From: Escherichia coli
GTDB taxonomy: Bacteria; Pseudomonadota; Gammaproteobacteria; Enterobacterales; Enterobacteriaceae
Length of the DNA stretch: 64,000 bases
Direction: 5' to 3' (one strand)
NCBI RefSeq assembly: GCF_044324875.1
Contig: NZ_CP172185.1
A program made the position numbers and the translations under genes. The notes beneath the pieces were generated by a model. It made no database searches. It worked only from the letters and a program-made list of their open reading frames with translations, and was not told where the DNA came from. Shown one piece after another: positions 1 through 64,000 of the stretch (within the stretch, counting starts at the first letter, position 1; every line of letters starts with the position of its first letter).

Positions 1-144
1 TGTTTTACGCGAAATAACATCAATAATCAGGCTCATAATGGCATTCCTGATAAATGGCGCATATCCTTAGCGAGTCCATTTATCTAAATAAGACAAAGGT
101 AATCACTTAACAACGAGGCATACCTGATATTAATAATGGCAGGA

Positions 145-1500
145 TTATTTCAAGTCGGGTAAGTCGTTGTATAAGCCCTGTTTAATTCCCGCTAATGGAA
201 TAAGGTTATTCACCGCAGCGGCATAATTTACGGCGGCGACCCAGCCATCATAATTGGCATTTATTTCAGCCGATTGCGCCTGAAAGACATCTTGCTCGAC
301 GGTTAATAGATCATTCAGACTGCGTTTGCCCAATTTATATTCATTTTGGTACACATCTCGCGTTTTGTGCGCACTTTCGGATTGTGCTAAACCGGCTTCT
401 TCGCGACCCCGTGCGCCTGTCCAGTTGGCATATGCCACAGACGCTCGTTGCAGCACATCCAGTTTTGCCTGTTCGACCTGCGAGGCAGAGATTTTTTGTT
501 GCCCTTCGGCCTGTTGCACCTGGGCAGAAACCGCGCCGCCCTGATACAGCGGCGCGTTAACGTTCAGTTGTAACTGATCATCCCAATACGAGCGGTCGCT
601 GGTCTGGTAGCGCGTTTTACCCCCCTGAATACTGAGCGTTGGCCAGTATTGCGCTTTCGTTTTTTCCACGCCGTACTGTGCTGACTGGCGTAAGTTTTCT
701 GCCGCCAGCACCAGCGGGATGGACTGGTAATCAATATTTTTCAGCGATACCGACTGCTCGGCTAATTCAGCAGGTGGCGCGGCTATCGCCTCCGGCTGTA
801 CGCCAGTGAGCACCGCCAGTTGCGCTTTGGCGCTTGCCATCTGCGCCTGATATTGCTCCAGCGTTGAGCGCATTCCGGCAATGCGCGTCTGGGCCTGTAA
901 TTCATCCGACGATGAGTTCAGGCCAGCGTTAGCGCGCAATGCCGCCATGTTGTAGACGTTTTCCAGCGAGTGAATATTGCGTTGAGCCGCATCGCACAAA
1001 GCCTGATAACGACTGACTTCCATATAGGCAGTCGCCGTTTTCTCTGCAACATCGGTTAAGGTTGCCATCAATTTAAAGCGGTAGCTGTCACGGGCGGCAG
1101 TTTGCAGATTGATATCGTTGTTAGTTTTACCAAAGTCATACACCAGCTGTGTCAGGGTTATGCCATACGAAACGTTGTTATCAAGCCTGCCGCTGGAGTC
1201 CGTTTGTCGGGACGGCCCCGCGTTGCCGGTTAATCCAACGTGCGGATACCAGGCACTTTTGGCTTCATCAATTTGCGCTTCGCCAATACCTATCTGCGCC
1301 GCCTGTTGAGTGACGTCGGGATTTCGCGCAAAGGCGCGTAATATACTTTCCTGTAAAGATAATTGGGCAACTGGCGTTACCGCTGGGGCATTCGCCCATT
1401 GTGGCAGCGGTGCAGCAATTGCAGCTTCTCCCATCACCATAAAACTTATAAAAAAAATAAGTCCATTATTTTTACGGTTTTTAAACTGGAATCGCGCCAT
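145..1500 (-). CDS. TolC-family outer membrane channel protein (efflux / type I secretion outer membrane component), 451 aa with N-terminal signal peptide
   Basis: Translation has a hydrophobic signal-like N-terminus followed by a long region with TolC/OMF-type composition (Q/A/L-rich helical repeats, Y/N/G-rich strands). Not a gene I recall at this position in K-12. Confidence 0.75.
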   Translation of the reverse strand: MARFQFKNRKNNGLIFFISFMVMGEAAIAAPLPQWANAPAVTPVAQLSLQESILRAFARNPDVTQQAAQIGIGEAQIDEAKSAWYPHVGLTGNAGPSRQTDSSGRLDNNVSYGITLTQLVYDFGKTNNDINLQTAARDSYRFKLMATLTDVAEKTATAYMEVSRYQALCDAAQRNIHSLENVYNMAALRANAGLNSSSDELQAQTRIAGMRSTLEQYQAQMASAKAQLAVLTGVQPEAIAAPPAELAEQSVSLKNIDYQSIPLVLAAENLRQSAQYGVEKTKAQYWPTLSIQGGKTRYQTSDRSYWDDQLQLNVNAPLYQGGAVSAQVQQAEGQQKISASQVEQAKLDVLQRASVAYANWTGARGREEAGLAQSESAHKTRDVYQNEYKLGKRSLNDLLTVEQDVFQAQSAEINANYDGWVAAVNYAAAVNNLIPLAGIKQGLYNDLPDLK

Positions 1501-1803
1501 AGATAAGTCACTTCCTTCCAGGTCATTATTTTAACTGGTTTTTATAACCAGTCTCATTTTATTAAGAAGGGTAATAACTTGTGCATCTCTTTTGTCGATC
1601 TTTGATATGGGCAAAGAAATGCAGCTAAAAAGCTTATACGTTATTTATTTAGAATACACTACGACTTTTAGATTACCATCATACACATTAAGAATAATCC
1701 ACGGTAATAAGTGATTAGCATCACAGATTTATCGCGTATATATCATTTTTTTGTGACTTATTTATTAAAGGAATAAGAAAGGTAATTTGAATTAAAGACA
1801 AAG

Positions 1804-1826
1804 GCGCAGTACAGGCTGTACTGCGC
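1804..1826 (-). terminator. Perfect 10-bp stem / 3-nt loop hairpin just downstream of ybaT stop, U-rich tract on minus strand
   Basis: gcgcagtaca-ggc-tgtactgcgc palindrome read directly; located 12 nt 3' of the ybaT stop. Confidence 0.5.
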
Positions 1827-1837
1827 GCAGAGAGGTG

Positions 1838-3130
1838 TTATACGGTTTTATTGCGCTTCATGACCATTGCCACAATAAGGCTGAGTAAGATTGCACCAAT
1901 AATCCATATCAACGCACGGCTGCCCTGGGACCACAGGCTGTAGATAAAGCCAACGATCACCAACAACATCACCAACGTACCAACGATAAGAATCGGCAAC
2001 GAGGCGTGAATATCATGACGCAGGCGGATCGCCACCACAAACACCGCCAGATAGCAGATCAAAAAGGTGGCGCTGGCAACGCTGGCGAGTGAGCCTAAAT
2101 TCAGCGCCGCCGTCATCAGCATAATCAGCACCACGACAATGATGTTGCCCCAGGTACTCTGCCGCCACAGGGATTTATTCATTAGCTTCGGCAGTTCGCG
2201 TTCGCTGCCCATGTTGTCCATGATGTTAAACACGGCGAACAGGTTCGCGTTGATGGCTGAAGCCGTCGCCAGTAAAGCGCCGATGACGACGATCACATAA
2301 CCCACATGCCCGAGCAGCGGAGAAGCAGCCTGCGCTACGGCGGTATCGGCATATTTTTCTAACTCTAATGCCGATACATCGCTAAGCAAAACCAGCGCCA
2401 GCGAGATATAAAGCAACGTGGTAACGCCAATCGCCACCAGAAACGCCCGTGGCATAATGACCTGCGGATCTTTCACTTTATCCGCCGCGTTCGCCATCAT
2501 GCCAAAGCCCGCATAGGCAAGGAAGGTTATCCCGATACAGGAGAAGAACGCACCGGAGCTGGGGGGCGCAGAGACGGAAATATGCGCCGGTTGCAGCGAC
2601 CAGACACCGGCAATAATCAGCAATAACAGAATCATCATTTTAATGCCGACGAGGATCACTTCCAGCCGCCCTACCGCATGGTTGCTTAAGGAGTTGAAAA
2701 GCGTCATCACCGCAATGATTCCCAACGCGTAGAGCAAAATAAGGTGCTCCTCCTGGCTGCCTTCATGCAAAAACTGCACGGCATAAGCGCCAAAAGCACG
2801 GGCGACCATGGCGATGCTCACCGCCAGCGTCAACAGGTACAGTAACGAGAGCGCCAGCGAAAAGACGCCGTTGCCTAATCCGCGACGAAAGAAGTCGATA
2901 ATACCGCCATTGCTGGGATAGCTCGCCCCCAGGCGCGCATAGGCATAACCGGAAAACATCGCCACAATACCGCCAAAAGCAAAGGCGACCCAGGTCGAGG
3001 CTTCCATTAGCAACGCAGCCTGCCCCAGCAGCGCGAAGATCCCCGCCCCCACCATTGCCCCAATACCGATGGAAACGACGTTCCATAGACCGAGGGGTTT
3101 GTTATCGTTATTACCTTCCGTGTTCATCAT
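1838..3130 (-). CDS. ybaT: APC-family amino acid permease YbaT
   Basis: 430-aa polytopic membrane protein, synteny next to glsA as in E. coli. Confidence 0.9.
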   Translation of the reverse strand: MMNTEGNNDNKPLGLWNVVSIGIGAMVGAGIFALLGQAALLMEASTWVAFAFGGIVAMFSGYAYARLGASYPSNGGIIDFFRRGLGNGVFSLALSLLYLLTLAVSIAMVARAFGAYAVQFLHEGSQEEHLILLYALGIIAVMTLFNSLSNHAVGRLEVILVGIKMMILLLLIIAGVWSLQPAHISVSAPPSSGAFFSCIGITFLAYAGFGMMANAADKVKDPQVIMPRAFLVAIGVTTLLYISLALVLLSDVSALELEKYADTAVAQAASPLLGHVGYVIVVIGALLATASAINANLFAVFNIMDNMGSERELPKLMNKSLWRQSTWGNIIVVVLIMLMTAALNLGSLASVASATFLICYLAVFVVAIRLRHDIHASLPILIVGTLVMLLVIVGFIYSLWSQGSRALIWIIGAILLSLIVAMVMKRNKTV

Positions 3131-3132
3131 GA

Positions 3133-4065
3133 TCAGCCCTTAAACACGTTATAGCCGAGTTGCTTAGCGACCGATGCCACCATTTTTTGACCGCGAACAC
3201 TGTTGCCTTCTTCGTCCAGCGGTGGTGAGAACGCGGCAATTCCCATCACGCCAGGGACGACCGCCAGAATACCGCCACCTACACCGCTTTTGCCCGGTAA
3301 ACCAACGCGATACGCCCAGTCACCGGAGCGACCATACAGCCCTTCCATCATCATTTCAGCCAGAATGTACGGCACGTTGTCGGCCTGAAGAACGCGTTTA
3401 TGCGTCAGCGGATTCACACCACCCGCCGCCAGCGTCGCGCCAAGCGTTGCCAGTTCAACAGTATTGATGAGCGTGGAGCACTGACGGGTGTACACGTCAC
3501 AGGCTTCCATTGCATCACAATAGAGATATCCGGCGGAGTACAGCAGCCAGGCAATGGCCCGGTTATGGAAGTTGGTTGTTTGTTCCGACTGGTTTACTTC
3601 GTCAGAGAGCGCTACCTGCTCACCAGCCAGTTGTTGTTGGATATGTAAAATTCGCTGCCAGCGTTGTTCGGCATTTTCAGCGTTAATCAGGCTGGTGGTG
3701 GCAATAGCGCCAGCATTTACCAGTGGCGACAGCGGTTTGCCGCCATGCAACTCTAAGGCGATAACTGAGTTAAAGGGCAATCCGGTCGGGTCAGCGCCAA
3801 CTTTGTCCTGTACCGCCTGCGGGCCGACATCTTCTAACGCAAGGGCTAACGTACAGACTTTCGAGATGGATTCCAGCGCAAAGCGGTAATCACTCTCACC
3901 CGCGCGATAGATGTTGCCATCGCTGGTCACGATAGCCACTGCCGCCAGTTGACCAGGTACATTCGCCAGAAAGGGAATGTAGTCGGCATTTTGTCCGCCG
4001 TTAAGTGAGTGAAATTGGGTGTAAGCCTGATCCACTGCCTGCTGTAATTTGTTTGCATCTAACAT
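3133..4065 (-). CDS. glsA: Glutaminase 1
   Basis: 310-aa ORF; translation matches the glutaminase (YbaS/GlsA) family as recalled; synteny with ybaT. Confidence 0.92.
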   Translation of the reverse strand: MLDANKLQQAVDQAYTQFHSLNGGQNADYIPFLANVPGQLAAVAIVTSDGNIYRAGESDYRFALESISKVCTLALALEDVGPQAVQDKVGADPTGLPFNSVIALELHGGKPLSPLVNAGAIATTSLINAENAEQRWQRILHIQQQLAGEQVALSDEVNQSEQTTNFHNRAIAWLLYSAGYLYCDAMEACDVYTRQCSTLINTVELATLGATLAAGGVNPLTHKRVLQADNVPYILAEMMMEGLYGRSGDWAYRVGLPGKSGVGGGILAVVPGVMGIAAFSPPLDEEGNSVRGQKMVASVAKQLGYNVFKG

Positions 4066-4255
4066 CTTTTGTTAACTCCTTTTTATAGATGCGGGAGGTA
4101 ATTCCTCACCCCGGTGCCGATTTTCAGGCATCCTGATTTAACTTAGCACCCGCAACTTAACTACAGGAAAACAAAGAGATAAATGTCTAATCCTGATGCA
4201 AATCGAGCCGATTTTTTAATCTTTACGGACTTTTACCCGCCTGGTTTATTAATTT

Positions 4256-4275
4256 CTTGACCTTCCCCTTGCTGG
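4256..4275. repeat. attL core (direct repeat copy 1)
   Basis: 20/20 identity with 39269..39288; lies 70 bp downstream of the int stop. Confidence 0.8.
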
Positions 4276-4344
4276 GGACAAAGAACTGCGTGGTGTAAAA
4301 TAACACCACGCAATATCAATAAGTTACATAACCACTTTAACTCT

Positions 4345-5388
4345 CTACCTCCCTTTTTCCTCAAAATGTGGACACTCAATGGACATATCACATAGCGGAT
4401 TATGCATCACAGCATCGCTTAAATAATCCGGCGAAAAATGCGCATAAGTCATTGTCTGAGATATATCTGCATGACCGAGGATTTTTTGAAGAGAAATAAT
4501 ATTCCCCCCATTCATCATAAAATGGGTGGCAAATGTATGCCTCAATACATGAACCGCTTGACCGTCCGGCAAATTAGGCTTAGCCACCTTCAGTTTCAGC
4601 CTAAACCATTTATAACTCACCCGAAATAAACGCCCCTCCTTGCGATGTTTTACAAGCCTAACAACATCATCAGAAACAGGAACAACCCGACGCTTATTAT
4701 TTTTTGTGAAATTAAATACAACCTTATTACCGATAATATGTTCCCCCATTAGCTGATATGCTTCATTCCAGCGACAGCCTGTAGACAACAAAAGGACAGC
4801 CATTCGGTAATAATCTCCCGAACCCTTGCAGATAGAAAGAAACGCACCAATCTCTTCATGATTAAGATAAGCCATCTCTGGGGTTTTTTCCTTGAGGCGA
4901 GGAAGCGACAATACAGGGTTACTACCGTGATATTCACCAATCTCTGCCATAGCCTTTAACGCAGCGCTAAACGCAAAAAGATCATGGTTGATTGTAGATG
5001 CCTTAACCCCTTGATCGAGACGGCGCGATCTATATTCAGCAACCATGCGTTCATCAATCTCGTACATCATAGGGTCACCCATATCAAGACAAATACACTG
5101 GAGGTTATTCAGTCTACGATTCGCGTAATCCTTGTGACGACCTATCAGTAACCACCACGTCGCAATGAAATCGCTTAAATATCGCTTGTCCAGAAGATTA
5201 CCGAAAACATCAACAGAAGGGCGATCAGCAAGAACTTCGCGTTCAAATGCTACAGCCAGATTTTTTTTCTCAAACTTCCGACGAATGCGCCTTCCCTTAC
5301 TTCCGTCGGGTCGAATGTCCACAAAATAGCGACCATCTTCGAGCTTCTTAATTGACATAAGAAGACCCTCCAACAGTCCATTCTCCAT
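4345..5388 (-). CDS. int: Tyrosine integrase, P2 Int family
   Basis: 347 aa; N-terminus MSIKKLEDGRYFVDIRPDG...RRIRRKFEKK and C-terminal HxLRHTFATHF...GHADISQTMTYAHF catalytic region resemble P2 Int as recalled. Confidence 0.92.
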   Translation of the reverse strand: MENGLLEGLLMSIKKLEDGRYFVDIRPDGSKGRRIRRKFEKKNLAVAFEREVLADRPSVDVFGNLLDKRYLSDFIATWWLLIGRHKDYANRRLNNLQCICLDMGDPMMYEIDERMVAEYRSRRLDQGVKASTINHDLFAFSAALKAMAEIGEYHGSNPVLSLPRLKEKTPEMAYLNHEEIGAFLSICKGSGDYYRMAVLLLSTGCRWNEAYQLMGEHIIGNKVVFNFTKNNKRRVVPVSDDVVRLVKHRKEGRLFRVSYKWFRLKLKVAKPNLPDGQAVHVLRHTFATHFMMNGGNIISLQKILGHADISQTMTYAHFSPDYLSDAVMHNPLCDMSIECPHFEEKGR

Positions 5389-5427
5389 CTTGAAAACAGA
5401 TAGAGAAAACGTATTCCTTATAAAGAG

Positions 5428-5727
5428 TTAACCAGTCTGTTTCCCTGATTGGGGTGACGTTGTTTCGACGTGCCCACAGTGTGCGAGAGCCGGGGCTATT
5501 TGCCCGTGTTCTGGGTCGATGCGGTCATACATAAACCAATTCTGATACTTATGAAAACGGGGGTGACCAAATATCTTAATTGCAGATTCCAATGTCATCT
5601 TAGATTTGTCACGCTCATAGCCGTGATAGGTTGTGTAATTAAGCCCTACTAAATCAACAAATTGCTGTTTTGTTAGCCTTTCCGAATCTCGCATGATCGC
5701 TAACTTTTCACCTTGAGTATTTGACAT
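5428..5727 (-). CDS. C: Immunity repressor, P2 C family
   Basis: 99 aa, same length as P2 C; C-terminal QIAPALAH...ETTSP...G motif resembles P2 C as recalled; divergent from the cox-like gene. Confidence 0.85.
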   Translation of the reverse strand: MSNTQGEKLAIMRDSERLTKQQFVDLVGLNYTTYHGYERDKSKMTLESAIKIFGHPRFHKYQNWFMYDRIDPEHGQIAPALAHCGHVETTSPQSGKQTG

Positions 5728-5768
5728 ATTTACGAGTACTCCATATAGTTACGCAAAAACAACATTCC

Positions 5769-5810
5769 TAGCCTAAAACGGCAAAACACCGTCAAAGGCC
5801 GATTAGGCTA
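5769..5810. promoter_or_regulatory. Nested inverted repeat (tagcctaa ... ttaggcta) in the C / cox-like divergent promoter region; candidate repressor operator
   Basis: 8-bp perfect inverted arms at 5769..5776 and 5803..5810 with inner partial symmetry; sits in the lysogeny/lysis switch intergenic region. Confidence 0.4.
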
Positions 5811-5851
5811 AGCAAGCCTCAATCAATGGCAACCTTGGAGTGTATCAAAAA

Positions 5852-6340
5852 ATGGCAAAACAACGAGATTTTGAACAAATCACGACACATCAGCATTGCC
5901 GTCTCTATCCATTAGACGGCTACATCACGATGAACGTGTGCAAAATGAGTTCAACGCAGGCTGGACGCATACGTGATATGAGTCTGAGCGACTTACAACA
6001 ACAGGAGTTTGTTAGCCCAGAGGAGTTTGCATACATCACGGGGCGCACCTACAAAGCAGCCAAAAACATCATGGACCGAAACGAAAGCCTGCTTATTAAG
6101 GAATACGCCACGCCAGACGCAACACGACCTAAGCGATTTATCAGACTCCAGCACTACTGGGCCGCAATTATCAACAACAAAGCATCGCTGACACCACGCG
6201 AGCATCTATTTATCAATGAGATTCGAAACAACAAAACGCTTTACCGCGAGATGATGAAAATCAATCTCAAGATTCGCGAAGGGCGAGAAGTCTCGAAAAA
6301 AAAACCAAGATACTCCCATCAATCGCAATCAGCGGCATAA
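5852..6340 (+). CDS. Cox-like excisionase/regulator domain protein (162 aa from ATG at 5852; the ORF track opens at GTG 5840)
   Basis: Position equivalent to P2 cox; central region (EFAYITGRTYKAAKNIM...LQHYW) loosely resembles the Cox winged-helix; GGAG Shine-Dalgarno 11 nt upstream of ATG 5852. Confidence 0.5.
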   Translation: MAKQRDFEQITTHQHCRLYPLDGYITMNVCKMSSTQAGRIRDMSLSDLQQQEFVSPEEFAYITGRTYKAAKNIMDRNESLLIKEYATPDATRPKRFIRLQHYWAAIINNKASLTPREHLFINEIRNNKTLYREMMKINLKIREGREVSKKKPRYSHQSQSAA

Positions 6341-6500
6341 CACCAAAAGGAGTTTTCCCATGTGCGACCTGAGCAAAGCAGAGCTAATTGCAATCATATT
6401 GTTTGCCATAGATTTTGGTTTTCTTTTGAGCGGCGCAATTCTCCTTCCTGCAATTAACAGGAAAAATTAATCACCACTGCAAATAACAAGAGCCAACAAC

Positions 6501-6716
6501 ATGACCCCAAGACAAGTATTAATCTCCAAAAATGATGACATATTGCACTTTCAAGTAAAATACATAATAGCCACAACAAAGGTAGGAACATCAATCTATA
6601 TACACTATCAGAATTTCTATCTGGAGAGAGTCTTCGAAACGGAAGGAGAAGCCCAGAAGTTTTTGATACACATAAAAGATTGCATAGAAGGAAAAATAAG
6701 ACCAGGGGATCAATAA
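6501..6716 (+). CDS. Hypothetical early-region protein (71 aa)
   Basis: ORF in early operon orientation, abutting the next ORF; no recognisable motif. Confidence 0.4.
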   Translation: MTPRQVLISKNDDILHFQVKYIIATTKVGTSIYIHYQNFYLERVFETEGEAQKFLIHIKDCIEGKIRPGDQ

Positions 6717-7024
6717 TGCGAAAACATTATTCACAACCATATATCCGTAACAGTGCGCCACGCAGCAATAACCGCTGGAGCCTGCGCGAAACACACGCAA
6801 CACCAGGCGGTCACGTTGTAAAACAAACTGGGGAACACACCCGGCTGATTGAGCAGGCTGGACTCGTGATCCACAGATGCAACCGCAATCCGTTTACCGG
6901 AAACCGCATCTTTGCACTGAGCAGCGGCGACAACCAGTTCGGGCAGGATTTCACGCTACACGAAGCCCTGCGAACTGCCGACCGCTTAATCGCGGGGCGC
7001 AGCTTTCAGCACCCGGATTACTAA
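6716..7024 (+). CDS. Hypothetical early-region protein (102 aa from internal ATG)
   Basis: ORF 6680..7024 with likely start at ATG 6716 directly following the upstream stop. Confidence 0.4.
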   Translation: MRKHYSQPYIRNSAPRSNNRWSLRETHATPGGHVVKQTGEHTRLIEQAGLVIHRCNRNPFTGNRIFALSSGDNQFGQDFTLHEALRTADRLIAGRSFQHPDY

Positions 7025-7067
7025 AGAAAAGTCGGCTTAATAAGCCCTGAGCCAGTCTTAATAAGAC

Positions 7068-7325
7068 ATGAGAGGCGATAAGATGAAAAGAGCCTACAAA
7101 GAAATCGCTAACGACATACTTCAGAATTATCACCTAACCCTTGCGAGCAACGGTGTCGCCTATGATGAGCAATCGTTCCGCGCAATGCAGGGTGGGATTC
7201 TTGGGCTGTATATCGCCGCCACAGCCAGCGGCGACCTCGAAGCGCTGGCAGAATTAAAGGTTATCTATCCGAAAGAACTTGGCGAAGACCTGATTAAACC
7301 CTATCTCATTGAGGAGCTAGCATGA
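7068..7325 (+). CDS. Hypothetical early-region protein (85 aa)
   Basis: ORF in early operon orientation; its stop overlaps an unlisted 40-codon membrane-peptide ORF at 7322..7444. Confidence 0.4.
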   Translation: MRGDKMKRAYKEIANDILQNYHLTLASNGVAYDEQSFRAMQGGILGLYIAATASGDLEALAELKVIYPKELGEDLIKPYLIEELA

Positions 7326-7527
7326 ATATTCTTATCTCGTGGTTAATTCTCATCCTCGCCATTATTTGCGCGGTGGGAATCATGCGAATTATTAACGGCA
7401 TTAAAACCATCGAATCATTATTTACTGGCGACAAGCGCCATAAATAAATAACCGGAAATTACCAGAAAGCAAGAAAACATCCGCAACGGCGGAGGGATTC
7501 CCTTACGCCTGAAATAAGGAGCAGCGA

Positions 7528-7743
7528 ATGAGTAAACCACTAACCAGCATTGAGCGAAAAATTGTTTTTATGAATGTGGCAGGCGTGCAGTTCGAAGTGG
7601 ATAAGCAGGTCATCGTCTCCGAAACGAGATGCCCGGCAGCAGGTGAGCAATGCACCTACCTGACACTGGCAGACGGCACGCAAATAACCGCCGTCACCGA
7701 CACCATTCGCGAGCTTGTGATTATCAGAGGGGTTAAACGATGA
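7528..7743 (+). CDS. Hypothetical early-region protein (71 aa)
   Basis: ORF with AGGAG-type ribosome binding site; stop overlaps the next start (ATGA). Confidence 0.45.
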   Translation: MSKPLTSIERKIVFMNVAGVQFEVDKQVIVSETRCPAAGEQCTYLTLADGTQITAVTDTIRELVIIRGVKR

Positions 7744-7952
7744 CCAGCAAATACACCACCAACGCACGCAAGCCAGGCAAGGAGGCACGTCATCACATTG
7801 CCGTTCTGCGCAATCTCATCATGTGCGAAATCGACGACTTTGTGGCGGGACTGGGCCAGCCGGGCGAGCCAGCAACACCGGGCGAAATACACAAAGAACT
7901 ACGCCGCCGCATAGAAAGCGCGGTGGATTACGTCATGAACCCGAACGACTGA
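7740..7952 (+). CDS. Hypothetical early-region protein (70 aa)
   Basis: Translationally coupled to the preceding ORF. Confidence 0.45.
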   Translation: MTSKYTTNARKPGKEARHHIAVLRNLIMCEIDDFVAGLGQPGEPATPGEIHKELRRRIESAVDYVMNPND

Positions 7953-7992
7953 CCAGAACGCGAGCGCGCGCCGGATGACGCACGCATAACGC

Positions 7993-8478
7993 TTAGCGGG
8001 AAGCGCCAACCGTAAGGCTGGCAATGATTTTTTCGGAGAGTGAGAGAGATTCGCGATGATTAAGACCAAGAGCAGCACAAGCTTTATTGCGCGCCGGGTT
8101 GTCCATGCATTCAAGCACCGGAGAGTCCTGCTTCTCAATTTCCACCAGTCGCGCCAGCAACACCTCCGTGCTGAGACCGTCGCTTTCAGTAATCAGGACG
8201 TTATAGCGATGAGCCTGTTCTTTTGCAGCCTGAGCGCGTCGCCCAAATTTCCAGGCGATATTGCAGCCACTAAGCACAGCCACGATACCACCCAGCAACC
8301 AACTGAAATTGCTGCCTGCAAACACAGTAGCCCCAGACGTAAGGATGACAGCATTAATCACCGTATCCATACGGCGGTTAAACACCTCCGAAATATGTTC
8401 AATCCAGTAACTGTTCCAGAGACGAAACATGACCTCGTGTCGCCGTTCGGCATGATTTTCAGTTGGTTGTCTGTTCAT
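7993..8478 (-). CDS. Two-transmembrane-helix small membrane protein (161 aa), oriented against the early operon
   Basis: Two adjacent hydrophobic helices (VINAVILTSGATVFAG; FSWLLGGIVAVLSGCNIAW) followed by a charged helical tail; opposite strand to every neighbouring early gene; 243-bp upstream region of its own. Confidence 0.6.
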   Translation of the reverse strand: MNRQPTENHAERRHEVMFRLWNSYWIEHISEVFNRRMDTVINAVILTSGATVFAGSNFSWLLGGIVAVLSGCNIAWKFGRRAQAAKEQAHRYNVLITESDGLSTEVLLARLVEIEKQDSPVLECMDNPARNKACAALGLNHRESLSLSEKIIASLTVGASR

Positions 8479-8721
8479 TGCGGTTTAACCCTCCTCATCA
8501 TCTCGCCCCTGCCCTTTTTCAGGCGCGGGAGCCGGTTGCCGTGGCACATGAAATTTATCGCTATCAGACATTTATTTTTTCCCGTGTGTTGTTGAACAAA
8601 GTGCCCGCACAGTTTTGACGGAACGGCGGGCGCTTCAAGCGTAACACACCCTTCTTTTCCGGTTGAAGGCGAAAAAAACCGGACAGCTACCCGACACAAA
8701 CCAGACCAGCGGAGAACTGCC

Positions 8722-9276
8722 ATGTACGCACTTAAACCTATGGGGATACCAGGCAAAGCCCCGGCGCATGTGAAAGCCTGGACACAGCAGGAAGATGATT
8801 TGCTGATCACCCTGTACCCGCAGCACACAGCACGAGATATCGCCGGACGTCTGGGGCGCAGCTACGAAGGAGTTTGCGGCCGCATTTCTCGTCTGCGTGA
8901 ACAGGGCAGGATTGGCATCAAGCAGCAAAGACTAAGCGATGAGATGATCGCCACGCTCATCAGGAACCGCCACACCAGGTCCCTCAAGGAACTGGCACAC
9001 ATGGCGAAAGTTTCGACACGCACGGTAACCAACCGATTGAGGGCGCTGGGCTACAGCCTGATCAAATGCGGGGATCTGCATAAAAACACCGTCTACAGCG
9101 ACCGCATCGTTGAGATTATCAGACAGTTACACGACGAGGAGGGCCTGACGTTCAGGGAAATCGCACAGCGCCTTAGCCACGAACTACAGCCGAACCCTAC
9201 CCCGACACTGGCTCAACGTCTCTACTGGCGGTGCACAGCATCCGACGCCGTATTCCGTGAACTGTTACCAGATTGA
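8722..9276 (+). CDS. Putative DNA-binding protein with three tandem helix-turn-helix-like repeats (184 aa)
   Basis: Three ~40-aa segments each with a similar pattern (e.g. ...ARDIAGRLGRSYEGVCGRISRL / ...LKELAHMAKVSTRTVTNRLRALG / ...FREIAQRLSHE). Confidence 0.5.
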   Translation: MYALKPMGIPGKAPAHVKAWTQQEDDLLITLYPQHTARDIAGRLGRSYEGVCGRISRLREQGRIGIKQQRLSDEMIATLIRNRHTRSLKELAHMAKVSTRTVTNRLRALGYSLIKCGDLHKNTVYSDRIVEIIRQLHDEEGLTFREIAQRLSHELQPNPTPTLAQRLYWRCTASDAVFRELLPD

Positions 9277-9394
9277 GCAATCACCATGTACACACAAAAA
9301 AACCGCTTGCAACAACAAACCGGAACAGGGTACGCTTCCCCCGCACCTCATAAAGCGGGTGCCGGGTTTCGCAGCCTGCTGACTAGCAAAGCGC

Positions 9395-9417
9395 ACAACC
9401 GCGCCAGCGGTTTTTTT
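9395..9417 (+). terminator. Intrinsic terminator-like hairpin plus T7 within the 320-bp non-coding stretch after the 8722..9276 gene
   Basis: aaccgc-gcca-gcggtt followed by ttttttt. Confidence 0.45.
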
Positions 9418-9596
9418 GTGCGTACTGTATTGCCACGTCTTTTTCGCACACGAATTATGGCGGGGCGTACGGGGCCGACTTCGGTCGGGCCGGGTTCTTT
9501 GCTAGCCGGTACTGCGAACCTCGTACGTCTCGCCACCCACAGTTTCGCAGCTCTGGATGGTGAGTTTTTAAAACTTACTAGCAAAGAGGCCACACC

Positions 9597-9815
9597 ATGG
9601 CAAACCGCAAACAGCGCCGCGCTACTGCGGAGCATCACCACGTCCGCGCCCAAATCGACAAACGCCTTTTCCGCGCATCACGCGTTGCACGCATCATGCA
9701 CATCAACATGCTGCATGAACGCAGAGGGGCACTACCGAACACCTATATCGCCTCCGTTTTCAGCTATCTGGCGGACGATCTCGCCGAGCTGCAACGCCTC
9801 ATTAACCAGCACTGA
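9597..9815 (+). CDS. Hypothetical protein (72 aa)
   Basis: ORF preceded by an AAGAGG Shine-Dalgarno at 9584..9589. Confidence 0.45.
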   Translation: MANRKQRRATAEHHHVRAQIDKRLFRASRVARIMHINMLHERRGALPNTYIASVFSYLADDLAELQRLINQH

Positions 9816-9887
9816 TAAACATCCCGAAGCCATCCTGCGCCCGTTCGCGGGAGGCTTCCACACATCTGTAGTCGGGAGGATTGCGCC

Positions 9888-10256
9888 ATGATTCTGGCTG
9901 ACGATTTTCTGGAGTACCTGAACAACACCGAGCGCGACCTGTACGCGCGCGTTCTCACCCGTTACGAGAAATACAAACTTTCACTGCCAGAGCATCAACT
10001 CCGCGAAGGCGATATCGACATTGAAGGGCGCTACATCGTCAGGCGCCGCATAGCGGGCTACGGCATCTGGCGTGTCACCGGACGTGAGCATTCATTGCTG
10101 ACCATCTGCCAGAGTCCGTCCGGCGTGATAACGGAGATCGTCGCCGATAGTCTGCGACTCACCCATCACAGCGCCACCCCGGAAGAAACGCTGGCAGAAA
10201 CCCAGCGTCTGTGTCGCGTCATTGCCAACGCCGCCCTCCGCGCAGACAGGAGGTAA
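9888..10256 (+). CDS. Hypothetical protein (122 aa) immediately upstream of gene A
   Basis: ORF in early operon orientation, ends 4 nt before the A start. Confidence 0.5.
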   Translation: MILADDFLEYLNNTERDLYARVLTRYEKYKLSLPEHQLREGDIDIEGRYIVRRRIAGYGIWRVTGREHSLLTICQSPSGVITEIVADSLRLTHHSATPEETLAETQRLCRVIANAALRADRR

Positions 10257-10259
10257 GCG

Positions 10260-12749
10260 ATGGAGTTCGTCAGAGACTGGCAAAAACCGCGCCCCGCTAT
10301 CGGGCGCGAAGGCTTACCCGTACCTGAAACCGCACTGGATACCATCCTGAAGTGTTACCGCGCAGACGAAGAGCGCGCACTGCACGCTGAAGAGCAGGGT
10401 CATCCGCTTGCGGGCACAACCATCGGTAACGCGATCGACAAGTGGGAAGGCGCACAGGAGCGCCAGGAAGAGGCCATCACGCTCACACAGGAAGCGAGAA
10501 GACACCCGCCCACCCTTATTGAGGAAACCCTCAAAGAGCTGGACACCCTGCCCAAGTGGTTGAGGCTGCCGCTGATTAAGCACCTGAACTTTTTAAGGCG
10601 CAAACAGGAGGACGAACAGCAGAAAGGCAAGCGCGGCAAGGACACCCGCAAATATGAGCGCTTCCTGAAAAACGGCATCCCCGCACGTCTTCGCCGTATT
10701 CGTGAGATTAACGCTCGCTTTGCACCGTTAAGTTTTCAGGCCGCTGCCATGCGCGAGAGTCTGGAAGAACTGATCACACTGCCGAACCTGAGCCGTGAAC
10801 GCATCCAGAAAATAGCCGTACTGCTTGCCAGCGCCGTTAAAATGCATCTTGCCGACGCAATGGACAAGGCCCGCGAAATAACAGGGAACGACAAAGACGA
10901 CAACCTGAACAACTGGCTGATTGCCTACCAGTATATTGGTCGCCGTGTCCTGAAGCTGGGGATCACCCCACCATACTGGAGCGCCCTTGAACTCCGCCCC
11001 GACCGCAGAAGCCCCCCGGACGTGACACTGGTTCCGGGCGCTGTTTTGCGCCTGAACGACGCCGAATGGTGGAATAAAAAACTTCGCCAGATGCACGACG
11101 TCTGGCGTGAGGAACTTTTACGTGCAGCGGGCCTTGTATCCCGCCAGACCTCCGTTTATGTGAGCCGTGAAGCGCTGGCAGACTTCCGCGAAAAACAGGC
11201 CCGTACCCGCGATTTTCTCAAAGCGCACGACGTGGAGAACGAAGACGGCGAACGCATCAGTCTGGAAGATATCTACTACGCCAGTACATCCAACCCGCAT
11301 AACCGCCGCAACGAGATGATGGCGTGCGTTAAGGGAATGGAGCTTATCGCACAGGAACGCGGCGACGTGGCCTTCTTCGTCACGGTCACAGCCCCGTCTC
11401 GTTTTCACAGCGTCACCGACGCAGGCACGCTGAACCCGAAATACAAAGGCGCAACCGTAAAGGACGCCAGCGACTATCTGGTTTATAACTTCTTCGCCTC
11501 CGCCCGCAAACTCATCAAAAAAGAGAAGCGGGGCTGGTACGGCATTCGCACCGTGGAGCCTCACCACGACGGCACGCCCCACTGGCACATGCTGGTATTC
11601 ACAAGCCCTGAGAACGAAGAGCGCATCACGGAAATCATGTGCAATGCCGCCATTCGCGAAGACCGGGCAGAGCTGGGCGACGACATCACCCCGCGCTTCA
11701 AGTGCGAGAAGATAGATCCCGAAAAAGGCACGCCAACCAGCTACATCGCCACCTACATAGGCAAAGGCATTGACGCCGCTGCATTCGGCGACACGGATCC
11801 AAAAACAGGTAAACCGCCCGTTGACCACGAAAGCGGAAAACCTATGGCGGACACCGTGGAAAACGCCGTCGCCTGGGCGCGCCTGCATCGCATTCGCCAG
11901 TTCCAGTTCTTTGGCCTCCCTTCCCGTCAGGTGTGGCGTGAGTTCCGCCGCCTTGCCGGACAAATGGCACGCAACCCGAAGGGGCCGCAGGCACTGACCA
12001 ACCCCAAAGCCGACGCCCTCCTTGTTGCAGCCGATACGGGGTGTTTTGCCAGCTACATCATGCATCAGGGCGGTGTGCTCATTCCCCGTAGTGAATATCT
12101 GGCCCGCACAGCCTACGTCACCGCAGAAGAGCCGAACAATTACAGCGAATTCCCCGAGCGCATTTACGGTATCCGCATGCCGGAACTGGGGGAGGACTTC
12201 ACGTTATGCACCCACCCGGAAGAGTGGAAAATCGTCAGAAAGGAACCGGAACCAGACAACCGCACGGGCGAGGGTTTTGACCTTCAGGGCGGCCCCGCCG
12301 CCCCTTGGACTCGTGGCAATAACTGTCACCCTGACGAAAAAACAACCAACAACAGCACACAAACCGGACAGTCAGAGTGGGCAAAACTGCCCCCCTTACC
12401 CCCATCGTCGGACGGTTTTGTGAGCTGGTTTAAGTCGCTTAAGAGGCCGGACAGGAAAAAACTACAAAGATTGCTCAAAAAACGCACCGAAGAGAGTCGC
12501 CAGAACGCCAGCGGCGGCACCGACACACCCACCGACACCATTAACCTGGGCGTTGTGCTGCCGGAACTGCCGGAAATCGTGCAAGTCCGCCGCGATCTGG
12601 AAGCGCTGGGCGCGGACTTCCCCGAAGCAATGGCCCATTCCGTCTTTATGGGTGCCCGCGTTCGTCTGGGTAACGGTCGCACCGTTCACCGCGACGAGCA
12701 GACCGGGCGCATCACCGTCACCAGTCTGCAACCGGAGGCGAAACCATGA
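10260..12749 (+). CDS. A: Replication initiation protein, P2 gene A family (rolling-circle endonuclease)
   Basis: 829 aa; contains an HUH-type metal-binding motif (HDGTPHWHMLVF) and a downstream tyrosine motif (SYIATYIGKG), as in rolling-circle initiators; position as for P2 A. Confidence 0.85.
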   Translation: MEFVRDWQKPRPAIGREGLPVPETALDTILKCYRADEERALHAEEQGHPLAGTTIGNAIDKWEGAQERQEEAITLTQEARRHPPTLIEETLKELDTLPKWLRLPLIKHLNFLRRKQEDEQQKGKRGKDTRKYERFLKNGIPARLRRIREINARFAPLSFQAAAMRESLEELITLPNLSRERIQKIAVLLASAVKMHLADAMDKAREITGNDKDDNLNNWLIAYQYIGRRVLKLGITPPYWSALELRPDRRSPPDVTLVPGAVLRLNDAEWWNKKLRQMHDVWREELLRAAGLVSRQTSVYVSREALADFREKQARTRDFLKAHDVENEDGERISLEDIYYASTSNPHNRRNEMMACVKGMELIAQERGDVAFFVTVTAPSRFHSVTDAGTLNPKYKGATVKDASDYLVYNFFASARKLIKKEKRGWYGIRTVEPHHDGTPHWHMLVFTSPENEERITEIMCNAAIREDRAELGDDITPRFKCEKIDPEKGTPTSYIATYIGKGIDAAAFGDTDPKTGKPPVDHESGKPMADTVENAVAWARLHRIRQFQFFGLPSRQVWREFRRLAGQMARNPKGPQALTNPKADALLVAADTGCFASYIMHQGGVLIPRSEYLARTAYVTAEEPNNYSEFPERIYGIRMPELGEDFTLCTHPEEWKIVRKEPEPDNRTGEGFDLQGGPAAPWTRGNNCHPDEKTTNNSTQTGQSEWAKLPPLPPSSDGFVSWFKSLKRPDRKKLQRLLKKRTEESRQNASGGTDTPTDTINLGVVLPELPEIVQVRRDLEALGADFPEAMAHSVFMGARVRLGNGRTVHRDEQTGRITVTSLQPEAKP

Positions 12750-13156
12750 ACCGTTATCATTGTGTACTGCCGCGCCACTACTTCGGTCAGATTATGCGCT
12801 CGCGTATTCCGGCGGTCACGCTGCGAAACCTGAGCACGGTACCGCAGCCGGGCGATGAGCTGGAAATCGCCGTAGCAGGCCCTGACCGTTCAGCCAGCTG
12901 CGTGACCGCCGACGTGCTGAACGCCGTGCCCGTAGGTGGTGACTGGCTGGTTGCCATCCGCTTCCGCCAAGACCCGTTCGCACCTGAACCGCTCACCCCC
13001 GCAGGCCGCATCATGCAGAACTGGCGGGATGAAGGCGCGAAGGCGAACTGCGAAAAACTGATTAACAGGATTGCCACGACAAACCGACATGCCGCGCTGG
13101 CGCGCCGGATATACCCCGCAAAACCGACACAACCAACAGGAGTAAAACGCCCATGA
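12746..13156 (+). CDS. Hypothetical protein (136 aa), start overlaps the gene A stop
   Basis: ATGA overlap with A; unknown function. Confidence 0.5.
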   Translation: MNRYHCVLPRHYFGQIMRSRIPAVTLRNLSTVPQPGDELEIAVAGPDRSASCVTADVLNAVPVGGDWLVAIRFRQDPFAPEPLTPAGRIMQNWRDEGAKANCEKLINRIATTNRHAALARRIYPAKPTQPTGVKRP

Positions 13157-13292
13157 AAAGAATCGCCGGAACCCACAGAGACACAAAAAGACACCAAAAG
13201 CAGCAAAGACACATTGAATAAACGAAAACTGGTGATATGATTTGTTCAAAGATGTTATGATTTATTCATAAGTAACCTTTCAGGCTTAAGTT

Positions 13293-13667
13293 ATGAATAA
13301 ACAGGATTTTGGACTTGATACCCTTTTGAGTATGCATGGTTACCAGCATCACATGGATAACGGGTACTGGTGGAAAATTGAGGCTTACCGGGTAAGTCCA
13401 AGTCCGTTCAGACCTCACGGGATACGCTACAATCTGACGTTACATGACCGCTACAATTCGCGTGTGTTTGGTATGGACAACGCACATGGAATAAAACCGC
13501 CAAAGAAGGGAAGATTTACAGGAAAGTTAACTGTTTATGATCATGTGCACCGTACCCCGGTGGATAAAGGTTATCCCTATGAGTTTGTATCCGCAGAACA
13601 ATTGTTATCTGATTTCTTTGATAACGTTGATCGGCTCATTAACGAAGTTACAAAGGGGAAAGCATGA
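13293..13667 (+). CDS. Hypothetical small protein (124 aa), first gene of an overlapping two-gene module in the A-to-Q cargo region
   Basis: ORF with own upstream promoter-like region (direct repeats atgatttgtt / atgatttatt); stop overlaps the next start (ATGA). H/Y/W-rich; no motif I can assign with confidence. Confidence 0.6.
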   Translation: MNKQDFGLDTLLSMHGYQHHMDNGYWWKIEAYRVSPSPFRPHGIRYNLTLHDRYNSRVFGMDNAHGIKPPKKGRFTGKLTVYDHVHRTPVDKGYPYEFVSAEQLLSDFFDNVDRLINEVTKGKA

Positions 13668-14050
13668 AAGCCCGCATCGGGATCATCCCGGAAAAAGTCC
13701 TGCGTCAGCGCCTGATTGAAATTGCCAAGGGGGAGCGGAAACCACACCCCGACGAGCCAAGGGTATGGTTTTCATCCATCAATGCGGCGGGTCAGGCGCT
13801 GAGCAATGAAAATATCTCCCTTCTTCGTCTTATGGATGAGGAGAAACCGCAGACCATGACCGAACTTGCGGAGTTATCCGGCAGAAAACTGAGTAACCTG
13901 TCTGTAACCCTGAAAATGCTGAGCAGCTACGGTTTTGTCAGTCTGGAAAAGAAAGGAAATACCGTACACCCGAAGGCACTTTTTACCGATTTTGAAATCA
14001 TCGTTGATCCGTCCGTCGGTTCAGTACATCGCGCCACCGCCCGCCCCTGA
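13664..14050 (+). CDS. Putative winged-helix DNA-binding protein (128 aa), second gene of the two-gene module
   Basis: Central MarR/winged-helix-like segment (MTELAELSGRKLSNLSVTLKMLSSYGFVSLEKKG); translationally coupled to 13293..13667. Confidence 0.6.
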   Translation: MKARIGIIPEKVLRQRLIEIAKGERKPHPDEPRVWFSSINAAGQALSNENISLLRLMDEEKPQTMTELAELSGRKLSNLSVTLKMLSSYGFVSLEKKGNTVHPKALFTDFEIIVDPSVGSVHRATARP

Positions 14051-14063
14051 AGTGTGCAATAAA

Positions 14064-14090
14064 CAGCCCCGGTCGGGGCTGTTTTTTATT
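14064..14090. terminator. Bidirectional intrinsic terminator between the converging 13664..14050 and 14086..14460 genes
   Basis: cagcccc-ggtc-ggggctg hairpin followed by ttttttatt. Confidence 0.6.
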
Positions 14091-14460
14091 CCAGAATCAG
14101 CTGTTCAGGTGTGCAGCCGTACAGTCTGGCAAGGCGCTCAATATTTGCCCTGCGCGGGCGTTCTGTTCTTTCGAATTCGGACACGGTAGCCTGCCTGATA
14201 CCCAGCGCATCCGCCACCTGCTTTTGCGTCATTCCGCGATAGATTCGCCACGCCGCCTGCATGGTGCAGCCACGTTCCGAGAGGATGTTGACCACCTCGT
14301 TGGGATACAGCGTATCAGGCGATGCACTCGGTTCGTTCTGGACGTCCTCGTAGAGTTCGTCAAGGTCGCTGTCTCCTGCCAGTTTTTCAAACAACGCCAC
14401 TGGCAGAATGACGGATACCCTGTTACCCGCACCGTCAGTAATAAACTGAATCTGACTCAT
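14086..14460 (-). CDS. XRE-family helix-turn-helix protein (124 aa), candidate antitoxin
   Basis: C-terminal HTH_XRE-like segment (MTQKQVADALGIRQATVSEFERTERPRRANIERLARLYG); downstream of and co-oriented with a RelE/ParE-like ORF. Confidence 0.6.
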   Translation of the reverse strand: MSQIQFITDGAGNRVSVILPVALFEKLAGDSDLDELYEDVQNEPSASPDTLYPNEVVNILSERGCTMQAAWRIYRGMTQKQVADALGIRQATVSEFERTERPRRANIERLARLYGCTPEQLILE

Positions 14461-14533
14461 TTGCCCCTCCTGCTAAACATCGGTTTATTTTTTAATTTGC
14501 TGCCGGTGATAAAAAACGGCGGGTCGCCCCGCC

Positions 14534-14806
14534 TTAGTATGTTGTCGAGGTTCTCCGCTGAATACGGAGGATCCTGATAACCACTATCTGCCCTCCCTCA
14601 ATCGTGAACCTGACACGGTAATGATTTACCCTGAGTCTGTACTCCCCGCCCGAGTCAGTGAGCTTTTTAATATCCAGATTCTGGAACTTCGGATAGCCAT
14701 AAAGCGCGTTAACTTTCTCGCGTAAGGATTTCTGATCCCTCGCTGGCAAAACCCGTAAATCTTTGATTGCCCGAGGGGTCCACATGATTTCAGTCGTCAT
14801 AAACAC
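14534..14806 (-). CDS. RelE/ParE-superfamily toxin-like protein (about 88-90 aa; start GTG 14806 or ATG 14800)
   Basis: N-terminal ...WTPRAIKDLRVL... and C-terminal YRLRVNHYRVRF...IVVIRI segments resemble RelE/ParE/HigB-type toxins. Confidence 0.6.
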   Translation of the reverse strand: MFMTTEIMWTPRAIKDLRVLPARDQKSLREKVNALYGYPKFQNLDIKKLTDSGGEYRLRVNHYRVRFTIEGGQIVVIRILRIQRRTSTTY

Positions 14807-14851
14807 ACCGGAAGCAAATTATTAAAGAGCCGTGCCCGCTGGCACACCTTA

Positions 14852-14880
14852 AATATAGGTTTTAACCCCTATATTGTCAA
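14852..14880 (-). promoter_or_regulatory. Sigma70-like promoter (TTGACA-N17-TATATT on minus strand) with an embedded 7-bp inverted repeat operator, upstream of the RelE-like gene
   Basis: Minus-strand ttgaca / 17-bp spacer / tatatt; spacer contains atatagg...cctatat palindrome (plus 14853..14874). Confidence 0.55.
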
Positions 14881-15057
14881 ACAAAATCCCTATATCATGA
14901 AGTAAAAAAGCACCTCCCGCGACCTCCCTTTCCGGTGCACGAAAGTGCACAAATTTGCACAATTTTTTTGAACGACTTTTTGCCCTTCCGGCCCGTGTGG
15001 CGTCTGGATCCGTCGGGGATCCGTGCGTGCACGAAAAAAGGCCTTTTTCTGCGCGCA

Positions 15058-15076
15058 GGTGACGGGGGAACAGCCC
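15058..15076 (+). other. Candidate cos (cohesive end) 19-mer ggtgacgggggaacagccc
   Basis: GC-rich 19-mer in the non-coding region between early/cargo genes and the portal gene; matches 13 of 19 positions of the P2 cos sequence as I recall it (GGCGAGGCGGGGAAAGCAC). Tentative. Confidence 0.3.
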
Positions 15077-15389
15077 GCGTTTCAGGGGGTAAATAGCATT
15101 CCCTGAACGATGTTGCAGTGACACAACAGAATGGCTGTATTTCTCACGCTGAGCGTGAAAAAGACGTAAGGGCTTTTGATTTGATGGGGTGAAAGATAAG
15201 GCCGTCAAAATCGCACTGAGGCAGCGAGAATATGTCGTCAGAGTTGCGGGGTTGCGTAAGCATCCGCCCGGCGATGATGGCTACAGGGCTGGAGATGTTG
15301 TGAAATTATCTGAAGGAATAACCAGCTTGCAGGAGAACCCGGGCAAAGTCAGAATAGCGGCAGGCATCAACTCAAAAGAGGATAATGTC

Positions 15390-15893
15390 ATGAGCCACTT
15401 TAATGATTTATGCCAGATCAATCGTGAAGCTGAAGAAAAACGCGCTGAGGCAGCTCAAATTTTGCGGGATGAAGCGGCAAGGCTGATTGATTTCTATGAA
15501 GAATGGCTGGGGCTTCCATCCATGTACTGGGAAGACGATGATGGCGACCTGCACCGCTACGTGGAGACAGGCTTGCCATGTAAGACAGCGGCGGATTTTA
15601 GTCCTCTTTCAGTCCACAATATCGCATCTGCACCAGACAATATTTTCCGCATGGCCGTACGAACCTGGGTAAAGTCATCTGACAGCAGCTACCCGGTAAG
15701 CGTGGTTATTGCACTTGAATTATATTCAGTAGATGCGGAACGGGTGTCTCTGAGAGTCCGGGTGGAAGACGATATTTCTGTTCGCGTATTTATCAATAAA
15801 CCCAGCGAAGAAGCCTGGGGCGATGTTGTTATGCACATGAAAAAGCACATCGCTAATCACCTGAAAAAGCGAGCGCCATCAGCACTTCGTTAA
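15390..15893 (+). CDS. Hypothetical protein (167 aa from ATG 15390 with AAGAGG ribosome binding site), orphan gene next to the portal gene
   Basis: ORF 15189..15893 with best start at 15390; acidic, no recognisable motif; preceded by about 580 bp without credible coding potential. Confidence 0.55.
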   Translation: MSHFNDLCQINREAEEKRAEAAQILRDEAARLIDFYEEWLGLPSMYWEDDDGDLHRYVETGLPCKTAADFSPLSVHNIASAPDNIFRMAVRTWVKSSDSSYPVSVVIALELYSVDAERVSLRVRVEDDISVRVFINKPSEEAWGDVVMHMKKHIANHLKKRAPSALR

Positions 15894-15908
15894 GCAGAGC
15901 TGGAGAGT

Positions 15909-15933
15909 CGGGGCATAAATTTTTTATGCCCCG
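15909..15933. terminator. Bidirectional hairpin (11-bp stem cggggcataaa / tttatgccccg) between the orphan gene and Q
   Basis: Perfect 11-bp stem, 3-nt loop, A/T tracts on both sides. Confidence 0.6.
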
Positions 15934-15959
15934 GCGAAGCAGCAGACAAGCGAAGCGCG

Positions 15960-17015
15960 TCAGGATATGGGCCGGGTGTCTAACAGTGCGTAAGGGTTAA
16001 AACGGATCACCTCTTCGCCCAGCCAGTCGTTGACGTGTTTCATTGCTTCCATGACGGGCATCAGTTCGTTAATGGCAAACACACGGGCTGCCTTCTCCAC
16101 ATCCCCGAATGACCCCTTCTCACCCGGCATGGCCCCCATCAGCTGAGGTGGCACGCGGTGCACAGCCAGCACGTCATCACGCGATGCGGCCTTGACGTTC
16201 ATGAACTCATCCTTTGCGGTGATTTGCTGAAACGGCAAAATCTGTACGCCATCCTTACCACCTCCCGCCGCGTGGATGAGCAGATTTTTAAACGCCCCGC
16301 CACCACGCGCGCTTTGCAGCGTTTCCCGCAGTTTTTCCATGCTTTCACGGTCAACCTGCGCCGCACCGATGTAGACAATACAGCCCGCGTGTGAGCCGTT
16401 ATCGTAGTAGAGCTTGCGGAAGATATCGGCGGAATGTGACAGGCTGGCAGACAGCAGGCCGCCCAGGTAATCCGGCATCCCGTAAATCTCCTGGTTGATA
16501 TCAGGATTCATCAGGTGGCATATCGTCCCCTCACGAAAGCGGTACTCTTCCTGTCCTTCCTGTATATACCACCATGATTTCATATCGCTGCCACGTCGCA
16601 TGTATTTCGCCAGCGCCCGGCGCAGGGCCAGCGGTTCGCCAAGCATGTTGCGCCGCAGCTCAAGACAGGCATTACCGAACACAAACCAGTCCATCGCCAC
16701 CCCGGCGAACTCCTGGCGGGACAGCAGAGGATGTGGAATATAGCAGCCCAGCAGCACATTACGTTTGAAGCTGAGCGCCGACTGGTGCCAGGACGTCTGG
16801 CGGGCAGCCCGTGCCAGTCCGTACCAGTCAACGGGCGTTTCAAACCACCGCCCGTTGTCGGCGCAGTACATGCTGTCCAGCAGGTCGGCCCCTGACAGCC
16901 GGTAAGGTCCTTCAAACGTGAAGGCACTCAGTGTCGGGTCGCTTCGCAGGGAATCCGCAAGGCTGCCCTGCGCTGCGCGGGCGTTCGTACGTCGTTGTTT
17001 ATTTTTTCTGCTCAT
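15960..17015 (-). CDS. Q: Portal protein, P2 gpQ family
   Basis: 351 aa (P2 Q is about 344 aa as recalled); divergent from the O-N-M-L capsid operon and adjacent to P as in P2. Confidence 0.85.
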   Translation of the reverse strand: MSRKNKQRRTNARAAQGSLADSLRSDPTLSAFTFEGPYRLSGADLLDSMYCADNGRWFETPVDWYGLARAARQTSWHQSALSFKRNVLLGCYIPHPLLSRQEFAGVAMDWFVFGNACLELRRNMLGEPLALRRALAKYMRRGSDMKSWWYIQEGQEEYRFREGTICHLMNPDINQEIYGMPDYLGGLLSASLSHSADIFRKLYYDNGSHAGCIVYIGAAQVDRESMEKLRETLQSARGGGAFKNLLIHAAGGGKDGVQILPFQQITAKDEFMNVKAASRDDVLAVHRVPPQLMGAMPGEKGSFGDVEKAARVFAINELMPVMEAMKHVNDWLGEEVIRFNPYALLDTRPIS

Positions 17016-18766
17016 CAGAACTCCGTAACACTGAAGGGGGCGGCATCATGTTCACCGCCGACAGGTTCGTTGATAACGGCCAGCATGGTGGCCCATGCAA
17101 GATCGCCATGGCTTACGCCTCTTGCGCGATCTGTTTCGTAGGTGATAAATCCGGCCTGCGTTTTTGTTTTGCGTACCGCGTTAAAGGCGCTCACCAGTTC
17201 GCGCTCGCTGCGGTCGTACTCCCACCGCCCGGCGCGCATGAGCTGCAGCATCTTCAGAACCAGCGTGCGCTTTGATGACAGGGTGAAGGTGTAGGGAATG
17301 GCTGCCGGAAAAAAGCGCTTCACAATCTGATACACCGCATCCCCGTGACCGCCGGTTACGTCAATACCGATATGCTCAACGTTATAGCGAAAGGTGAACT
17401 CTTCAATGACCTTCGCCTGCGCCTCAAACTCCAGCCCCTGCACCCGCCGCGTCTCCACGGTGCGAAAACGCCCGCCCGGTACGGCTGGCGGCACCACCAC
17501 GACAACCGCCCCGCTGTCACCGTTCCCGCTACTGCCGTTGGCGTCGTACCCAATCCACACAGGGCGGTTCCCCATCGGACGCGGTGCAAACGGCTTCCAG
17601 TCCGGCCACTCGTCGTATCCGTCAACACCGCAGCCAATCAGGATATTCAGGTTAAATGCCGATTCCCCTTCGCGAGCAAATTCACACATGTAGAGATTGC
17701 GGAACTCGTCTTCAGTGTTATTGCGCCGGATTTTGTCAATGTTGGTTAACGTCCATCCCTGACTGACCACATCTTCCAGCGTCACAATTTGCCGCCAGAT
17801 ATAGTCAGGACAGATAAGGCCGTTATGAAGCGCATTCCAGCTCACATCAAAATGCTGACGTTTATGAGTACGAAGCCCTTCATTCCAGTGATCGCCGTTC
17901 CAGTATGCATACGCCTCATGTGTTTCACTTGATGGCGTGGAAAAATAGGTACACCGCAAACCATCCAGCGTTGCCATAGCAGCAGCCACCTTGCGCAGCT
18001 CTGCGAAACGCCCCGTCCAGAAAAACTCATCAAAATACAGATTCCCTGTGTACGCTTGCGCGGTGGCCGCAGAAGTGCCGAGAAAATGCAGCTCTGCACC
18101 GTTGGAGAGGATGACTTTATCGCCCCCTTTCAGTTCCACATCAACTTCAGATGCAGCCTTCTGAATAATGCTTTTAAACTGGAGCGCCTGACGACGAGAC
18201 GCAGACAAAAAAATCTGGTTACGCTGGTAAGGTTGTGCCACATCGTCACGCAGCGCCATCAGCAGCGCTTCCTGCGCAAAATACCAGGTCGCCCCAATCT
18301 GGCGGGATTTCAGGATCATCCTGTCAGTAATTCCGGCACGCTCACAGGCACCGATAGCATCAAGCCATTTGCGCTGGTGTCCGGCCAGCCTGTCGGTAAT
18401 TTTTTCCCGCAGCGCCGCGATCTGTTCCGGCGTGAAATGATTTTTGCGTTTTTTCGCCCGGCCTTTCTTTCCTGTTGCCGTCTCATCCGGCAGACCGTCA
18501 TGCAGCTTTTTAAGCTGACGGGTCAGCAAATCAATTTCCTTAAAGTCCCCGCCTGTTTTATTCTGTTTTTCCGTGAGCTGAATGAGTCGCGCATCCATGG
18601 ACTGCGTGACACGCTGAACCGGGGGCGTCTCATCCCACTGGTCGCGTTTTTTCCACGAATGGATCGTGTTCTGGTTGATACCCATAAGGCGGCAAATTTC
18701 CGCAACAGGGTAACCCTGCCAGTACAGCTGGCGTGCCCGCTGGCGAACAAATGTATCCTGAATCAT
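17015..18766 (-). CDS. P: Terminase large (ATPase) subunit, P2 gpP family
   Basis: 583 aa; N-terminal HTH-like segment and ATPase-sized body; Q-P pair on the strand opposite to the capsid operon. Confidence 0.85.
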   Translation of the reverse strand: MIQDTFVRQRARQLYWQGYPVAEICRLMGINQNTIHSWKKRDQWDETPPVQRVTQSMDARLIQLTEKQNKTGGDFKEIDLLTRQLKKLHDGLPDETATGKKGRAKKRKNHFTPEQIAALREKITDRLAGHQRKWLDAIGACERAGITDRMILKSRQIGATWYFAQEALLMALRDDVAQPYQRNQIFLSASRRQALQFKSIIQKAASEVDVELKGGDKVILSNGAELHFLGTSAATAQAYTGNLYFDEFFWTGRFAELRKVAAAMATLDGLRCTYFSTPSSETHEAYAYWNGDHWNEGLRTHKRQHFDVSWNALHNGLICPDYIWRQIVTLEDVVSQGWTLTNIDKIRRNNTEDEFRNLYMCEFAREGESAFNLNILIGCGVDGYDEWPDWKPFAPRPMGNRPVWIGYDANGSSGNGDSGAVVVVVPPAVPGGRFRTVETRRVQGLEFEAQAKVIEEFTFRYNVEHIGIDVTGGHGDAVYQIVKRFFPAAIPYTFTLSSKRTLVLKMLQLMRAGRWEYDRSERELVSAFNAVRKTKTQAGFITYETDRARGVSHGDLAWATMLAVINEPVGGEHDAAPFSVTEF

Positions 18767-18920
18767 TTCTCCCCCTCATGTGATTCAGGCAGTTTACTCA
18801 CCCCTTACAGGCCTCCTGCCATGCCCGGTGTTGTCGGCATTCGCTTACAACAAACGCACTTTGTCTGTCCCTGCCCCGTTTTGCCATCATGAGACAAACG
18901 ATCATCACGAGGGCCCGACA

Positions 18921-19757
18921 ATGCCTGAACAGAAAAAAACATCCCGTAAAACATTCCGCGTGGCCGTTTCCGGTCCCACCGCAGACGGTCGCGAAATCAG
19001 CGCCGCAGATTTGCGCGCGGCGGCCAGTAACTTCAACCCTGAGATTTACGGCGCACGCGTGAACGTGGAGCACTGGCTTTCACCGGTTCCGTCCAGTGAA
19101 TTTTCCGCCATGGGTGATGTGACGGCACTGAGCACAGAAGAAATCACCGAAGGTCCGCTGGCCGGTCGTACTGCGCTGTATGCGGAAATCGAACCCACCG
19201 ACCGCATGAAAAATCTGGTCTCCCGGGGTAAGAAAATTTACTCCAGTATTGAGCTGGCACGAAATTTCACCCCTACGGGCACCCCGTATCTTATTGGCCT
19301 TGCCATGACAGACACCCCGGCAAGCATCGGCACGGAGCGTCTTCAGTTCGCCCTGCAGCAGCGCCGTTCGGTCATGACCTTCAATAATCAGCAGACGGAA
19401 GCACCGATGTTCTCTGACGCCATTGAGGCTGAAGTGATCGAACTGACGGAGCGCCGCAGCGAGGAAGGTGCGCAGTGGTTTAACCGCGTGATGAACATGA
19501 TTGGGCGAGGACGCAGGGCTGACGACACCCGGTTCTCCCGCATTCATGACGCCGTTGAGGGGATAGCCTCATCGCATGCCGACCTTCTCGACCGCTTCAG
19601 TGCACTGGAATCGCGCCATCAGGCAGACAGACAGAAAGTCGCCACCCTGTCCACTGAGCTGGCAGAGCTGAAAAACAGACTGCGCGGACTGGACGCTGAT
19701 CAGCAAAGTCGTTTTACGGCAACCGGCGGGCAGTCCAGACAACTGGCTGACTACTGA
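18921..19757 (+). CDS. O: Capsid scaffolding protein, P2 gpO family (278 aa from ATG 18921)
   Basis: Position and size as P2 O; coiled-coil-rich C-terminus; ORF track start 18780 is a 5' over-extension. Confidence 0.8.
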   Translation: MPEQKKTSRKTFRVAVSGPTADGREISAADLRAAASNFNPEIYGARVNVEHWLSPVPSSEFSAMGDVTALSTEEITEGPLAGRTALYAEIEPTDRMKNLVSRGKKIYSSIELARNFTPTGTPYLIGLAMTDTPASIGTERLQFALQQRRSVMTFNNQQTEAPMFSDAIEAEVIELTERRSEEGAQWFNRVMNMIGRGRRADDTRFSRIHDAVEGIASSHADLLDRFSALESRHQADRQKVATLSTELAELKNRLRGLDADQQSRFTATGGQSRQLADY

Positions 19758-19785
19758 CAGAAATAACCACAAGAGGTGATAACCG

Positions 19786-20925
19786 ATGAATCTGATCATG
19801 AGCGATGCCGCGCGGGCCGAGCTTTTTGCTTACCAGGCACAACAGGCAGAGATGAATAACATCACGATATCTGCGCTCTCCTCCCGCTTTTCGGTACAAC
19901 CGGCAGTGCAGCAGAGATTTGAAAACGCATCAAAGGAAAGCCATGATTTTCTTCAGAAAGCCAACAGCATTGGTGTGACAGAGCAGAAAGGTGAAAAGGT
20001 ACTCCTGGACACCACCGGGCCGGTTGCGCGCACGAACAGCAGTTATGACGGTACAAATCGTCGTAACCCGCTGAATGTGGTGGACATGAAAGCGCGACGC
20101 TATGAGTGCGAGCAGGTGAACTACGACACCTTCATCTCCTACCCTCAGCTTGACATGTGGGCCGGACACCCTGACTTCCAGCTGCGTGTGAGTCGCCAGA
20201 TTGCCAGACAGGTGGCACTTGATCGCATCATGACAGGTTTTAACGGTACGCACCATGCGGAAGTCTCGGATATAAAAAAACACCCGCGACTTGAGGACGT
20301 CAATAAGGGGTGGCTGCAGGATATCAGGGACCAGGCCCCGCAACGCGTCATGAAAGACGTGATGCTGACTGCGCGCAATATGGACAATTCGGTGGCATAC
20401 ACCGGCAGATACGCCAATCCCGATGCACTGATCCAGGATGCACGCTCATCCCTGCTTGACGAATGGCACAAGGACGCAGACGACCTCGTTGTCATCATGG
20501 GGCGAAACCTCTTTAACTCCCTGCGCCTGCCGGTCCTGAACAGTATCAGCATGCAGAATGCGAATGCCGAACTGCTTGCCGGACAGCTCATTGTGTCAAC
20601 GCGGACCATTGGCGGCCTTGATGTGTACCTTGCGCCATTTTTCCCGGCTCAGTCAATGCTCATCACCTCATTCAGCAACCTGTCGGTTTACTGGCAGAAG
20701 GGGTCCATGCGTCGTCTCATGAAGGATGAGCCCGAATACAACCGTATCGCCATCTATCAGTCCGTTAACGACTGCTATGTGGTTGAGGACCATGGTAAGT
20801 GCGCACTGATTGAGAATATCAGCTTTGCCGAATATGACCATGACGCGCCGGACTGGTACCGGGACGCCACAAAAGCACTGTCAGCGCAGGCTGAAGACAG
20901 GGATGCAGGGGAAGAGGAGGATTAA
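19786..20925 (+). CDS. N: Major capsid protein, P2 gpN family
   Basis: Several collinear motifs shared with P2 N as recalled (YECEQVNYD, DFQLR, FNGT, LVVIMGR, PAQSMLIT, YVVEDH). Confidence 0.9.
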   Translation: MNLIMSDAARAELFAYQAQQAEMNNITISALSSRFSVQPAVQQRFENASKESHDFLQKANSIGVTEQKGEKVLLDTTGPVARTNSSYDGTNRRNPLNVVDMKARRYECEQVNYDTFISYPQLDMWAGHPDFQLRVSRQIARQVALDRIMTGFNGTHHAEVSDIKKHPRLEDVNKGWLQDIRDQAPQRVMKDVMLTARNMDNSVAYTGRYANPDALIQDARSSLLDEWHKDADDLVVIMGRNLFNSLRLPVLNSISMQNANAELLAGQLIVSTRTIGGLDVYLAPFFPAQSMLITSFSNLSVYWQKGSMRRLMKDEPEYNRIAIYQSVNDCYVVEDHGKCALIENISFAEYDHDAPDWYRDATKALSAQAEDRDAGEEED

Positions 20926-20927
20926 CC

Positions 20928-21710
20928 ATGCTGACACCGGCACAGGCTCATTTCCAGCGCGTGATGGCTTTACGGGCAGGAACGGCAGCAGAAAACGAGG
21001 ATATCGTGGCCCGCACGGCTCATGAGCAGGTCCTTCACCGTCTGCGCCTGGCACAGCAACGCATAAAGGGCGTCCAGGCAAAAGCGGCAAAGGCCGCGCT
21101 CAAGCGTGAAATGCTGCCGGGTTTTGCAGGCTGGATAGACGGCACGCTGGAAGCCGACGGCGGACAGCAGGATGAGGTGATAGCCACACTCATGGTGTGG
21201 GCCGTGGACTGTGGCGACCTGGCGCTTGCACTGCGCATCGGGGATTATGTGGTTCGCCACAACCTCACGATGCCTGACAACTTCGGGCGTACGGCAGCCA
21301 CGGTACTGACCGAGGAAATCTGCAACCCTGTTCTGACACAGGCCGGAACGGATGCACACGCCGATTTGTCCGGCTACATCGAACCGCTGGACACCCTCTG
21401 GCAAATTGTCGCGAACCGGGACATGCCCGATGAGGTCCGCGCCAAGCTGTGCAAGGCATGCGCCTTTGCCCGTCGTGGCCTGACCGATGCCGACAGCATG
21501 GCGGTGAGTCTGAAGCTGTTCCGTGAGGCAATGCACCTTAACCCGAATGCGGGGGTAAAACGTGAGATTGCCACGCTTTCACGGGCCCTGAAAAAGGCCG
21601 GACAGGATGAAGCCGCTGCCGCACAGGAGCCTGCGGCACAGAAAGATACAACCAGAGAACAGACCACGACGCCGAAGGCGAAAGCGAAAGCGAAGGCGAA
21701 ACGTGGTTAA
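20928..21710 (+). CDS. M: Terminase small (endonuclease) subunit, P2 gpM family
   Basis: 260 aa, position after N; Lys/Ala-rich C-terminal tail. Confidence 0.8.
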   Translation: MLTPAQAHFQRVMALRAGTAAENEDIVARTAHEQVLHRLRLAQQRIKGVQAKAAKAALKREMLPGFAGWIDGTLEADGGQQDEVIATLMVWAVDCGDLALALRIGDYVVRHNLTMPDNFGRTAATVLTEEICNPVLTQAGTDAHADLSGYIEPLDTLWQIVANRDMPDEVRAKLCKACAFARRGLTDADSMAVSLKLFREAMHLNPNAGVKREIATLSRALKKAGQDEAAAAQEPAAQKDTTREQTTTPKAKAKAKAKRG

Positions 21711-21812
21711 CGGCTGACCCCGTCAGAAGGCGGCGTGCCGGGCGTTCCGGTTACGGTTTTCCGTTCCCCTTACACCCGGCACCCACCGCTTTTTTTTCTG
21801 AAGGAGCGATTT

Positions 21813-22307
21813 ATGAGCATGGTCGCAAGACCGGAAGCCGCCCCTGCGCGGGACGACATCACCGACACCGACGACGGCGACGCCACCATCACCGCCGGGG
21901 CATTCTGGCCGGAGATTGTGCTGCGGGAGCTGCGCCTTGCAGTACGCCTGCCGGGCCGCATCACCTCCACACGTCTGGCGCACGTTGCCACGGGAGCCGT
22001 GGCTCACGTCACGCGGGAGCTGGAAGAGTGGCAGCAGGCGCAAATCGCCGCAGGATTCAGCACGCTGACAGACGTACCTGCCGCCACCATCAACGGTGAG
22101 AGCGTCAACGCCTGGCATTACCGGCACGCCGTCTACAGCGCCACCCGTGCCCTGATTCTGGAGCGCTGGCGGGATGTGGACACCACCGACAAGGGGGACC
22201 GCAGGGCTGACGCACTGGATGAGCAGGTGGAGGACCTGTGGCGCGACGTGCGCTGGGCGATTTCCGATATTCTCGGCTTTCCCCGTCTTTTTGTGGAGCT
22301 TGTGTGA
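21813..22307 (+). CDS. L: Capsid completion protein, P2 gpL family (164 aa from ATG 21813)
   Basis: Position after M, size as P2 L; stop overlaps the X start. Confidence 0.75.
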   Translation: MSMVARPEAAPARDDITDTDDGDATITAGAFWPEIVLRELRLAVRLPGRITSTRLAHVATGAVAHVTRELEEWQQAQIAAGFSTLTDVPAATINGESVNAWHYRHAVYSATRALILERWRDVDTTDKGDRRADALDEQVEDLWRDVRWAISDILGFPRLFVELV

Positions 22308-22504
22308 TGAAAGTGAGGGCACTTCAGGGGGACACCGTCGATTTACTCTGTTTCCGGCACTACGGCACCACGCAGGGGGTGACCGCACAGGTACTTGATG
22401 CCAATCCAGGGCTCTGCCGCCAGGTAATTCTGGAAGCGGGACAGGAGGTGGAGATGCCGGAGCCGGAAAGGAAACAGCAACGCGAAAAGGTAAAGCTATG
22501 GTGA
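22307..22504 (+). CDS. X: Tail protein X (65 aa)
   Basis: Small ORF MKVRALQGDTVDLLCFRHYG... at the position of P2 X. Confidence 0.7.
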   Translation: MKVRALQGDTVDLLCFRHYGTTQGVTAQVLDANPGLCRQVILEAGQEVEMPEPERKQQREKVKLW

Positions 22505-22788
22505 CGGGATTTTTTCAGCGCGTCAGTGACTGGATCACCTTCTGGGCGTCAGTGACGGCAACAACCATTGGTGTTATGACCATCAGCGAAAAAATTGCGC
22601 TGGCCGGGCTGCTTCTGGGGTCACTTTCCGCCATCCATGCCTGGTGCCACCGCAGGCGTACGGAGCAGGCAATGAAGCGCCGCAATGACCTTATCGCCCG
22701 CATCCTGGCACGTTCAGAAAACCGCGAGCTTCACGACGGTGAGAGACGGGCACTGGACAGCGTGAGACAGGACGGAGAAGAGCGGTGA
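22498..22788 (+). CDS. Putative holin (96 aa)
   Basis: Small protein with hydrophobic segment(s) immediately upstream of the endolysin. Confidence 0.5.
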   Translation: MVTGFFQRVSDWITFWASVTATTIGVMTISEKIALAGLLLGSLSAIHAWCHRRRTEQAMKRRNDLIARILARSENRELHDGERRALDSVRQDGEER

Positions 22789-23330
22789 AACTGCCGGTAA
22801 AACGTTATGCGGTGGCGGCCATTGTGGCGCTGGGCGTCTCCATGGCACCCGGTGAACTGAGAACCTCACGGGAAGCACAGATAAAAATCGCCACCCGGGA
22901 AGAGTGCCGGGCGACACCGTACCGGGATATTGCAGGAGTAATGACCGTGGGATGTGGTTCAACAGGGGGCGTGGAGAACCGGGTTTACGGAGAAAAGGAG
23001 GTGGCCCGCCGCTGGGTGAATGACCTGCGGCACGCGGAAAACTGTATCAACCAGAACTTCAGCGGTGCCGCCATGCCCCAGTCCGCCTTTGAGGCGATGA
23101 CCGACGCGGCGTTCAACGTCGGCTGTACCGGCCTGATGTGGTACCGGGACAGGAGCGGCAACCGGCAGCGCACCACCATCTGGAAGCACGCACAGGCGCA
23201 CCGCTGGGTGGCGATGTGCGGGAGACTGACCGATTTTGTCAACAGTGGCGGACGCCGCTCACAGGGGCTGGTTAACCGCCGGGAGGAGTTCAGACAGTGG
23301 TGTCTTCGCGACACGGGAGGCAGCACATGA
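22785..23330 (+). CDS. Endolysin (lysozyme-type), possibly a signal-anchor-release form
   Basis: 181 aa with hydrophobic N-terminal segment (YAVAAIVALGVSMAPG) followed by a lysozyme-like region (TPYRD...GVMTVGCGSTGGV). Confidence 0.7.
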   Translation: MKLPVKRYAVAAIVALGVSMAPGELRTSREAQIKIATREECRATPYRDIAGVMTVGCGSTGGVENRVYGEKEVARRWVNDLRHAENCINQNFSGAAMPQSAFEAMTDAAFNVGCTGLMWYRDRSGNRQRTTIWKHAQAHRWVAMCGRLTDFVNSGGRRSQGLVNRREEFRQWCLRDTGGST

Positions 23331-23734
23331 GACCGGTTTACGCCGTGATTGTTGCCCTCATGGTGACCACCCTGACGGCGGCGGCCATGTGGCAGTCATA
23401 CCGGCTGGGGCGTGCCGGTGAGGCACGTGACGCCGCAGAGCAGCAGCTGGGCGAATACAGCCGGGCGCTGCGTGAGTCCTCCGCCGTTATCAGCGATGCC
23501 TCCGCCGTACTGCATGAGGTGATGACGCAGCGACAGAAAAGGGCACAGGAAGGAGAAGTCAGACGTGAACAGCTTCGCGAAATTGCTGCGACGGATGAGT
23601 GCGCCGGCACTCTTCCTGACCACCGTTTTACTGACCGGCTGCGCGAACACACGGAACGCGCCACTGCCCGCGCCCTCCTTCCGGTTCATTCCGGCGGGAC
23701 TGACGACGGGAACACGGCCCCCGCCCTTCCCTGA
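23327..23734 (+). CDS. Spanin inner-membrane subunit (Rz/LysB-like)
   Basis: N-terminal transmembrane helix then coiled-coil-type charged region; contains the embedded lipoprotein ORF in another frame. Confidence 0.65.
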   Translation: MRPVYAVIVALMVTTLTAAAMWQSYRLGRAGEARDAAEQQLGEYSRALRESSAVISDASAVLHEVMTQRQKRAQEGEVRREQLREIAATDECAGTLPDHRFTDRLREHTERATARALLPVHSGGTDDGNTAPALP

Positions 23735-23879
23735 ACACCCCACATGGGGAAATATCGGGATATGGAGCGACAGCCTCCTGGATGCACTGGAAACCTGCAA
23801 CGCAGACAAACAGGCCATTGAGGCGCTGGAGCGCCGGAGACTCAACCGACAGAACGGAGGGGGACATGCTGAAAAGTAA
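23565..23879 (+). CDS. Spanin outer-membrane lipoprotein subunit (Rz1/LysC-like), embedded in and extending past the i-spanin gene
   Basis: Lipobox LLTGC after a signal-like N-terminus, Pro-rich mature region; out-of-frame overlap with 23327..23734. Confidence 0.65.
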   Translation: MNSFAKLLRRMSAPALFLTTVLLTGCANTRNAPLPAPSFRFIPAGLTTGTRPPPFPEHPTWGNIGIWSDSLLDALETCNADKQAIEALERRRLNRQNGGGHAEK

Positions 23880-24330
23880 ATCCCTGAGCACACACATGAG
23901 TACAGCGTGCCGGTGGTGCAGGGCCAACCCGGAAAAGTTCACCGTGTTCATTGAACGTGGCGGGATAGAGACCACCGGCGAGACGCCGACGTTCGTGTAC
24001 AACTACCGGCTCGTGATGTTCGTCATGGACTACACGGGCGACCTGGACGACCTGACGCTTCCACTGATTGTCTGGCTGGCAGAGAACCAGCCGCAGTTGC
24101 TGCTTAATCCTGAGCGCAACGGCGATATTCAGTTCACGGCGGCCATTAACGACGACGACAGTGCGGACGTGCTTTTTGAGCTGCCGCTGCGCGAGCGCGT
24201 GCGCGTCACCCGCAGGGATGACGGCACCCTCACAACGGAACATCTGCCGGAGCCGAAATCGCGCATCCCGCAGGACGGCGACTGGTCGCACATTCTGGAG
24301 GATGTGACGTGGGAGGTGACCGGTGACTGA
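23866..24330 (+). CDS. R: Tail completion protein, P2 gpR family (from ATG 23866)
   Basis: Position after the lysis genes as in P2; GGAGGGGG ribosome binding site before ATG 23866. Confidence 0.7.
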   Translation: MLKSKSLSTHMSTACRWCRANPEKFTVFIERGGIETTGETPTFVYNYRLVMFVMDYTGDLDDLTLPLIVWLAENQPQLLLNPERNGDIQFTAAINDDDSADVLFELPLRERVRVTRRDDGTLTTEHLPEPKSRIPQDGDWSHILEDVTWEVTGD

Positions 24331-24964
24331 CAGGGCTTTCACTGAACTGGACCGCACAATGCGGACCATCAGCAGCGGACTTTCCCCGCAGGCACTGAGC
24401 CGCATTGCCGGACAGCTTGCCAGAGAGGTTCGCCGCAGCCAGCAACAGCGTATGCGCGCACAGAAAGCGCCGGACGGTACACAGTGGGAGCCGCGCAGAC
24501 GGCGCATCAGCCGCCTGCAGCAGCGTATCCGCTTCATCCGGAACAACGAAACCCGCACGCTGAAAAACTGGCATCACGACGTGAGCAGACACGGACGCAC
24601 CATCACCGGCTGGGATGAGGATAAGGGAGGCCTGCGCACCTTCTACCGGGAGGATATCACCCGTTATCTTGAAATCAGCACCCGCCGCATCAGCCGCAAC
24701 GCCACAAAGACCGTACCGATGTTTGCGAAGCTGCGCACGGCACGCTACCTGAAAGCCAGAGGCGATGCGGGCGGTCTGACCGTCGGTTATGACGGCGTGG
24801 CGGCACGCATTGCCCGCGTTCACCAGTTCGGGGAGCGCGACCGGGTGGCCGCAGGGGTGTATACGGATTATCCGGCCCGTGAACTTCTTGGAATAACACC
24901 GGCAGATGAACGGCTGATTGCCGACAGGCTACTGAACCGCATTGCGGGAGAAATATCATCATGA
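24323..24964 (+). CDS. S: Tail completion / virion morphogenesis protein, P2 gpS family
   Basis: Position between R and V; overlapping starts and stops. Confidence 0.7.
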   Translation: MTDRAFTELDRTMRTISSGLSPQALSRIAGQLAREVRRSQQQRMRAQKAPDGTQWEPRRRRISRLQQRIRFIRNNETRTLKNWHHDVSRHGRTITGWDEDKGGLRTFYREDITRYLEISTRRISRNATKTVPMFAKLRTARYLKARGDAGGLTVGYDGVAARIARVHQFGERDRVAAGVYTDYPARELLGITPADERLIADRLLNRIAGEISS

Positions 24965-25542
24965 ACGCGGAGCTTATGCGCCTTATCAGCAACATTATCA
25001 GAACCGGCGTGATTTTCGACGTGAACCCGCAGACCTGGGAGGTCCGGGTGCGCAGTGGCGGACTGGAGACAGGGTGGCTTCGCTGGAGCACCGCGCGGGC
25101 GGGCGCGTTCAGTGTCTGGGTGCCGCCAGCCACCGGTGAACAGGTGGCGTTCGTCTGTATCGGTGGTAATCCCGAAACCGCGATAATCATCGGCAGCCTC
25201 TGGAGCGATGATATCCCGGCACCGGGCAGCACACTGAAGGAAATCATCATGACAGCACCGGACGGTGCGGTATTCCGCTACGATGCAGACGCCGGTGCAC
25301 TGGAGGTTAAGGGGATTAAAACAGCCAGCATTCAGGCCGACACGCGCATCACCCTGGACACGCCGGAGGTGGTGTGTACCCGCAAACTTATCACCGCCAC
25401 CCTGGAGGTGCAGAACGGCGGCGAGATGCGCGGCAGCATATCCCACAGCGGCGGCAGCCTGACATCCAACGGTATCACCGTTCATACGCACACCCACGGT
25501 GGCGTCAGGACGGGCCCGGGCACCACGGGAGGCCCGCAATGA
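24961..25542 (+). CDS. V: Baseplate spike protein, P2 gpV family
   Basis: 193 aa, position and size as P2 V; Gly-rich C-terminus. Confidence 0.8.
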   Translation: MNAELMRLISNIIRTGVIFDVNPQTWEVRVRSGGLETGWLRWSTARAGAFSVWVPPATGEQVAFVCIGGNPETAIIIGSLWSDDIPAPGSTLKEIIMTAPDGAVFRYDADAGALEVKGIKTASIQADTRITLDTPEVVCTRKLITATLEVQNGGEMRGSISHSGGSLTSNGITVHTHTHGGVRTGPGTTGGPQ

Positions 25543-25889
25543 CCGCTGTTTACAGGGGGATGAACCCGCAGGGAACCGGCACGCTGAGCGACAGCGAACA
25601 CCTGAAAAACAGCGTGCGGGATATCCTGACCACACCGCCAGGCAGCCGGGTGATGCGCCGCGAATACGGCAGCCTGTTACCGGACCTCATCGACGAGCCC
25701 ATGAACGACACCACGCGTTTACAGTGCATGAGCGCCACGGTGACTGCGCTGGCGCGCCATGAACCCCGTATAGCACTGCAGAACGTCGATGTGAACTGGC
25801 GGGCTGGCGGACGCGCCGTGGTGACGTTATCCGGCATCATCACCGAAACCATGCAGAACATCACATTCAGTATCACCCTGAGGGAGTAA
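25539..25889 (+). CDS. W: Baseplate protein, P2 gpW family (116 aa from ATG 25539)
   Basis: Position after V with ATGA overlap. Confidence 0.8.
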   Translation: MTAVYRGMNPQGTGTLSDSEHLKNSVRDILTTPPGSRVMRREYGSLLPDLIDEPMNDTTRLQCMSATVTALARHEPRIALQNVDVNWRAGGRAVVTLSGIITETMQNITFSITLRE

Positions 25890-25892
25890 ATC

Positions 25893-26789
25893 ATGCCTTC
25901 CGTTGACCTGTCACAGTTACCGGAACCGGCCATCATCGCGCAGCCGGATTTTGAGTCCATCCTGGCAGACATTAAAACCATGATGGTGAGCTCCTTCCCG
26001 GAAGAATACCGCGCCGCCGTCACCCGTGCCCTTACTCTGGAATCCGAGCCATTGAACATCATTTCCCAGGCCATGGCCTTTCGTGAAATGCTGCTTCGCC
26101 AGCGCATCAATGAAGCCGCCCGCGCCTGCATGCTCAGCCACAGCCGGGGCAGTGACCTGGACAATCTGGCCGCCAACAACAACACCCGCCGCCTGGTCAT
26201 TCATCCGGCCACTGATACCACGGAAGCAGTGATGGAAAGCGACACATCGCTGCGTCTGCGTGCCCAGTCAGCCTGGGACGGCCTGAGTGTGGCCGGACCG
26301 TCCGGCGCGTATGAGTATTTTGCCCGGAGCGCAAGCGGTCTTGTCCGTGATGCGCGCGCCATCAGCCCGTCACCGGCCACAGTCACCGTCTCCATCCTGT
26401 CAGCAGACGGTGACGGCACCGCCGGTGAGGCGTTACTGAACACGGTGCGGACCGCCCTGAATGCCGAGAACGTGCGCCCGGTTGCCGACCGCCTGACTGT
26501 GCAGAGTGCTACCATCGTGAACTGGGAAATGGAAGCGAAGCTGTATTTTTATCCAGGGCCGGAGTCTGAACCCATGCTTGCGGCCGCTGACGCCGCTTTC
26601 CGTGCATGGCTGGCAGACCAGGGCCGTATCGGTCAGGACGTGGCCCTGTCAGCCATCACTGCAGCGCTGCATGTTCACGGTGTCCAGCGCGTTGAGGTCA
26701 TAAAACCCACGCAGAACATCACCATCAGTGACACTCAGGCAGCCAGATGTACCACATTCAGCATCAGCGAAGGAGGACGCAATGAGTGA
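25893..26789 (+). CDS. J: Baseplate assembly protein, P2 gpJ family
   Basis: 298 aa (P2 J about 302 aa as recalled), position after W. Confidence 0.8.
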   Translation: MPSVDLSQLPEPAIIAQPDFESILADIKTMMVSSFPEEYRAAVTRALTLESEPLNIISQAMAFREMLLRQRINEAARACMLSHSRGSDLDNLAANNNTRRLVIHPATDTTEAVMESDTSLRLRAQSAWDGLSVAGPSGAYEYFARSASGLVRDARAISPSPATVTVSILSADGDGTAGEALLNTVRTALNAENVRPVADRLTVQSATIVNWEMEAKLYFYPGPESEPMLAAADAAFRAWLADQGRIGQDVALSAITAALHVHGVQRVEVIKPTQNITISDTQAARCTTFSISEGGRNE

Positions 26790-27345
26790 CAGGAAAAAAA
26801 CAGACAGCGCACAGCACAGTACATCACTGCTTCCACCGTCCGCAGGGCCATTCATGCGCGCCACAGAGGCGACAGGAGTACGCATCAGTGCCATACCGGT
26901 GGACGCCGACACCCTGTGGTCGCCGGACCGCTGCCCTGCTCACCTCCTGCCCTACCTTGCATGGGCATGTTCCGTTGACAGCTGGGACCGCAACTGGCCG
27001 GAAGAGACCAGGCGACAGGTGATTCGGGACGCATGGATGATACATCGCCACAAAGGGACCATCAGTGCACTCCGCCGCATCGTTGAACCACTGGGCTACC
27101 TCATCCGTGTATCAGAATGGTGGGAGTTTGACGGCTCGCCCGGGACCTTCACCATTGAGATTGGCACACTTGAAACCGGAGTAAGTGAAGAGGTGCATGA
27201 AGAAATGGAGCGTCTGATTGCCGATGCGCGCCCCGTCAGCCGCCACCTCGTGGGGCTTAGTATCATCCAGGAAATACACGGTGCCATTTACGCCGCTGCC
27301 GCAGGTTACGACGGCGACATCATCACCATTTACCCGGAAGACTGA
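26782..27345 (+). CDS. I: Baseplate protein, P2 gpI family (187 aa from ATG 26782)
   Basis: Position between J and the tail fibre gene. Confidence 0.8.
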   Translation: MSDRKKTDSAQHSTSLLPPSAGPFMRATEATGVRISAIPVDADTLWSPDRCPAHLLPYLAWACSVDSWDRNWPEETRRQVIRDAWMIHRHKGTISALRRIVEPLGYLIRVSEWWEFDGSPGTFTIEIGTLETGVSEEVHEEMERLIADARPVSRHLVGLSIIQEIHGAIYAAAAGYDGDIITIYPED

Positions 27346-27348
27346 ACC

Positions 27349-29229
27349 ATGAGCACGAGAAAATTCAGAACCCTTATCACCGACATCGGGCTGGCAAAGC
27401 TGGCCGCAACAACGGCGCCTGGCGGTAGACCTGTACGCCTTACGCACATGGCTGTAGGGGACGGCAATGGAGAGCTTCGTCAGCCGCAGAAAAACCAGAC
27501 ATCGCTTTACAATGAGGTTTGGCGCCAGTCTGTCAACCGCGTCTTCACCGACCCGGAGAACCCGAACCGCCTCATCGCCGAACTGGTCATTCCTCCTGAA
27601 ACCGGCGGATTCTGGGTGCGTGAAATTGGTGTGTTTGATGATACAGGTACAATGATTGCAGTAGGAAATACCGCTGAAAGTTACAAGCCCACCAGAGAGG
27701 AAGGTTCAGGGCGGGCGCAGATATTCCGTGCAGTAATCACCGTCACCTCCGACGCCGTGGTGGAACTGGTCATGGACACAACAACAATTCTGCCGACCAC
27801 GGACTACATTGATGAGAAAATAGCGGAACACGCACGTTCCCGTAACCACCCTGACGCGACACTGACAGAAAAAGGATTCACCCAACTGAGCAGCGATACA
27901 AACAGCAATTCCGAAACGCTGGCGGCCACACCAAGAGCCGTCAAGGCTGCATATGACCTTGCAGCCCGTAAAGCACCCGCCAGCCACACCCACCCGTGGA
28001 ATCAGATAACTGGTGTGCCATCAGCCTCGCTGACGGCAAAAGGCATCGTACAGCTGAGCAGCGATACAAACAGCAATTCCGAAACGCTGGCGGCCACACC
28101 AAGAGCCGTCAAGGCTGCATATGACCTTGCAGCCGGTAAAGCACCCGCCAGCCACACCCACCCGTGGAATCAGATAACAGGTGTGCCATCAGCCTCGCTG
28201 ACGGCAAAAGGCACCGTACAGCTGAGCAGCGCCACAAACAGTGAGTCAGAGACTGAGGCCGCCACCCCCAAAGCGGTTAAAGCCTTACACGATATGCTGA
28301 CGAGCAAGTATACAGGACAGGATGCAACCACCGGACGCAAAGGCATCGTACAGCTGAGCAGCGCCACAAACAGCAATTCCGAAACGCTGGCGGCCACACC
28401 AAGAGCCGTCAAGGCTGCATATGACCTTGCAGCCAGTAAAGCCTCTGCCAGCCACACCCATCCGTGGAATCAGATAACAGGTGTTCCATCAGCCTCGCTG
28501 ACGGCAAAAGGCATCGTACAGCTGAGCAGCGCCACAAACAGCAATTCCGAAACGCTGGCGGCCACACCAAGAGCTGTTAAAGCTGCGTATGACCTTGCCA
28601 ACAGCAAAGCCGCGGCAGCCCACACTCATCGCTGGGCTCAGATCACAGACGCCCCTGTTTTTTCGTCTGTTGCCCGCGTCATCATGGGTAAACAAAGCAT
28701 AAAAGATATTCTTGATTACCTTGGTTTAGGAGAAGGCTCGACGCTGCCAGTTGGCGTACCCGTTCCGTGGCCTTCGTCAAGACCACCTGAAGGGTGGTTA
28801 CAGTGCAATGGTGCCGCATTCACGCGTACAAAATACCCAAAACTGGCAGTGGCCTACCCTGACCTAAGGCTACCAGATTTGCGCGGGGAATTTATTCGTG
28901 GATGGGATGACCTGCGAATGATTGACAGGGGACGCTTATTGTTATCCACACAGGAAGCAACATATATTTGTACCGCCATACAGGCGTACCACGGCGTAGC
29001 GGGAGGTGCAGATATTCAGGCAGGGATTTCATTTGCATCACATGATAACGACATCATAAACATAACCCCTGATCAACCCAGAACCGGTAACGGCATCCTG
29101 TACGGCAGAAAACCAGTTGACAGATGGGCAATAGCCAGAGCCGGTAAGCTGGTGAGTAATGAAAAAGACAGATGGATAGCGATCAGACCGCGCAATATCG
29201 CTTTTAATTATATTGTGAGGGCAGTTTAA
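27349..29229 (+). CDS. H: Tail fibre protein (gpH-like) with internal 56-aa tandem repeats and C-terminal tail-collar-like domain
   Basis: 626 aa; about five repeats of G(I/T)VQLSS(A/D)TNSNSETLAATPRAVKAAYDLA...SHTHPWNQITGVPSASLTAK; position before the fibre assembly gene. Confidence 0.85.
   Translation: MSTRKFRTLITDIGLAKLAATTAPGGRPVRLTHMAVGDGNGELRQPQKNQTSLYNEVWRQSVNRVFTDPENPNRLIAELVIPPETGGFWVREIGVFDDTGTMIAVGNTAESYKPTREEGSGRAQIFRAVITVTSDAVVELVMDTTTILPTTDYIDEKIAEHARSRNHPDATLTEKGFTQLSSDTNSNSETLAATPRAVKAAYDLAARKAPASHTHPWNQITGVPSASLTAKGIVQLSSDTNSNSETLAATPRAVKAAYDLAAGKAPASHTHPWNQITGVPSASLTAKGTVQLSSATNSESETEAATPKAVKALHDMLTSKYTGQDATTGRKGIVQLSSATNSNSETLAATPRAVKAAYDLAASKASASHTHPWNQITGVPSASLTAKGIVQLSSATNSNSETLAATPRAVKAAYDLANSKAAAAHTHRWAQITDAPVFSSVARVIMGKQSIKDILDYLGLGEGSTLPVGVPVPWPSSRPPEGWLQCNGAAFTRTKYPKLAVAYPDLRLPDLRGEFIRGWDDLRMIDRGRLLLSTQEATYICTAIQAYHGVAGGADIQAGISFASHDNDIINITPDQPRTGNGILYGRKPVDRWAIARAGKLVSNEKDRWIAIRPRNIAFNYIVRAV
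27880..28640 (+). repeat. Tandem 168-bp (56-codon) direct repeats inside the tail fibre gene
   Basis: Repeat unit recurs at 28021, 28189, about 28357 and about 28486 at nucleotide level. Confidence 0.8.
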
Positions 29230-29840
29230 TGAGTAACACTGCAGTTCTGGATGAAAACGGTATCGCCACTTTCGCAGGCGATATCACTGTATATCACTAT
29301 GATGAGGAAACCCGGGAATACACCTCATCCTCTGTGGAGTATCTGGCCCTGGGGGTGGGTACCCCGGCACATTCATGCGCCGATGCCCCGCCAGAGGCAA
29401 TGCCGGGTTACGTGATTTGCCGGACGTCCACGCTGGACGGGTGGGAGTATGTCCCCGATCATCGTGGAGAGACGGTATACAGCACAGAGAACGGTAATCC
29501 GGTCCAGATTACCCAACCAGGTGACTACCCGGAAGGGACAACGACAAAACAGCCTGCCACACCATGGGATACCTGGAACGGTGAGGCGTGGGTAACCGAT
29601 ACAGAACGGCAGCAAGCCGAAGAGCTGGAGGTTGCCAGACAGCAACGCCAGGAACGGGTGGATCAGGCGATGAAGTCCATCGACCTCATCAACCTTAAGT
29701 TGCGGGCAGGTCGCAGTCTGACACCAGAAGAAACGGCAAAACTGAATGCCGTGCTGGATTATATCGACGAGCTGAACGCACTGGATATCAGCACGGGGCC
29801 TGAAATAACCTGGCCGGAAACACCACCAGGAATGGAATGA
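29229..29840 (+). CDS. G: Tail fibre assembly chaperone (gpG/Tfa-like)
   Basis: 203 aa directly after the tail fibre gene. Confidence 0.8.
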   Translation: MSNTAVLDENGIATFAGDITVYHYDEETREYTSSSVEYLALGVGTPAHSCADAPPEAMPGYVICRTSTLDGWEYVPDHRGETVYSTENGNPVQITQPGDYPEGTTTKQPATPWDTWNGEAWVTDTERQQAEELEVARQQRQERVDQAMKSIDLINLKLRAGRSLTPEETAKLNAVLDYIDELNALDISTGPEITWPETPPGME

Positions 29841-29883
29841 GCGGGGAAAAGGAACGGGCATTCATAAATAATTCATCATGCAG

Positions 29884-29903
29884 GTGCCGCAAGAATGCGG
29901 CAC
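29884..29903. terminator. Hairpin (gtgccgc-aagaat-gcggcac) between the converging G and U genes
   Basis: 7-bp perfect stem in the 70-bp gap between convergent gene ends. Confidence 0.45.
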
Positions 29904-29910
29904 ATTACCT

Positions 29911-30399
29911 TCACATCAGATCATTTACGCCGCTTACTGTGGTATTCCAGACCGAACTTAACTTCCCTTTCATTCCCGAAAGCATATCAGACACCGGCGA
30001 CGAGGCCATACTCTCCCGCAAATCCTCATCACAGCGTTCCAGACTGACAGTGAACTCAATTTTTTTGGCCTTACCGTGGCGGTCAAGTTCGCTTCGCGTT
30101 GTGCGGACAGCCGTTATCACATACATGCCGTATATCTGCCCCACACCGTCAATCAGCGGCCATGGGCGACCAGTGTAAGCCTGCGTCGTTAAAAGGCTGA
30201 GGGAAACCTCACCGCCGGTAATTTCGGGATAAAGCACACCGGACAACGTGATCTGGTCGTCACCCGCCCCGATATACTGCCAGCTGGCCGAACGATTGAT
30301 GCGTTCATTTTTAACGTGGCGCCAGGTTTTATTATGTTGCAGTTGTTGATGAGGCAGCGTACGCAACTCAAAAACAAACATGCCGTAAATCATCATCAT
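29911..30399 (-). CDS. U: Tail protein, P2 gpU family
   Basis: 162 aa (P2 U about 159 aa); N-terminus MMMIYGMFVFELRTLPHQ... resembles gpU as recalled. Confidence 0.8.
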   Translation of the reverse strand: MMMIYGMFVFELRTLPHQQLQHNKTWRHVKNERINRSASWQYIGAGDDQITLSGVLYPEITGGEVSLSLLTTQAYTGRPWPLIDGVGQIYGMYVITAVRTTRSELDRHGKAKKIEFTVSLERCDEDLRESMASSPVSDMLSGMKGKLSSVWNTTVSGVNDLM

Positions 30400-30410
30400 G
30401 CGAGGTACTC

Positions 30411-33400
30411 CTAATCTCTGTCACGGAAACTACCGACTGTCTGGCGGATACGGCGTTCCATTTCCGCACGGACGGCATCACCCACCATTTTTGCCAGTTC
30501 GCGCGGGTTTTGCGTGTGAACATCATGCAGGTGAATATGCAGTTCGCCAGTTAATCCCCATGGTGCCGGATCACTCTGACGCGGTCGGGGCGATGCGGGG
30601 GATATGGGCTGGCGTACAGCCTCAACCACCGGACGGGATGTTGCCGTTACGACGGGTGTCATTACCGGCGCAATATTGCCGGACACGACCGGTTTAATTA
30701 CCGGGGAGAGCGTCGGTATAACATCGCCAGCCATAACCGGTTTGATCGCTGGCGAAATAACCGGAGCAACAGACTCAGCCATGACGGAACTGACAGGCTG
30801 AGGCGCTCTCACTATGCCAGCATCGATAACCAGCATGAGCTCGCGTACTGCCTCAAGGACAGGACGGGATATTGCCGCCATCACTGGTGTCATTAGCGGG
30901 GAGAACGTCGGCATGACATCGTGAGTCATAACCGGTTTGATCACCGGCGAAACCACTGGCGTAATATTACCGGACAGTACCGGACGGACGACCGGAGGAA
31001 TAACCGGCACATTATTCACGGACACCACCGGCTTCACGACCGGCGACACGTTCGCCGTGGTGGATATCAGCGGCGAAACACTGACAGGCGGTGGCGCTGG
31101 CAGCGGTGGCAACGAAGGCACACTGACCGACGGCACCTGCGGCAGTCTGACAGGTGGCTCACTGACACTACCCGGTAACAGGGAAGCTGCGCGGTTAAAG
31201 CGTTCCTCCTTCCACTCACCACGAACGGCCAGCGCTTCCGGCAGGTTTTTAAAGATAATATCGCCGGGACCAGTGCGTTTTTTCGCCTGTTTCGCCTCAT
31301 CCAGCAGGCCACCGGTGTTATCGACGATTTTATTCAGGCGACGCATGGTGCCGGTATTCTCCCCCGTCAGCGGAGCAGTTGCTGCAGGTGCAGGTACTGG
31401 CGGCTTTTTGTCTTTGTCATTTTGCGGCGGATTAATGACATTAACATCCGCCAGGAGCATGGCGGCTTTCTCGTTCAGCAGCTCCTTCTGCTTCAGCTCT
31501 TCCGCCTTTTTCCGGGCGCGCTCAACCGCCGACGGAATCAGCCCGAGTTTTTCCAGCACCCGGGTTAACGAGTCAACCAGCAGCGTGACCGGACCGGTCA
31601 CCAGATTGCTGATAAACTCCCCGACCTTCTGCCCGAACGTCCGCCCGGCTTCCGTGCACTTGTCCAGCTCATCCTTTGTTGTGCTTACCGGCGCGAACAG
31701 GTCCACGAACCACTGCCACACACGCCCGATTGTCTGCCCGACGTACTCAAATATCGGTCCCAGCGGTGCCACAGCCTCGCGCAGTGGCGTAAGCCCCTGC
31801 CACAGGCCGGACAGATACCCACCCACGACAGCCTTCAGCTGGTCCCAGTGCCGCCAGATAAGCACTGCCGCACCGACCAGTGCCGCCACCACGAGGCCCA
31901 CCGGACTTAACAGAAAACCCAGCGCCCCGCCAAGTGCGCCCACCGCACCACTCACCATTCCCCACAGCGCAGGCAGACCTGACAGTCTGAGCGCCAGCAT
32001 ACCGATACCGCGCCCCAGAGAAAGCAGAGCACCGCCCGGGGAAGTGAACGCAGCCAGCAGACCACCACGCAGCGTACCGAGTAGTCCGCGCACGCCACGA
32101 AGCCGGACCGCAAGCCGTCCCGCACCGGTATCAAGACCGGCAAACAGCACACGCCAGCCGCCAATACCACTCATCGACCCACCGAGTACGCCGCGCAGCT
32201 GCGTCAGTAACGGCAGCGCACGACCGAGGCCGGATGTGCCGGTCAGCAGGGAAAAGCCAAGACGCAGTTTTGCCAGCGGCCCCAGCAACACGCCGGTAGC
32301 CAGTGACAGCGCCCCCGTGGCCGCAACCGCAGCCAGCAGTGCACCACCGGCAATCAGCAGTTGTTTTGTCAGTTCAGGGTGCGCCTGGGCCAGCGCGGTG
32401 ACTTTCGCAATAACCCGGGTGAACGACTGCGTGACAGAACGCAGCGGCCCGTCAACGAGGTCAGCGACACGGATACGCAGCCCTTCCCATGCGCTGTTCA
32501 GTGATTTCAGGTCGCCGTCCAGGTTGTCCGCCATGATTCTGGCGTTTTCTTCCAGTTCGCCGTTCGCTGCCTGAATCTCACGCGTCAGGCGCGGCAGGTT
32601 TTTTTCGCCTGCCTGTTCAACCAGGCTCATCAGGGAGACATACGCCTCCTGCCCGGCAATATCTGAAAAGAACGAGACTTTTGCCGCGTTACCGTATTTA
32701 CGGGTGGCCTGATACAGCTCATACAGGATATCTTCCATCGGGCGCATGTTCCCGTAAGCATCCTGCGTTTCCACGCCCAGCTGTTTCAGCGCCTTTGCTG
32801 CCGCTTTAGGCGGGTTCACAAGGCGGGACAGACTGGAGCGCAGCGCCGTACCAGCATCACTGCCACGTATCCCCATCGACCCAAGCAACCCGGTCATGGC
32901 TGCGGTCTGTTCAAGAGACAGACCGAGTGAGGCGGCGACCGGTCCCGTATATTTCATCGTCTCACCAAGCCCGCGCAGGTCGGTATTGGTGCGGGTGAAC
33001 GTTGCGGCCAGCGTGTCACCCACGCGGTTCATCTGGTCGGCAGACAACCCGAACTGCGTAAGGATATTTGAGCTGATATCGGCCGTCTGACCGAGGTCCA
33101 TGCCGCTGGCCGTTGCCAGATTCAGCACGCCGGGAAGAGCCGCCTGTATCGCCTGCGGCGTGAACCCCGCCATGGCAAGGAACGCCTGACCGCTGGCAGC
33201 ATCACCTGCGGTAAACTGCGTTTCGGAGCCGAGTTTAAGCGCCTGTTCGCGCAGCGCCTTAAACTGCGGACTGTTTTTGTCAATACGGGTCAGCGCCTGG
33301 ACGCGCGACATCTCCTTACCAAAACTGACCGCCGGTTGCAGGAAACGCCCGGCCGCATAGCCACCTGCCGCTGCCGTGCCGACTGCCGTAAATCCACCCG

Positions 33401-33932
33401 CTTTCAGTTTTCCCGCCATCTCCTGAGCGCGGAAATATTGCTGGCGTGCCTGCGTGACGCGTGCCAGAGTCTGCCGTTCACGTTCCAGCTGTTCGTTGTA
33501 TTGCTGTGTTCGCCGTATGGCCTGTTGAATGGTGTTGTCACTGCCGGAAAGCGCAATACCGTGACGCCGCAGCTCACCACCCAGTTCGCGCATTCGCTGA
33601 ACTTCACGCGCACGGACCTCATTGAGACGCTCAAGTTTGAGGCTCAAATCGTTCATCAGCTTTTTCTGTTTGTCAGACAGCACGGTTCCGGCGCGCTGAA
33701 TTTGCTGAAGTGCGCTTAACTGGCGTTGTGCCCGGGCAATGCCGTTTCCGGCCTTGTTTGCAGCCTCGCGGGCGCGATCAAATGAACGGGCGTGGCGTTC
33801 CAGGTTTTTGATCGCACCCTGCGTTCTCTGTATGGAGTCGCCAAGCTGGCCCATCATGCGACGGGCGTTTTCGGTGGGACGGGTCAGCCTGTCAACAGCG
33901 CTGAAGGCGACCCGTATATCAAGCGTTTTCAT
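30411..33932 (-). CDS. T: Tail tape measure protein (gpT-like), 1173 aa from the ATG overlapping the E' stop, with Pro/Val-rich repetitive C-terminus
   Basis: Very long Ala/Gly/Leu-rich ORF following the E/E' chaperone pair; the ORF track start at 33968 is an over-extension. Confidence 0.85.
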   Translation of the reverse strand: MKTLDIRVAFSAVDRLTRPTENARRMMGQLGDSIQRTQGAIKNLERHARSFDRAREAANKAGNGIARAQRQLSALQQIQRAGTVLSDKQKKLMNDLSLKLERLNEVRAREVQRMRELGGELRRHGIALSGSDNTIQQAIRRTQQYNEQLERERQTLARVTQARQQYFRAQEMAGKLKAGGFTAVGTAAAGGYAAGRFLQPAVSFGKEMSRVQALTRIDKNSPQFKALREQALKLGSETQFTAGDAASGQAFLAMAGFTPQAIQAALPGVLNLATASGMDLGQTADISSNILTQFGLSADQMNRVGDTLAATFTRTNTDLRGLGETMKYTGPVAASLGLSLEQTAAMTGLLGSMGIRGSDAGTALRSSLSRLVNPPKAAAKALKQLGVETQDAYGNMRPMEDILYELYQATRKYGNAAKVSFFSDIAGQEAYVSLMSLVEQAGEKNLPRLTREIQAANGELEENARIMADNLDGDLKSLNSAWEGLRIRVADLVDGPLRSVTQSFTRVIAKVTALAQAHPELTKQLLIAGGALLAAVAATGALSLATGVLLGPLAKLRLGFSLLTGTSGLGRALPLLTQLRGVLGGSMSGIGGWRVLFAGLDTGAGRLAVRLRGVRGLLGTLRGGLLAAFTSPGGALLSLGRGIGMLALRLSGLPALWGMVSGAVGALGGALGFLLSPVGLVVAALVGAAVLIWRHWDQLKAVVGGYLSGLWQGLTPLREAVAPLGPIFEYVGQTIGRVWQWFVDLFAPVSTTKDELDKCTEAGRTFGQKVGEFISNLVTGPVTLLVDSLTRVLEKLGLIPSAVERARKKAEELKQKELLNEKAAMLLADVNVINPPQNDKDKKPPVPAPAATAPLTGENTGTMRRLNKIVDNTGGLLDEAKQAKKRTGPGDIIFKNLPEALAVRGEWKEERFNRAASLLPGSVSEPPVRLPQVPSVSVPSLPPLPAPPPVSVSPLISTTANVSPVVKPVVSVNNVPVIPPVVRPVLSGNITPVVSPVIKPVMTHDVMPTFSPLMTPVMAAISRPVLEAVRELMLVIDAGIVRAPQPVSSVMAESVAPVISPAIKPVMAGDVIPTLSPVIKPVVSGNIAPVMTPVVTATSRPVVEAVRQPISPASPRPRQSDPAPWGLTGELHIHLHDVHTQNPRELAKMVGDAVRAEMERRIRQTVGSFRDRD

Positions 33933-34445
33933 GCTCTGCGTTCCCGCTGCGAAGGGCCGCCCGCTCACGCCAGGCGACCACCTCGCCGGGATCCATCAGG
34001 AAGATTTCAGCGGGAGACCAGTTGAAAATAACGGCGATATCCGCCACAAAGTCTTCAATATGCTCAAAGGGCACGACGGTTATCAGCCTGCCGTCGCCGC
34101 CACGCTCTTCCCGCCAGAGTCCTGACCGGCCAAAAAATTAACCGCCACCCCGCACAGCTGAATAAAATCAGCGGACCCCATGCGCTTAAGCATAACCTCG
34201 TCCAGTCGCGGCGAAGTGACGCGCGGGAGTAACTCAAACATCGCGTCCGTTTTCATGTTCAGCACGTCAAGCAGTGACAGCCCGCGCAGTGAACCGGCCT
34301 GCTGTACAGCAGGCGTGATTTCCACATACGTGATTTTTTTGTTACCGAGCACAAGGGGTGTTTTCAGTGTCACGCCGCGCTCACTGGTCACGTCAGCCAC
34401 ATCAGCACCGTCAGTAACAGGGGCAACAACCGGATTTTCTTTCAT
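33919..34445 (-). CDS. Tail assembly chaperone frameshift product E+E' (programmed -1 frameshift at 34131..34137)
   Basis: Manual translation in the -1 frame after T_TTT_TTG gives an extended product ending at TGA 33919..33921, overlapping the tape measure start. Confidence 0.7.
34083..34445 (-). CDS. E: Tail assembly chaperone, P2 gpE family (zero-frame product)
   Basis: 120-aa ORF upstream of the tape measure gene; carries the slippery heptamer near its 3' end. Confidence 0.8.
   Translation of the reverse strand: MKENPVVAPVTDGADVADVTSERGVTLKTPLVLGNKKITYVEITPAVQQAGSLRGLSLLDVLNMKTDAMFELLPRVTSPRLDEVMLKRMGSADFIQLCGVAVNFLAGQDSGGKSVAATAG
34131..34137 (-). promoter_or_regulatory. Programmed -1 ribosomal frameshift heptamer T TTT TTG (E to E')
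   Basis: Heptamer in frame as (AA)T TTT TTG in the last part of E; conserved mechanism in tail chaperone genes. Confidence 0.7.
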
Positions 34446-34494
34446 GAATAAAACCTCAAATCAGGGGCGACGCCACGCGCCGCCGTGGAAAACA

Positions 34495-35013
34495 TTAACC
34501 ACCAAGACCAATCGCCGAGCGCACGCGGTCCGGGAAGACGCTTTTGCCGTCCTTGCGTTCGATGTGGTTCAGTAAATCAATCTCCAGCACCGGACGGTCG
34601 TTAATGCTGAGTTTGTAGTAGGTACTTTTGACCGCATAGGTGTGAGACGTGACCTCACCCTGTTTGGCCTCCCCGGTATCAATTTCCGTCACGCGACCGC
34701 GAAGCTCAATCTCGTACAGGTCACTCTGTTCTTCATCGTTGTAGTACTCACCGACAAAGCGCAGCAGCGTACCGTCAATCGTGCCGCCGTACTTGAGGAA
34801 CAGTTCGCGGGTCGGCCCGCCCATGGTGAAACTCGCATCCAGCGCGCCGTCATCCAGGCCAAGGTCGATATTTACTGCACCGGCCATACCACCACCGCGA
34901 TAGGCTTCCGTTTTACGGGTCAGTTTGGGGGGCGTGAAGCCGGTCACCCTGCCAATCTGGTTCACCCCGTCAGTAAACAGCGTGAACACCCTGAGATTTT
35001 TTGGTACGGCCAT
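34495..35013 (-). CDS. FII: Tail tube protein, P2 gpFII family
   Basis: 172 aa between the sheath and E genes. Confidence 0.8.
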   Translation of the reverse strand: MAVPKNLRVFTLFTDGVNQIGRVTGFTPPKLTRKTEAYRGGGMAGAVNIDLGLDDGALDASFTMGGPTRELFLKYGGTIDGTLLRFVGEYYNDEEQSDLYEIELRGRVTEIDTGEAKQGEVTSHTYAVKSTYYKLSINDRPVLEIDLLNHIERKDGKSVFPDRVRSAIGLGG

Positions 35014-36296
35014 TAAGCACCTCCAAGCGTCGCAAATGCAGGACCAAAGAATTCATCAGTAAACGTCTGGTAAAGTTCCATATCCTCAAGCGGCGGAACG
35101 GGCGTGTACTTGTAGCGGATACGCACGCGTCCCTGACGAAGTTCCGTGGTGCTGTTATCCACCACGTCATACCAGCACTCCGCACCAACGAGACGTCCTG
35201 ACGTAACCAGCGCATCCAGTTTTGCGCGAATTGCGCTTAACACGTCTTTCACATTAGCAGGGGTCAGCGGGGCATCAATCGTTTCAAACTGCGCTTCCGC
35301 AACAGAATCAGCCAGCACCTGAGCGGTTCGCGTGTACACCTCAAAGATATACGCCTTCGTTTCCGGCGTACGGTTGCCCCAGAAGCGGAAACCGTTACGG
35401 CGAATGATGGTGGTGATTTCCTTGTTGTTGAGATTGTTGGCATCGCTGTCTTCGGACTGAAGGGACCAGAACACCCGGCTGGAAATACCCAGCACATTTC
35501 TTACCGGCACGTTGGACAGCGATTTATGCCAGCCCTGTTCGTGGTCAATACGTGCACGTAAACCGCAGGCGTACGCCGCAGCCGGGAAGACCTCATTAGC
35601 GCCGGATTTCGGGTTATAGGCGATGAAGTCAGGCCAGAGCAGCATAAGTTCGCGCTCGTTAAATCTGGCGCGGTAGCTGATTGCATCAGCGGGCTTCTTG
35701 CAGTTGTGACAGCCCGCGTAGACAAATGCGCGAAGTTTTTCTGCAATTACACACAGGGATTTTGTGACAGCTTCAGTATCCAGTCCGGGAGCTGCGATGA
35801 TGCGCGGACGGTAACCGATGGCATCATCCTGTTCAGCTATCAGAAGTGCATACATACCGGTATAATTACCGTCGCCATCCGTGCCACCAATGACATACTG
35901 GTCCTGCGTTTTGTGTGGGTATACAGGATGTGCATCTTCAGACTCATCAATACCAAAAAATGCCCTGTCTTCAGGATCCAGATGACCGAATGATGTAACT
36001 CCTGTATCCGGGGCGCCCTGAGAACTGGCATCAGGAACGCGCACCACAATCACCTTCGTGCTCACCTGGTCGGCGACAGCCTTAAGCGATTTGTAAAGCG
36101 TCCCCTTTGTGCCGGCCTTACCCAGCACATCACTGACGCGGGTCAGCAGTGTGGGTTTGTTCAGCGGGAACAGAGTTTCATCCGCGTCATCTGCCGTAGC
36201 CACAATACCAATAACACTGGAATCCACATCATTAATGGCGGTGGCAAGGCCGGTACTTTCCCTTACGCGCGCACCATGAAAGCGTGTTTCACTCAT
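35013..36296 (-). CDS. FI: Tail sheath protein, P2 gpFI family (427 aa from ATG 36296)
   Basis: Motifs collinear with P2 FI as recalled (LNKP, KGTLY, EQGWHK, GFRFWGNRT, NYTRTAQV, YTPVPPLE); the ORF track start at 36443 is an over-extension. Confidence 0.88.
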   Translation of the reverse strand: MSETRFHGARVRESTGLATAINDVDSSVIGIVATADDADETLFPLNKPTLLTRVSDVLGKAGTKGTLYKSLKAVADQVSTKVIVVRVPDASSQGAPDTGVTSFGHLDPEDRAFFGIDESEDAHPVYPHKTQDQYVIGGTDGDGNYTGMYALLIAEQDDAIGYRPRIIAAPGLDTEAVTKSLCVIAEKLRAFVYAGCHNCKKPADAISYRARFNERELMLLWPDFIAYNPKSGANEVFPAAAYACGLRARIDHEQGWHKSLSNVPVRNVLGISSRVFWSLQSEDSDANNLNNKEITTIIRRNGFRFWGNRTPETKAYIFEVYTRTAQVLADSVAEAQFETIDAPLTPANVKDVLSAIRAKLDALVTSGRLVGAECWYDVVDNSTTELRQGRVRIRYKYTPVPPLEDMELYQTFTDEFFGPAFATLGGA

Positions 36297-36369
36297 ATGT
36301 TTCACCCTTGTCTGGCTGGTTGATTTTGCGTAATCATTACCCACACACGCGGTAATCTCACCCCTTTGA

Positions 36370-36393
36370 TGTTGTCTCCTGACAGCGACAACA
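36370..36393. promoter_or_regulatory. Perfect dyad TGTTGTC-N10-GACAACA containing TGT-N12-ACA, candidate Ogr-dependent late promoter element shared by divergent FI and D
   Basis: Read directly; fits the TGT-N12-ACA dyad characteristic of P2 late promoters; lies in the 160-bp FI/D divergent region. Confidence 0.5.
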
Positions 36394-36457
36394 AAACAGC
36401 CATTCAACGCCGCTACGGTGCATGAAACCATTACAGAACGCACCAGGAGAGAACACC

Positions 36458-37549
36458 ATGAAAGAGCTGTCAGTTACCGTTCCGTCACCGGATATCGACA
36501 TCACCATCAACAACAACACACTGGCAAACCTCACAGAGCGACTCATGACGCTGACCCTGACGGATAACCGGGCCTTTGAGGCAGACCGCGTCACCCTCAC
36601 CCTTGACGATACGGACGGGCAGTTACAGTTGCCACCACGTGGCGCACGCCTGAGAGTGATGATTGGCTGGCGCGGGGAGGCGCTGGTTAACAAGGGTGTC
36701 TACATCGTTGATGAAGTGACGTGGGAAGGCCCGCCGGACAAACTGACCATCACCGCCAGCAGCGCCGATTTTCGCGAAGAGTTCAACGTGAAGCGTGAAG
36801 TCTCCTGGCACGACGTGACGGTAAAACAGGTTGTGTCAGCCATCGCGCACCGCTACGGCCTGAAAGCACAGATAAGCGATATCCTCATGGATATCGAAAT
36901 TGACCACGCAGACCAGACCGAAGAGAGTGATATATCCTTCCTGACCCGCATGGCTGAAATGCTGGGTGCGATTGCCACCGTAAAAAACGGCAGCCTGTTA
37001 TTCATTCTGCCGGGTGGCGGAACCGGGCCGGACGGAAAAGCCCTGCCTTCGTTCGCCATTACCCGCAGCAGCGGCGACAGTCACCGCTTTCGCATTGCTG
37101 ACCGTGATGCGTATACGGGGGTCCGGGCGCACTGGCTCGATCTGAAGTTCGGGCAAAAGAAAAAAGTGAACGTGAAGCGACGCAGGGAAGCCGGGAAACA
37201 GAAACAGGAGAAGAGCAGCAGCCGGGAAGGTGATTACATGGAAGGCGCGGAAGGTAACGTCTACGTTCTGCGCAGGACTTACCAGAATGAAGAAACCGCA
37301 CGACGTGCAGCAGCTGCAAAGTGGCAGGAACTACAGCGGGGCGCGGCATCATTCTCCATCACGCTGGCGCGCGGTCGTGCCGACCTGTACCCTGAAATGC
37401 ACGGCAGGGTAACAGGTTTTAAAAGCGAGGTGGACAATCAGGACTGGATTATTGCCAGGGTGGAGCACAGCATAGATGAAAGCGGCTTCACCACACAACT
37501 GGAGCTGGAAGCGAAAATCCCCGAATGGATAGCAGATTCAGGCGGATAA
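36458..37549 (+). CDS. D: Tail protein D (gpD-like), 363 aa from ATG 36458
   Basis: Size and position before ogr as P2 D; AGGAGA ribosome binding site upstream of ATG 36458. Confidence 0.8.
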   Translation: MKELSVTVPSPDIDITINNNTLANLTERLMTLTLTDNRAFEADRVTLTLDDTDGQLQLPPRGARLRVMIGWRGEALVNKGVYIVDEVTWEGPPDKLTITASSADFREEFNVKREVSWHDVTVKQVVSAIAHRYGLKAQISDILMDIEIDHADQTEESDISFLTRMAEMLGAIATVKNGSLLFILPGGGTGPDGKALPSFAITRSSGDSHRFRIADRDAYTGVRAHWLDLKFGQKKKVNVKRRREAGKQKQEKSSSREGDYMEGAEGNVYVLRRTYQNEETARRAAAAKWQELQRGAASFSITLARGRADLYPEMHGRVTGFKSEVDNQDWIIARVEHSIDESGFTTQLELEAKIPEWIADSGG

Positions 37550-37592
37550 AATTAAAATGAGCCATCTCCACTCAGCCAGATAAGGAGAAGCC

Positions 37593-37844
37593 ATGTTCCG
37601 TTGTCCCCTGTGCGGTGCATCCGCACGTATCCGCACCAGTCGCAATGAAAATGATTCAGGCACAGTTCGCCTGAAGTACTACCAGTGCAATAACCTCGAA
37701 TGCGGGATCGGCTTTACCACACTGGAGGGTTTTAACAAATTCACATCAAAACGCGCCCCGTCGCCGCAGGGTACAGAGCGGATACCGTGGGAAGATTTTC
37801 CGGGATCTCACAGGGGGAATGCTCAGATGAATCTTGATATTTAA
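37593..37844 (+). CDS. ogr: Zinc-finger late gene activator, Ogr/Delta family
   Basis: 83 aa with CPLC...C-x4-C zinc-finger spacing and N-terminus MFRCPLCG resembling P2 Ogr (MFHCPLC...). Confidence 0.88.
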   Translation: MFRCPLCGASARIRTSRNENDSGTVRLKYYQCNNLECGIGFTTLEGFNKFTSKRAPSPQGTERIPWEDFPGSHRGNAQMNLDI

Positions 37845-37962
37845 GAACAATAATCAGGTTGAGAGGACATCATAAGGCAAGTAGATTAACGGCAGATACT
37901 TTCCCGCAACCACGGGCAAGTATTTAATTATCCATGATGAAATATGACCTAAATTGTTTTTT

Positions 37963-37988
37963 GCCCGCCGGAAAGCGGGCATTTTTTT
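37963..37988 (+). terminator. Intrinsic terminator 1 of the ogr-attR array (gcccgc-cggaaa-gcgggc plus T8)
   Basis: Hairpin and T-run read directly. Confidence 0.75.
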
Positions 37989-38202
37989 ATTCTTTTGTGG
38001 TTATGGGGTCATCAGGAACCACGTGCAGATTATATTTTTGTTTTTTTGGCGTTCCTCCGGCAGCAACGAGTTCATCAATAAGACACTGACACGCCTGAAC
38101 ATCCCGGGCATGTCTTAGTTTCACCTTTATTGATTTAACCTTATCCTCACCGGAGGAGAAATGCAGTTCAATCTCAATATCGTTTCTTCGGAACAATCTC
38201 AT
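37987..38202 (-). CDS. Hypothetical small protein (71 aa) between ogr and attR
   Basis: ORF on the minus strand; no recognisable motif. Confidence 0.4.
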   Translation of the reverse strand: MRLFRRNDIEIELHFSSGEDKVKSIKVKLRHARDVQACQCLIDELVAAGGTPKKQKYNLHVVPDDPITTKE

Positions 38203-38429
38203 ACGCCCCCCTGAATATATCAGAAATGCTAGTATCGAAAAATGAGAAAACAGTTAGACAGGAGAAACATATTAACACAAATCATTTATACCTATAGATG
38301 AAATTATAATTTCATTCATGAATATGATAGATAACTATATTGTGAACAAAATGAAAAATGGCTAAATTAAAAATGGGCATGGAGGAATGCCTCGTAATCA
38401 GTAATACATGATCCATACTTCCTTGTTTT

Positions 38430-38455
38430 GCCCGCCGGAAAGCGGGCATTTTTTT
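38430..38455 (+). terminator. Intrinsic terminator 2 of the array (identical hairpin gcccgc-cggaaa-gcgggc plus T8)
   Basis: Identical stem-loop to terminator 1. Confidence 0.75.
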
Positions 38456-38631
38456 GGCGGTTACCATCGCCTCACCTTCCTGGTTCACACAAAGCAACCC
38501 TGATTTTCCATGAAAACTTCAGGGTTGAGCCAAAAGCACAAAGACAGTAGATTAACCAAGGGTACCCGCCACCTGCCAACAGGAACGGTATCCAGTACGT
38601 ATTAATGACTGACAATTCACATTGCTGTTTT

Positions 38632-38657
38632 GCCCGCCAGAAGGTGGGCATTTTTTT
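38632..38657 (+). terminator. Intrinsic terminator 3 of the array
   Basis: gcccgcc-agaa-ggtgggc hairpin plus T7. Confidence 0.7.
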
Positions 38658-38834
38658 GGCAGTTATCATGGACGCACCTTCATGACACATATTAAGCAGA
38701 CCTGATTTTTCCATGAAAAATTCATGGTTGAGACAAAAGCACAAAAACAGTAGATTAACCACGGGTGCCTGCCACCTGACAACAGGAAGGGGTGTCCATT
38801 ATCCATGATATACAAACGAAAAGTCTTGTCTTTT

Positions 38835-38861
38835 GCCCGCCGTTGCGCGGGCTTTTTTTTT
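38835..38861 (+). terminator. Intrinsic terminator 4 of the array
   Basis: gcccgc-cgttgc-gcgggc hairpin plus T9. Confidence 0.7.
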
Positions 38862-38890
38862 GCCACCCTCACCAGTGAGGGTACCATCAT

Positions 38891-39178
38891 TCAGAGGCGC
38901 GTAAGCCACCCGGCGTTAACATCCTGCCCGTCAACCCTGACCGCAGAGTCTGAACGGCAGGCACCGGAAGCAGTACCAAAAACACCTCTGACAAGTTCCG
39001 CCACCTTCCCGATATCATCAGGCGCCACATTCCTCACCTCGACAGTGATCCGTGGCGTACCATCATCGTTAACAAGCGTGGCTTTAAGGCTGGTACGACG
39101 GGCAAATAACATCAACACCCCCTCCCTTCGGTTCGTTGCACTGGCAGCACGATACCACCAGGAAAAAGAAAAGCCCAC
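38891..39178 (-). CDS. Hypothetical protein (up to 95 aa) adjacent to attR
   Basis: ORF on minus strand; several possible starts; no motif recognised. Confidence 0.35.
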   Translation of the reverse strand: MGFSFSWWYRAASATNRREGVLMLFARRTSLKATLVNDDGTPRITVEVRNVAPDDIGKVAELVRGVFGTASGACRSDSAVRVDGQDVNAGWLTRL

Positions 39179-39203
39179 AACGTCAGGATTGCGGGCTTTT
39201 TTT
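39172..39203 (+). terminator. Intrinsic terminator 5, last phage element before the copA promoter
   Basis: gcccacaa...ttgcgggc hairpin followed by ttttttt. Confidence 0.6.
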
Positions 39204-39268
39204 CTTCAAAAATGGACACTACGTGGACACTGATTAAATAATCCTTTCTTAATCAGACTGTTAAAATG

Positions 39269-39288
39269 CTTGACCTTCCCCTTGCTGG
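39269..39288. repeat. attR core (direct repeat copy 2)
   Basis: Identical to 4256..4275. Confidence 0.8.
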
Positions 39289-39300
39289 AAGGTTTAACCT
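39270..39300 (+). promoter_or_regulatory. copA promoter with CueR-type dyad (TTGACC -35 followed by CCTTCC-N7-GGAAGG)
   Basis: ccttccccttgctggaagg dyad read directly about 50 bp upstream of the copA ATG; matches the MerR-family copA operator as recalled. Confidence 0.75.
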
Positions 39301-39340
39301 TTATCACAGCCAGTCAAAACTGTCTTAAAAGGAGTGTTTT

Positions 39341-41845
39341 ATGTCACAAACTATCGACCTGACCCTGGACGGCCTGTCCTGCGGTCACTGCGTTAAACGC
39401 GTGAAAGAAAGTCTCGAACAGCGCCCGGATGTTGAGCAGGCGGATGTGTCTGTCACTGAAGCGCACGTTACCGGGACTGCCAGTGCAGAACAGCTGATCG
39501 AAACCATCAAACAAGCGGGTTATGACGCATCTGTAAGCCACCCAAAGGCTAAACCGCTGGCGGAGTCATCAATCCCGTCGGAAGCACTGACAGCGGTTTC
39601 TGAGGCGCTTCCGGCAGCGACCGCCGATGACGATGACAGCCAGCAGTTGCTGCTGAGCGGCATGAGCTGCGCCAGCTGTGTCACCCGCGTACAAAATGCG
39701 TTGCAAAGCGTACCGGGCGTCACTCAGGCACGGGTAAACCTGGCGGAGCGTACTGCGCTGGTGATGGGCAGTGCCTCCCCACAAGATTTAGTGCAGGCGG
39801 TGGAAAAAGCGGGCTACGGCGCGGAAGCGATTGAAGATGACGCTAAACGCCGCGAGCGCCAGCAGGAAACCGCCGTCGCTACGATGAAGCGCTTCCGCTG
39901 GCAGGCAATTGTCGCACTGGCGGTGGGTATCCCGGTGATGGTCTGGGGGATGATCGGCGATAACATGATGGTCACCGCTGACAACCGCAGCTTGTGGTTA
40001 GTTATCGGCCTGATAACCCTGGCAGTGATGGTTTTCGCCGGCGGCCATTTTTACCGTAGTGCATGGAAAAGCCTGCTGAACGGTGCAGCGACGATGGATA
40101 CGCTGGTGGCGCTGGGTACTGGCGTGGCGTGGCTCTATTCGATGAGCGTCAACCTGTGGCCGCAGTGGTTCCCGATGGAAGCGCGACATCTTTATTACGA
40201 AGCCAGCGCGATGATTATCGGTCTGATCAATCTCGGTCATATGCTGGAAGCGCGCGCACGTCAGCGTTCTTCAAAGGCGCTGGAGAAATTACTCGATTTA
40301 ACCCCACCGACGGCGCGCCTGGTCACCGACGAAGGTGAAAAAAGCGTGCCGCTGGCGGAAGTGCAGCCAGGTATGTTGCTGCGCCTGACGACCGGCGATC
40401 GCGTGCCGGTAGATGGCGAGATTACCCAGGGCGAAGCATGGCTGGATGAAGCGATGCTGACGGGCGAACCAATCCCGCAGCAAAAAGGCGAAGGCGATAG
40501 CGTCCATGCCGGGACAGTGGTACAGGACGGCAGTGTGCTGTTTCGTGCCAGTGCGGTCGGCAGCCATACTACGCTGTCACGAATCATTCGCATGGTGCGC
40601 CAGGCCCAGAGCAGCAAGCCTGAAATCGGCCAACTGGCGGATAAAATCTCCGCTGTGTTTGTGCCGGTGGTGGTAGTCATTGCGCTGATCAGTGCGGCAA
40701 TCTGGTATTTCTTTGGTCCGGCACCGCAGATTGTCTATACCCTGGTGATTGCCACCACGGTGCTGATTATCGCCTGTCCGTGTGCGCTGGGACTGGCGAC
40801 GCCGATGTCGATTATTTCGGGCGTCGGGCGGGCGGCTGAGTTTGGTGTGCTGGTGCGGGACGCCGACGCGCTGCAACGCGCCAGTACGCTCGACACCGTG
40901 GTGTTCGATAAAACCGGGACGCTGACCGAAGGGAAGCCGCAGGTTGTCGCAGTAAAAACATTTGCTGATGTTGATGAAGCGCAAGCATTGCGTCTGGCGG
41001 CGGCGCTGGAGCAAGGTTCCAGCCACCCGCTGGCACGGGCGATCCTCGATAAAGCAGGTGATATGCAGCTACCGCAGGTCAACGGTTTCCGCACATTGCG
41101 CGGGCTGGGTGTGAGCGGTGAAGCTGAAGGTCATGCGGTATTGCTGGGCAATCAGGCGCTGTTAAATGACCAGCAAGTTGATACTAAAGCGATTGAGGCA
41201 GATATTTCAGCTCAGGCATCGCAAGGTGCAACGCCTGTGCTGCTGGCGGTTGACGGGAAAGCGGTAGCCCTGCTGGCTGTACGCGATCCGTTGCGTAGTG
41301 ATAGCGTGGCGGCGCTGCAACGCCTGCATAAAGCGGGATATCGTCTGGTGATGTTGACCGGGGATAACCCAACCACCGCCAATGCGATCGCCAAAGAAGC
41401 AGGGATTGATGAGGTGATAGCCGGCGTGCTGCCGGACGGTAAAGCCGAAGCGATCAAACGTCTTCAAAGTGAAGGACGTCAGGTGGCAATGGTGGGCGAC
41501 GGCATTAACGATGCGCCAGCGCTGGCTCAGGCGGATGTCGGTATTGCGATGGGTGGCGGCAGTGATGTTGCCATTGAAACCGCGGCGATTACCCTGATGC
41601 GCCATAGCCTGATGGGTGTTGCAGATGCGCTCGCGATTTCCCGCGCAACGCTGCGCAATATGAAGCAGAACCTGCTCGGTGCGTTTATCTACAACAGCAT
41701 TGGTATTCCGGTCGCCGCCGGTATTTTGTGGCCGTTCACTGGAACACTGCTTAACCCGGTGGTTGCCGGAGCGGCAATGGCGCTCTCGTCGATTACCGTA
41801 GTGAGTAACGCCAACCGGTTACTGCGGTTTAAACCGAAAGAGTGA
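39341..41845 (+). CDS. copA: Copper-exporting P-type ATPase
   Basis: 834 aa; two N-terminal GxxCxxC metal-binding motifs, CPC, DKTGT and GDGINDAP motifs. Confidence 0.97.
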
Positions 41846-42273
41846 TTGGTATTTACTTAATGCGTTTGTGAGATCCAGTTCTTGTTGCGCTCCTTTTATG
41901 AGTCATGCCATATAAAGTGACTGGCGCAGGGAGCGCGCAGGGGGCGGCCAATCGCCGCCGCCCCCTGCCCCCCCGGGCTCTGGCGAACAAAATCGCCGCT
42001 GCGCGGTACCCTCAGCTTATCCCTTGCGGCTACCGGGTCGGGCGCGAGGTAACATCCCTGTAAAACGCGCCCTCAGCCCACATCCATGTGGGCTGCCCCG
42101 GCCTTCAGGGAACGCCTCGGCGATTTTGACGCCACCAACACCGGTGCAGTCTTTCGTTTCAAAGCAAAAACAATTTTTCGATCATATTTAAGCTACCACT
42201 GAACAAGCCTCATAACTCCATTTGCGCCATCCCTCCCCGCGCGCTAGCATGATATTTCACAAAGGGAGGTCGT

Positions 42274-43068
42274 ATGGATCTGTTGTACCGGGTAAAAACG
42301 CTTTGGGCCGCGCTGCGCGGTAATCATTACACCTGGCCTGCTATCGATATCTCTCTTCCCGGCAATCGCCATTTTCATCTGATTGGCAGTATTCATATGG
42401 GTAGCCACGATATGGCTCCCCTGCCCACCCGTTTGCTCAAAAAGCTCAAAAACGCCGATGCGCTGATCGTCGAGGCGGATGTTTCCACCAGCGATACGCC
42501 TTTTGCTAATTTGCCTGCCTGCGAGGCGCTGGAAGAGCGCATTAGCGAGGAGCAACTCCAAAATCTGCAGCACATTAGCCAGGAGATGGGCATTTCTACC
42601 TCACTCTTTTCTACCCAACCGCTGTGGCAAATCGCGATGGTTCTTCAGGCGACGCAGGCACAAAAACTGGGGCTGCGGGCAGAATACGGTATCGATTACC
42701 AGCTATTGCAGGCGGCGAAGCAACAACATAAACCCGTGATTGAACTGGAAGGGGCTGAAAACCAGATTGCCATGTTGCTCCAGCTCCCTGACAAAGGACT
42801 GGCGCTGCTGGACGATACGCTGACCCACTGGCACACCAATGCACGGTTGCTGCAACAAATGATGAGCTGGTGGCTGAATGCGCCGCCGCAAAATAATGAA
42901 ATAACGCTGCGTAATACGTTCAGTCAATCGCTGTACGATGTGCTGATGCATCAGCGAAATCTCGCCTGGCGGGACAAATTATGCGCCATGCCGCCGGGGC
43001 GCTATGTGGTCGCAGTCGGTGCACTACACCTGTATGGAGAAGGGAATTTGCCGCAGATGTTGCGCTAA
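42274..43068 (+). CDS. ybaP: TraB-family protein YbaP
   Basis: 264 aa, synteny between copA and ybaK. Confidence 0.85.
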   Translation: MDLLYRVKTLWAALRGNHYTWPAIDISLPGNRHFHLIGSIHMGSHDMAPLPTRLLKKLKNADALIVEADVSTSDTPFANLPACEALEERISEEQLQNLQHISQEMGISTSLFSTQPLWQIAMVLQATQAQKLGLRAEYGIDYQLLQAAKQQHKPVIELEGAENQIAMLLQLPDKGLALLDDTLTHWHTNARLLQQMMSWWLNAPPQNNEITLRNTFSQSLYDVLMHQRNLAWRDKLCAMPPGRYVVAVGALHLYGEGNLPQMLR

Positions 43069-43256
43069 AAAAATGGCCAATATCGCTATTGGCCCGTCAA
43101 AGAGGAATTTCATATTTTTATTATTATGCCGTCACTTTAAGCGACGGTGTAACTCGATTGTCGCTCAATCTCACCATCCTGCCAATACTCTTAGGCAAGA
43201 TGACTCTTTTTTTTGGACCGCCATCAGGCGTATGCTTGCTTCGTTTTTTTGTTTAA

Positions 43257-43751
<495 letters not shown>

Positions 43752-43787
43752 GCATTGTGCCGGATGCGAACATCCGGCACTTTCGGA

Positions 43788-45440
43788 TTACTGCCAGCTC
43801 ACCTCACCTTTCGGTTCATAGACACTCACATCCAGCGGCGAGCTCTTCTGGATATACGCTTTCAGCACTTCGGCATCAATAAAGCCGGTATTCACATAGC
43901 CCGGTTTGTTATCAAGGCGCGGATAGCCATCACCGCCGGTGGCATTGAAGTTTAATGTCGCCATACGGTAAGTTTTCGCTGGATCGACCGGTTCGCCTTT
44001 GATTTTAAGGTCGTTCAGTTTGCCGTCTTTCGCCACAAAGCTAACGTTGGCAAATTGCGGGTAGGCACCTGAATCTGGCTTCATTTGTGCGACGGCGGTC
44101 AGGTAATCAATCACCTCTTTACCGGTCATGTCGGCATACACCACCACATTGCCGAATGGCTGCACTTTCAGCACGTTTTTATAGCTGATATCGCCTGCTT
44201 CGATAGAATCACGAATTCCGCCTCCACTCATCACCGCAAAGTCAGCACCAGTGCGATCCATTTGTGCTGCCAGAATTAACCGCCCCATATTGGTCTGTAC
44301 AAAACGCACTTTGTCACGATCGCCTTCCAGACGACCATTGGTTTCGCCTATTTTCACGTCCAGCTGCGCTTTGCCTTTGTTCTGGAACGGCGATAACAGC
44401 GAGATCATTTGCTGGTTTTCAGCGATTTCAGGAGTGTAAAGCACGCGCTCGCTTTTCCCGTCTTCCCAGGTAACTTTCTTCTTCAGGTTCACCGGAATCA
44501 GCTGGTAGTTAACCATTTTCATTTCGCCATTACGAAACTCAAAATCAGCCCGTCCCACGTATTTGCCCCACTCATGCGCCTGCACAATCCAGATGCCGTT
44601 TTGTTGATCCGGTTTGCATGGCGTACCCGGCACGTAATCGACCTGTTTTTTGTTTTCTGCCGCCATGCAGACCGGATCTTGCGAGTGACCACCGACGATC
44701 ATCGCCAGCGATCCGGCAGGCAGCGCGCGCGCCATCTCCACATCGCCCGGTGCGTTAGAGCCGTGCTCACCATTGTCGTAATGCCCCATATGGGTCGCCG
44801 CGATAATAATGTCTGGCTTTTCTGTCTGTTGCAGCTCCTGAATCACCAGCTTCGCTTCATCGGCGGGCTTACGGAACTCAATATCGGTGAAGTTTTCTGG
44901 GTTGCCTAACTTCGCTGTGTCATCCGTCGTCAGGCCAATAACGGCAATTTTCAGATCCTGACGCTTAAACAGCGCCCATGGTTTAAACAGGCGCTCGCCG
45001 GTACTTTTCTGGTAGATATTGGCAGAAAGTAACGGGAACTTTGCCCACTTTTCCTGCTGGCGTAATACGGTGAGCGGGTTATCAAATTCATGATTACCGA
45101 TTGCCATCGCATCGTAACCCACCAGATTCATGCCGCGAAAATCAGGTTCGGCATCCTGTAAGTCAGACTCGGGCACGCCAGTGTTAATGTCGCCACCGGA
45201 AAGTAGCAGCACGCTACCGCCTTCAGCCGCAACCTCTTTGCGGATACCATCCACCAGCGTTTTTTGCGCCGCCAGACCATATTCGCCATATTCATTGCGC
45301 CAAAAATGCCCATGATGATCATTGGTGTGCAGAACTGTAATTTTGTAGGTTTTATCCTGCTCATACGCCAGAGCAGTTTCACTCGCCAGTGTAAATGTGG
45401 TTAACAGTGCTAACGCCACGCCCCGCTGCAATAATTTCAT
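43788..45440 (-). CDS. ushA: UDP-sugar hydrolase / 5'-nucleotidase (periplasmic)
   Basis: 550 aa with signal peptide and metallophosphoesterase motifs (DHHG, GNHEFD). Confidence 0.95.
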   Translation of the reverse strand: MKLLQRGVALALLTTFTLASETALAYEQDKTYKITVLHTNDHHGHFWRNEYGEYGLAAQKTLVDGIRKEVAAEGGSVLLLSGGDINTGVPESDLQDAEPDFRGMNLVGYDAMAIGNHEFDNPLTVLRQQEKWAKFPLLSANIYQKSTGERLFKPWALFKRQDLKIAVIGLTTDDTAKLGNPENFTDIEFRKPADEAKLVIQELQQTEKPDIIIAATHMGHYDNGEHGSNAPGDVEMARALPAGSLAMIVGGHSQDPVCMAAENKKQVDYVPGTPCKPDQQNGIWIVQAHEWGKYVGRADFEFRNGEMKMVNYQLIPVNLKKKVTWEDGKSERVLYTPEIAENQQMISLLSPFQNKGKAQLDVKIGETNGRLEGDRDKVRFVQTNMGRLILAAQMDRTGADFAVMSGGGIRDSIEAGDISYKNVLKVQPFGNVVVYADMTGKEVIDYLTAVAQMKPDSGAYPQFANVSFVAKDGKLNDLKIKGEPVDPAKTYRMATLNFNATGGDGYPRLDNKPGYVNTGFIDAEVLKAYIQKSSPLDVSVYEPKGEVSWQ

Positions 45441-45657
45441 ACTTCTCTCCCTGACCTGATTTCAACGTGTTGAAAAATAGTATGACGCGACATCATAGAC
45501 AAGTCTGCGTCCGGTGAAGATAAATCTGCATCCAGATTAGAAATTCTGTATTCAGCGTTGAGACTTCCTTCAGGCGACGCATACAGGTATGTTAGTCGGG
45601 TAATAATCACAAATAAGATCATTCTTTACATCGCAACCCTGAAAAAGTGACTTTCCT

Positions 45658-46878
45658 ATGGCAATGAGTGAACAAACCCAGCCTGTGGCGGGCGCGGCTG
45701 CGTCAACGACCAAGGCCCGAACATCGTTTGGTATTTTAGGTGCTATCAGCCTCTCACATCTGCTGAACGACATGATCCAATCGCTGATTCTGGCGATTTA
45801 TCCGCTGCTTCAGTCAGAATTTTCTCTGACATTTATGCAGATTGGCATGATAACCCTCACCTTCCAGCTCGCCTCTTCGCTACTGCAACCAGTGGTCGGC
45901 TACTGGACCGATAAATATCCGATGCCGTGGTCGTTGCCAATTGGCATGTGCTTTACCTTAAGTGGTCTGGTGCTGCTGGCGCTGGCGGGCAGTTTTGGCG
46001 CAGTTCTGCTGGCGGCGGCGCTGGTCGGTACCGGTTCATCGGTCTTTCATCCGGAATCTTCTCGCGTAGCCCGTATGGCTTCCGGCGGGCGGCATGGCCT
46101 GGCGCAATCTATCTTCCAGGTCGGCGGCAACTTTGGCAGTTCCCTGGGACCCTTGCTGGCGGCGGTGATTATCGCGCCTTATGGCAAAGGCAACGTTGCC
46201 TGGTTTGTGCTTGCGGCACTGCTGGCGATCGTGGTGTTGGCGCAAATCAGCCGTTGGTACTCGGCACAGCACCGAATGAATAAAGGAAAACCCAAAGCGA
46301 CGATTATCAATCCGCTGCCGCGCAACAAAGTGGTACTGGCGGTCAGCATTCTGTTAATCCTCATTTTCTCGAAATATTTCTATATGGCGAGCATCAGCAG
46401 CTATTACACCTTTTATCTGATGCAAAAATTCGGATTATCTATCCAGAATGCTCAGCTTCATCTGTTTGCCTTCCTGTTTGCCGTTGCGGCAGGTACGGTG
46501 ATCGGCGGGCCTGTAGGGGATAAAATTGGGCGAAAATATGTGATTTGGGGCTCTATCCTCGGCGTTGCGCCGTTTACGCTGATTTTACCCTACGCCAGCC
46601 TGCACTGGACGGGGGTTTTAACGGTGATTATTGGATTTATCCTCGCTTCGGCATTCTCTGCCATTCTGGTCTACGCTCAGGAGCTACTTCCGGGACGTAT
46701 CGGTATGGTTTCTGGACTCTTTTTCGGTTTTGCTTTTGGCATGGGAGGTCTGGGAGCGGCAGTTCTGGGGCTTATCGCCGATCACACCAGCATCGAGTTA
46801 GTCTATAAAATCTGTGCTTTCCTGCCACTATTGGGGATGTTGACCATATTCCTGCCTGATAACCGGCATAAAGACTGA
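45658..46878 (+). CDS. fsr: MFS transporter Fsr (fosmidomycin resistance)
   Basis: 406-aa polytopic MFS protein, synteny. Confidence 0.9.
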   Translation: MAMSEQTQPVAGAAASTTKARTSFGILGAISLSHLLNDMIQSLILAIYPLLQSEFSLTFMQIGMITLTFQLASSLLQPVVGYWTDKYPMPWSLPIGMCFTLSGLVLLALAGSFGAVLLAAALVGTGSSVFHPESSRVARMASGGRHGLAQSIFQVGGNFGSSLGPLLAAVIIAPYGKGNVAWFVLAALLAIVVLAQISRWYSAQHRMNKGKPKATIINPLPRNKVVLAVSILLILIFSKYFYMASISSYYTFYLMQKFGLSIQNAQLHLFAFLFAVAAGTVIGGPVGDKIGRKYVIWGSILGVAPFTLILPYASLHWTGVLTVIIGFILASAFSAILVYAQELLPGRIGMVSGLFFGFAFGMGGLGAAVLGLIADHTSIELVYKICAFLPLLGMLTIFLPDNRHKD

Positions 46879-47115
46879 TTTCATTGCAGCCAAAGGCAAA
46901 CTTTGGCTGCATCATTTTACAGTCGCCATAAGCCTTTCCTCTGTTAAACCGCCTTCAGTTTTCCGATCCGTGCTTTTTTTGCAGCTAATTCCATTTTTCT
47001 GCAAAATTCAACAATTATTCATAAACATCATCAATGAAATTGTCATAAACTATTACCTGTAATTTTGGTTTTCCCGGCCAAAAATGGACAATAACCACCA
47101 GGAAAAGGAGACGGA

Positions 47116-48792
47116 ATGCATCACGCCACCCCGCTTATCACCACCATTGTTGGCGGCCTTGTGCTCGCCTTTATCCTCGGCATGCTGGCCAATAAACTAC
47201 GTATTTCTCCTCTGGTGGGATATCTGTTAGCGGGTGTGCTGGCAGGACCATTCACTCCGGGCTTTGTTGCCGATACCAAGCTTGCGCCGGAACTGGCTGA
47301 ACTGGGCGTCATTCTGTTGATGTTTGGCGTGGGTCTGCACTTTTCGCTGAAGGATTTGATGGCGGTAAAGGCCATCGCCATTCCCGGCGCGATCGCCCAG
47401 ATAGCCGTGGCGACGCTGCTGGGTATGGCGCTCTCCGCCGTGCTGGGCTGGTCGTTAATGACCGGTATCGTGTTCGGCTTATGCCTTTCCACCGCCAGTA
47501 CCGTGGTGTTACTGCGCGCACTTGAAGAACGGCAATTAATAGACAGTCAGCGTGGGCAAATCGCCATCGGTTGGTTGATTGTGGAAGACCTGGTAATGGT
47601 TCTGACGCTGGTGTTGCTGCCCGCAGTTGCAGGAATGATGGAACAAGGCGATGTGGGCTTTGCCACTCTTGCTGTCGATATGGGGATCACCATCGGCAAG
47701 GTGATCGCATTTATCGCCATTATGATGCTGGTAGGTCGCCGTCTGGTGCCGTGGATTATGGCACGCAGCGCAGCAACCGGTTCCCGTGAGCTGTTTACCC
47801 TGTCGGTGCTGGCGCTGGCGTTAGGGATTGCCTTTGGTGCGGTGGAGCTGTTTGATGTCTCCTTTGCACTCGGTGCGTTCTTTGCCGGGATGGTACTGAA
47901 CGAGTCTGAACTGAGTCACCGTGCCGCCCACGATACGCTGCCATTGCGCGATGCGTTTGCGGTGCTGTTTTTTGTCTCCGTCGGGATGTTGTTTGATCCG
48001 TTAATTCTGATTCAGCAACCGCTGGCAGTGCTGGCGACGCTGGCGATTATTCTGTTTGGTAAGTCGTTAGCCGCTTTTTTCCTGGTGCGACTGTTTGGTC
48101 ACTCCCAACGTACGGCATTAACTATCGCCGCCAGCCTGGCGCAAATTGGTGAGTTCGCGTTTATCCTGGCGGGACTGGGCATGGCGCTGGATCTGTTGCC
48201 GCAAGCCGGGCAGAACCTGGTACTGGCAGGGGCGATTTTGTCGATTATGCTCAACCCGGTCCTGTTTGCGCTGCTGGAGAAATATCTGGCGAAGACCGAA
48301 ACGCTGGAAGAGCAGACGCTGGAAGAGGCTATCGAAGAAGAGAAGCAGATCCCAGTGGATATTTGCAACCATGCGCTACTGGTAGGTTACGGTCGTGTAG
48401 GCAGCCTGCTGGGGGAGAAATTGCTCGCCTCTGATATTCCGCTGGTGGTGATTGAGACGTCACGAACCCGTGTTGATGAACTGCGAGAGCGCGGGGTCCG
48501 CGCAGTATTGGGCAATGCAGCGAACGAAGAAATTATGCAACTGGCGCATCTGGAATGTGCTAAATGGCTGATCCTGACGATTCCCAACGGTTATGAAGCG
48601 GGCGAGATTGTGGCATCTGCCCGCGCGAAAAATCCGGATATTGAGATTATCGCCCGCGCCCATTATGACGATGAAGTGGCGTATATCACCGAACGTGGCG
48701 CGAATCAGGTAGTGATGGGTGAGCGTGAAATTGCTCGTACTATGCTAGAACTGCTGGAAACACCACCGGCGGGTGAAGTGGTGACGGGGTAA
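47116..48792 (+). CDS. ybaL: CPA2-family cation:proton antiporter YbaL with C-terminal TrkA-N domain
   Basis: 558 aa; membrane domain followed by a Rossmann-like GYGRVG segment. Confidence 0.92.
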   Translation: MHHATPLITTIVGGLVLAFILGMLANKLRISPLVGYLLAGVLAGPFTPGFVADTKLAPELAELGVILLMFGVGLHFSLKDLMAVKAIAIPGAIAQIAVATLLGMALSAVLGWSLMTGIVFGLCLSTASTVVLLRALEERQLIDSQRGQIAIGWLIVEDLVMVLTLVLLPAVAGMMEQGDVGFATLAVDMGITIGKVIAFIAIMMLVGRRLVPWIMARSAATGSRELFTLSVLALALGIAFGAVELFDVSFALGAFFAGMVLNESELSHRAAHDTLPLRDAFAVLFFVSVGMLFDPLILIQQPLAVLATLAIILFGKSLAAFFLVRLFGHSQRTALTIAASLAQIGEFAFILAGLGMALDLLPQAGQNLVLAGAILSIMLNPVLFALLEKYLAKTETLEEQTLEEAIEEEKQIPVDICNHALLVGYGRVGSLLGEKLLASDIPLVVIETSRTRVDELRERGVRAVLGNAANEEIMQLAHLECAKWLILTIPNGYEAGEIVASARAKNPDIEIIARAHYDDEVAYITERGANQVVMGEREIARTMLELLETPPAGEVVTG

Positions 48793-48826
48793 ACGGTGGT
48801 TGCCGGATGTAAAATATGAAAAATAT

Positions 48827-48910
48827 GTAGGCATGATAAGACGCGCCAGCGTCGCATCAGGCATTGAGAGCAAAATGCCAGATGCGGCGTGAACGCCTTA
48901 TCTGGCCTAC
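48827..48910. repeat. BIME / REP elements (two inverted REP units)
   Basis: gtaggcatgataagacgcgccagcgtcgcatcaggc and gccagatgcggcgtgaacgccttatctggcctac match REP consensus types. Confidence 0.8.
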
Positions 48911-48924
48911 GAACCGACGATAAC

Positions 48925-50229
48925 TTAACGATCCCAGTAAGACTCTTCCAGGCTGTCTTCACGCTCCGGCAAGCCGCGCGTTAAACGAGGTGAATGCTGG
49001 TTCAGTACCTGATAGCTCACACGGTTAGCATATTTACACACCTGCGCTAACGATGAATAAGTTAACCAGGTGAATTTATGTTTGCTGGAGTTTGGTACGT
49101 TGCTACGGTGGTAGCTGTTGGCGGTAATATCATGCAGCAACGCTGCCAATGCGCCATCCCCTGCTCCGTTAGTGTTCATGATTTTTTCCGGCCCGCCCAT
49201 GTACGGCGCAATGTGCGAATAGACACGCAGCGGATTCTGGCAATCCTTGTGGCGCATGGCGCGGCTAAACTCATACTGGTTAAATTCCGCTATAGCGCCC
49301 GGCAGCAGTGGATGCTGGGTTTTACGTTTCGCTTCGTCTTCAGTAAAGCCCGCCATATACAAGCCGATTGGCCCGGCGGTGCACAGCACCAGATCAACCC
49401 AGTCCAGCGCCTTGTCAGATGCCAACAACGGATCGCTTTCTCCGGTCAACGCTTCGGCCTCATCTTCGTTCATCGCAAGGATAGAGACGTGATCTTTGAG
49501 GAATTGCTGCCACCACTGCGGATTCTCGGCAATGACAAACTTGGTGCCCAGCGTCAGCACCACCGGTACGTTATATTTCTTCGCGTACTCAATGGCTTTC
49601 ATGGTTGCTTCCGGCATGGGTTCACCCGGCTTGCAACGCACCAGATAAGAAGTGAGAACCAGTGCCGAGGCTCCGGCAATCACATCTTCCGGAATACTTT
49701 CAGCCCGCAGCTGGTTCATGTGGCCAGGGCTGATAGCAAAGGTACGTTCCCCGGACTCGCCAATCAGCGTAAAGCAACGACCTATCGGGCCATCCACGCC
49801 TTGTAGATAGTTAAGATCGGTACGGCTGGAGGTGTTACACAGGTAACGATAGGCATAGCTGCCAATTTCAATATTGCTGCACATGACGCCCAGCAGCACC
49901 TAACGGTCGTCCGCGAGCACCGAGTAGTTGTGCATGGTGTTACCAATAGTGCCACCCGCAAACTGATGGGTAATCAGGTTTTTCTGTTTTAGTTCCTGAT
50001 AAAGCGCTTCGGCTACGTCATCCTCAATCACCAGTGAATGCCCGGCGCTTAATCCATAACGCTCAATGAATTCATCATCCACTTTCGCTTCAATATCGAC
50101 CAGCGTTTGATCGATACCCACTACCCAGGCGGCGCTGGTTTCGTTTTCTGGCTGGAACTGCTGAAGCAGCGGATCGCGTGCATTTACAGGGAAGTAATGT
50201 TTGGATTTACGTTTACCGGGAAATTTCAT
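48925..50229 (-). pseudogene. gsk: Inosine-guanosine kinase gene interrupted by an in-frame TAG at codon 110 (minus-strand stop = plus 49900..49902)
   Basis: Two adjacent same-frame ORFs (109 aa + 324 aa) separated by a single TAG; combined length 434 codons equals full-length Gsk. Confidence 0.8.
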
Positions 50230-50380
50230 GGTTGTTTTTACGGGTGGTTAACTGAGCGGCGAATGTTAACACAATCTGACGGGAGCGCGCGAGACGCAGC
50301 CAGTTTCAATATCAGCAGGCGGGATCGCATTTTCATGGCAGTGGTTCCTTACAATGACGTAATTTGAAAGGAGTTTTTGC

Positions 50381-51340
50381 ATGAAGCCGGAAAACCAATT
50401 ACCCGTTCTGGACCTTATTTCTGCTGAAATGAAGACCGTTGTGAATACTCTTCAGCCGGATTTACCGCCCTGGCCCGCTACGGGAACGATTGCTGAGCAA
50501 CGACTGTATTACGCGCTTGAGCGCCGATTCTGGAATGCGGGCGCTCCAGAAATGGCAACCAGAGCTTACATGGTTCCAACAAAATATGGGCAGGTGGAAA
50601 CACGTCTCTTTTGTCCGCAGCCAGATAGTCCGGCGACGCTATTTTATTTGCATGGCGGCGGTTTTATTCTCGGCAATCTCGATACCCACGATCGCATCAT
50701 GCGCCTGCTGGCAAGCTACAGCCAATGTACGGTGATTGGCATTGATTACACCCTTTCACCTGAAGCGCGTTTTCCGCAAGCAATAGAGGAAATTGTGGCT
50801 GCCTGTTGTTATTTCCACCAGCAGGCGGAAGATTATCAAATCAATATGTCCCGCATTGGCTTTGCCGGTGATTCCGCAGGTGCCATGTTGGCGCTCGCCA
50901 GTGCGTTGTGGTTGCGTGATAAACAGATCGATTGCGGTAAAGTTGCGGGCGTTTTGCTGTGGTATGGGCTTTACGGATTACGGGATTCCGTGACTCGTCG
51001 TCTGTTGGGCGGTGTCTGGGATGGCTTAACGCAACGGGATTTACAGATGTATGAAGAGGCGTATTTAAGCAACGACGCGGACCGCGAGTCGCCGTATTAC
51101 TGCCTGTTTAATAATGATCTCACTCGCGAAGTCCCGCCCTGTTTTATTGCCGGGGCGGAGTTCGATCCGCTGCTGGATGACAGCCGTCTGCTTTACCAGA
51201 CGTTAGCGGCGCATCAGCAGCCCTGTGAGTTCAAACTCTACCCAGGCACGCTGCACGCCTTTTTGCATTATTCACGGATGATGAAAACCGCCGACGAGGC
51301 TCTTCGCGACGGCGCTCAATTCTTTACCGCTCAGCTTTAG
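50381..51340 (+). CDS. aes: Acetyl esterase
   Basis: 319 aa with HGGG and GDSAG esterase motifs. Confidence 0.95.
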
Positions 51341-52299
51341 CGATACGCGGCAACAAGATTAGCCATCATTTCAATATGTTCCGGCGTGGCATTAAGCGCC
51401 GGAATATATTCGTATTTTTTCCCGCCCGCACCGAGGAAGACCTCACGGTTTTGCTCGGCAATCTCTTCCAGCGTCTCCAGACAATCCGCAGCAAAGCCCG
51501 GGCACATCACCTGAATATGACCTACGCCTTTTTCTCCGAGCATTTTCAGCGTTTCGTCGGTATAAGGCATCAGCCAGGGTTCCCGCCCAAAGCGCGACTG
51601 AAAGGTCATCATCACTTTTTCCGGTGCCATCCCCAGTGCGGAAGCCAGTTCGCGAGTCGTTGTGCGGCAACGCTGTGGGTAATCATCACCTTCATCTGCA
51701 TAACGTTGAGGAATGCCGTGATAAGAGAGCAGCAGCAGATCCGGCTCGCCATGTTTGGCAAAAGAAGCGCGTACGCTGTTCGCCAGTGCATTAATGTAAT
51801 CGTGGTTATCGGCGTAATCACGAATAAACGATATCCCCGGAATGCTACGTTTGCGCGCCAGAATGCGTGCCAGTTCATCCCATACCGCACCGACCGTTGA
51901 ACAGGAGTATTGCGGATAAAGCGGCAGCACCACAATATGATCTACATGCTCTGCCAGGAGTTCATCTACGGCGCTTTCCAGTGATGGCGAGCCGTAGCTC
52001 ATTCCCAGCGCTACGGGCGTCTCCGGTAAACGTTGTGCCAGCGCCTGCTGTTGCTGGCGGCTGTAAACCATCAGCGGCGAGCCACCTTCCATCCAGACAG
52101 AGGCATACAGCTTCGCCACACGCGGCGAGCGCAGCGGCAAAATCACGCCGCGCAGCAACGGCCACCATAACAACCGTGAGGTATCAACCACGCGTCTGTC
52201 GCTTAAAAATTGTTTCAGATAGCGTTTTACCGCTTCAGGTGTGGGGGCATCGGGCGTACCCAGGTTTGCCAGCAGGATACCGGTTTTAGTCTGACGCAT
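51337..52299 (-). CDS. hemH: Ferrochelatase
   Basis: 320 aa, synteny between aes and adk. Confidence 0.95.
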
Positions 52300-52430
52300 T
52301 ACCGCCTCTTATCGATTCAACTTGTTGATAATTGTAGCGGAAAAGTGAAGAAGAAGAACTAATTGCTGTGAGAGGTATTGCCTGAGGAGGATGAGCAGAC
52401 CTGCCCGAAAGCAGATCTGCTGCGGCTTGA

Positions 52431-53147
<717 letters not shown>

Positions 53148-53255
53148 TCAAGAAAGGCACCTGGGGCTGAAACGGTTAATGGCGAGATAATTTGCGGAAA
53201 GTGCAGATAATGAAAAGAAAAATGCCGGATGACACGAAGGTCATCCGGCATGACA

Positions 53256-55130
53256 TCAGGAAACCAGCAGCTGGTTCATACGACGAATAAACAGGTTCGG
53301 ATCTTCCAGCGTGCCGCGTTCTGCCAGCAGCGCCTGATCCAGCAGCAGTTCTACCCACTCGCTGAACTTCGCTTCATCTTCAGTATCTGCCGCACGTTTC
53401 ACCAGTACGTGATCCGGGTTCAGTTCGAAGATGTATTTCACTTCTGGCACTTTCTGGCCCGCCGCAGCGAACAGTTTCGCCATCTGAGTGCTCATTTCGT
53501 CCGCGTCGGTAGAGACAATCGCTGGCGTATCGGTCAGACGGTGAGTCAGACGGACATCTTTCACGCGCTCGCCGAGCAGGGCTTTCACACGGTCGATGAA
53601 CGGAGTCAGGGCTTTCTCCGCTTCTTTCGCGCTCTCATCAACTTCGTCAGCCAGTTTTTCCAGCGACTCGTCAACTTTAGACACAGACTGGAACGGTTTA
53701 CCGTCGAACTCAGTCAGATAGTTCATCATCCACTCATCGATGCGGTCGGAAAGCAGCAGAACTTCGATGCCTTTCTTACGCAGCAGTTCCAGGTGCGGGC
53801 TGCTCTTCGCTGCCGCATAGCTGTCTGCGGTGATGTAGTAAATTTTCTCCTGCCCTTCTTTCATGCGGGAAACGTAGTCTTCCAGAGACACGGTCTGCGC
53901 AGAAGAATCGGTATGAGTAGACGCAAAACGCAGCAGTTTGGCGATCGCTTCCTGGTTAGCGAAATCTTCCGCCGGACCTTCTTTCAGTACCAGGCCAAAC
54001 TGTTGCCAGAAGGTCTGGTATTTTTCCGCGTCGTCTTTCGCCAGTTTTTCCAGCATTTGCAGCACACGCTTGGTCAGCGCATTGCGCAGGTTACGCGTTA
54101 CCGTGCTGTCCTGGAGGATTTCACGGGAAACGTTCAGCGGCAGATCGCTGGAGTCAATCAGACCACGCACGAAGCGCAGATAGTTCGGCATGAACTGTTC
54201 TGCGTCGTCCATGATGAACACACGCTGGACGTACAGTTTCAGGCCATGTTTATGATCGCGGTTCCACATATCCCACGGAGCCTGGGACGGAATGTACAGC
54301 AGGCTGGTGTACTCCTGCTTACCTTCAACACGGTTGTGGCTCCAGGTCAGCGGATCGTTAAAGTCGTGGGCGATGTGTTTGTAGAACTCTTTGTACTCTT
54401 CATCGGTGATTTCCGACTTGTTACGGGTCCACAGCGCCTGCGCTTTGTTGATTTTCTCCCAGGAGATAACGGTTTCGCCGTCTTTCTCTTCGCGTTTTTC
54501 GATCTCTACCGGCAGCGCGATATGGTCGGAATATTTGCTGATGATGGAACGCACACGCCAGTCATCGAGGAACTCGTCTTCGCCTTCACGCAGATGCAGG
54601 GTGATTTCAGTACCACGATCTTCTTTAGTGATGTCGGCAACGGTGTATTCACCTTCGCCAGCCGATTCCCAGAAGACGCCGTTTTCTGGTTTTTCGCCTG
54701 CCGCGCGAGTACGCACGGTCACTTTGTCAGCCACGATAAAAGCAGAGTAGAAACCAACACCAAACTGACCGATCAGCTGGCTGTCTTTCGCCTGGTCAGA
54801 ACCCAGGGATTCGAGGAATGATTTGGTGCCGGATTTAGCGATAGTCCCCAGATGGTCAATCACTTCGTCGCGGGTCATCCCCACGCCGTTATCGGAGATG
54901 GTCAGCGTGCGCTTGTCTTTATCGAAAGAGACACGAACGCGCAGTTCGCCATCACCTTCGTACAGGTCCGGGTTAGAGAGCGCGCGGAAACGCAGCTTGT
55001 CCGCCGCATCGGAGGCGTTAGAGATAAGCTCACGCAGGAAGATTTCTTTATTGGAATAGAGAGAATGGATCATCAGGTGCAGAAGCTGTTTCACTTCTGA
55101 CTGAAAACCACGAGTTTCTTGTCCTTTCAT
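53256..55130 (-). CDS. htpG: Hsp90-family chaperone HtpG
   Basis: 624 aa; translation matches E. coli HtpG as recalled. Confidence 0.97.
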
Positions 55131-55181
55131 GTAGGTCTACCTCAATAATGCCATTTTAAGGTTAAAAACAGGATGTGGGAG

Positions 55182-55210
55182 AGATGGGGACAAGGGAGAA
55201 TAATTTCAAG
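55182..55210 (-). promoter_or_regulatory. Sigma32 heat-shock promoter of htpG (CTTGAAA-N14-CCCCATCT on minus strand)
   Basis: Minus-strand cttgaaattattctcccttgtccccatct about 50 nt upstream of the htpG ATG; matches the sigma32 consensus. Confidence 0.8.
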
Positions 55211-55239
55211 CGAGAGCAGGTGATCCTGCTCTCGTTTGC

Positions 55240-55844
55240 TTAAAAACGAATCTTATGACGCCCGGCAAGGGAGTGTGACAGCGTGGTGCCATCGACCATT
55301 TCCAGCTCGCCGCCAACCGGTACGCCATGAGCGATTCGGCTGGCTTCCACGTCATATTGCGCGCAAAGCTCGGCAATGTAGTTAGCGGTAGCTTCACCTT
55401 CAACCGTGGGGTTGGTGGCGAGGATCACTTCAGTGATTTTTTCCTCTGCCAGACGCTGTTCCAGACGATCAAGCCCGATATCATCCGGACCGATGCCGTC
55501 CAGCGGTGACAGGTGTCCCATCAACACAAAATAACGGCCTGAAAACTGCCCCGTCTGCTCAATGGCGTAGATGTCCGCCGGACTCTCCACCACGCAGATT
55601 TGACCGTTTTCCTGACGACGCGGATTCGAACAGATGTTACAGACTTCCTGTTCGGTGAAGGTGCGGCAATCGGCGCAGTGGCCGATTTCCGACATCGCCC
55701 GGGTGAGCGCCTGCGCCAGACGCATCCCGCCGCTACGATCGCGCTGAAGCAGCGTGAACGCCATACGCTGCGCCGACTTCGGGCCAACGCCCGGCAGACA
55801 GCGCAGTGCTTCCATAAGCTGTGTTAACAGCGGGCTGGTTTGCA

Positions 55845-55845
<1 letters not shown>
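55240..55845 (-). CDS. recR: Recombination protein RecR
   Basis: 201 aa with C4 zinc finger (CADCRTF...CNIC) and Toprim region. Confidence 0.97.
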
Positions 55846-56189
<344 letters not shown>

Positions 56190-56226
56190 TCACGTTAAGG
56201 ATGACGAACGTAAGCTGTGCTTACGA

Positions 56227-58158
56227 TCAAATGGGGCGGATACTTTCTTCATCCAGCTCCGCATCGAAGAATCGACGCAGGGTCTGAATATTATTATCCG
56301 CAATAATGGACTCGCGCGCCTGCGCAAGTTTTTCTTCGTATATCGCCTGACGCCATTCCAGCGGCGTACGCACCGCGGGATTATCATCTTCAACGATAGT
56401 CAGTTCAACCGTTGAACCTTTTAACGTGCTCAACGCTTCAGCCAGTTTTTGCTGTGCGCCGCGGTTGTTCAAATGCCGCTGAGAGGAGCGCAAATGCAGA
56501 CATACTGCGTTGTCGCTCTCCTCTTTCCAGGCATTTAACGCCACCTGTTCGACCAGTTTTGGTAGCGAAAGTTGACTCACCTGAGCCGCCCACGGGTCGC
56601 GCTCAATGGCTTCTGCCGCCAGCTTCGCCGCCAGTTCCGGCGTTTTTTCATGTTCCAGCGCTTTTTTTAGCGCCTTCGGCGTGGCGACCACTTCTTTTTG
56701 CTGCATCACTGGAGTGGTAGCCTTCCAGCGATACGCTTCTTTTTTGGCTGGCGCTTTTTCCAGCGCCGATGGCACCGGACGCGCCTGAACGCGATCGGTG
56801 ACCGAAGCCAGTCTTTCCAGCGCAGCGTTATTCACCGGCCGCGCGCGGGTAGCGGCTGCCGGTTCACTCTTTTTTGCTTTGGTTGCTCCCTGCACGCGCT
56901 GCAACTGCTGGCGCGCCGCCAGCACCTGGCTGGTGGTTTCCGGGAGCGGTACAGTCGGTGCCTGCTGCGGCGCTGATTGCGGTTGTGGCGGCACCTGGGT
57001 TGGCGTCATTACTGCCGTTGGCGCAACGAGCGCAAAGGACTGGCGTGGCACTTCTGGCTCAGGCAGAGGCATACGCGGATGGAACGCCAGCGCGCGCAGC
57101 AGCGTCATCTCAACACCCATACGGCGGTCTGGCGCATACGGTAATTCTTTGCGACCAATCAACAGCGTCTGATAGTAAAGCTGAATATCCGTCGGCGGTA
57201 TGGTGCGCGCCAGTTCACGCATCCGCAGCTCAATGGCGGCCATGTCGTTGCCAAGAGCAGCAGGCGAAAGTTGTACCATCGCAATACGATGCAACAGACC
57301 GAGCATTTCCACCAGCAACGCTTCCCACTCGATACCACGGGCAGCAGCTTCATTAATTAGCGCCATTACGCGCTCGCCGTTGGCCTCGACCATCGCTTCA
57401 ACCAGCGATAACGCCTGATCGTCGTCAAGCGTACCCAGCATCGCACTGACCGCCTGGGTTGAAACCTGGCCGTCACCGCTGGCAATCGCCTGGTCGGTCA
57501 GACTTAAGGCATCTCGCAGGCTGCCTTCAGCGGCGCGTGCCAACAATTGCAGCGCCCGCGGCTCGTGAGCGATATGTTCTTCGTTGAGGATGTGCTCAAG
57601 CTGATGGCGAATTTGCTCGACATCCAGCGCCTTGAGATGAAATTGCAGACAGCGTGACAAAATCGTCACCGGCAATTTCTGCGGATCGGTCGTCGCCAGC
57701 AAAAACTTAACGTGCTCTGGCGGCTCTTCAAGGGTTTTTAACAGTGCGTTAAAGCTGTGACGCGACAGCATATGCACTTCGTCGATGAGATAAACTTTGA
57801 AACGACCACGCGCCGGAGCGTACTGGACGTTATCCAGCAGGTCGCGAGTGTCTTCAACTTTAGTGCGCGAGGCGGCGTCGATTTCAATCAGATCGACAAA
57901 GCGCCCCTGCTCGATTTCACGACAATTATCGCACACGCCGCACGGCGTCGCGGTAATGCCGGTTTCGCAGTTTAGCCCCTTCGCCAGCAGTCGGGCGATA
58001 GAGGTTTTTCCGACGCCACGGGTACCGGAAAAAAGATAAGCATGATGAATACGCCCTAACGACAAGCCGTTCGCCAGTGCGGTCAGCACATGTTCCTGGC
58101 CGACGACGTCAGCAAAGGTTTGTGGGCGCCATTTTCGGGCTAAGACCTGATAACTCAT
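56227..58158 (-). CDS. dnaX: DNA polymerase III tau subunit (gamma produced by frameshifting)
   Basis: 643 aa with AAA+ motifs; contains the A AAA AAG slippery site. Confidence 0.97.
   Translation of the reverse strand: MSYQVLARKWRPQTFADVVGQEHVLTALANGLSLGRIHHAYLFSGTRGVGKTSIARLLAKGLNCETGITATPCGVCDNCREIEQGRFVDLIEIDAASRTKVEDTRDLLDNVQYAPARGRFKVYLIDEVHMLSRHSFNALLKTLEEPPEHVKFLLATTDPQKLPVTILSRCLQFHLKALDVEQIRHQLEHILNEEHIAHEPRALQLLARAAEGSLRDALSLTDQAIASGDGQVSTQAVSAMLGTLDDDQALSLVEAMVEANGERVMALINEAAARGIEWEALLVEMLGLLHRIAMVQLSPAALGNDMAAIELRMRELARTIPPTDIQLYYQTLLIGRKELPYAPDRRMGVEMTLLRALAFHPRMPLPEPEVPRQSFALVAPTAVMTPTQVPPQPQSAPQQAPTVPLPETTSQVLAARQQLQRVQGATKAKKSEPAAATRARPVNNAALERLASVTDRVQARPVPSALEKAPAKKEAYRWKATTPVMQQKEVVATPKALKKALEHEKTPELAAKLAAEAIERDPWAAQVSQLSLPKLVEQVALNAWKEESDNAVCLHLRSSQRHLNNRGAQQKLAEALSTLKGSTVELTIVEDDNPAVRTPLEWRQAIYEEKLAQARESIIADNNIQTLRRFFDAELDEESIRPI
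56869..56875 (-). promoter_or_regulatory. dnaX programmed -1 frameshift heptamer A AAA AAG (tau/gamma)
   Basis: Plus-strand ctttttt at 56869..56875 = minus aaaaaag within ...GCA AAA AAG AGU GAA..., encoding the ...AKKSE... region of tau. Confidence 0.85.
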
Positions 58159-58286
58159 TGGCAGGCTCTGAAACGCTGGAAGGTGGATTCACGAAGGGGT
58201 AATGCTAACACAGCCCCGTCAGAACGGCGAGGCTGAATGCACATCTTGTGCTGTCCGTAGCGTGGGCAGCACAAGACTGGCGATAA

Positions 58287-58838
58287 TTAATGGCCCGGGA
58301 ACGGGACAAGGCTGTAGCTGGTAATGCCCTGTTTTTCGAGACGCTGTTCGCCGCCGAGATCGAACAGGTTGATAATGAACGCAGCGTCAGCCACTTCACC
58401 ACCCAGACGACGGATCAGTTTAACGGTCGCTTCGATAGTGCCGCCGGTTGCCAGCAGATCGTCCACCACCAGAACTTTGTCGCCCGGTTTGATGGCATCA
58501 ACGTGGATTTCCAGCTGATCGGTGCCGTATTCCAGATCGTAAGTTTCACTGATGGTCTCACGCGGCAGTTTGCCCGGTTTACGGACCGGTACAAAGCCAA
58601 CGCCCAGACCCAGAGCTACCGGAGCGCCAAACAAGAAGCCACGCGCTTCGGTGCCGACAACTTTGGTAATGCCCGCATTTTTGTAACGCTCAACCAGCAA
58701 GTCGATGCTGAGAGCGTAAGCTTTCGGGTCTTCCAGTAAGCTGGTGACATCACGGAAAAGAATGCCGGGTTTTGGGTAGTCCTGAATGCTTTTGATGCTA
58801 TTTTTGAGATACTCAAGCTGCTGTGCAGTCGCGGTCAT
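58287..58838 (-). CDS. apt: Adenine phosphoribosyltransferase (183 aa from [11 protein letters not shown])
   Basis: PRTase motif [13 protein letters not shown]; ORF track start 58892 is an over-extension. Confidence 0.95.
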
Positions 58839-58990
58839 AAGTGTATGCCTGCTTGTTACGGTGGTACTCACGGCGCGTTTTAAACGTATCAAAAGTAACA
58901 GTTGTTTAACCTTTGACCGCCTGCGCCTGTGCTCGAAAACGCCAGAATGTACTGGCTGTACGCAATAATTGCAACTGCGATTGTTGTGCT

Positions 58991-59368
58991 TCAGTGCTTT
59001 TCTTGCTTTTCATCAATCACCGGAATTCGCCACATATAAAAAAGCAAACAGGCGAGAATTACCAGCAACATGATGCGCACCCATGGCATCTGGACGAACC
59101 ACAGAGAAATTGCAAACGTGAGCAAAATAAGCAAAATCGCCCGCGGTTTGACGCCGCGCGGCATCGCATGATGTTTCTGCCAGAAACGTAGATAGCTGCC
59201 AAACCATGAGCGGTACAGCAACCAGGCGTGAAAGCGCGGGGAAGAACGGGCAAAGCACCAGGCCGCCAGCAGGATAAACGGCGTCGTCGGTAATACCGGT
59301 AATACCACGCCCAGCGTACCCAGCACTACCGCCAGCCAGCCAATGATGATTAAAATGATTCGTTGCAT
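58991..59368 (-). CDS. ybaN: Inner membrane protein YbaN (DUF454 family)
   Basis: 125-aa membrane protein, synteny between apt and priC. Confidence 0.85.
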
Positions 59369-59437
59369 ATTGAGTGTTGTCAGCTTACAGAGTGGCTACC
59401 TTAGCATAACAATTATCATTTTCATTGAGGTCTTATC

Positions 59438-59965
59438 GTGAAAACCGCCCTGCTGCTGGAAAAACTGGAAGGACAGCTCGCCACGCTGCGCCAGCGTTGT
59501 GCCCCGGTAGCGCAATTTGCCACGCTAAGTGCGCGTTTTGACAGGCACCTTTTTCAAACCCGTGCGACAACACTACAGGCTTGTCTCGATGAGACGGGCG
59601 ATAATCTGGCTGCGCTTCGTCATGCCGTTGAGCAACAGCAACTGCCGCAAGTCGCCTGGCTGGCAGAACATCTGGCGGCGCAACTGGAAGCCATCGCGCG
59701 TGAAGCCACAGCCTGGTCGCTACGCGAGTGGGACAGCGCGCCACCAAAAATTGCCCGCTGGCAGCGTAAACGTATTCAGCATCAGGATTTTGAGCGGCGG
59801 CTACGTGAGATGGTAACCGAACGTCGAGCCCGCCTGGCGCGGGTGACCGATCTCGTGGAACAGCAAACGCTGCATCGTGAAGTGGAAGCCTATGAAGCGC
59901 GCCTGGCACGCTGCCGCCATGCGCTGGAAAAAATCGAAAACAGGTTAGCGCGTTTAACCCGCTAG
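59438..59965 (+). CDS. priC: Primosomal replication protein N'' (PriC)
   Basis: 175 aa, synteny. Confidence 0.9.
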
Positions 59966-59978
59966 CAATGGAGAGAGT

Positions 59979-60140
59979 ATGTCACTGGAAAATGCCCCTG
60001 ACGATGTCAAACTGGCTGTCGATTTGATTGTGCTGCTGGAAGAAAATCAGATCCCAGCGCGCACCGTGCTGCGCGCGCTGGATATTGTAAAACGCGATTA
60101 TGAAAAGAAATTAACGCGCGATGATGAGGCGGAAAAGTGA
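59979..60140 (+). CDS. ybaM: Small protein YbaM (53 aa; not in ORF track because under 60 aa)
   Basis: Manual translation [53 protein letters not shown] from ATG 59979 to TGA 60138..60140. Confidence 0.8.
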
Positions 60141-60193
60141 AAAATAAATGGGGCCGCTAAATGTCCCCTAAGATTGCGGGCAAACGCAAAACT

Positions 60194-60291
60194 GCCTGAT
60201 GCGCTACGCTTATCAGGCCTACACCGCTCCTGCAATATATTGAATTCTTGCGGTTTCGTAGGCCGGATAAGGCGGTCACGCCGCATCCGGC
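60194..60291. repeat. BIME / REP elements (two inverted REP units)
   Basis: gcctgatgcgctacgcttatcaggcctac and gtaggccggataaggcggtcacgccgcatccggc. Confidence 0.8.
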
Positions 60292-60351
60292 ATGAACAAC
60301 GCGCACTTTGTCAGTAATCTCGGGGCAACTAAATGTCGCCCCCTTTGGTTA

Positions 60352-63300
60352 TTACCCAACCGCTGGTGTCGGATCGTCGCCTTTGTAGTCGCGTTTTACT
60401 TCCGTCACCTCATCGCCCTTCTCGTTGTGCAGATGCACTTCAAGCTGGTTAAAGGCAATGTTGATGTCGTTTTCACGGCACAGCTGATCGATAGTACGGT
60501 TCAGCTCATCGACAGTACGACTACGGTCACGCAGTTCACGCACATACAGACGCAGCTCATGATCCAACGTGCTGGCACCAAACGCCGTAAAGAAGACTTC
60601 CGGCATTGGTTCGTGCATCACCCTTGGGTGCTCAGTCGCCGCCTTCAGTAACACTTTACGCACTTTTTCCAGATCGGAGCCATAGGCCACGCCGAGACGG
60701 ATCACCAGACGCGTAGTTGTGTCAGTCAACGACCAGTTGATCAGACGCTCGGTAACAAACGCTTTATTCGGGATGATCACTTCTTTGCGATCGAAATCGG
60801 TAATCGTTGTCGCACGAATACGGATCTTACTTACCGTCCCCGAGAAGCTACCAATGGTTACCGTATCACCAATGCGTACCGGACGTTCGAACAGAATGAT
60901 CAAACCGGAGACGAAGTTACCGAAGATCTCTTGTAAACCAAAACCAAGACCTACGGATAATGCTGCCGCCAGCCACTGGAGTTTATCCCACGAGACGCCC
61001 AGCGATCCGAACACCGTCATCGCACCAACGGCAATAATGATGTAGTTAAGGATGGTAGTAATGGCATACGACGCGCCCTGGCGCATGTTCAGGCGCGAGA
61101 GCACCAACACTTCCAGCAAACCAGGCAGGTTGCGAATCAACGCCCAGGCTACCATTGAGGCGATAATCGCAAACAACAGACTGCCCATGGTGACGTTTTT
61201 CACCACCGCAGCGCCAGCTTCAGTGCCGTTGTAATGCCAGAGCGTGATGCTGTCGAGATAGCTGAACACGGTGATCAAATCGGACCAAATTGCCCAGAAC
61301 ATGACACCGAACAGCGCAAACATCAGCAACATGGTAATACGCAGCGTCTGCTGGTTAACCTGCTCCAGTGCAATGGTGGGTTCTTCCGGCGGTTCAGCAC
61401 CTTCCGCGCCCTCTTTCACCAGATTCTGCCGACGCGCCAGCGCACGACGCCAGGCGATACGCCGCGCCGCTACGCTTAAGCCACGCAGTACTGTCTGGTA
61501 CAGCAGGTTCCAGATGATCACCAAATAAACGGTTTCAATCCAACGCCCGGAGAGACGCAGCGTGGTGTAGAAATAACCCGTGGCGGTCAGCACCATCAAC
61601 GCAATCGGGATAATCGACAGCACGGTAATGGTGACCAGTCGCATGGTGTGCGACTCTTTATCACGCCAGCTTTCGCGGCACATCGGCCATACCAGGAAGG
61701 CAATCAGCAGCAGGTTGAAGAAAATCATCGCCTGCCCCAGCACATCATCCATCAGATGCAGCGGGGAAAGTTCTGCCACCACAGACCAGAAATGGATAGG
61801 CAGCAACGCGAGACTGATGCGGACAATTTGCCGACGCCAGTGGCTGGTCTGCTGTTCCGGCATACCAAAGTGACGCACGGCAACGCCGTTTTTCTCCAGT
61901 ACCTTCCAGCACAGGCCAAACACCAGCCAGAAAATCGCCAGTTTTTTACTGAACGACCATAGCAGTTCGCTGATGTTGAGCTGCATGGTCAACAGAATCA
62001 GGCCAACCGCGAGAATAATCAGGCACACCGGCAGCGCACGGATCAGGTCGATAAGGATCGCTTTTGGTGTGTTGAGCTGGCTGTCGTTACGCAGGGAACC
62101 CACAGCGGAAGCCAGTTTTTGTTGATACGCTTTCAGCCAGCCCAGACGCCAGTGGATCAGCCCGGCAATCAACAGCAGCGGCAAACCGGCGAGGAAAGCG
62201 ATAAAAACGGCAGGCCAGGCTTTTTCCCAGTTCACCGTGATTTTCATCGACTTAAATTCATCTTTCAGGCTTTGCGGGAACGCTTTGATCCAGTCCCAGT
62301 CCATTGGACGGTTACTGTTCACCCAAAAGATTTGCTGAGTCAGGATGGATTTCAGGTTTTTCGACACACTCATTAACTGCTGCTGGTTGATTTGCAGGTT
62401 AATGGCCATCATCAGCTGGTTACCCAACTGTTTGTTAAGCTGATCCAGCAATTCGCGACGCATATCAACTACTTGCAATAACGCATCGTGAACTTCGCTG
62501 TTGACTTCGTTGGTGTGACCTTCTTCCAGTTTGTTGACGAACGCATCGCTCTGGAAGAGTGCATCACGCTGCTGGTTAACTTCAAACTGTTCGAGACGCA
62601 AATCCGCGATGCGGTTGGTCATGTTTTCCAGTTCATCCGCCGAGGGCAGCGTTTGTTGTTGCTGGTAAAGGATACGAGACAACAGCAGGCTGCCCTTCAG
62701 GACGGCAATCTGCTCTTTAATATTGCGTTCCGATTGCAGCGCCCGCTCCAGCCAGTTTTTGACTTTAATGTTTTGCTGCATCAACTGATTACCGTTTTCA
62801 GTCGCGGTAATCAGACGCTGACTTAACTGCTGGTTAATTTCCAGTTCCTGCTTCACCAGCGGATTAGCCTGAATACGCGCGGCTTCATCCGGGGAGACGG
62901 CCTCCTGCGCCGTTTTTTCGGTTAAAGTCAGGCGCTTGCTGTTTACCGCTTCTTGCAACAGCTGCAACTGGTGCTCCAGACGGGCGCTGTTCGCCGTCAC
63001 GTAATCCCGTTGCTTTTGCAAGGTATCCTGTAAGACTGTGTTCCCTTCCAGGCTTTTACGCTGCTGGTCAATCTCCGCATTCAGCAACGCCTGCTGGGCC
63101 TGCATTAACACTTTCTGGCTGGGACGTAAGGCAGTCTCGCCGACATCAGTCCCATCCAGACGACTGCGAATTTGTTGCAGCTGCTGCGAAGCGTTATACA
63201 TCGCATTTTGCACGCGTTCGGGCTGCGTCTGTAACGAAACCAGCTGGCTGTTATAAGACGCCAGATCGTTTTGTGCGTTTTGCAAATCGTCCAGCGCCTG

Positions 63301-63714
63301 GGCAACGCGAGTTTCCAGCTGGCGCAACGAAAGTGTGCTCAGAATTTTGCGCGTTTCTTCGTCATTATCGACATCGCTAAGTGCAGTTAACGCCGCGGTC
63401 GCCTGGCGCATTTTTTCCGGCGCTTCAGCGACTTTTTGCCGTAGCTGAACTGTCTCTTCTTTTACGCGATCGATTTTATCGAGGGTAGCTAATGTATCTG
63501 TCAGATCCTGCTGCACCAGTTTGTCCTGAGCAGAAAGATCTTTTTGTTTATTCAGTGAGTCAAGTTGTGCCTGCAGGTCCGCTTTTGTCGGCAGATCACC
63601 ATTCGATGACGCCCGCGCAAACGCCGTGTTCTGGCATAACAAGACAAAAACAAAAGCAATAAATGCTGAAAAAACAAAATGCCGTGATCGTTTGTAATAC
63701 TGGAACATAGTCAT
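60352..63714 (-). CDS. mscK: Potassium-dependent mechanosensitive channel MscK
   Basis: 1120 aa; signal peptide, long coiled-coil periplasmic domain, multi-TM region and MscS-like C-terminal domain. Confidence 0.95.
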   Translation of the reverse strand: MTMFQYYKRSRHFVFSAFIAFVFVLLCQNTAFARASSNGDLPTKADLQAQLDSLNKQKDLSAQDKLVQQDLTDTLATLDKIDRVKEETVQLRQKVAEAPEKMRQATAALTALSDVDNDEETRKILSTLSLRQLETRVAQALDDLQNAQNDLASYNSQLVSLQTQPERVQNAMYNASQQLQQIRSRLDGTDVGETALRPSQKVLMQAQQALLNAEIDQQRKSLEGNTVLQDTLQKQRDYVTANSARLEHQLQLLQEAVNSKRLTLTEKTAQEAVSPDEAARIQANPLVKQELEINQQLSQRLITATENGNQLMQQNIKVKNWLERALQSERNIKEQIAVLKGSLLLSRILYQQQQTLPSADELENMTNRIADLRLEQFEVNQQRDALFQSDAFVNKLEEGHTNEVNSEVHDALLQVVDMRRELLDQLNKQLGNQLMMAINLQINQQQLMSVSKNLKSILTQQIFWVNSNRPMDWDWIKAFPQSLKDEFKSMKITVNWEKAWPAVFIAFLAGLPLLLIAGLIHWRLGWLKAYQQKLASAVGSLRNDSQLNTPKAILIDLIRALPVCLIILAVGLILLTMQLNISELLWSFSKKLAIFWLVFGLCWKVLEKNGVAVRHFGMPEQQTSHWRRQIVRISLALLPIHFWSVVAELSPLHLMDDVLGQAMIFFNLLLIAFLVWPMCRESWRDKESHTMRLVTITVLSIIPIALMVLTATGYFYTTLRLSGRWIETVYLVIIWNLLYQTVLRGLSVAARRIAWRRALARRQNLVKEGAEGAEPPEEPTIALEQVNQQTLRITMLLMFALFGVMFWAIWSDLITVFSYLDSITLWHYNGTEAGAAVVKNVTMGSLLFAIIASMVAWALIRNLPGLLEVLVLSRLNMRQGASYAITTILNYIIIAVGAMTVFGSLGVSWDKLQWLAAALSVGLGFGLQEIFGNFVSGLIILFERPVRIGDTVTIGSFSGTVSKIRIRATTITDFDRKEVIIPNKAFVTERLINWSLTDTTTRLVIRLGVAYGSDLEKVRKVLLKAATEHPRVMHEPMPEVFFTAFGASTLDHELRLYVRELRDRSRTVDELNRTIDQLCRENDINIAFNQLEVHLHNEKGDEVTEVKRDYKGDDPTPAVG

Positions 63715-63841
63715 GATGAATGAAGGTTTCTGAACCTGAAGAACGACCTGAAAAAGTCAAACCGCAAGAATATCACGACGCAGTGAACCAGAATAGCAAC
63801 GACGAAAATGTCCAGGAAAAATCCTGGAGTCAGATTCAGGG

Positions 63842-64000
63842 TTATTCGGTAATGGCAGGGTTACGAAGCGTGGGACATAGGAGATACATCTCCAGTAAGA
63901 TGGCGACGTAATCGCGGGCTTCTTTTTTAAGATCAAAAGATTGCGGGGCAAAGAGCCAGTTTTCCATCAGGCCGGAAATATAGCCGCGCATAATAATTGC
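63842..64000 (-). CDS. acrR: TetR-family repressor AcrR, 3' portion only (gene continues past the window end)
   Basis: Manual minus-strand translation from the window edge gives [52 protein letters not shown]-stop, matching the AcrR C-terminus as recalled. Confidence 0.85.

What the first reader, a model, noticed from the sequence alone, without database searches (positions are those of the whole stretch)
1..1837. TolC-family outer membrane gene next to ybaT where K-12 has cueR
Indicates the window edge enters a strain-specific accessory island, probably a type I secretion or efflux locus (from memory, O157-type strains carry an RTX-like island at this position). The AT-rich 340-bp upstream region (1501..1837) is typical of horizontally acquired, silenced promoters.
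Basis: partly seen in the sequence, partly recalled or inferred. Interest (0 to 1): 0.4.

Follow-up and report, generated by a model that had tools for sequence, protein, structure and literature searches.

The report
Known E. coli adhesin-secretion island edge (OI-28)
The left edge of the window holds the outer-membrane channel gene (tolC28/Z0608) and promoter of O-island 28, a published type I secretion system that exports a giant adhesin in E. coli O157:H7 and about a sixth of other E. coli, so the finding is real but ordinary.

Summary
Window 145..1500 (-) is an intact 451-aa TolC-family type I secretion outer-membrane protein. It sits next to ybaT (1838..3130, -), separated by a 337-bp spacer of 32.9% G+C. 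In K-12, cueR follows ybaT instead.

This is the first gene of O-island 28. The gene order is tolC28/Z0608, a roughly 20-kb BapA-related adhesin siiEA (Z0609/Z0615), the ABC exporter hlyB28, then the adaptor hlyD28, ending at cueR. The protein matches the O157:H7 ortholog at 449 of 451 residues. The published RstA box TAATTCAAATTACC is present exactly at 1781..1794. A 2025 paper shows the island is RstA- and Ca2+-activated and needed for adherence. Older arrays show strong RpoS and stationary-phase induction.

The island occurs in 958 of 5426 complete E. coli genomes.

- K-12's ybaT-cueR spacer is a frameshifted remnant of the hlyD28 3' end.
- 4458 genomes have ybaT and cueR adjacent as in K-12; the junction read in a B2 strain is the same.
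- E. ruysiae has the island at the same site, with divergence like the flanking genes.

So K-12 carries a deletion. The system is already known and of low interest.

The parts
1..36 (-). First 12 codons (MSLIIDVISRKT) of the giant BapA-related adhesin gene siiEA (rtxA28/Z0609 in O157). The gene runs off the left edge of the window.
   Evidence: RefSeq annotation of the syntenic matches and the sequence read.
37..144 (.). 108-bp spacer between the tolC28 stop and the siiEA start, 37% G+C.
   Evidence: One sigma-70-like match lies at 173..144 (-); its function was not tested.
145..1500 (-). tolC28 (Z0608/ECs0540 ortholog). An intact 451-aa TolC-family outer-membrane channel of the OI-28 type I secretion system. 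It has a Sec signal peptide (…AIA/AP) and no lipobox cysteine.
   Evidence: TIGR01844 scores 414 bits against a cut-off of 225. Pfam OEP matches twice. 449 of 451 aa are identical to the O157:H7 protein. The only Cys is at residue 169. Distant matches to solved TolC/OprM structures.
1501..1837 (-). 337-bp AT-rich (32.9% G+C) regulatory region of tolC28 and the OI-28 operon.
   Evidence: for composition. The same 320-bp region was used as the RstA-dependent lacZ fusion and as the EMSA and ChIP target in O157 (PMC12758282). Long blocks are invariant out to E. ruysiae.
1781..1794 (-). RstA box TAATTCAAATTACC, at -294..-281 from the tolC28 ATG.
   Evidence: Exact and unique match in the window, with 0.02 expected by chance. 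The box and its requirement for RstA binding are published for O157. It is not conserved in E. ruysiae.
1711..1725 (-). CRP-like palindrome TGTGA-N6-TCAC. This is a weak lead only.
   Evidence: It is the only match in the window, but 0.41 are expected by chance. The half-sites are conserved in all five aligned sequences, including E. ruysiae. No experimental support.
1534..1552 (.). Conserved inverted repeat ACTGGTTTTTATAACCAGT, 34-52 nt upstream of the tolC28 ATG. Possibly an operator or a 5'-UTR hairpin.
   Evidence: The 94 nt before the ATG differ from E. ruysiae by one substitution and one indel.
1804..1826 (-). ybaT terminator-like hairpin GCGCAGTACAG-CC-TGTACTGCGC followed by a T-rich tail. 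The K-12 deletion breakpoint lies inside it (about 1806-1810). Sequence left of it is island-specific and sequence right of it is shared with K-12.
   Evidence: for the terminator scan. Searches show K-12 homology starting at window 1810. The stem is kept in E. ruysiae through G-U pairs.
1838..3130 (-). ybaT (APC-family permease), the core gene flanking the island.
   Evidence: It is 98.3% identical in nucleotides to K-12.

Best explanation
Window 145..1500 (-) is tolC28 (Z0608/ECs0540). It is the dedicated TolC-type outer-membrane channel and the first gene of the O-island 28 operon.

Inferred mechanism, from the family: the protein is exported by Sec and forms a trimeric channel-tunnel in the outer membrane. 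It docks with the inner-membrane LssB-type ABC exporter (hlyB28) and the HlyD-type periplasmic adaptor (hlyD28). Together they export, in one step, the roughly 6700-residue Ig-repeat BapA-related adhesin SiiEA, which promotes epithelial adherence.

The 337-bp AT-rich spacer at 1501..1837 is the operon's regulatory region. It carries the published RstA box at -294..-281. In O157:H7 it drives RstA- and Ca2+-activated, RpoS- and stationary-phase-dependent transcription.

The locus is an old Escherichia presence/absence polymorphism. K-12-type genomes lack it because of one roughly 25-kb deletion that runs from the ybaT terminator hairpin to codon ~360 of hlyD28. It is not a recent strain-specific acquisition.
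For: Family assignment:
- TIGR01844 scores 414 bits against a cut-off of 225, and Pfam OEP matches twice.
- There is a signal peptide and no lipobox.

Orthology:
- 449 of 451 aa are identical to the O157:H7 protein.
- Nucleotide identity is 98.4-99.5% in 958 genomes, all annotated TolC family OMP plus siiEA.

Operon partners in syntenic genomes:
- ABC exporter: TIGR03375 at 837 bits.
- Adaptor: TIGR01843 at 328 bits.

Regulation:
- Exact RstA box.
- RstA EMSA, ChIP and lacZ fusions, the Ca2+ effect, and adherence and colonisation defects of the tolC28 and other mutants (PMC12758282).
- 55-fold RpoS dependence.
- Stationary-phase induction of log2 3.5-4.1.

Deletion history:
- The K-12 spacer aligns to the hlyD28 3' end.
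- Across a frameshift it translates to VAVDIRTGKK / VLEYLLKPFNKAQEALRER*.
- HlyD28 matches its family profile to the last position.
- PGAP annotates a pseudogene at that spot.
- 4458 genomes have ybaT and cueR adjacent as in K-12.
- The junctions of a group A and a group B2 strain differ at 1 of 134 nt.
- E. ruysiae has the OMP and a 6713-aa adhesin at the same site. Its tolC28 is 90.7-94.4% identical, against 89.3% for ybaT and 89.7% for glsA.
Against: - Only 36 nt of the adhesin gene and none of the ABC or adaptor genes are in the window. Completeness of the system in this strain is therefore inferred from relatives.
- In every E. coli relative inspected, siiEA is annotated as a pseudogene. 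O157 has an internal stop, 2012C-4221 has frameshifts in both siiEA and tolC28, and E600003 has a frameshift plus a stop. Some of these could be assembly errors in repeats.
- All functional data come from O157:H7 and O145:H28, not from this strain.
- The transcription start site is only predicted.
- The body of the island is G+C-rich (siiEA 60.6%, hlyB28 57.1%). An ancient horizontal origin, before the E. coli/E. ruysiae split, is not excluded.
Confidence: 0.92

Rival explanations
1. The island is a recently, horizontally acquired, strain-specific element, and its AT-rich promoter is kept silent by H-NS-type xenogeneic silencing.
For: - The spacer is 32.9% G+C, against about 52-54% for its neighbours.
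- The island body has atypical composition: siiEA is 60.6% G+C, and it was flagged for atypical oligonucleotide usage in PMC1274298.
- It is present in only 17.7% of complete E. coli genomes.
- Homologous OMP-adhesin systems occur in other Enterobacteriaceae at 58-80% identity.
Against: - There are no mobility genes, tRNA or IS at the ends.
- The K-12 spacer is a hlyD28 remnant, so absence is due to deletion.
- The same site is occupied in E. ruysiae, with divergence like the flanking genes.
- Z0608 is well expressed in stationary phase (log2 signal 10.8, 55-fold RpoS-dependent).
- Matches to the H-NS high-affinity motif are at chance level (50 found, 44.6 expected).
- H-NS binding itself was never measured.
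Confidence: 0.15
2. The gene encodes the outer-membrane factor of a drug or metal efflux pump (RND, MFS or MacAB type), not of a protein secretion system.
For: There are weak matches to NodT, AdeK, IhpA and OprM-type efflux factors.
Against: - The NodT model scores 94.8 bits, below its cut-off of 210. The type I secretion TolC model scores 414 bits.
- There is no lipobox cysteine.
- The neighbouring genes in all relatives are a giant adhesin, an LssB-type T1SS ABC exporter and a HlyD-type adaptor.
- Mutant phenotypes are in adherence.
Confidence: 0.03
3. In this strain the locus is a decaying remnant. tolC28 is intact, but the adhesin gene is disrupted, so the system no longer exports a functional full-length adhesin.
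For: siiEA is annotated frameshifted or interrupted in O157:H7 ATCC 35150, 2012C-4221 and E600003. In the closest relative, 2012C-4221, tolC28 itself is frameshifted.
Against: - tolC28 in the window is full length and differs from the O157 protein at 2 residues.
- The split O157 genes still give adherence and colonisation phenotypes (PMC12758282).
- E. ruysiae has an uninterrupted 6713-aa gene.
- Frameshifts in 20 kb of repeats are often assembly errors.
Confidence: 0.3

Closest known systems
tolC28 (Z0608 / ECs0540) of O-island 28 (S-loop 42) in EHEC O157:H7 (PMC12758282; also PMC2907692, PMC2323221)
   Same: It is the same gene. 449 of 451 aa are identical, it occupies the same position next to ybaT, the upstream region is 98.8% identical, and the RstA box is exact.
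   Different: There are two amino-acid substitutions (D62G, S250P). The strain is different: it carries a 35-kb prophage between glsA and copA that O157 lacks. The rest of the island is outside the window.
Salmonella SPI-4 SiiCDF/SiiE and BapA-BapBCD type I secretion adhesin systems
   Same: The architecture matches: a TolC-like OMP, a HlyD adaptor and an ABC exporter dedicated to a giant Ig-repeat, Ca2+-binding adhesin. RefSeq names the E. coli substrate 'BapA-related adhesin SiiEA'. A Salmonella enterica OMP at 69% identity sits next to a 5819-aa BapA_N/Big_13 protein.
   Different: The chromosomal site is different. In Salmonella it is not next to ybaT. Identity is only about 69%. From my own knowledge, not tested here: SPI-4 has a different gene order and extra genes, siiA and siiB.
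E. coli housekeeping TolC (PDB 1EK9) and OprM (1WP1)
   Same: Same superfamily, with two OEP repeats. The alignment covers nearly the whole chain.
   Different: The relationship is very distant (phmmer E about 1e-11 to 1e-14). The TolC equivalog model NF007002 scores 66.7 bits against a cut-off of 495. TolC28 is genetically linked to one secretion system, whereas tolC is unlinked and shared by many.
CyaE / LapE-type outer-membrane proteins of RTX-toxin and LapA-adhesin T1SS
   Same: These are dedicated OMPs encoded within the T1SS locus. Sakai annotated ECs0540 as 'CyaE-like', and homologues are named 'adhesin transport system outer membrane protein'.
   Different: No LapG/LapD-type retention or release genes are present in the E. 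coli island. Direct sequence comparison with CyaE or LapE was not done.

Membership tests
TolC-family type I secretion outer-membrane protein (TIGR01844) | Scores above the curated cut-off of the family model over its full length. | tested here: met
   414 bits against a cut-off of 225.15. Residues 46-445 match profile positions 2-412 of 414.
TolC-family type I secretion outer-membrane protein (TIGR01844) | Two tandem OEP (PF02321) repeats. | tested here: met
   Two matched stretches, E = 1.1e-47.
TolC-family type I secretion outer-membrane protein (TIGR01844) | Sec signal peptide without a lipobox cysteine. This separates it from NodT/OprM lipoproteins. | tested here: met
   The N-terminus is MARFQFKNRKNNGLIFFISFMVMGEAAIA/AP and the only Cys is at residue 169. 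This was read by eye; no signal-peptide predictor was run.
TolC-family type I secretion outer-membrane protein (TIGR01844) | Genetic linkage to an ABC exporter, a HlyD-type adaptor and a substrate with a C-terminal secretion signal. | tested here: inconclusive
   This is met in the syntenic genomes. In the window itself, only the first 36 nt of the substrate gene are visible.
TolC-family type I secretion outer-membrane protein (TIGR01844) | Trimeric beta-barrel/alpha-tunnel structure. | not tested
   There is only distant sequence similarity to solved TolC/OprM chains. No model was built.
O-island 28 (tolC28-rtxA28/rtxB28-hlyB28-hlyD28) of EHEC O157:H7 | Located between ybaT and cueR. | tested here: inconclusive
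   The ybaT side is met. The cueR side lies outside the window. All 958 matching genomes cover the query fully. In the three inspected, ybaT is adjacent, and in the two read further the island ends at cueR.
O-island 28 (tolC28-rtxA28/rtxB28-hlyB28-hlyD28) of EHEC O157:H7 | Orthologous sequence of the OMP gene. | tested here: met
   98.8% nucleotide identity and 99.6% amino-acid identity to O157:H7 ATCC 35150.
O-island 28 (tolC28-rtxA28/rtxB28-hlyB28-hlyD28) of EHEC O157:H7 | RstA box TAATTCAAATTACC about 290 nt upstream of tolC28. | tested here: met
   Exact match at 1781..1794 (-), which is -294..-281.
O-island 28 (tolC28-rtxA28/rtxB28-hlyB28-hlyD28) of EHEC O157:H7 | Required for adhesin-dependent adherence and colonisation. 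| not testable with these tools
   Published for O157:H7 and O145:H28 only.
NodT/OprM-type efflux outer-membrane factor | Score above the TIGR01845 cut-off, plus an N-terminal lipobox. | tested here: not met
   94.8 bits against a cut-off of 210.05. No lipobox.
Mobile genomic island (recent horizontal acquisition) | Integrase or IS or tRNA at the boundary, flanking direct repeats, and an empty site in relatives that is an intact target. | tested here: not met
   There are no mobility genes or tRNA at either end. The 'empty' site in K-12 contains a frameshifted hlyD28 remnant. The same site is occupied in E. ruysiae.

The most novel reading that the evidence does not exclude
The 'O-island' is the ancestral Escherichia state, and about 82% of E. 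coli carry one ancient 25-kb deletion allele. The scar of that deletion, the frameshifted hlyD28 3' end, now forms the whole upstream region of cueR. In island-bearing strains the hlyD28 stop overlaps the cueR start (ATGA). cueR could therefore be co-transcribed and translationally coupled with the adhesin secretion operon. That would link expression of the copper regulator to RstA, RpoS and Ca2+ control in those strains only.
Probability: 0.2. Interest if true: 0.4.

Novelty: already known. Interest (0 to 1): 0.12.

Why it matters
It matters little beyond annotation. The gene, its island, its regulator-binding site and its role in adherence were published for EHEC O157:H7 in December 2025, and the island has been catalogued since 2001-2007.

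Three points are useful here:
- The window's strain carries an intact tolC28 with the RstA box.
- The island is an old presence/absence polymorphism created by a deletion, not a recent acquisition. This corrects a common reading of 'O-islands'.
- cueR abuts the operon. This is a small, testable regulatory question.

Tried and rejected
- **Rfam scan of 1..4400 at E<=1.** Only two sub-threshold chance matches, both outside the finding. There is no known RNA element in the spacer.
- **H-NS high-affinity motif scan (TCGATAAATT, up to 2 mismatches).** 50 matches against 44.6 expected, so it is uninformative.
- **Sigma-70 promoter and terminator scan of 1..2000.** Counts were not above shuffles (5 against 3.4, and 3 against 2.4). 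It was used only to locate the ybaT hairpin and candidate -10/-35 elements.
- **CRP-like palindrome.** A single hit with 0.41 expected. Kept only as a weak lead because it is conserved in E. ruysiae.
- **Literature search for 'SiiEA'.** Mostly OCR noise. Only PMC3256949 was relevant.
- **Look-up of the Trabulsiella homologue's genomic context.** It failed because the protein is not on record.
- **Not run, because the question did not justify the cost:** a scan of all bacterial genomes for the locus, a structure prediction, and a fold search.
- **Efflux-pump reading.** Rejected on model scores, the absent lipobox and gene context.

Full report
**1. Observation**

The minus-strand ORF at 145..1500 encodes 451 aa. 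It scores 414 bits on NCBIfam TIGR01844 (type_I_sec_TolC), whose cut-off is 225. It stays far below the cut-offs of the NodT efflux model (94.8 against 210) and the housekeeping TolC equivalog (66.7 against 495). Pfam finds two OEP repeats.

The N-terminus MARFQFKNRKNNGLIFFISFMVMGEAAIA/AP looks like a Sec signal peptide. The only cysteine is at residue 169, so the protein is not a lipoprotein.

To its right lie ybaT (1838..3130, -) and glsA (3133..4065, -). The spacer 1501..1837 is 337 bp with 32.9% G+C. The TolC gene has 51.4% and ybaT has 53.8%. In K-12 MG1655, ybaT is followed after 124 bp by cueR.

The window also contains the first 12 codons of the next gene, with its ATG at position 36 on the minus strand.

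**2. What it is**

Window 1..1837 matches 958 of 5426 complete E. coli genomes over its full length. All matches are chromosomal, one copy each, and most are 95-99% identical. They are annotated 'TolC family outer membrane protein | siiEA: BapA-related adhesin SiiEA'.

In O157:H7 ATCC 35150 and in the closest relative, 2012C-4221, the order is:
- ybaT
- the TolC-family OMP
- siiEA (20.2 and 21.7 kb)
- a type I secretion permease/ATPase
- a HlyD-family adaptor
- cueR

The ABC protein scores 837 bits on TIGR03375 (LssB type). The adaptor scores 328 bits on TIGR01843.

This is O-island 28 of EDL933: Z0608, Z0609/Z0615, Z0634, Z0635. In Sakai it is S-loop 42, ECs0540-0544, where ECs0540 is called 'CyaE-like'. 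The window's protein is identical to the O157 protein at 449 of 451 residues.

**3. How it works**

A December 2025 paper (PMC12758282) names the genes tolC28, rtxA28, rtxB28, hlyB28 and hlyD28. It reports the following:
- Deleting the island, or any single gene, lowers Caco-2 adherence and mouse colonisation.
- RstA activates a tolC28-lacZ fusion.
- RstA binds the 320-bp upstream region in ChIP and EMSA.
- Binding needs the box TAATTCAAATTACC at -294..-280.
- Extracellular Ca2+ raises expression through RstA.

That box is present exactly and uniquely at window 1781..1794 (-), which is -294..-281 from the ATG at 1500.

Earlier transcriptomes show Z0608 to be 55-fold higher in wild type than in an rpoS mutant (PMC2907692). 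They also show ECs0540/0541 induced by log2 3.5/4.1 on entry to stationary phase (PMC2241611).

What is shown:
- the family assignment
- orthology with the O157 gene
- the gene context in relatives
- the presence of the RstA box

What is inferred from family knowledge:
- TolC28 forms the trimeric outer-membrane exit duct.
- It docks with HlyD28 and HlyB28 to export the giant adhesin in one step.
- The same holds in this strain.

**4. The AT-rich spacer**

I aligned the spacer from the window, O157, 2012C-4221, the divergent E. coli E600003 and Escherichia ruysiae. Long blocks are invariant. The 94 nt before the ATG differ from E. ruysiae by one substitution and one indel, although coding DNA on both sides is only about 89-90% identical between the species. 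That fits a constrained promoter and 5' leader.

Conserved elements include:
- an inverted repeat at 1534..1552
- a CRP-like TGTGA-N6-TCAC at 1711..1725

The CRP-like site is not statistically significant on its own (1 found, 0.41 expected).

The RstA box is not conserved in E. ruysiae. An H-NS motif scan was at chance level. No paper found here reports H-NS data for this region. 'Silenced' is therefore untested, and the expression data argue against constitutive silence.

**5. Acquired or lost?**

Five lines of evidence point to loss in K-12.

- **The K-12 spacer aligns to island sequence.** BLAST of the K-12 ybaT-cueR interval against O157 shows that 28 bp after ybaT match the island's ybaT side. 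The homology ends inside the ybaT terminator hairpin, at window about 1810. The remaining ~96 bp match the 3' end of the hlyD28 coding sequence.
- **The K-12 spacer still reads as protein.** Translated, it gives ...VAVDIRTGKK and, after a 1-nt frameshift, VLEYLLKPFNKAQEALRER*. The HlyD28 C-terminus is ...MVATVDIRTGKKSVLDYLLKPFNKAQEALRER*.
- **That tail is genuine coding sequence.** HlyD28 aligns to the family profile up to its last position. RefSeq even annotates a 98-bp frameshifted partial pseudogene at this spot in an island-less strain.
- **The empty-site configuration is widespread.** 4458 of 5426 genomes have ybaT and cueR adjacent, with one match covering at least 80% of a 401-bp K-12 junction query. 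The junction itself was compared only between K-12 (group A) and APEC IMT5155 (group B2). Those two differ at 1 of 134 nt and share the frameshift.
- **A sister species has the island in place.** In E. ruysiae the OMP gene and an uninterrupted 6713-aa adhesin gene (BapA_N, Big_13, Big_6 and FG-GAP domains) sit at the same place after copA-glsA-ybaT. Its tolC28 is 90.7-94.4% identical to the window, against 89.3% for ybaT and 89.7% for glsA.

There is no integrase, IS or tRNA at either end of the island.

The best reading is one ancient deletion of about 25.2 kb, now found in about 82% of E. coli. O157 did not recently gain the island.

The island body is G+C-rich: siiEA 60.6%, hlyB28 57.1%, hlyD28 56.8%. 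Related OMP-adhesin systems exist in Trabulsiella, Cedecea, Enterobacter, Lelliottia and Salmonella at 58-80% identity. In Salmonella the system lies at another site. A much older horizontal origin is therefore possible.

**6. Caveats**

- The window shows only tolC28, its promoter and 36 nt of siiEA.
- In all E. coli relatives inspected, siiEA is annotated as interrupted. In 2012C-4221, tolC28 is also frameshifted.
- I cannot tell whether this strain's adhesin gene is intact.

**7. Comparison and novelty**

The gene is a member of the TolC-type T1SS OMP family and is the ortholog of the published tolC28. Its closest analogues are the Salmonella SiiE/BapA systems and the CyaE/LapE-type dedicated OMPs.

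Nothing about the gene or its function is new. The deletion-scar reading of the K-12 cueR upstream region, and the ATGA overlap of hlyD28 and cueR, are small additions that I did not find discussed in the papers read.

**8. Verdict**

The system is already known and of low interest.

Noticed in passing
window 4276..39268: A 35.0-kb insertion lies between glsA and copA, relative to O157 and K-12. It has a tyrosine integrase at 4345..5388 (-). It shows only distant similarity (about 78% nt over one third) to P2-family/P88-like phages, so it is probably a prophage without a close sequenced relative.
   Followed up: partly
window 4251..4275 and 39264..39288: A 25-nt direct repeat, AA(T/A)T(T/G)CTTGACCTTCCCCTTGCTGG, flanks the insertion with a spacing of 35013 nt (D12). 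From my own knowledge, TTGACCTTCCCCTTGCTGGAAGG is the copA promoter -35 element and CueR operator. The prophage attachment core therefore seems to overlap PcopA, 53 nt upstream of copA (39341).
   Followed up: no
window 37959..38860: Near the right end of the insertion there are tandem units of about 200 nt. Each carries a terminator-like hairpin, TTTTGCCCGCCGGAAAGCGGGCATTTTTTT, in four copies (D3-D5). Their nature is unknown.
   Followed up: no
L005 5870..5993 (K-12 ybaT-cueR spacer); L009 1701..1798: The K-12 'intergenic' region upstream of cueR is a frameshifted remnant of the last ~32 codons of the T1SS adaptor gene hlyD28. RefSeq annotates it as a partial pseudogene in APEC IMT5155.
   Followed up: yes
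L003 19189..19192: In island-bearing strains the hlyD28 stop codon and the cueR start codon overlap (ATGA). This suggests that the copper regulator may be co-transcribed or translationally coupled with the adhesin secretion operon.
   Followed up: no
L006 10001..11185 (E. ruysiae): The E. ruysiae TolC28 ortholog is 394 aa. It lacks 57 residues in frame, corresponding to window ~658..814, between two AKAQ motifs. This would remove part of the second OEP repeat region. Whether the protein still works is unknown.
   Followed up: no
window 41838..42214: O157 has ybaQ (a higA-type antitoxin gene) between copA and ybaP. The window has about 376 bp with no match to that segment, like strain 2012C-4221, which has no ybaQ annotated. 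E. ruysiae has a higB-higA pair there.
   Followed up: no
L003 16329..18781; L009 2206..3401: Between cueR and ybbJ, O157, 2012C-4221 and APEC IMT5155 carry a small second accessory block that K-12 lacks. It holds a YadA-family autotransporter adhesin, a lipoprotein and a small ORF. It lies outside the window.
   Followed up: no
literature: PMC12758282 reports OI-28 as absent from EAEC (0/10) and ExPEC (0/55). PMC3256949 reports the siiEA locus in an EAEC isolate and in UMN026. Here it is present in 17.7% of complete E. coli genomes, from many sources.
   Followed up: partly

What the first reader, a model, noticed from the sequence alone, without database searches (positions are those of the whole stretch)
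4256..39300. Prophage integrated on a 20-bp core overlapping the copA promoter; CueR dyad intact only at attR
The direct repeat cttgaccttccccttgctgg contains the copA -35 and the left half of the CueR dyad. At attR the full dyad is regenerated directly upstream of copA, now with phage DNA and a phage terminator immediately upstream. At attL only the left half-site remains, facing glsA. Integration may therefore alter the upstream context of copper-regulated copA and the divergent glsA promoter.
Basis: partly seen in the sequence, partly recalled or inferred. Interest (0 to 1): 0.55.

Follow-up and report, generated by a model that had tools for sequence, protein, structure and literature searches.

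The report
P2-like prophage inserted in copA promoter
A 35-kb P2-type prophage has inserted, by ordinary site-specific recombination, into the copper-regulated copA promoter and rebuilds that promoter exactly at one end; it belongs to an apparently undescribed group of phage integrases that use this conserved regulatory site as their docking point in several enterobacterial genera.

Summary
An exact 20-bp direct repeat, CTTGACCTTCCCCTTGCTGG (4256-4275 and 39269-39288), brackets a 35,013-bp P2-like prophage between glsA and copA. The repeat holds the copA -35 hexamer, the left CueR half-site, the 7-bp dyad spacer and 2 nt of the right half-site.

attR is base-for-base identical to the uninterrupted site from about -38 through the copA start codon. 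attL keeps only the left half-site.

The attP layout matches P2: terminator, two TGTGGACAC-type arm repeats 11 bp apart, an AT-rich tract, the core, then arm repeats overlapping the int 3' end.

Of 5,422 E. coli genomes with this locus, 20 are interrupted, all by this phage family (three lineages, same right-hand boundary). Every integrase at least 58% identical with readable flanks sits beside a copA-promoter core, also in Citrobacter, Rouxiella and Rahnella. Two contigs carry the unintegrated attP, one with a core base change that matches its host.

This is conservative, target-regenerating integration. A change in copA or glsA regulation is possible but unsupported. I found no published description of this site. 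It is a new member of a known kind, of moderate interest.

The parts
3133..4065 (-). glsA (ybaS) glutaminase A, the host gene left of attL. 190 nt of native upstream DNA (4066-4255) are retained.
   Evidence: ORF list; RefSeq annotation of a near-identical lysogen.
4256..4275 (+). attL core (B-O-P' junction): copA -35 TTGACC (4257-4262), left CueR half-site ACCTTCC (4260-4266), spacer CCTTGCT (4267-4273) and GG. It is followed by phage GGACA, so the right half-site is lost.
4285..4314 (-). 12-bp-stem hairpin between int and the core. In this lineage a T-rich tail follows on the int-sense strand. It is the probable int 3' terminator or insulator facing glsA.
   Evidence: Terminator scan. Fold z-score -3.5. 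A hairpin at the same position but with different sequence is present in the other lineages examined: folded for B, C and the Rouxiella locus L024 and seen by eye in further attP/attL flanks.
4367..4387 (+). P' arm: two direct arm-type Int sites, TGTGGACACT and AATGGACATA, 11 bp apart, just inside the int 3' end.
   Evidence: Same consensus (tgTGGaCa; PMC3448106), spacing and position as the annotated P2 P' arm.
4345..5358 (-). Tyrosine integrase of P2 type, 337 aa; the ORF could extend to 5388. It is transcribed toward attL and glsA.
   Evidence: PHROG integrase E=6e-68. 46% identical to P2 Int, with R, H-x-x-R, H and Y columns invariant.
5428..5727 (-). P2 C-type immunity repressor, 99 aa.
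   Evidence: phrog_147, E=4e-32, full length.
5840..6340 (+). First early gene, in the position of cox. It is a possible Cox-like excisionase/repressor with an N-terminal extension.
   Evidence: 24% identity to P2 Cox over 78 aa, pairwise E=0.003. 42% identity to the equivalent gene of the attP contig L012. No Pfam or PHROG hit.
4276..39268 (.). Body of the P2-like (Peduoviridae) prophage. The element is 35,013 bp counting one core copy. It carries A nickase (10260-12749), a cargo/toxin-antitoxin slot (13293-15893), Q/P (15960-18766, minus strand), O-N-M-L...H-G (to 29840), the tail block U-T-E-FII-FI on the minus strand (29911-36443), D (36422-37549) and ogr (37593-37844).
39169..39205 (+). 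Bidirectional intrinsic-terminator-like hairpin just before the P arm. It is positionally equivalent to the P2 terminator for the ogr/F-operon transcripts.
   Evidence: Scan. Fold z-scores -3.8 (+ strand) and -5.3 (- strand). P2 annotation.
39211..39231 (+). P arm: two direct arm-type Int sites, ATGGACACT and CGTGGACACT, 11 bp apart. The proximal repeat lies 45 bp from the core start, against 46 bp in P2.
   Evidence: Conserved in lineages A, B and C and in the attP contigs.
39232..39268 (+). AT-rich tract between the P arm and the core (ATTAAATAATCCTTTCTTAATCAG...). It resembles the annotated IHF site of P2 (AATAAATCCTTTTATTTCAAT...) and now forms the -39 to -75 region of copA.
   Evidence: The similarity is by eye and position only; binding was not tested.
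39269..39288 (+). attR core (P-O-B' junction), the start of the regenerated copA promoter.
39270..39300 (+). Intact PcopA: -35 TTGACC (39270-39275), 19-bp spacer containing the full CueR dyad ACCTTCC-CCTTGCT-GGAAGGT (39273-39293), and -10 TAACCT (39295-39300).
   Evidence: Read from the sequence. Identical to the empty site L011. CueR box and spacer as published (PMC8169799).
39341..41845 (+). copA, the Cu(I)-exporting P-type ATPase.

Best explanation
The element is an apparently complete P2-family prophage. It integrated by heterobivalent tyrosine-integrase recombination of the P2 type (Int, arm sites, a probable IHF site and a probable Cox-like factor). The attB it used is the upstream half of the CueR-regulated copA promoter.

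Strand exchange took place inside the 20-bp stretch shared by attP and attB. Because the phage carries its own copy of the -35 hexamer, the left CueR half-site and the dyad spacer, the promoter is rebuilt exactly at attR. The attL junction is a dead hybrid with no right half-site and no -10.

The phage terminator and the int-side hairpin insulate copA and glsA from phage transcription. The expected outcome is normal CueR control of copA in the lysogen.

This site is the dedicated target of an integrase clade whose members are at least about 57% identical to each other and 46% identical to P2 Int. The clade probably uses it because the sequence is functionally frozen across Enterobacterales and has the dyad geometry of a recombinase core.

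Shown: the anatomy, regeneration of the promoter, site specificity, distribution across genera, existence of attP forms, and phage/host covariation of a core base.

Inferred: that the crossover lies around the dyad spacer (CCTTGCT), that Int core sites overlap the CueR half-sites, and that regulation is unchanged.
For: - **Repeat and empty site.** The 20-bp repeat is exact and not expected by chance. The empty site equals attL-left + core + attR-right.
- **P2-type attP.** Layout, arm consensus and spacing match P2: terminator, P arm, AT-rich tract, core, P' arm overlapping the int 3' end (PMC3448106).
- **Prophage genes.** Integrase with catalytic residues and the P2 gene set are confirmed in the window and in RefSeq annotation of a near-identical lysogen.
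- **Occupancy in E. coli.** 5,402 of 5,422 genomes have an intact site. The 20 interrupted ones are 17 integrase-bearing elements plus 3 integrase-less remnants of this family.
- **Site specificity.** All 17 full-length int copies in E. coli lie at this site.
- **Common boundary.** Three lineages (Int 82% identical between A and B) share the same right boundary after CTGG. Lineages B and C have 28-29 bp of identity with attB.
- **Clade-wide association.** All 22 IMG/VR relatives with at least 58% identity and readable flanks have the core, with 0-2 changes, 78-124 nt after int. All 11 relatives with readable flanks at 51% identity or below lack it.
- **Other genera.** The site is occupied in Citrobacter, Rouxiella and Rahnella.
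- **Free attP forms.** L012/L036 has phage genes on both sides of the core. L046 carries the variant core CTTGATGG, which matches its host's copA promoter.
- **Promoter determinants.** A PcopA fragment from -40 to +14 supports the CueR activation complex (PMC8169799).
Against: - No expression data exist for any lysogen.
- DNA upstream of -38 is replaced, so a possible UP-element or alpha-CTD contribution could change.
- A probable IHF site and Int arm sites now lie 1-60 bp upstream of the -35.
- A promoter-like match, TGGACA-18-AATAAT (10 of 12), in the P arm points at copA.
- The Cox assignment is weak.
- The cleavage positions are not mapped.
- The exact-match scans were biased toward invariant cores. 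The BLAST- and protein-based searches were not.
Confidence: 0.85

Rival explanations
1. Integration measurably rewires host regulation. New upstream DNA (IHF/Int sites, terminator, a possible P-arm promoter) changes basal or induced copA transcription. Separation from the intact dyad, or read-through from int, changes glsA-ybaT expression.
For: - Native DNA upstream of -38 is replaced.
- A promoter-like site in the P arm faces copA.
- int is co-oriented with glsA, and the intervening hairpin has only a modest T-tail.
- ybaST is copper-induced and divergent from copA (PMC9628877; PMC10903455).
Against: - All known PcopA determinants are regenerated.
- Sister lineages even rebuild -39 to -47.
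- Copper induction of ybaST is reported as not directly CueR-linked.
- 190 nt of native DNA upstream of glsA are untouched.
- Insulating hairpins are conserved at both junctions.
- Use of the same site across genera argues for low fitness cost.
Confidence: 0.2
2. The overlap with the CueR operator is incidental. The integrase simply recognises a conserved 20-mer, its core-binding sites and crossover do not coincide with the CueR half-sites, and CueR plays no part in integration or excision.
For: - The right half-site is not conserved in attP of lineages A and B (GGGGACA, GGTTTTT).
- The dyad within the lineage A attP (TCCCC-N5-GGGGA) is centred 1 bp away from the CueR dyad centre.
- P2-type integrases commonly use intergenic sites with no known regulatory role (PMC3448106).
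Against: - Any 6-8-bp overlap region inside the 20 bp forces Int protomers to cover part of the 21-bp CueR operator, so physical overlap on attB is close to unavoidable.
- attP of lineages C and D keeps 5-6 of the 7 right half-site bases.
- The spacer base that varies between hosts covaries in attP.
- In P2 the CCC-N6-GGG dyad lies at nearly the same distance from the arm sites.
Confidence: 0.35
3. The element is a fixed, no longer mobile island, and the repeat is only a historical scar.
For: - Many occupants of this site are decayed: IS421 or IS1 insertions, deletions, and a 2.85-kb remnant in Citrobacter amalonaticus.
- The near-identical copy in strain Ch1 has a broken tape-measure gene.
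Against: - In the window every essential P2 gene that was checked is a full-length ORF, including an intact 1,185-aa tape measure.
- Both att sites and all four arm repeats are intact.
- Five genomes, from chicken and human isolates sampled in Russia and elsewhere, carry copies that are at least 99% identical.
Confidence: 0.25

Closest known systems
Bacteriophage P2 Int/attP recombining with E. coli attB locI (P2-type heterobivalent tyrosine integrase system)
   Same: - Order of elements: terminator, P arm, IHF-type tract, core, Cox region, then P' arm overlapping the int 3' end.
- Arm repeats of the tgTGGaCa type, 11 bp apart.
- Arm-to-core spacing of 45 versus 46 bp.
- int and the C repressor transcribed toward att.
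- A short dyad (CCC-N5/6-GGG) in the core.
   Different: - Int is only 46% identical.
- The core is 20 bp (28-29 bp in sister lineages), unrelated in sequence to the 27-bp P2 core.
- attB is the operator and -35 of a regulated promoter rather than an anonymous intergenic site.
- The putative Cox is barely recognisable.
- The tail genes FI to U are inverted relative to P2.
Phages that integrate into tRNA or tmRNA genes and regenerate the gene (186, HP1, Fels-2/SopE-phi among P2-like phages)
   Same: attP carries a copy of part of a highly conserved functional host element, so one junction rebuilds it exactly. Conservation of the target gives a broad host range for the att site (PMC3448106).
   Different: The rebuilt element is a sigma-70 promoter with a MerR-type operator, not an RNA gene. 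The arm sites are of P2 type, not 186 type (tgccGCCActt).
Regulatory-switch prophages ('active lysogeny', such as the comK or sigK/spsM interrupting elements; recalled from general knowledge, not tested here)
   Same: The prophage sits inside a functional host genetic element.
   Different: Those elements inactivate the host gene while integrated. Here the promoter is intact at attR, so no on/off switch is implied.

Membership tests
P2-type integrase/attP recombination module | Tyrosine recombinase with the catalytic R...H-x-x-R...H...Y residues and similarity to P2 Int. | tested here: met
   46% identity to P2 Int over the full length; invariant R206, H280, R283, H306 and Y315. PHROG integrase E=6e-68.
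P2-type integrase/attP recombination module | At least two direct arm-type repeats with consensus tgTGGaCa on each side of the core. | tested here: met
   P arm 39211-39231 and P' arm 4367-4387, each with two repeats 11 bp apart in the same orientation as P2. Consensus from PMC3448106.
P2-type integrase/attP recombination module | A common core identical in attP and attB; attL and attR are hybrids. | tested here: met
   20-bp exact repeat. Empty sites. attP contigs L012/L036 and L046.
P2-type integrase/attP recombination module | IHF site between the P arm and the core. | tested here: inconclusive
   An AT-rich tract at the right position resembles the annotated P2 IHF site. No binding data and no statistical test.
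P2-type integrase/attP recombination module | Cox-type excisionase/repressor as the first early gene. | tested here: inconclusive
   The gene is in the right position. It shows 24% identity to P2 Cox over 78 aa, pairwise E=0.003. No Pfam or PHROG hit.
P2-like (Peduoviridae) prophage | P2 structural and replication gene set (Q P O N M L ... V W J I H G, FI FII E T U D, ogr, A). | tested here: met
   PHROGs on window ORFs. RefSeq annotation of near-identical lysogen Ch1. Partial DNA similarity to P88/Xuanwuvirus.
P2-like (Peduoviridae) prophage | P2 gene order, with FI-FII-E-T-U-D as one rightward operon. | tested here: not met
   U-T-E-FII-FI lie on the minus strand (29911-36443) while D and ogr are on the plus strand. 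Lineage B has the same arrangement. This is a variant arrangement within the family.
CueR-dependent MerR-type promoter (PcopA) | -35 and -10 separated by 19 bp, with CCTTCC-N7-GGAAGG in the spacer overlapping the -35 by 3 bp. | tested here: met
   At attR, 39270-39300, identical to the empty site. Definition from PMC8169799. At attL the feature is not met: the right half is GGGGACA and there is no -10 (no promoter call).
Target-regenerating integration | One junction reproduces the native functional sequence exactly. | tested here: met
   The attR core and the displayed 70 nt to its right, which run past the copA ATG, are identical to the empty site of strain 7/2 (L011).
Regulatory-switch ('active lysogeny') prophage | The host function is disrupted while the prophage is integrated. 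| tested here: not met
   The promoter and the copA ORF are intact at attR.

The most novel reading that the evidence does not exclude
The phage attachment site and the CueR operator are the same piece of DNA, so CueR (bound in both apo and Cu(I) forms) and RNA polymerase would compete with Int at attB and attR. Lysogenisation or excision would then depend on copper status or CueR level.

In hosts where cueR is divergent from copA, with its start codon only 8-9 nt from the core, insertion removes everything upstream of cueR. The gene is left directly downstream of the co-oriented phage C-int operon, so expression of the copper sensor would become phage-dependent.
Probability: 0.2. Interest if true: 0.7.

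Novelty: new member of a known kind. Interest (0 to 1): 0.42.

Why it matters
- **A new attachment specificity.** It defines an att site for P2-type integrases that I could not find in the searchable literature or in deposited phage genomes. The closest deposited full-length integrase match is 53% identical, and the lineage A attP junction is absent from IMG/VR.
- **A different kind of anchor.** A transcription-factor operator inside a promoter can serve a temperate phage as a conserved, regenerable anchor in the way tRNA genes do.
- **Practical use.** The attB is present once in 5,422 of 5,426 complete E. coli genomes and in other Enterobacterales, so this Int/attP pair is a candidate orthogonal integration tool.
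- **A caution for copper studies.** Copper-regulon or copA-reporter work in lysogens should take account of the changed upstream DNA.
- **A testable question.** It can now be asked directly whether a host metal sensor gates phage integration or excision.

Tried and rejected
- **Chance repeat or transposition-type target duplication.** Rejected: zero matches are expected by chance, the integrase and arm sites are of P2 type, and attP forms exist.
- **The small 10-18-kb occupants as satellites or distinct islands.** Rejected: they are decayed lineage B prophages with IS421 insertions and deletions.
- **Massilia and Gemmatimonadetes hits to the core.** Treated as chance matches inside GC-rich DNA. 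No arm repeats or integrase signal were seen in the displayed flanks.
- **Salmonella genome announcements containing 'P2-like' and 'cuer'.** False text matches.
- **Karlsson et al. 2006 on P2-like integration sites.** Not held in the library, so I cannot exclude that the site is mentioned there.
- **Pfam and PHROG searches for the cox-position gene and the 73-aa ORF next to attR.** No hits.
- **Rfam on the ogr-attR cargo slot.** Only sub-threshold noise.
- **BLAST of that slot against deposited phages.** No match.
- **Direct CueR control of glsA through the shared dyad.** Considered as a reason for a glsA phenotype. The only literature statement found says the copper induction is not directly CueR-associated.

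Full report
**1. The observation**

The 20-mer CTTGACCTTCCCCTTGCTGG occurs exactly twice in the window, at 4256-4275 and 39269-39288. None is expected by chance, even allowing two mismatches. The neighbouring bases differ on both sides, so the repeat is exactly 20 bp.

To the left lies glsA (3133-4065, minus strand). To the right lies copA (39341-41845, plus strand).

In prophage-free E. coli the two host flanks overlap by precisely these 20 bp. For example, strain 7/2 gave matches at 530756-531065 and 530466-530775. The empty site reads attL-left + core + attR-right.

**2. What lies between the repeats**

The interval is 35,013 bp counting one core copy. It encodes:

- a tyrosine integrase next to attL
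- a P2 C-type repressor
- the A replication nickase
- portal, terminase, scaffold, capsid, lysis, baseplate, fibre, sheath, tube and tape-measure genes
- D and ogr

PHROGs confirm the key proteins in the window itself. RefSeq annotation of a near-identical lysogen, strain Ch1, agrees. DNA similarity to deposited phages is patchy; P88/Xuanwuvirus matches at 77-86% over small parts.

**3. The promoter claim**

At attR the sequence from 39269 reads C-TTGACC-TTCCCCTTGCTGGAAGGTT-TAACCT. That is a -35 hexamer, a 19-bp spacer and a -10 hexamer, with the dyad ACCTTCC-N7-GGAAGGT in the spacer.

[quoted passage not shown] The core plus the 70 nt to its right shown, which run past the copA ATG, are identical to the empty site.

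If the -10 hexamer is placed at -12 to -7, phage DNA starts at about -39. At attL the right half-site reads GGGGACA, and no -10 follows at a usable distance (no promoter call).

**4. attP architecture**

P2's annotated attP runs as follows: ogr/F-operon terminator, Int P arm, IHF site, 27-bp core, Cox sites, then the Int P' arm overlapping the int 3' end. The window element, joined at its core, has the same order:

| Feature | Window coordinates | Evidence |
|---|---|---|
| Hairpin with T-run | 39169-39205 | fold z-scores -3.8 and -5.3 |
| P arm, two TGGACAC repeats 11 bp apart | 39211-39231 | |
| AT-rich tract resembling P2's IHF site | 39232-39268 | |
| Core | 39269-39288 / 4256-4275 | |
| P' arm, two repeats 11 bp apart | 4367-4387, just inside the int 3' end | |

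The repeat consensus is the published P2-type arm consensus tgTGGaCa (PMC3448106). The distance from the proximal P-arm repeat to the core is 45 bp here and 46 bp in P2.

P2's core contains CCC-N6-GGG. The lineage A attP contains TCCCC-TTGCT-GGGGA, centred at nearly the same distance from the arm. This places the likely crossover around the CueR dyad spacer; that placement is an inference.

The "phage terminator immediately upstream" is therefore a standard part of P2-type attP, not a special feature of this insertion.

**5. Population data in E. coli**

- Of 5,422 complete genomes that contain the locus, 5,402 have it uninterrupted.
- The 20 interrupted genomes are 17 with an integrase next to glsA and 3 with an integrase-less remnant bounded by IS1.
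- All 17 full-length copies of this integrase gene in the collection lie at this site. The other hits cover only the 96-bp conserved N-terminal coding segment.

Three lineages occupy the site:

- **Lineage A:** the window and 4 other genomes, at least 99% identical.
- **Lineage B:** Int 82% identical to A. Three full-size prophages of 36-39 kb, plus decayed remnants of 10-18 kb carrying IS421.
- **Lineage C:** remnants in strains 33-6, 58-3 and CP131_Sichuan, plus IMG/VR prophages.

All three share the same right boundary of identity, immediately after CTGG. In lineages B and C the identity extends 8-9 bp further left (TATTAATTT or ATTAATTT), which reproduces native copA upstream sequence.

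**6. Beyond E. coli**

Exact-core scans found occupied sites in Citrobacter youngae, C. amalonaticus, Rouxiella silvae and Rahnella ecdela. The C. amalonaticus site has attL and attR only 2.85 kb apart, around a broken int and an acyltransferase gene.

A protein-based scan of IMG/VR gave 80 integrase relatives.

- All 22 with at least 58% identity and at least 110 nt of downstream sequence have the core, with 0-2 changes, 78-124 nt after int.
- All 11 with readable flanks at 51% identity or below have unrelated sequence there.

Two contigs carry the unintegrated attP.

- **L012/L036** has a baseplate gene and cargo on the P-arm side, and int, C and replication genes on the other.
- **L046** has the variant core CTTGACCTTCCCCTTGATGG.

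Exact-protein look-ups of the neighbouring CueR proteins recovered empty copA-cueR divergons.

- The variant host's promoter carries the same C-to-A change in the dyad spacer as the L046 attP and the L064 attL. Identity again ends right after ...ATGG.
- In the Rouxiella-type host the phage arm matches the native sequence for 9 further bases after a single mismatch at position 21.

The integrases of the five lineages compared are 57-82% identical to the window's, and P2 Int is 46% identical.

**7. Mechanism**

What is shown:

- P2-type site-specific recombination at a core that is the upstream half of PcopA
- exact regeneration of the promoter at attR
- strict site specificity
- co-evolution of the attP core with host promoter variants

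What is inferred:

1. **Int and CueR sites overlap.** The 6-8-bp overlap region must lie inside the 20 bp. Int protomers must therefore cover part of the 21-bp CueR operator, so their binding sites on attB and attR overlap.
2. **Regulation is unchanged.** A -40..+14 PcopA fragment supports the complete CueR activation complex, and sister lineages rebuild even more of the upstream DNA.
3. **Why this site.** It is functionally frozen across genera and has a 7-7-7 dyad geometry like a recombinase core.

For glsA, 190 nt of native upstream DNA remain. int reads toward glsA, but a 12-bp-stem hairpin with a T-rich tail (4285-4314) intervenes. Hairpins of different sequence occupy the same position in the other lineages. 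Copper induction of ybaST is reported as not directly CueR-associated (PMC10903455).

**8. What remains open**

- No expression data exist.
- A promoter-like match in the P arm (TGGACA-18-AATAAT, 39213-39242) points at copA.
- A probable IHF site now abuts the -35 element.
- The Cox assignment is weak.
- In divergon hosts the cueR start codon is 8-9 nt from the core. The prophage therefore replaces everything further upstream and places the co-oriented int gene there. How cueR is transcribed in those lysogens is unknown. This is the most interesting unexplored consequence.

**9. Novelty and verdict**

I found no paper that names this site. The survey of P2-like integrases and att sites does not mention copA or cueR. 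One relevant older paper was not available. No deposited phage has a full-length integrase match above 53% identity, and the lineage A attP junction is absent from IMG/VR.

Mechanistically this is ordinary P2-type integration with target regeneration. The new elements are the target, an operator and -35 element inside a regulated promoter, and the breadth of the clade that uses it.

I class it as a new member of a known kind. It is of moderate interest, with a minority chance of real regulatory cross-talk between CueR and the phage recombination machinery.

Noticed in passing
window 37850-38900: The cargo slot between ogr and attR holds 3-4 tandem units of about 100 nt (spacing about 203 bp). 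Each has a promoter-like TTGAGA-17-TAGATT, a 5' stem-loop, a roughly 37-nt unpaired stretch and a near-identical strong terminator (TGCCCGCC...GGGCA followed by T7). This is an sRNA-like architecture. There is no Rfam family and no match in deposited phages.
   Followed up: partly
window 29911-36443: The tail genes U-T-E-FII-FI are on the minus strand while D and ogr are on the plus strand. In P2 they form one rightward operon, FI...D. Lineage B prophages have the same inverted block.
   Followed up: partly
window 39213-39242: A sigma-70 promoter-like match, TGGACA-18-AATAAT (10 of 12), lies inside the Int P arm and points toward copA. The same match can be read in the lineage C attR flank shown, but not in the L012/L025-type arms. 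This is a consensus match only.
   Followed up: no
window 4276 / 39289 (position 21 after the core); L117, L025, L012: The first base after the core always differs between attP and attB (A in the host; G or T in the phage). This holds even in lineages where the next 6-9 bases are again identical to the host. As a result attP and attL carry GGGAGG instead of the CueR half-site GGAAGG.
   Followed up: partly
L013, L024, L117, L042-L069 (other genera): In hosts with a copA-cueR divergon the cueR start codon is only 8-9 nt from the core. The prophage therefore separates cueR from all native upstream DNA and places the co-oriented int gene there.
   Followed up: partly
window 13293-15893: The P2 'old/tin' cargo slot between A and Q carries a DUF6516 protein with a regulator, an HTH protein with a RelE-family toxin, and a 234-aa hypothetical protein.
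   Followed up: no
ogr-attR slot in related loci (L006 36153-36917; L025 4048-5154; L005 10476-11387; L012 10733-11242): The same slot next to attR carries different cargo in each lineage: a DNA methyltransferase (lineage B), an acyltransferase (C. amalonaticus remnant), hok plus a serine acetyltransferase (strain 33-6), and a zinc-ribbon membrane protein (L012). It behaves as a variable hotspot directly upstream of copA.
   Followed up: no
window 145-1500 and L001 1-16535: In this strain a TolC-family outer-membrane protein gene and a giant BapA/SiiE-type adhesin gene lie beyond ybaT. In strain 33-6, cueR lies directly beyond ybaT. glsA-ybaT is therefore not adjacent to cueR here.
   Followed up: no
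window 38891-39112 (minus strand): A 73-aa ORF is annotated as hypothetical in RefSeq. It starts just inside the attR-side terminator and reads away from copA. It has no PHROG hit.
   Followed up: no

What the first reader, a model, noticed from the sequence alone, without database searches (positions are those of the whole stretch)
5728..5851. Nested palindrome in the C / cox-like switch region, and an atypically long Cox-like protein
The immunity region has the P2 layout (int and C leftward, cox-like rightward), but the operator candidate is an inverted repeat rather than the direct repeats I recall for P2 C. The Cox-position protein is about 162 aa rather than about 91 aa, and no clear gene B homolog follows. 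This suggests a hybrid immunity/early region.
Basis: partly seen in the sequence, partly recalled or inferred. Interest (0 to 1): 0.3.

Follow-up and report, generated by a model that had tools for sequence, protein, structure and literature searches.

The report
P2-type prophage switch with hairpin spacer
This is the lysis-lysogeny switch of a P2/P88-like prophage in E. coli: the palindrome is real but is probably a structured spacer, not the repressor's operator, and the long Cox-like protein belongs to a common but unnamed family, so the region is an uncharacterised variant of a known design, not a hybrid.

Summary
Coordinates 5728-5851 are exactly the C/cox-like intergenic region, with a perfect 8-bp inverted repeat (5769-5776/5803-5810) and nested inner pairs. 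The Cox-position ORF is 162 aa, and there is no gene B.

The interpretation mostly fails.
- The C repressor is a P2-C homologue. Its probable operators are direct repeats, ATATTTACG/ATAGTTACG, 19 bp apart around the Pe -10. Across 80 related loci these half-sites change with the repressor's recognition helix.
- The palindrome lies in a hypervariable stretch that tracks neither C nor Cox.
- That stretch is self-complementary more often than chance in 34 unrelated spacers, at a conserved position, and P2 has an equivalent repeat. I therefore read it as a secondary-structure element in the leaders transcribed from convergent Pe and Pc. Its function is unproven.
- The long protein has an excisionase/Cox-type winged-helix core plus a conserved 50-aa N-terminal extension under purifying selection. 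It occurs in 34 of 80 related viral contigs but has no Pfam, PHROG or NCBIfam model.
- The early region is collinear with phage P88, which also lacks B and has a 141-aa Cox.

Verdict: a new immunity class and an uncharacterised Cox variant within a known switch type. Modest interest.

The parts
4256..4275 (.). attL core, CTTGACCTTCCCCTTGCTGG. It is repeated at 39269-39288 (attR), so the prophage spans about 4256-39288.
   Evidence: It is the only exact repeat of 20 bp or more between the int-proximal flank and the rest of the window. copA follows attR.
4345..5358 (-). Integrase (tyrosine recombinase).
   Evidence: Pfam Int_N and Phage_integrase. PGAP calls this CDS in the identical E. coli locus.
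5428..5727 (-). C immunity repressor, 99 aa, P2-C family. Recognition helix NYTTYHGYE.
   Evidence: phrog_147, E 3.6e-32, full length. 52% identical to P2 C; the best match in any phage is 59%.
5721..5749 (+). Early promoter Pe, TTGACA-17-TATAGT. The -35 overlaps the C start codon. Predicted transcription start about 5756.
   Evidence: 11 of 12 consensus match and the only hit of the scan; PWM score 16.4. P2 has the same geometry in its annotated Pe, as do all 80 IMG/VR relatives.
5726..5734 (+). Candidate C operator half-site O1, ATATTTACG.
   Evidence: 8 of 9 direct repeat with O2, p about 0.05. Conserved in all phages of the same recognition-helix class and replaced in other classes.
5745..5753 (+). 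Candidate C operator half-site O2, ATAGTTACG. It lies 19 bp from O1 and overlaps the -10.
   Evidence: Other helix classes in the family show the same 19-bp spacing.
5757..5810 (.). Hypervariable segment of the spacer. It contains the palindrome.
   Evidence: 34-54% identity between relatives, against 76-98% in the flanking blocks.
5769..5776 (.). Palindrome left arm, TAGCCTAA.
5803..5810 (.). Palindrome right arm, TTAGGCTA.
   Evidence: It can also pair with AGCCT 5815-5819 in the minus-strand RNA.
5779..5801 (.). Inner nested pairs: CGGC 5779-5782 with GCCG 5798-5801, or alternatively ACGG 5778-5781 with CCGT 5789-5792.
   Evidence: Read directly from the sequence. CGGC/GCCG forms in the plus-strand MFE structures; the minus-strand folds use an extended ACGG/CCGT register, GACGGU/GCCGUU.
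5775..5791 (+). Direct repeat D1, copy 1 (AAAACGGCAAAACACCG). Copy 2 lies at 5849-5865 across the cox-like start codon.
   Evidence: 15 of 17 identical; p about 0.001 against shuffles. Function unknown.
5811..5851 (.). Conserved block. It holds 10-bp units CTAAGCAAGC (5808-5817) and CTCAATCAAT (5818-5827), the box CAAGCCTCAA (5813-5822), and the Shine-Dalgarno GGAG (5837-5840).
   Evidence: 76-98% identity among relatives. Lag-10 self-similarity of the spacer beyond Pe has z = +2.8, as in P2's experimentally defined Cox-box region, z = +2.6.
5839..5847 (-). Probable Pc, an extended -10 TGATACACT on the minus strand. Predicted start about 5832, giving a Pe/Pc transcript overlap of about 77 nt.
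   Evidence: An element TGnTAnAnT abuts the cox-like ATG in 30 of 30 distinct long-Cox loci. Only 'n' and the third and fifth -10 positions vary, and it persists where shifted by 1 to 2 nt. Inferred; not mapped.
5805..5832 (-). Alternative leftward promoter candidate, TTGCCA-16-TAGCCT. Its -10 is the right arm of the palindrome.
   Evidence: Best minus-strand PWM score in the window, 9.1, but the -10 is not conserved in relatives.
5852..6340 (+). Cox-position gene, 162 aa. N-terminal extension codons 1-50 (5852-6001); winged-helix core codons about 51-108 (6002-6175); helical C-terminal part (6176-6340).
   Evidence: - Profile comparison: hhalign to a Cox alignment gives 66%, E 5.5e-5, over residues 53-93.
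- Selection: N-terminal extension dN/dS 0.04-0.15.
- Known families: no Pfam, PHROG or NCBIfam hit.
10260..12749 (+). Replication endonuclease A (P2 gpA family). It closes an early region that has no gene B.
   Evidence: phrog_91, E 1.9e-221. 32% identical to P2 A; no hit for B or for orf78 and orf80-83.

Best explanation
The 124-bp interval is the lysis-lysogeny switch of a P88-like (Peduoviridae) prophage, built on the P2 plan.

Shown or strongly supported:
- A near-consensus early promoter Pe (5721-5749) fires rightward into the cox-like gene. Its -35 overlaps the start codon of the leftward C repressor gene.

Inferred from covariation:
- C shuts Pe by binding two direct repeats, ATATTTACG and ATAGTTACG (5726-5734 and 5745-5753, 19 bp apart), that bracket the -10. 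It does not bind the palindrome.

Inferred from conservation:
- The convergent promoter Pc is probably an extended -10 (TGATACACT, 5847 to 5839) abutting the cox-like ATG. Pe and Pc transcripts would then overlap across about 5756-5832.

The palindrome itself:
- It sits in the hypervariable middle of that overlap.
- It is one instance of position-conserved but sequence-free self-complementarity found in this stretch of P2-type switches, P2 included.
- It most likely acts through secondary structure in the early (cox) leader, the C mRNA leader, or both, affecting transcript stability or translation.
- In the window, the plus-strand fold also pairs ACAUUCC (5762-5768) with the cox Shine-Dalgarno GGAGUGU (5837-5843). 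The minus-strand RNA instead forms two adjacent hairpins.
- The exact effect is not shown.

The 162-aa protein is the Cox analogue. It has an excisionase-type winged helix and presumably represses Pc and directs excision. It also carries a conserved N-terminal domain of unknown role.
For: Architecture
- The geometry is identical to annotated P2 and to 80 of 80 IMG/VR relatives.

Operators
- The Pe core is 86-92% identical among phages with the same C recognition helix, but 46-51% against L004, whose helix differs.
- The Pe core is conserved across genera, in Yersinia and Hafnia.
- Class-specific direct half-sites occur at fixed positions with 19-bp spacing in about a dozen helix classes.
- Published P2, Hy dis and Wphi operators are all direct repeats (PMC1904268, PMC2995052).

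Palindrome not sequence-specific
- The segment is 34-54% identical between relatives, even where C is 91% identical (L005 and L007) or Cox 78% (L004 and L005).

Structure
- Window leader z = -4.5.
- In 17 annotated or related switches, Fisher p = 9e-5 and mean z = -2.3.
- In 34 independent IMG/VR segments, mean z = -1.65 (plus strand) and -1.98 (minus strand), with p = 1.6e-9 and 4e-13, and Fisher p = 2e-5 for the best perfect repeat.
- The left arm of the best repeat starts 32-44 nt after the C start in 23 of 34 segments, against 38% expected (p = 5e-4).
- P2 has TTTAGTGC-N10-GCACTAAA at the same offset. Its annotated Pc -10 places the C mRNA 5' end at the edge of that repeat.

Pc
- TGnTAnAnT is found in 30 of 30 loci.

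Cox analogue
-.
Against: - No binding or transcript data exist for this phage. Pe, Pc and both start sites are predictions.
- Plus-strand and minus-strand RNA score equally, so RNA and DNA roles, and which transcript matters, cannot be separated.
- Some relatives have only weak repeats: L007 has 5 bp, and pro483 has none of 5 bp or more.
- The one natural variant pair examined (L031 and L032) shows arm changes that weaken the repeat rather than compensate for each other.
- The sequences are non-homologous, so true covariation cannot be tested.
- The segments share ancestry and composition, which shuffles only partly control.
- The same stretch has 10-bp periodicity like P2's Cox-box array, so a protein-binding role is not excluded.
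Confidence: 0.5

Rival explanations
1. The palindrome region is part of the binding array of the Cox-like protein. In this reading, helically phased imperfect repeats run from about 5773 to 5832. The arms and the box at 5815-5819 are three copies of AGCCT in both orientations. A protein filament covers Pc and shuts off C synthesis, as P2 Cox does on its boxes.
For: - Lag-10 self-similarity is the top lag in the window (z = +2.8), in P2 (z = +2.6, where the boxes are defined experimentally) and in most relatives.
- P2 Cox protects at least 70 bp through six or more boxes spaced 10-11 bp, in either orientation (PMC3936717).
- Tandem 10-bp units CTNAACAAGC are conserved next to the palindrome.
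- The protein has the excisionase/Cox fold.
Against: - L004 and L005 have near-identical Cox recognition helices (78% identity overall), yet only 34% identity in this segment.
- Matches to the P2 box consensus are only partial.
- No shared motif was found between this region and the 70 bp between the att core and int, where an excision factor should also bind.
- Nested inner complementarity is not expected of a protein array.
Confidence: 0.2
2. The palindrome has no function of its own. It is a chance or recombination by-product in a weakly constrained spacer between the C/operator module and the cox module.
For: - Taken alone it has p about 0.01-0.02, which is unremarkable in a genome scan.
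- The segment is the least conserved part of the switch.
- Published work already notes that C-cox spacers cannot be aligned (PMC3448106).
- L031 and L032 differ by non-compensating changes.
Against: - Fold stability and best-repeat length are enriched across 34 unrelated segments. Repeat position is also clustered.
- The same result holds in an independent set of 17.
- Equivalent 8-bp repeats occur in P2, L013 and L031 at the same offset.
Confidence: 0.2
3. One reading: the palindrome is the operator of the C repressor, making this an inverted-repeat immunity type as in phage 186.
For: - The P2 C dimer is structurally symmetric and resembles proteins that bind palindromes (PMC2995052).
- The P2 C footprint extends to about +16 of Pe (PMC1904263).
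- In the Hafnia and Yersinia relatives a third TTAC half-site 19 bp beyond O2 overlaps the left arm of their own repeats. The window has a weak match at 5764-5772.
Against: - Phages with the identical recognition helix have unrelated sequence at this position.
- The arms do not resemble the conserved half-site.
- The arms are 34 bp apart centre to centre, with nested complementarity.
- C is a 99-aa P2-type protein, not a 186-type CI.
Confidence: 0.05

Closest known systems
Bacteriophage P2 transcriptional switch (C, Cox, convergent Pe/Pc)
   Same: - Gene order int-C leftward and cox rightward.
- Spacer of about 115-125 bp.
- Pe -35 TTGACA overlapping the C start codon.
- C is 99 aa and 52% identical.
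- Direct-repeat half-sites bracket the Pe -10.
- An 8-bp inverted repeat starts 42 nt after the C start in both.
- 10-bp periodicity beyond Pe.
   Different: - Half-site sequence and spacing differ: 19 bp here against 22 bp in P2.
- Pc appears to be an extended -10 abutting the cox ATG, giving about 77 nt of overlap against about 35 nt in P2.
- The Cox-position protein is 162 aa, is not detectable with BLAST or Pfam Phage_Cox, and has an extra N-terminal domain.
- Genes B, orf78 and orf80-83 are absent, and A is only 32% identical.
Escherichia phage P88 (Xuanwuvirus, Peduoviridae)
   Same: - The early region is collinear: cox, DUF4761, DUF4754, small membrane ORF, wHTH, 'derepression protein', phrog_3237-type ORF, A, then ParM.
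- P88 also lacks gene B.
- Its Cox is long, 141 aa, with an N-terminal extension.
- About 77% nucleotide identity from A into the head genes.
   Different: - P88 Cox is a bona fide Pfam Phage_Cox protein, unrelated in sequence to the window protein.
- The C, int and att site differ.
- The C-cox spacers of P88-like phages (PhiR44_2, Chuche) show tandem TAAGCC repeats rather than this palindrome.
Yersinia phage vB_YenM_42.18 (Firavirus)
   Same: - It has the closest isolated-phage C, at 59% identity.
- It is the only isolated phage with a detectable homologue of the Cox-like protein: 33% over the winged-helix and C-terminal part.
- Same Pe geometry, and its own 6-bp inverted repeat in the spacer.
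   Different: - Its Cox-like protein is 107 aa and lacks the N-terminal extension.
- It has a gene annotated as gpB.
Phage 186 switch (CI, Apl, CII; inverted-repeat operators)
   Same: Face-to-face promoters and a Cox/Apl-type dual regulator. This is the P2-like switch type in which inverted-repeat operators are known (PMC1904268).
   Different: 186 CI is about 190 aa, has two domains and is unrelated to C. No CI, CII or Apl homologue is present here.
Phage Wphi switch
   Same: P2-type C with direct-repeat operators. It has a long Pe/Pc transcript overlap (82 nt), comparable to the 77 nt predicted here (PMC1904263).
   Different: Its half-sites are 10 bp long and 34 bp apart. Its Cox is 90 aa and of the Phage_Cox type. 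The C sequences are about 39% identical.

Membership tests
P2-type C immunity repressor | A protein of about 100 aa with an N-terminal HTH and full-length homology to P2 C. | tested here: met
   phrog_147, E 3.6e-32, covering residues 1-99. 52% identical to P2 C.
P2-type C immunity repressor | First gene of a leftward C-int operon, divergent from cox. | tested here: met
P2-type C immunity repressor | Recognises two direct repeats at Pe. | tested here: inconclusive
   Candidate half-sites at 5726-5734 and 5745-5753 (p about 0.05) covary with recognition-helix class across 80 loci. Binding was not tested.
Known P2 immunity classes (I-X) | At least 95% C identity and an alignable spacer with a class member. 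| tested here: not met
   The best phage match is 59%. Only five near-identical E. coli prophages were found in 5426 genomes. The prophage classes VIII-X were not compared directly.
P2-type convergent-promoter switch | A strong Pe next to C, with a weaker convergent Pc inside the spacer and overlapping transcripts. | tested here: inconclusive
   Pe is met. Pc is inferred only from a conserved minus-strand TGnTAnAnT. No transcript mapping.
Cox (Pfam PF10743 Phage_Cox) | Scores above the Pfam gathering threshold. | tested here: not met
   No hit even at E <= 10. The Yersinia homologue scores 13.5 bits against a cut-off of 27.5.
Cox / excisionase winged-helix fold | Xis-type winged helix-turn-helix. 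| tested here: met
   [not shown]
Cox / Apl function | Represses Pc and acts as the excision directionality factor. | not testable with these tools
   Supported only by position (first early gene, always paired with this int/C type) and by fold.
Phage 186-type switch | A two-domain CI of about 190 aa that binds inverted repeats, plus CII. | tested here: not met
   The repressor is a 99-aa P2-C homologue. Pfam, PHROG and PGAP annotation show no CI or CII.
P2 gene B (helicase loader) | A homologue located between cox and A. | tested here: not met
   tblastn best E is 0.43, and that hit lies outside the early region. No PHROG hit. B is also absent from P88.
P88-like (Xuanwuvirus) early region | Collinear set: DUF4761, DUF4754, 'derepression protein', phrog_3237 ORF, A, ParM. 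| tested here: met
Known RNA families (Rfam 15) | A covariance-model match over the palindrome. | tested here: not met
   Only one chance sub-threshold hit, and it lies elsewhere.

The most novel reading that the evidence does not exclude
A position-conserved but sequence-free hairpin module downstream of the Pe start may be a general, so far undescribed third component of P2-type lysis-lysogeny switches, alongside the C operators and the Cox boxes. It would act on the overlapping Pe and Pc transcripts, for example as a 5'-proximal stabiliser of the C-int mRNA or as a gate on cox translation. In addition, the conserved N-terminal domain of the long Cox-like family may define a new subclass of dual regulator and excision factor.
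Probability: 0.25. Interest if true: 0.55.

Novelty: new variant of a known kind. Interest (0 to 1): 0.33.

Why it matters
P2 is the textbook case of a repressor that reads direct repeats and of a switch built from convergent promoters, yet only three operators have been mapped experimentally.

This locus and its roughly 80 relatives offer three things:
- A natural covariation series linking recognition-helix class to half-site sequence at a fixed 19-bp spacing.
- A candidate structural element in the promoter overlap that the accessible P2 literature does not discuss.
- A widespread, unannotated Cox variant with an extra domain.

If the hairpin proves functional, models of transcriptional interference in P2-like switches would need an RNA-level term. 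If it does not, the region is simply one more heteroimmune P2-like prophage. For annotation, the 162-aa family deserves a profile and a name.

Tried and rejected
1. The HQHC...C motif in the N-terminal extension as a zinc site: rejected, because it is not conserved in distant members.
2. The N-terminal extension as a duplicated Cox HTH: hhalign probability is 1%, and there is no PDB sequence match. AF2 on the extension alone is unreliable, with pLDDT 60, so no fold search was run on it.
3. The P2 Cox-box consensus TTAAA(G/C)NC(A/C) gives only partial matches by eye. No convincing motif is shared with the stretch between the att core and int.
4. The promoter candidate TTGCCA-16-TAGCCT, whose -10 is the right arm, is the best scorer in the window. 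Its -10 is not conserved, so it was demoted in favour of the family-wide extended -10.
5. My first impression that the Cox-like family is rare was wrong. It came from 7 clusters and 13 representatives. Those searches collapse or miss close relatives, and the IMG/VR scan found the family in 34 of 80 loci.
6. The near-identical E. coli copies differ only at 5824 and in an A-run, so they say nothing about the palindrome.
7. Rfam, PADLOC, NCBIfam and BFVD Foldseek returned nothing informative.
8. Strand asymmetry of fold energies, tried as a way to tell which RNA is selected, showed no difference.
9. The two 1987 EMBO J papers on P2 Cox and C footprints could not be read. I cannot say whether the P2 inverted repeat was discussed there.

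Full report
**Context**

The window is E. coli chromosome. Positions 5400-6500 are 100% identical to strain LH50-c and occur in only 5 of 5426 complete E. coli genomes. A prophage of about 35 kb lies between glsA and copA. It is bounded by a 20-bp direct repeat, CTTGACCTTCCCCTTGCTGG, at 4256-4275 and 39269-39288. From the replication gene A into the head genes the prophage is about 77% identical to P88-like Peduoviridae.

**Checking the observation**

The spacer holds a perfect 8-bp inverted repeat: TAGCCTAA at 5769-5776 and TTAGGCTA at 5803-5810. Nested inside are CGGC/GCCG, or alternatively ACGG/CCGT.

Against dinucleotide shuffles of the spacer, an 8-bp perfect repeat has p about 0.01-0.02. 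The predicted early leader 5756-5851 folds at -26.5 kcal/mol, z = -4.5.

Further points confirmed:
- The leftward genes are an integrase and a P2-C-family repressor: phrog_147 at E 3.6e-32, and 52% identical to P2 C.
- No homologue of P2 B, orf78 or orf80-83 exists anywhere in the window. A is present at 32% identity.

**Architecture of the switch**

A near-consensus sigma-70 promoter, TTGACA-17-TATAGT (5721-5749), reads rightward. Its -35 overlaps the C start codon. This is exactly the geometry of the annotated Pe of P2. All 80 related loci fetched from IMG/VR show the same geometry.

**Where the repressor probably binds**

I collected relatives of the locus:
- four further E. coli prophages at the same att site (L004, L005, L007, L010);
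- more distant ones (L011, L013);
- cross-genus ones from Yersinia and Hafnia (L030-L032);
- 80 IMG/VR contigs.

Phages whose C has the same recognition helix (NYTTYHGYE) keep the Pe core at 86-92% identity. L004, whose helix is SYSTYGGYE, is only 46-51% identical there.

Within the core, ATATTTACG (5726-5734) and ATAGTTACG (5745-5753) form an 8-of-9 direct repeat 19 bp apart, with p about 0.05 on its own.

In the IMG/VR set, each of about a dozen recognition-helix classes carries its own pair of direct half-sites at the same two positions, mostly 19 bp apart. Examples are TATAAGAG/TATAAGAA, AATGATAA/AATCATAA and ATACTCCA/TTACTCCA.

This matches published knowledge. The mapped C operators are all direct repeats that differ in sequence and spacing:

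| Phage | Half-site length | Spacing |
|---|---|---|
| P2 | 8 bp | 22 bp |
| P2 Hy dis | 8 bp | 26 bp |
| Wphi | 10 bp | 34 bp |

(PMC1904268; PMC2995052.) Actual binding was not tested here.

**What the palindrome is not**

It lies in a segment (5757-5810) that is only 34-54% identical between relatives, while the flanks are 76-98% identical.

The segment differs completely between phages with 91% identical C (L005 and L007). It also differs between phages with 78% identical Cox-like proteins and near-identical recognition helices (L004 and L005, 34%). So it is not a sequence-specific site for either regulator.

P2 itself has TTTAGTGC-N10-GCACTAAA beginning 42 nt after its C start codon, the same offset as here, in addition to its O1/O2 direct repeats. 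An inverted repeat at this place is therefore not an alternative to direct-repeat operators.

**What the palindrome probably is**

Self-complementarity recurs in this stretch without any sequence conservation.

*First set: 17 switches from isolated phages and relatives.*
- The best perfect repeat is longer than in shuffles (Fisher p = 9e-5).
- Spacers fold better than shuffles (mean z = -2.3).

*Second set: 34 non-redundant IMG/VR segments, less than 75% identical.*
- Mean z = -1.65 for the plus-strand RNA and -1.98 for the minus strand (p = 1.6e-9 and 4e-13).
- 10 of 34 have repeats of 7 bp or more.

*Position.*
- The left arm of the best repeat starts 32-44 nt after the C start in 23 of 34 segments, against 38% expected (p = 5e-4).
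- Predicted pairing is enriched at positions 38-62 and 68-85 and depleted in between.

*Other strong examples.*
- L013: GGCAAGCG-N8-CGCTTGCC.
- Hafnia L031: GACATAGT-N14-ACTATGTC with nested CTC/GAG.

Two features fit selection for a folded structure better than a fixed-geometry protein site. Loop lengths vary from 3 to 28 nt, and the complementarity is nested.

**Limits of this inference**
- Plus and minus strands score alike.
- No true covariation test is possible on non-homologous sequences.
- The one natural variant pair (L031/L032) shows non-compensating changes.

**Where Pc may be, and which RNAs carry the element**

The best minus-strand consensus match in the window is TTGCCA-16-TAGCCT (5832 to 5805), which uses the right arm as its -10. 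That -10 is not conserved in relatives.

A stronger candidate comes from conservation. In 30 of 30 distinct loci of the long-Cox family, the minus strand abutting the cox-like ATG reads TGnTAnAnT, an extended -10. Only 'n' and the third and fifth hexamer positions vary, and the element persists even where it has shifted by 1 to 2 nt. In the window this is TGATACACT (5847 to 5839).

That element predicts a start near 5832 and a Pe/Pc overlap of about 77 nt. The reported overlaps are 82 nt for Wphi and about 35 nt for P2 (PMC1904263). Both transcripts would then contain the whole palindrome.

The two RNAs are predicted to fold differently:
- Plus-strand RNA uses the 8-bp arms. It also pairs ACAUUCC (5762-5768) with the cox Shine-Dalgarno region GGAGUGU (5837-5843).
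- Minus-strand RNA prefers two adjacent hairpins, 5824 to 5800 and 5800 to 5770 (z = -2.8).

In P2, the annotated Pc -10 puts the C mRNA 5' end at the outer edge of the repeat's right arm. The repeat would then be a 5'-terminal stem-loop.

Across 36 spacers, the best predicted leftward start coincides with a top-quartile 5'-terminal hairpin in 17 cases (p = 0.003). This rests on noisy promoter predictions.

**A rival reading of the same DNA**

The stretch beyond Pe shows 10-bp self-similarity in the window (z = +2.8), in P2 (z = +2.6) and in most relatives. This periodicity is the signature of Cox-box arrays, which have at least six boxes spaced 10-11 bp in either orientation (PMC3936717).

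Tandem units CTNAACAAGC are conserved at 5808-5827 and in relatives. The conserved block is therefore a good candidate for the Cox-like protein's site over Pc. The palindrome arms, which are further AGCCT copies, might extend that site.

The lack of correlation with Cox sequence argues against a sequence-specific role for the variable part.

**The long Cox-position protein**

*Evidence that it is a real protein.*
- Synonymous sites in codons 1-50 are near saturation (pS 0.54-0.83) while pN is 0.08-0.20, giving dN/dS of 0.04-0.15. Only the coding frame is open.

*Fold.*
- AlphaFold (pLDDT 74, pTM 0.69) predicts a winged helix at about residues 52-106, preceded by a small beta-hairpin and helices and followed by long helices.
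- Profile-profile comparison aligns residues 53-93 to P2 Cox residues 11-50 (66% probability, E 5.5e-5).

*Relationship to known families.*
- It fails Pfam Phage_Cox and has no PHROG, NCBIfam or PADLOC match.
- The N-terminal extension has no detectable relative. Its HQHC motif is not conserved.

*How common it is.*
- The family is not rare. It is the Cox-position gene in 34 of 80 IMG/VR relatives (139-166 aa) and in Yersinia and Hafnia prophages.
- Long Cox proteins are already on record: P88 has 141 aa and pro483 has 123 aa, both with Pfam Cox domains after N-terminal extensions.
- Nilsson et al. noted a larger Cox group (PMC3448106).

**Is it a hybrid?**

No. The early genes run cox-like, DUF4761, DUF4754, a small membrane ORF, wHTH proteins, a 'derepression protein', a phrog_3237 ORF, then A. 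This order matches phage P88, which also lacks B. No 186-type component is present.

What is new is limited to two things:
- An uncharacterised immunity specificity. C is at most 59% identical to any isolated phage's C, and immunity classes share at least 95% (PMC3448106).
- An unannotated Cox variant.

**Verdict**

The locus is a new variant of the P2-type switch. The most interesting lead is the recurrent, position-conserved self-complementarity in the Pe/Pc overlap. It needs transcript mapping and compensatory mutagenesis.

Noticed in passing
window 4256-4275 and 39269-39288; copA ORF 39341-41845: The prophage att core, CTTGACCTTCCCCTTGCTGG, is followed at attR by AAGGTTTAACC. From my own knowledge this is the copA promoter, with its -35 and the CueR-binding dyad. 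Integration therefore happens inside that promoter. The promoter is rebuilt at attR, and a partial copy is left at attL next to int.
   Followed up: partly
window 39214-39236 and 4367-4385: Direct repeats of TGGACAC lie on both sides of the att core. One pair sits inside the 3' end of int. They look like Int arm-type sites. A 7-bp inverted repeat, TGATTAA-N11-TTAATCA, lies between the attR-side pair and the core.
   Followed up: no
window 4289-4311: A perfect 9-bp inverted repeat, GCGTGGTGT-N6-ACACCACGC, lies between the att core and the int stop codon. It could be an int terminator or a recombination-protein site. In P2, this is the region where Cox binds attP.
   Followed up: no
window 6296-6304: An A9 run sits near the 3' end of the cox-like ORF. 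Strain 24A16CRGN010 has A8, which extends the annotated product to 215 aa. This may be a slippage-prone tract.
   Followed up: partly
window 5822 vs 5852: PGAP annotates the same gene from ATG 5852 (162 aa) in LH50-c but from ATC 5822 (172 aa) in strain Ch1. The GGAG at 5837-5840 and the conservation pattern favour 5852.
   Followed up: yes
window 5824: The only substitution among the near-identical E. coli copies in 5400-6500 is C to G at 5824, inside the conserved CTCAATCAAT unit.
   Followed up: no
window 9597-9815: A 72-aa ORF is named 'derepression protein' by PGAP in the identical locus and in P88 gp14. From my own knowledge the name recalls the P4 epsilon antirepressor, which acts on P2 C. 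No NCBIfam or PHROG model matched it here.
   Followed up: partly
window 7993-8478 (minus strand): A leftward 161-aa ORF (phrog_6315, unknown function, with a weak membrane-like Pfam hit) is embedded in the rightward early operon. It may be a moron or an accessory gene.
   Followed up: no
window about 13296-14053 (from L001 15897-16654): Just after gene A, PGAP annotates an adjacent pair: a DUF6516 family protein and an HVO_A0114 family DNA-binding protein. Their arrangement looks like a two-gene accessory module.
   Followed up: no
L031 (Hafnia) and L030 (Yersinia) spacers; window 5764-5772: In relatives with the same C recognition helix, a third TTAC half-site lies 19 bp beyond O2 and overlaps the left arm of their own inverted repeat. 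The window has only a weak match, ATTCCTAGC.
   Followed up: partly
L018 (Salmonella phage SEN5) locus 99-575: SEN5 has a 158-aa protein at the cox position that shows no similarity to Cox or to the window protein. This is another unexplained replacement at this slot.
   Followed up: no
window 5775-5791 and 5849-5865: A 17-nt direct repeat, 15 of 17 identical (p about 0.001), links the inside of the palindrome to the cox-like start codon region (AAAATGGCAAAACAACG). It is absent from relatives and unexplained.
   Followed up: partly
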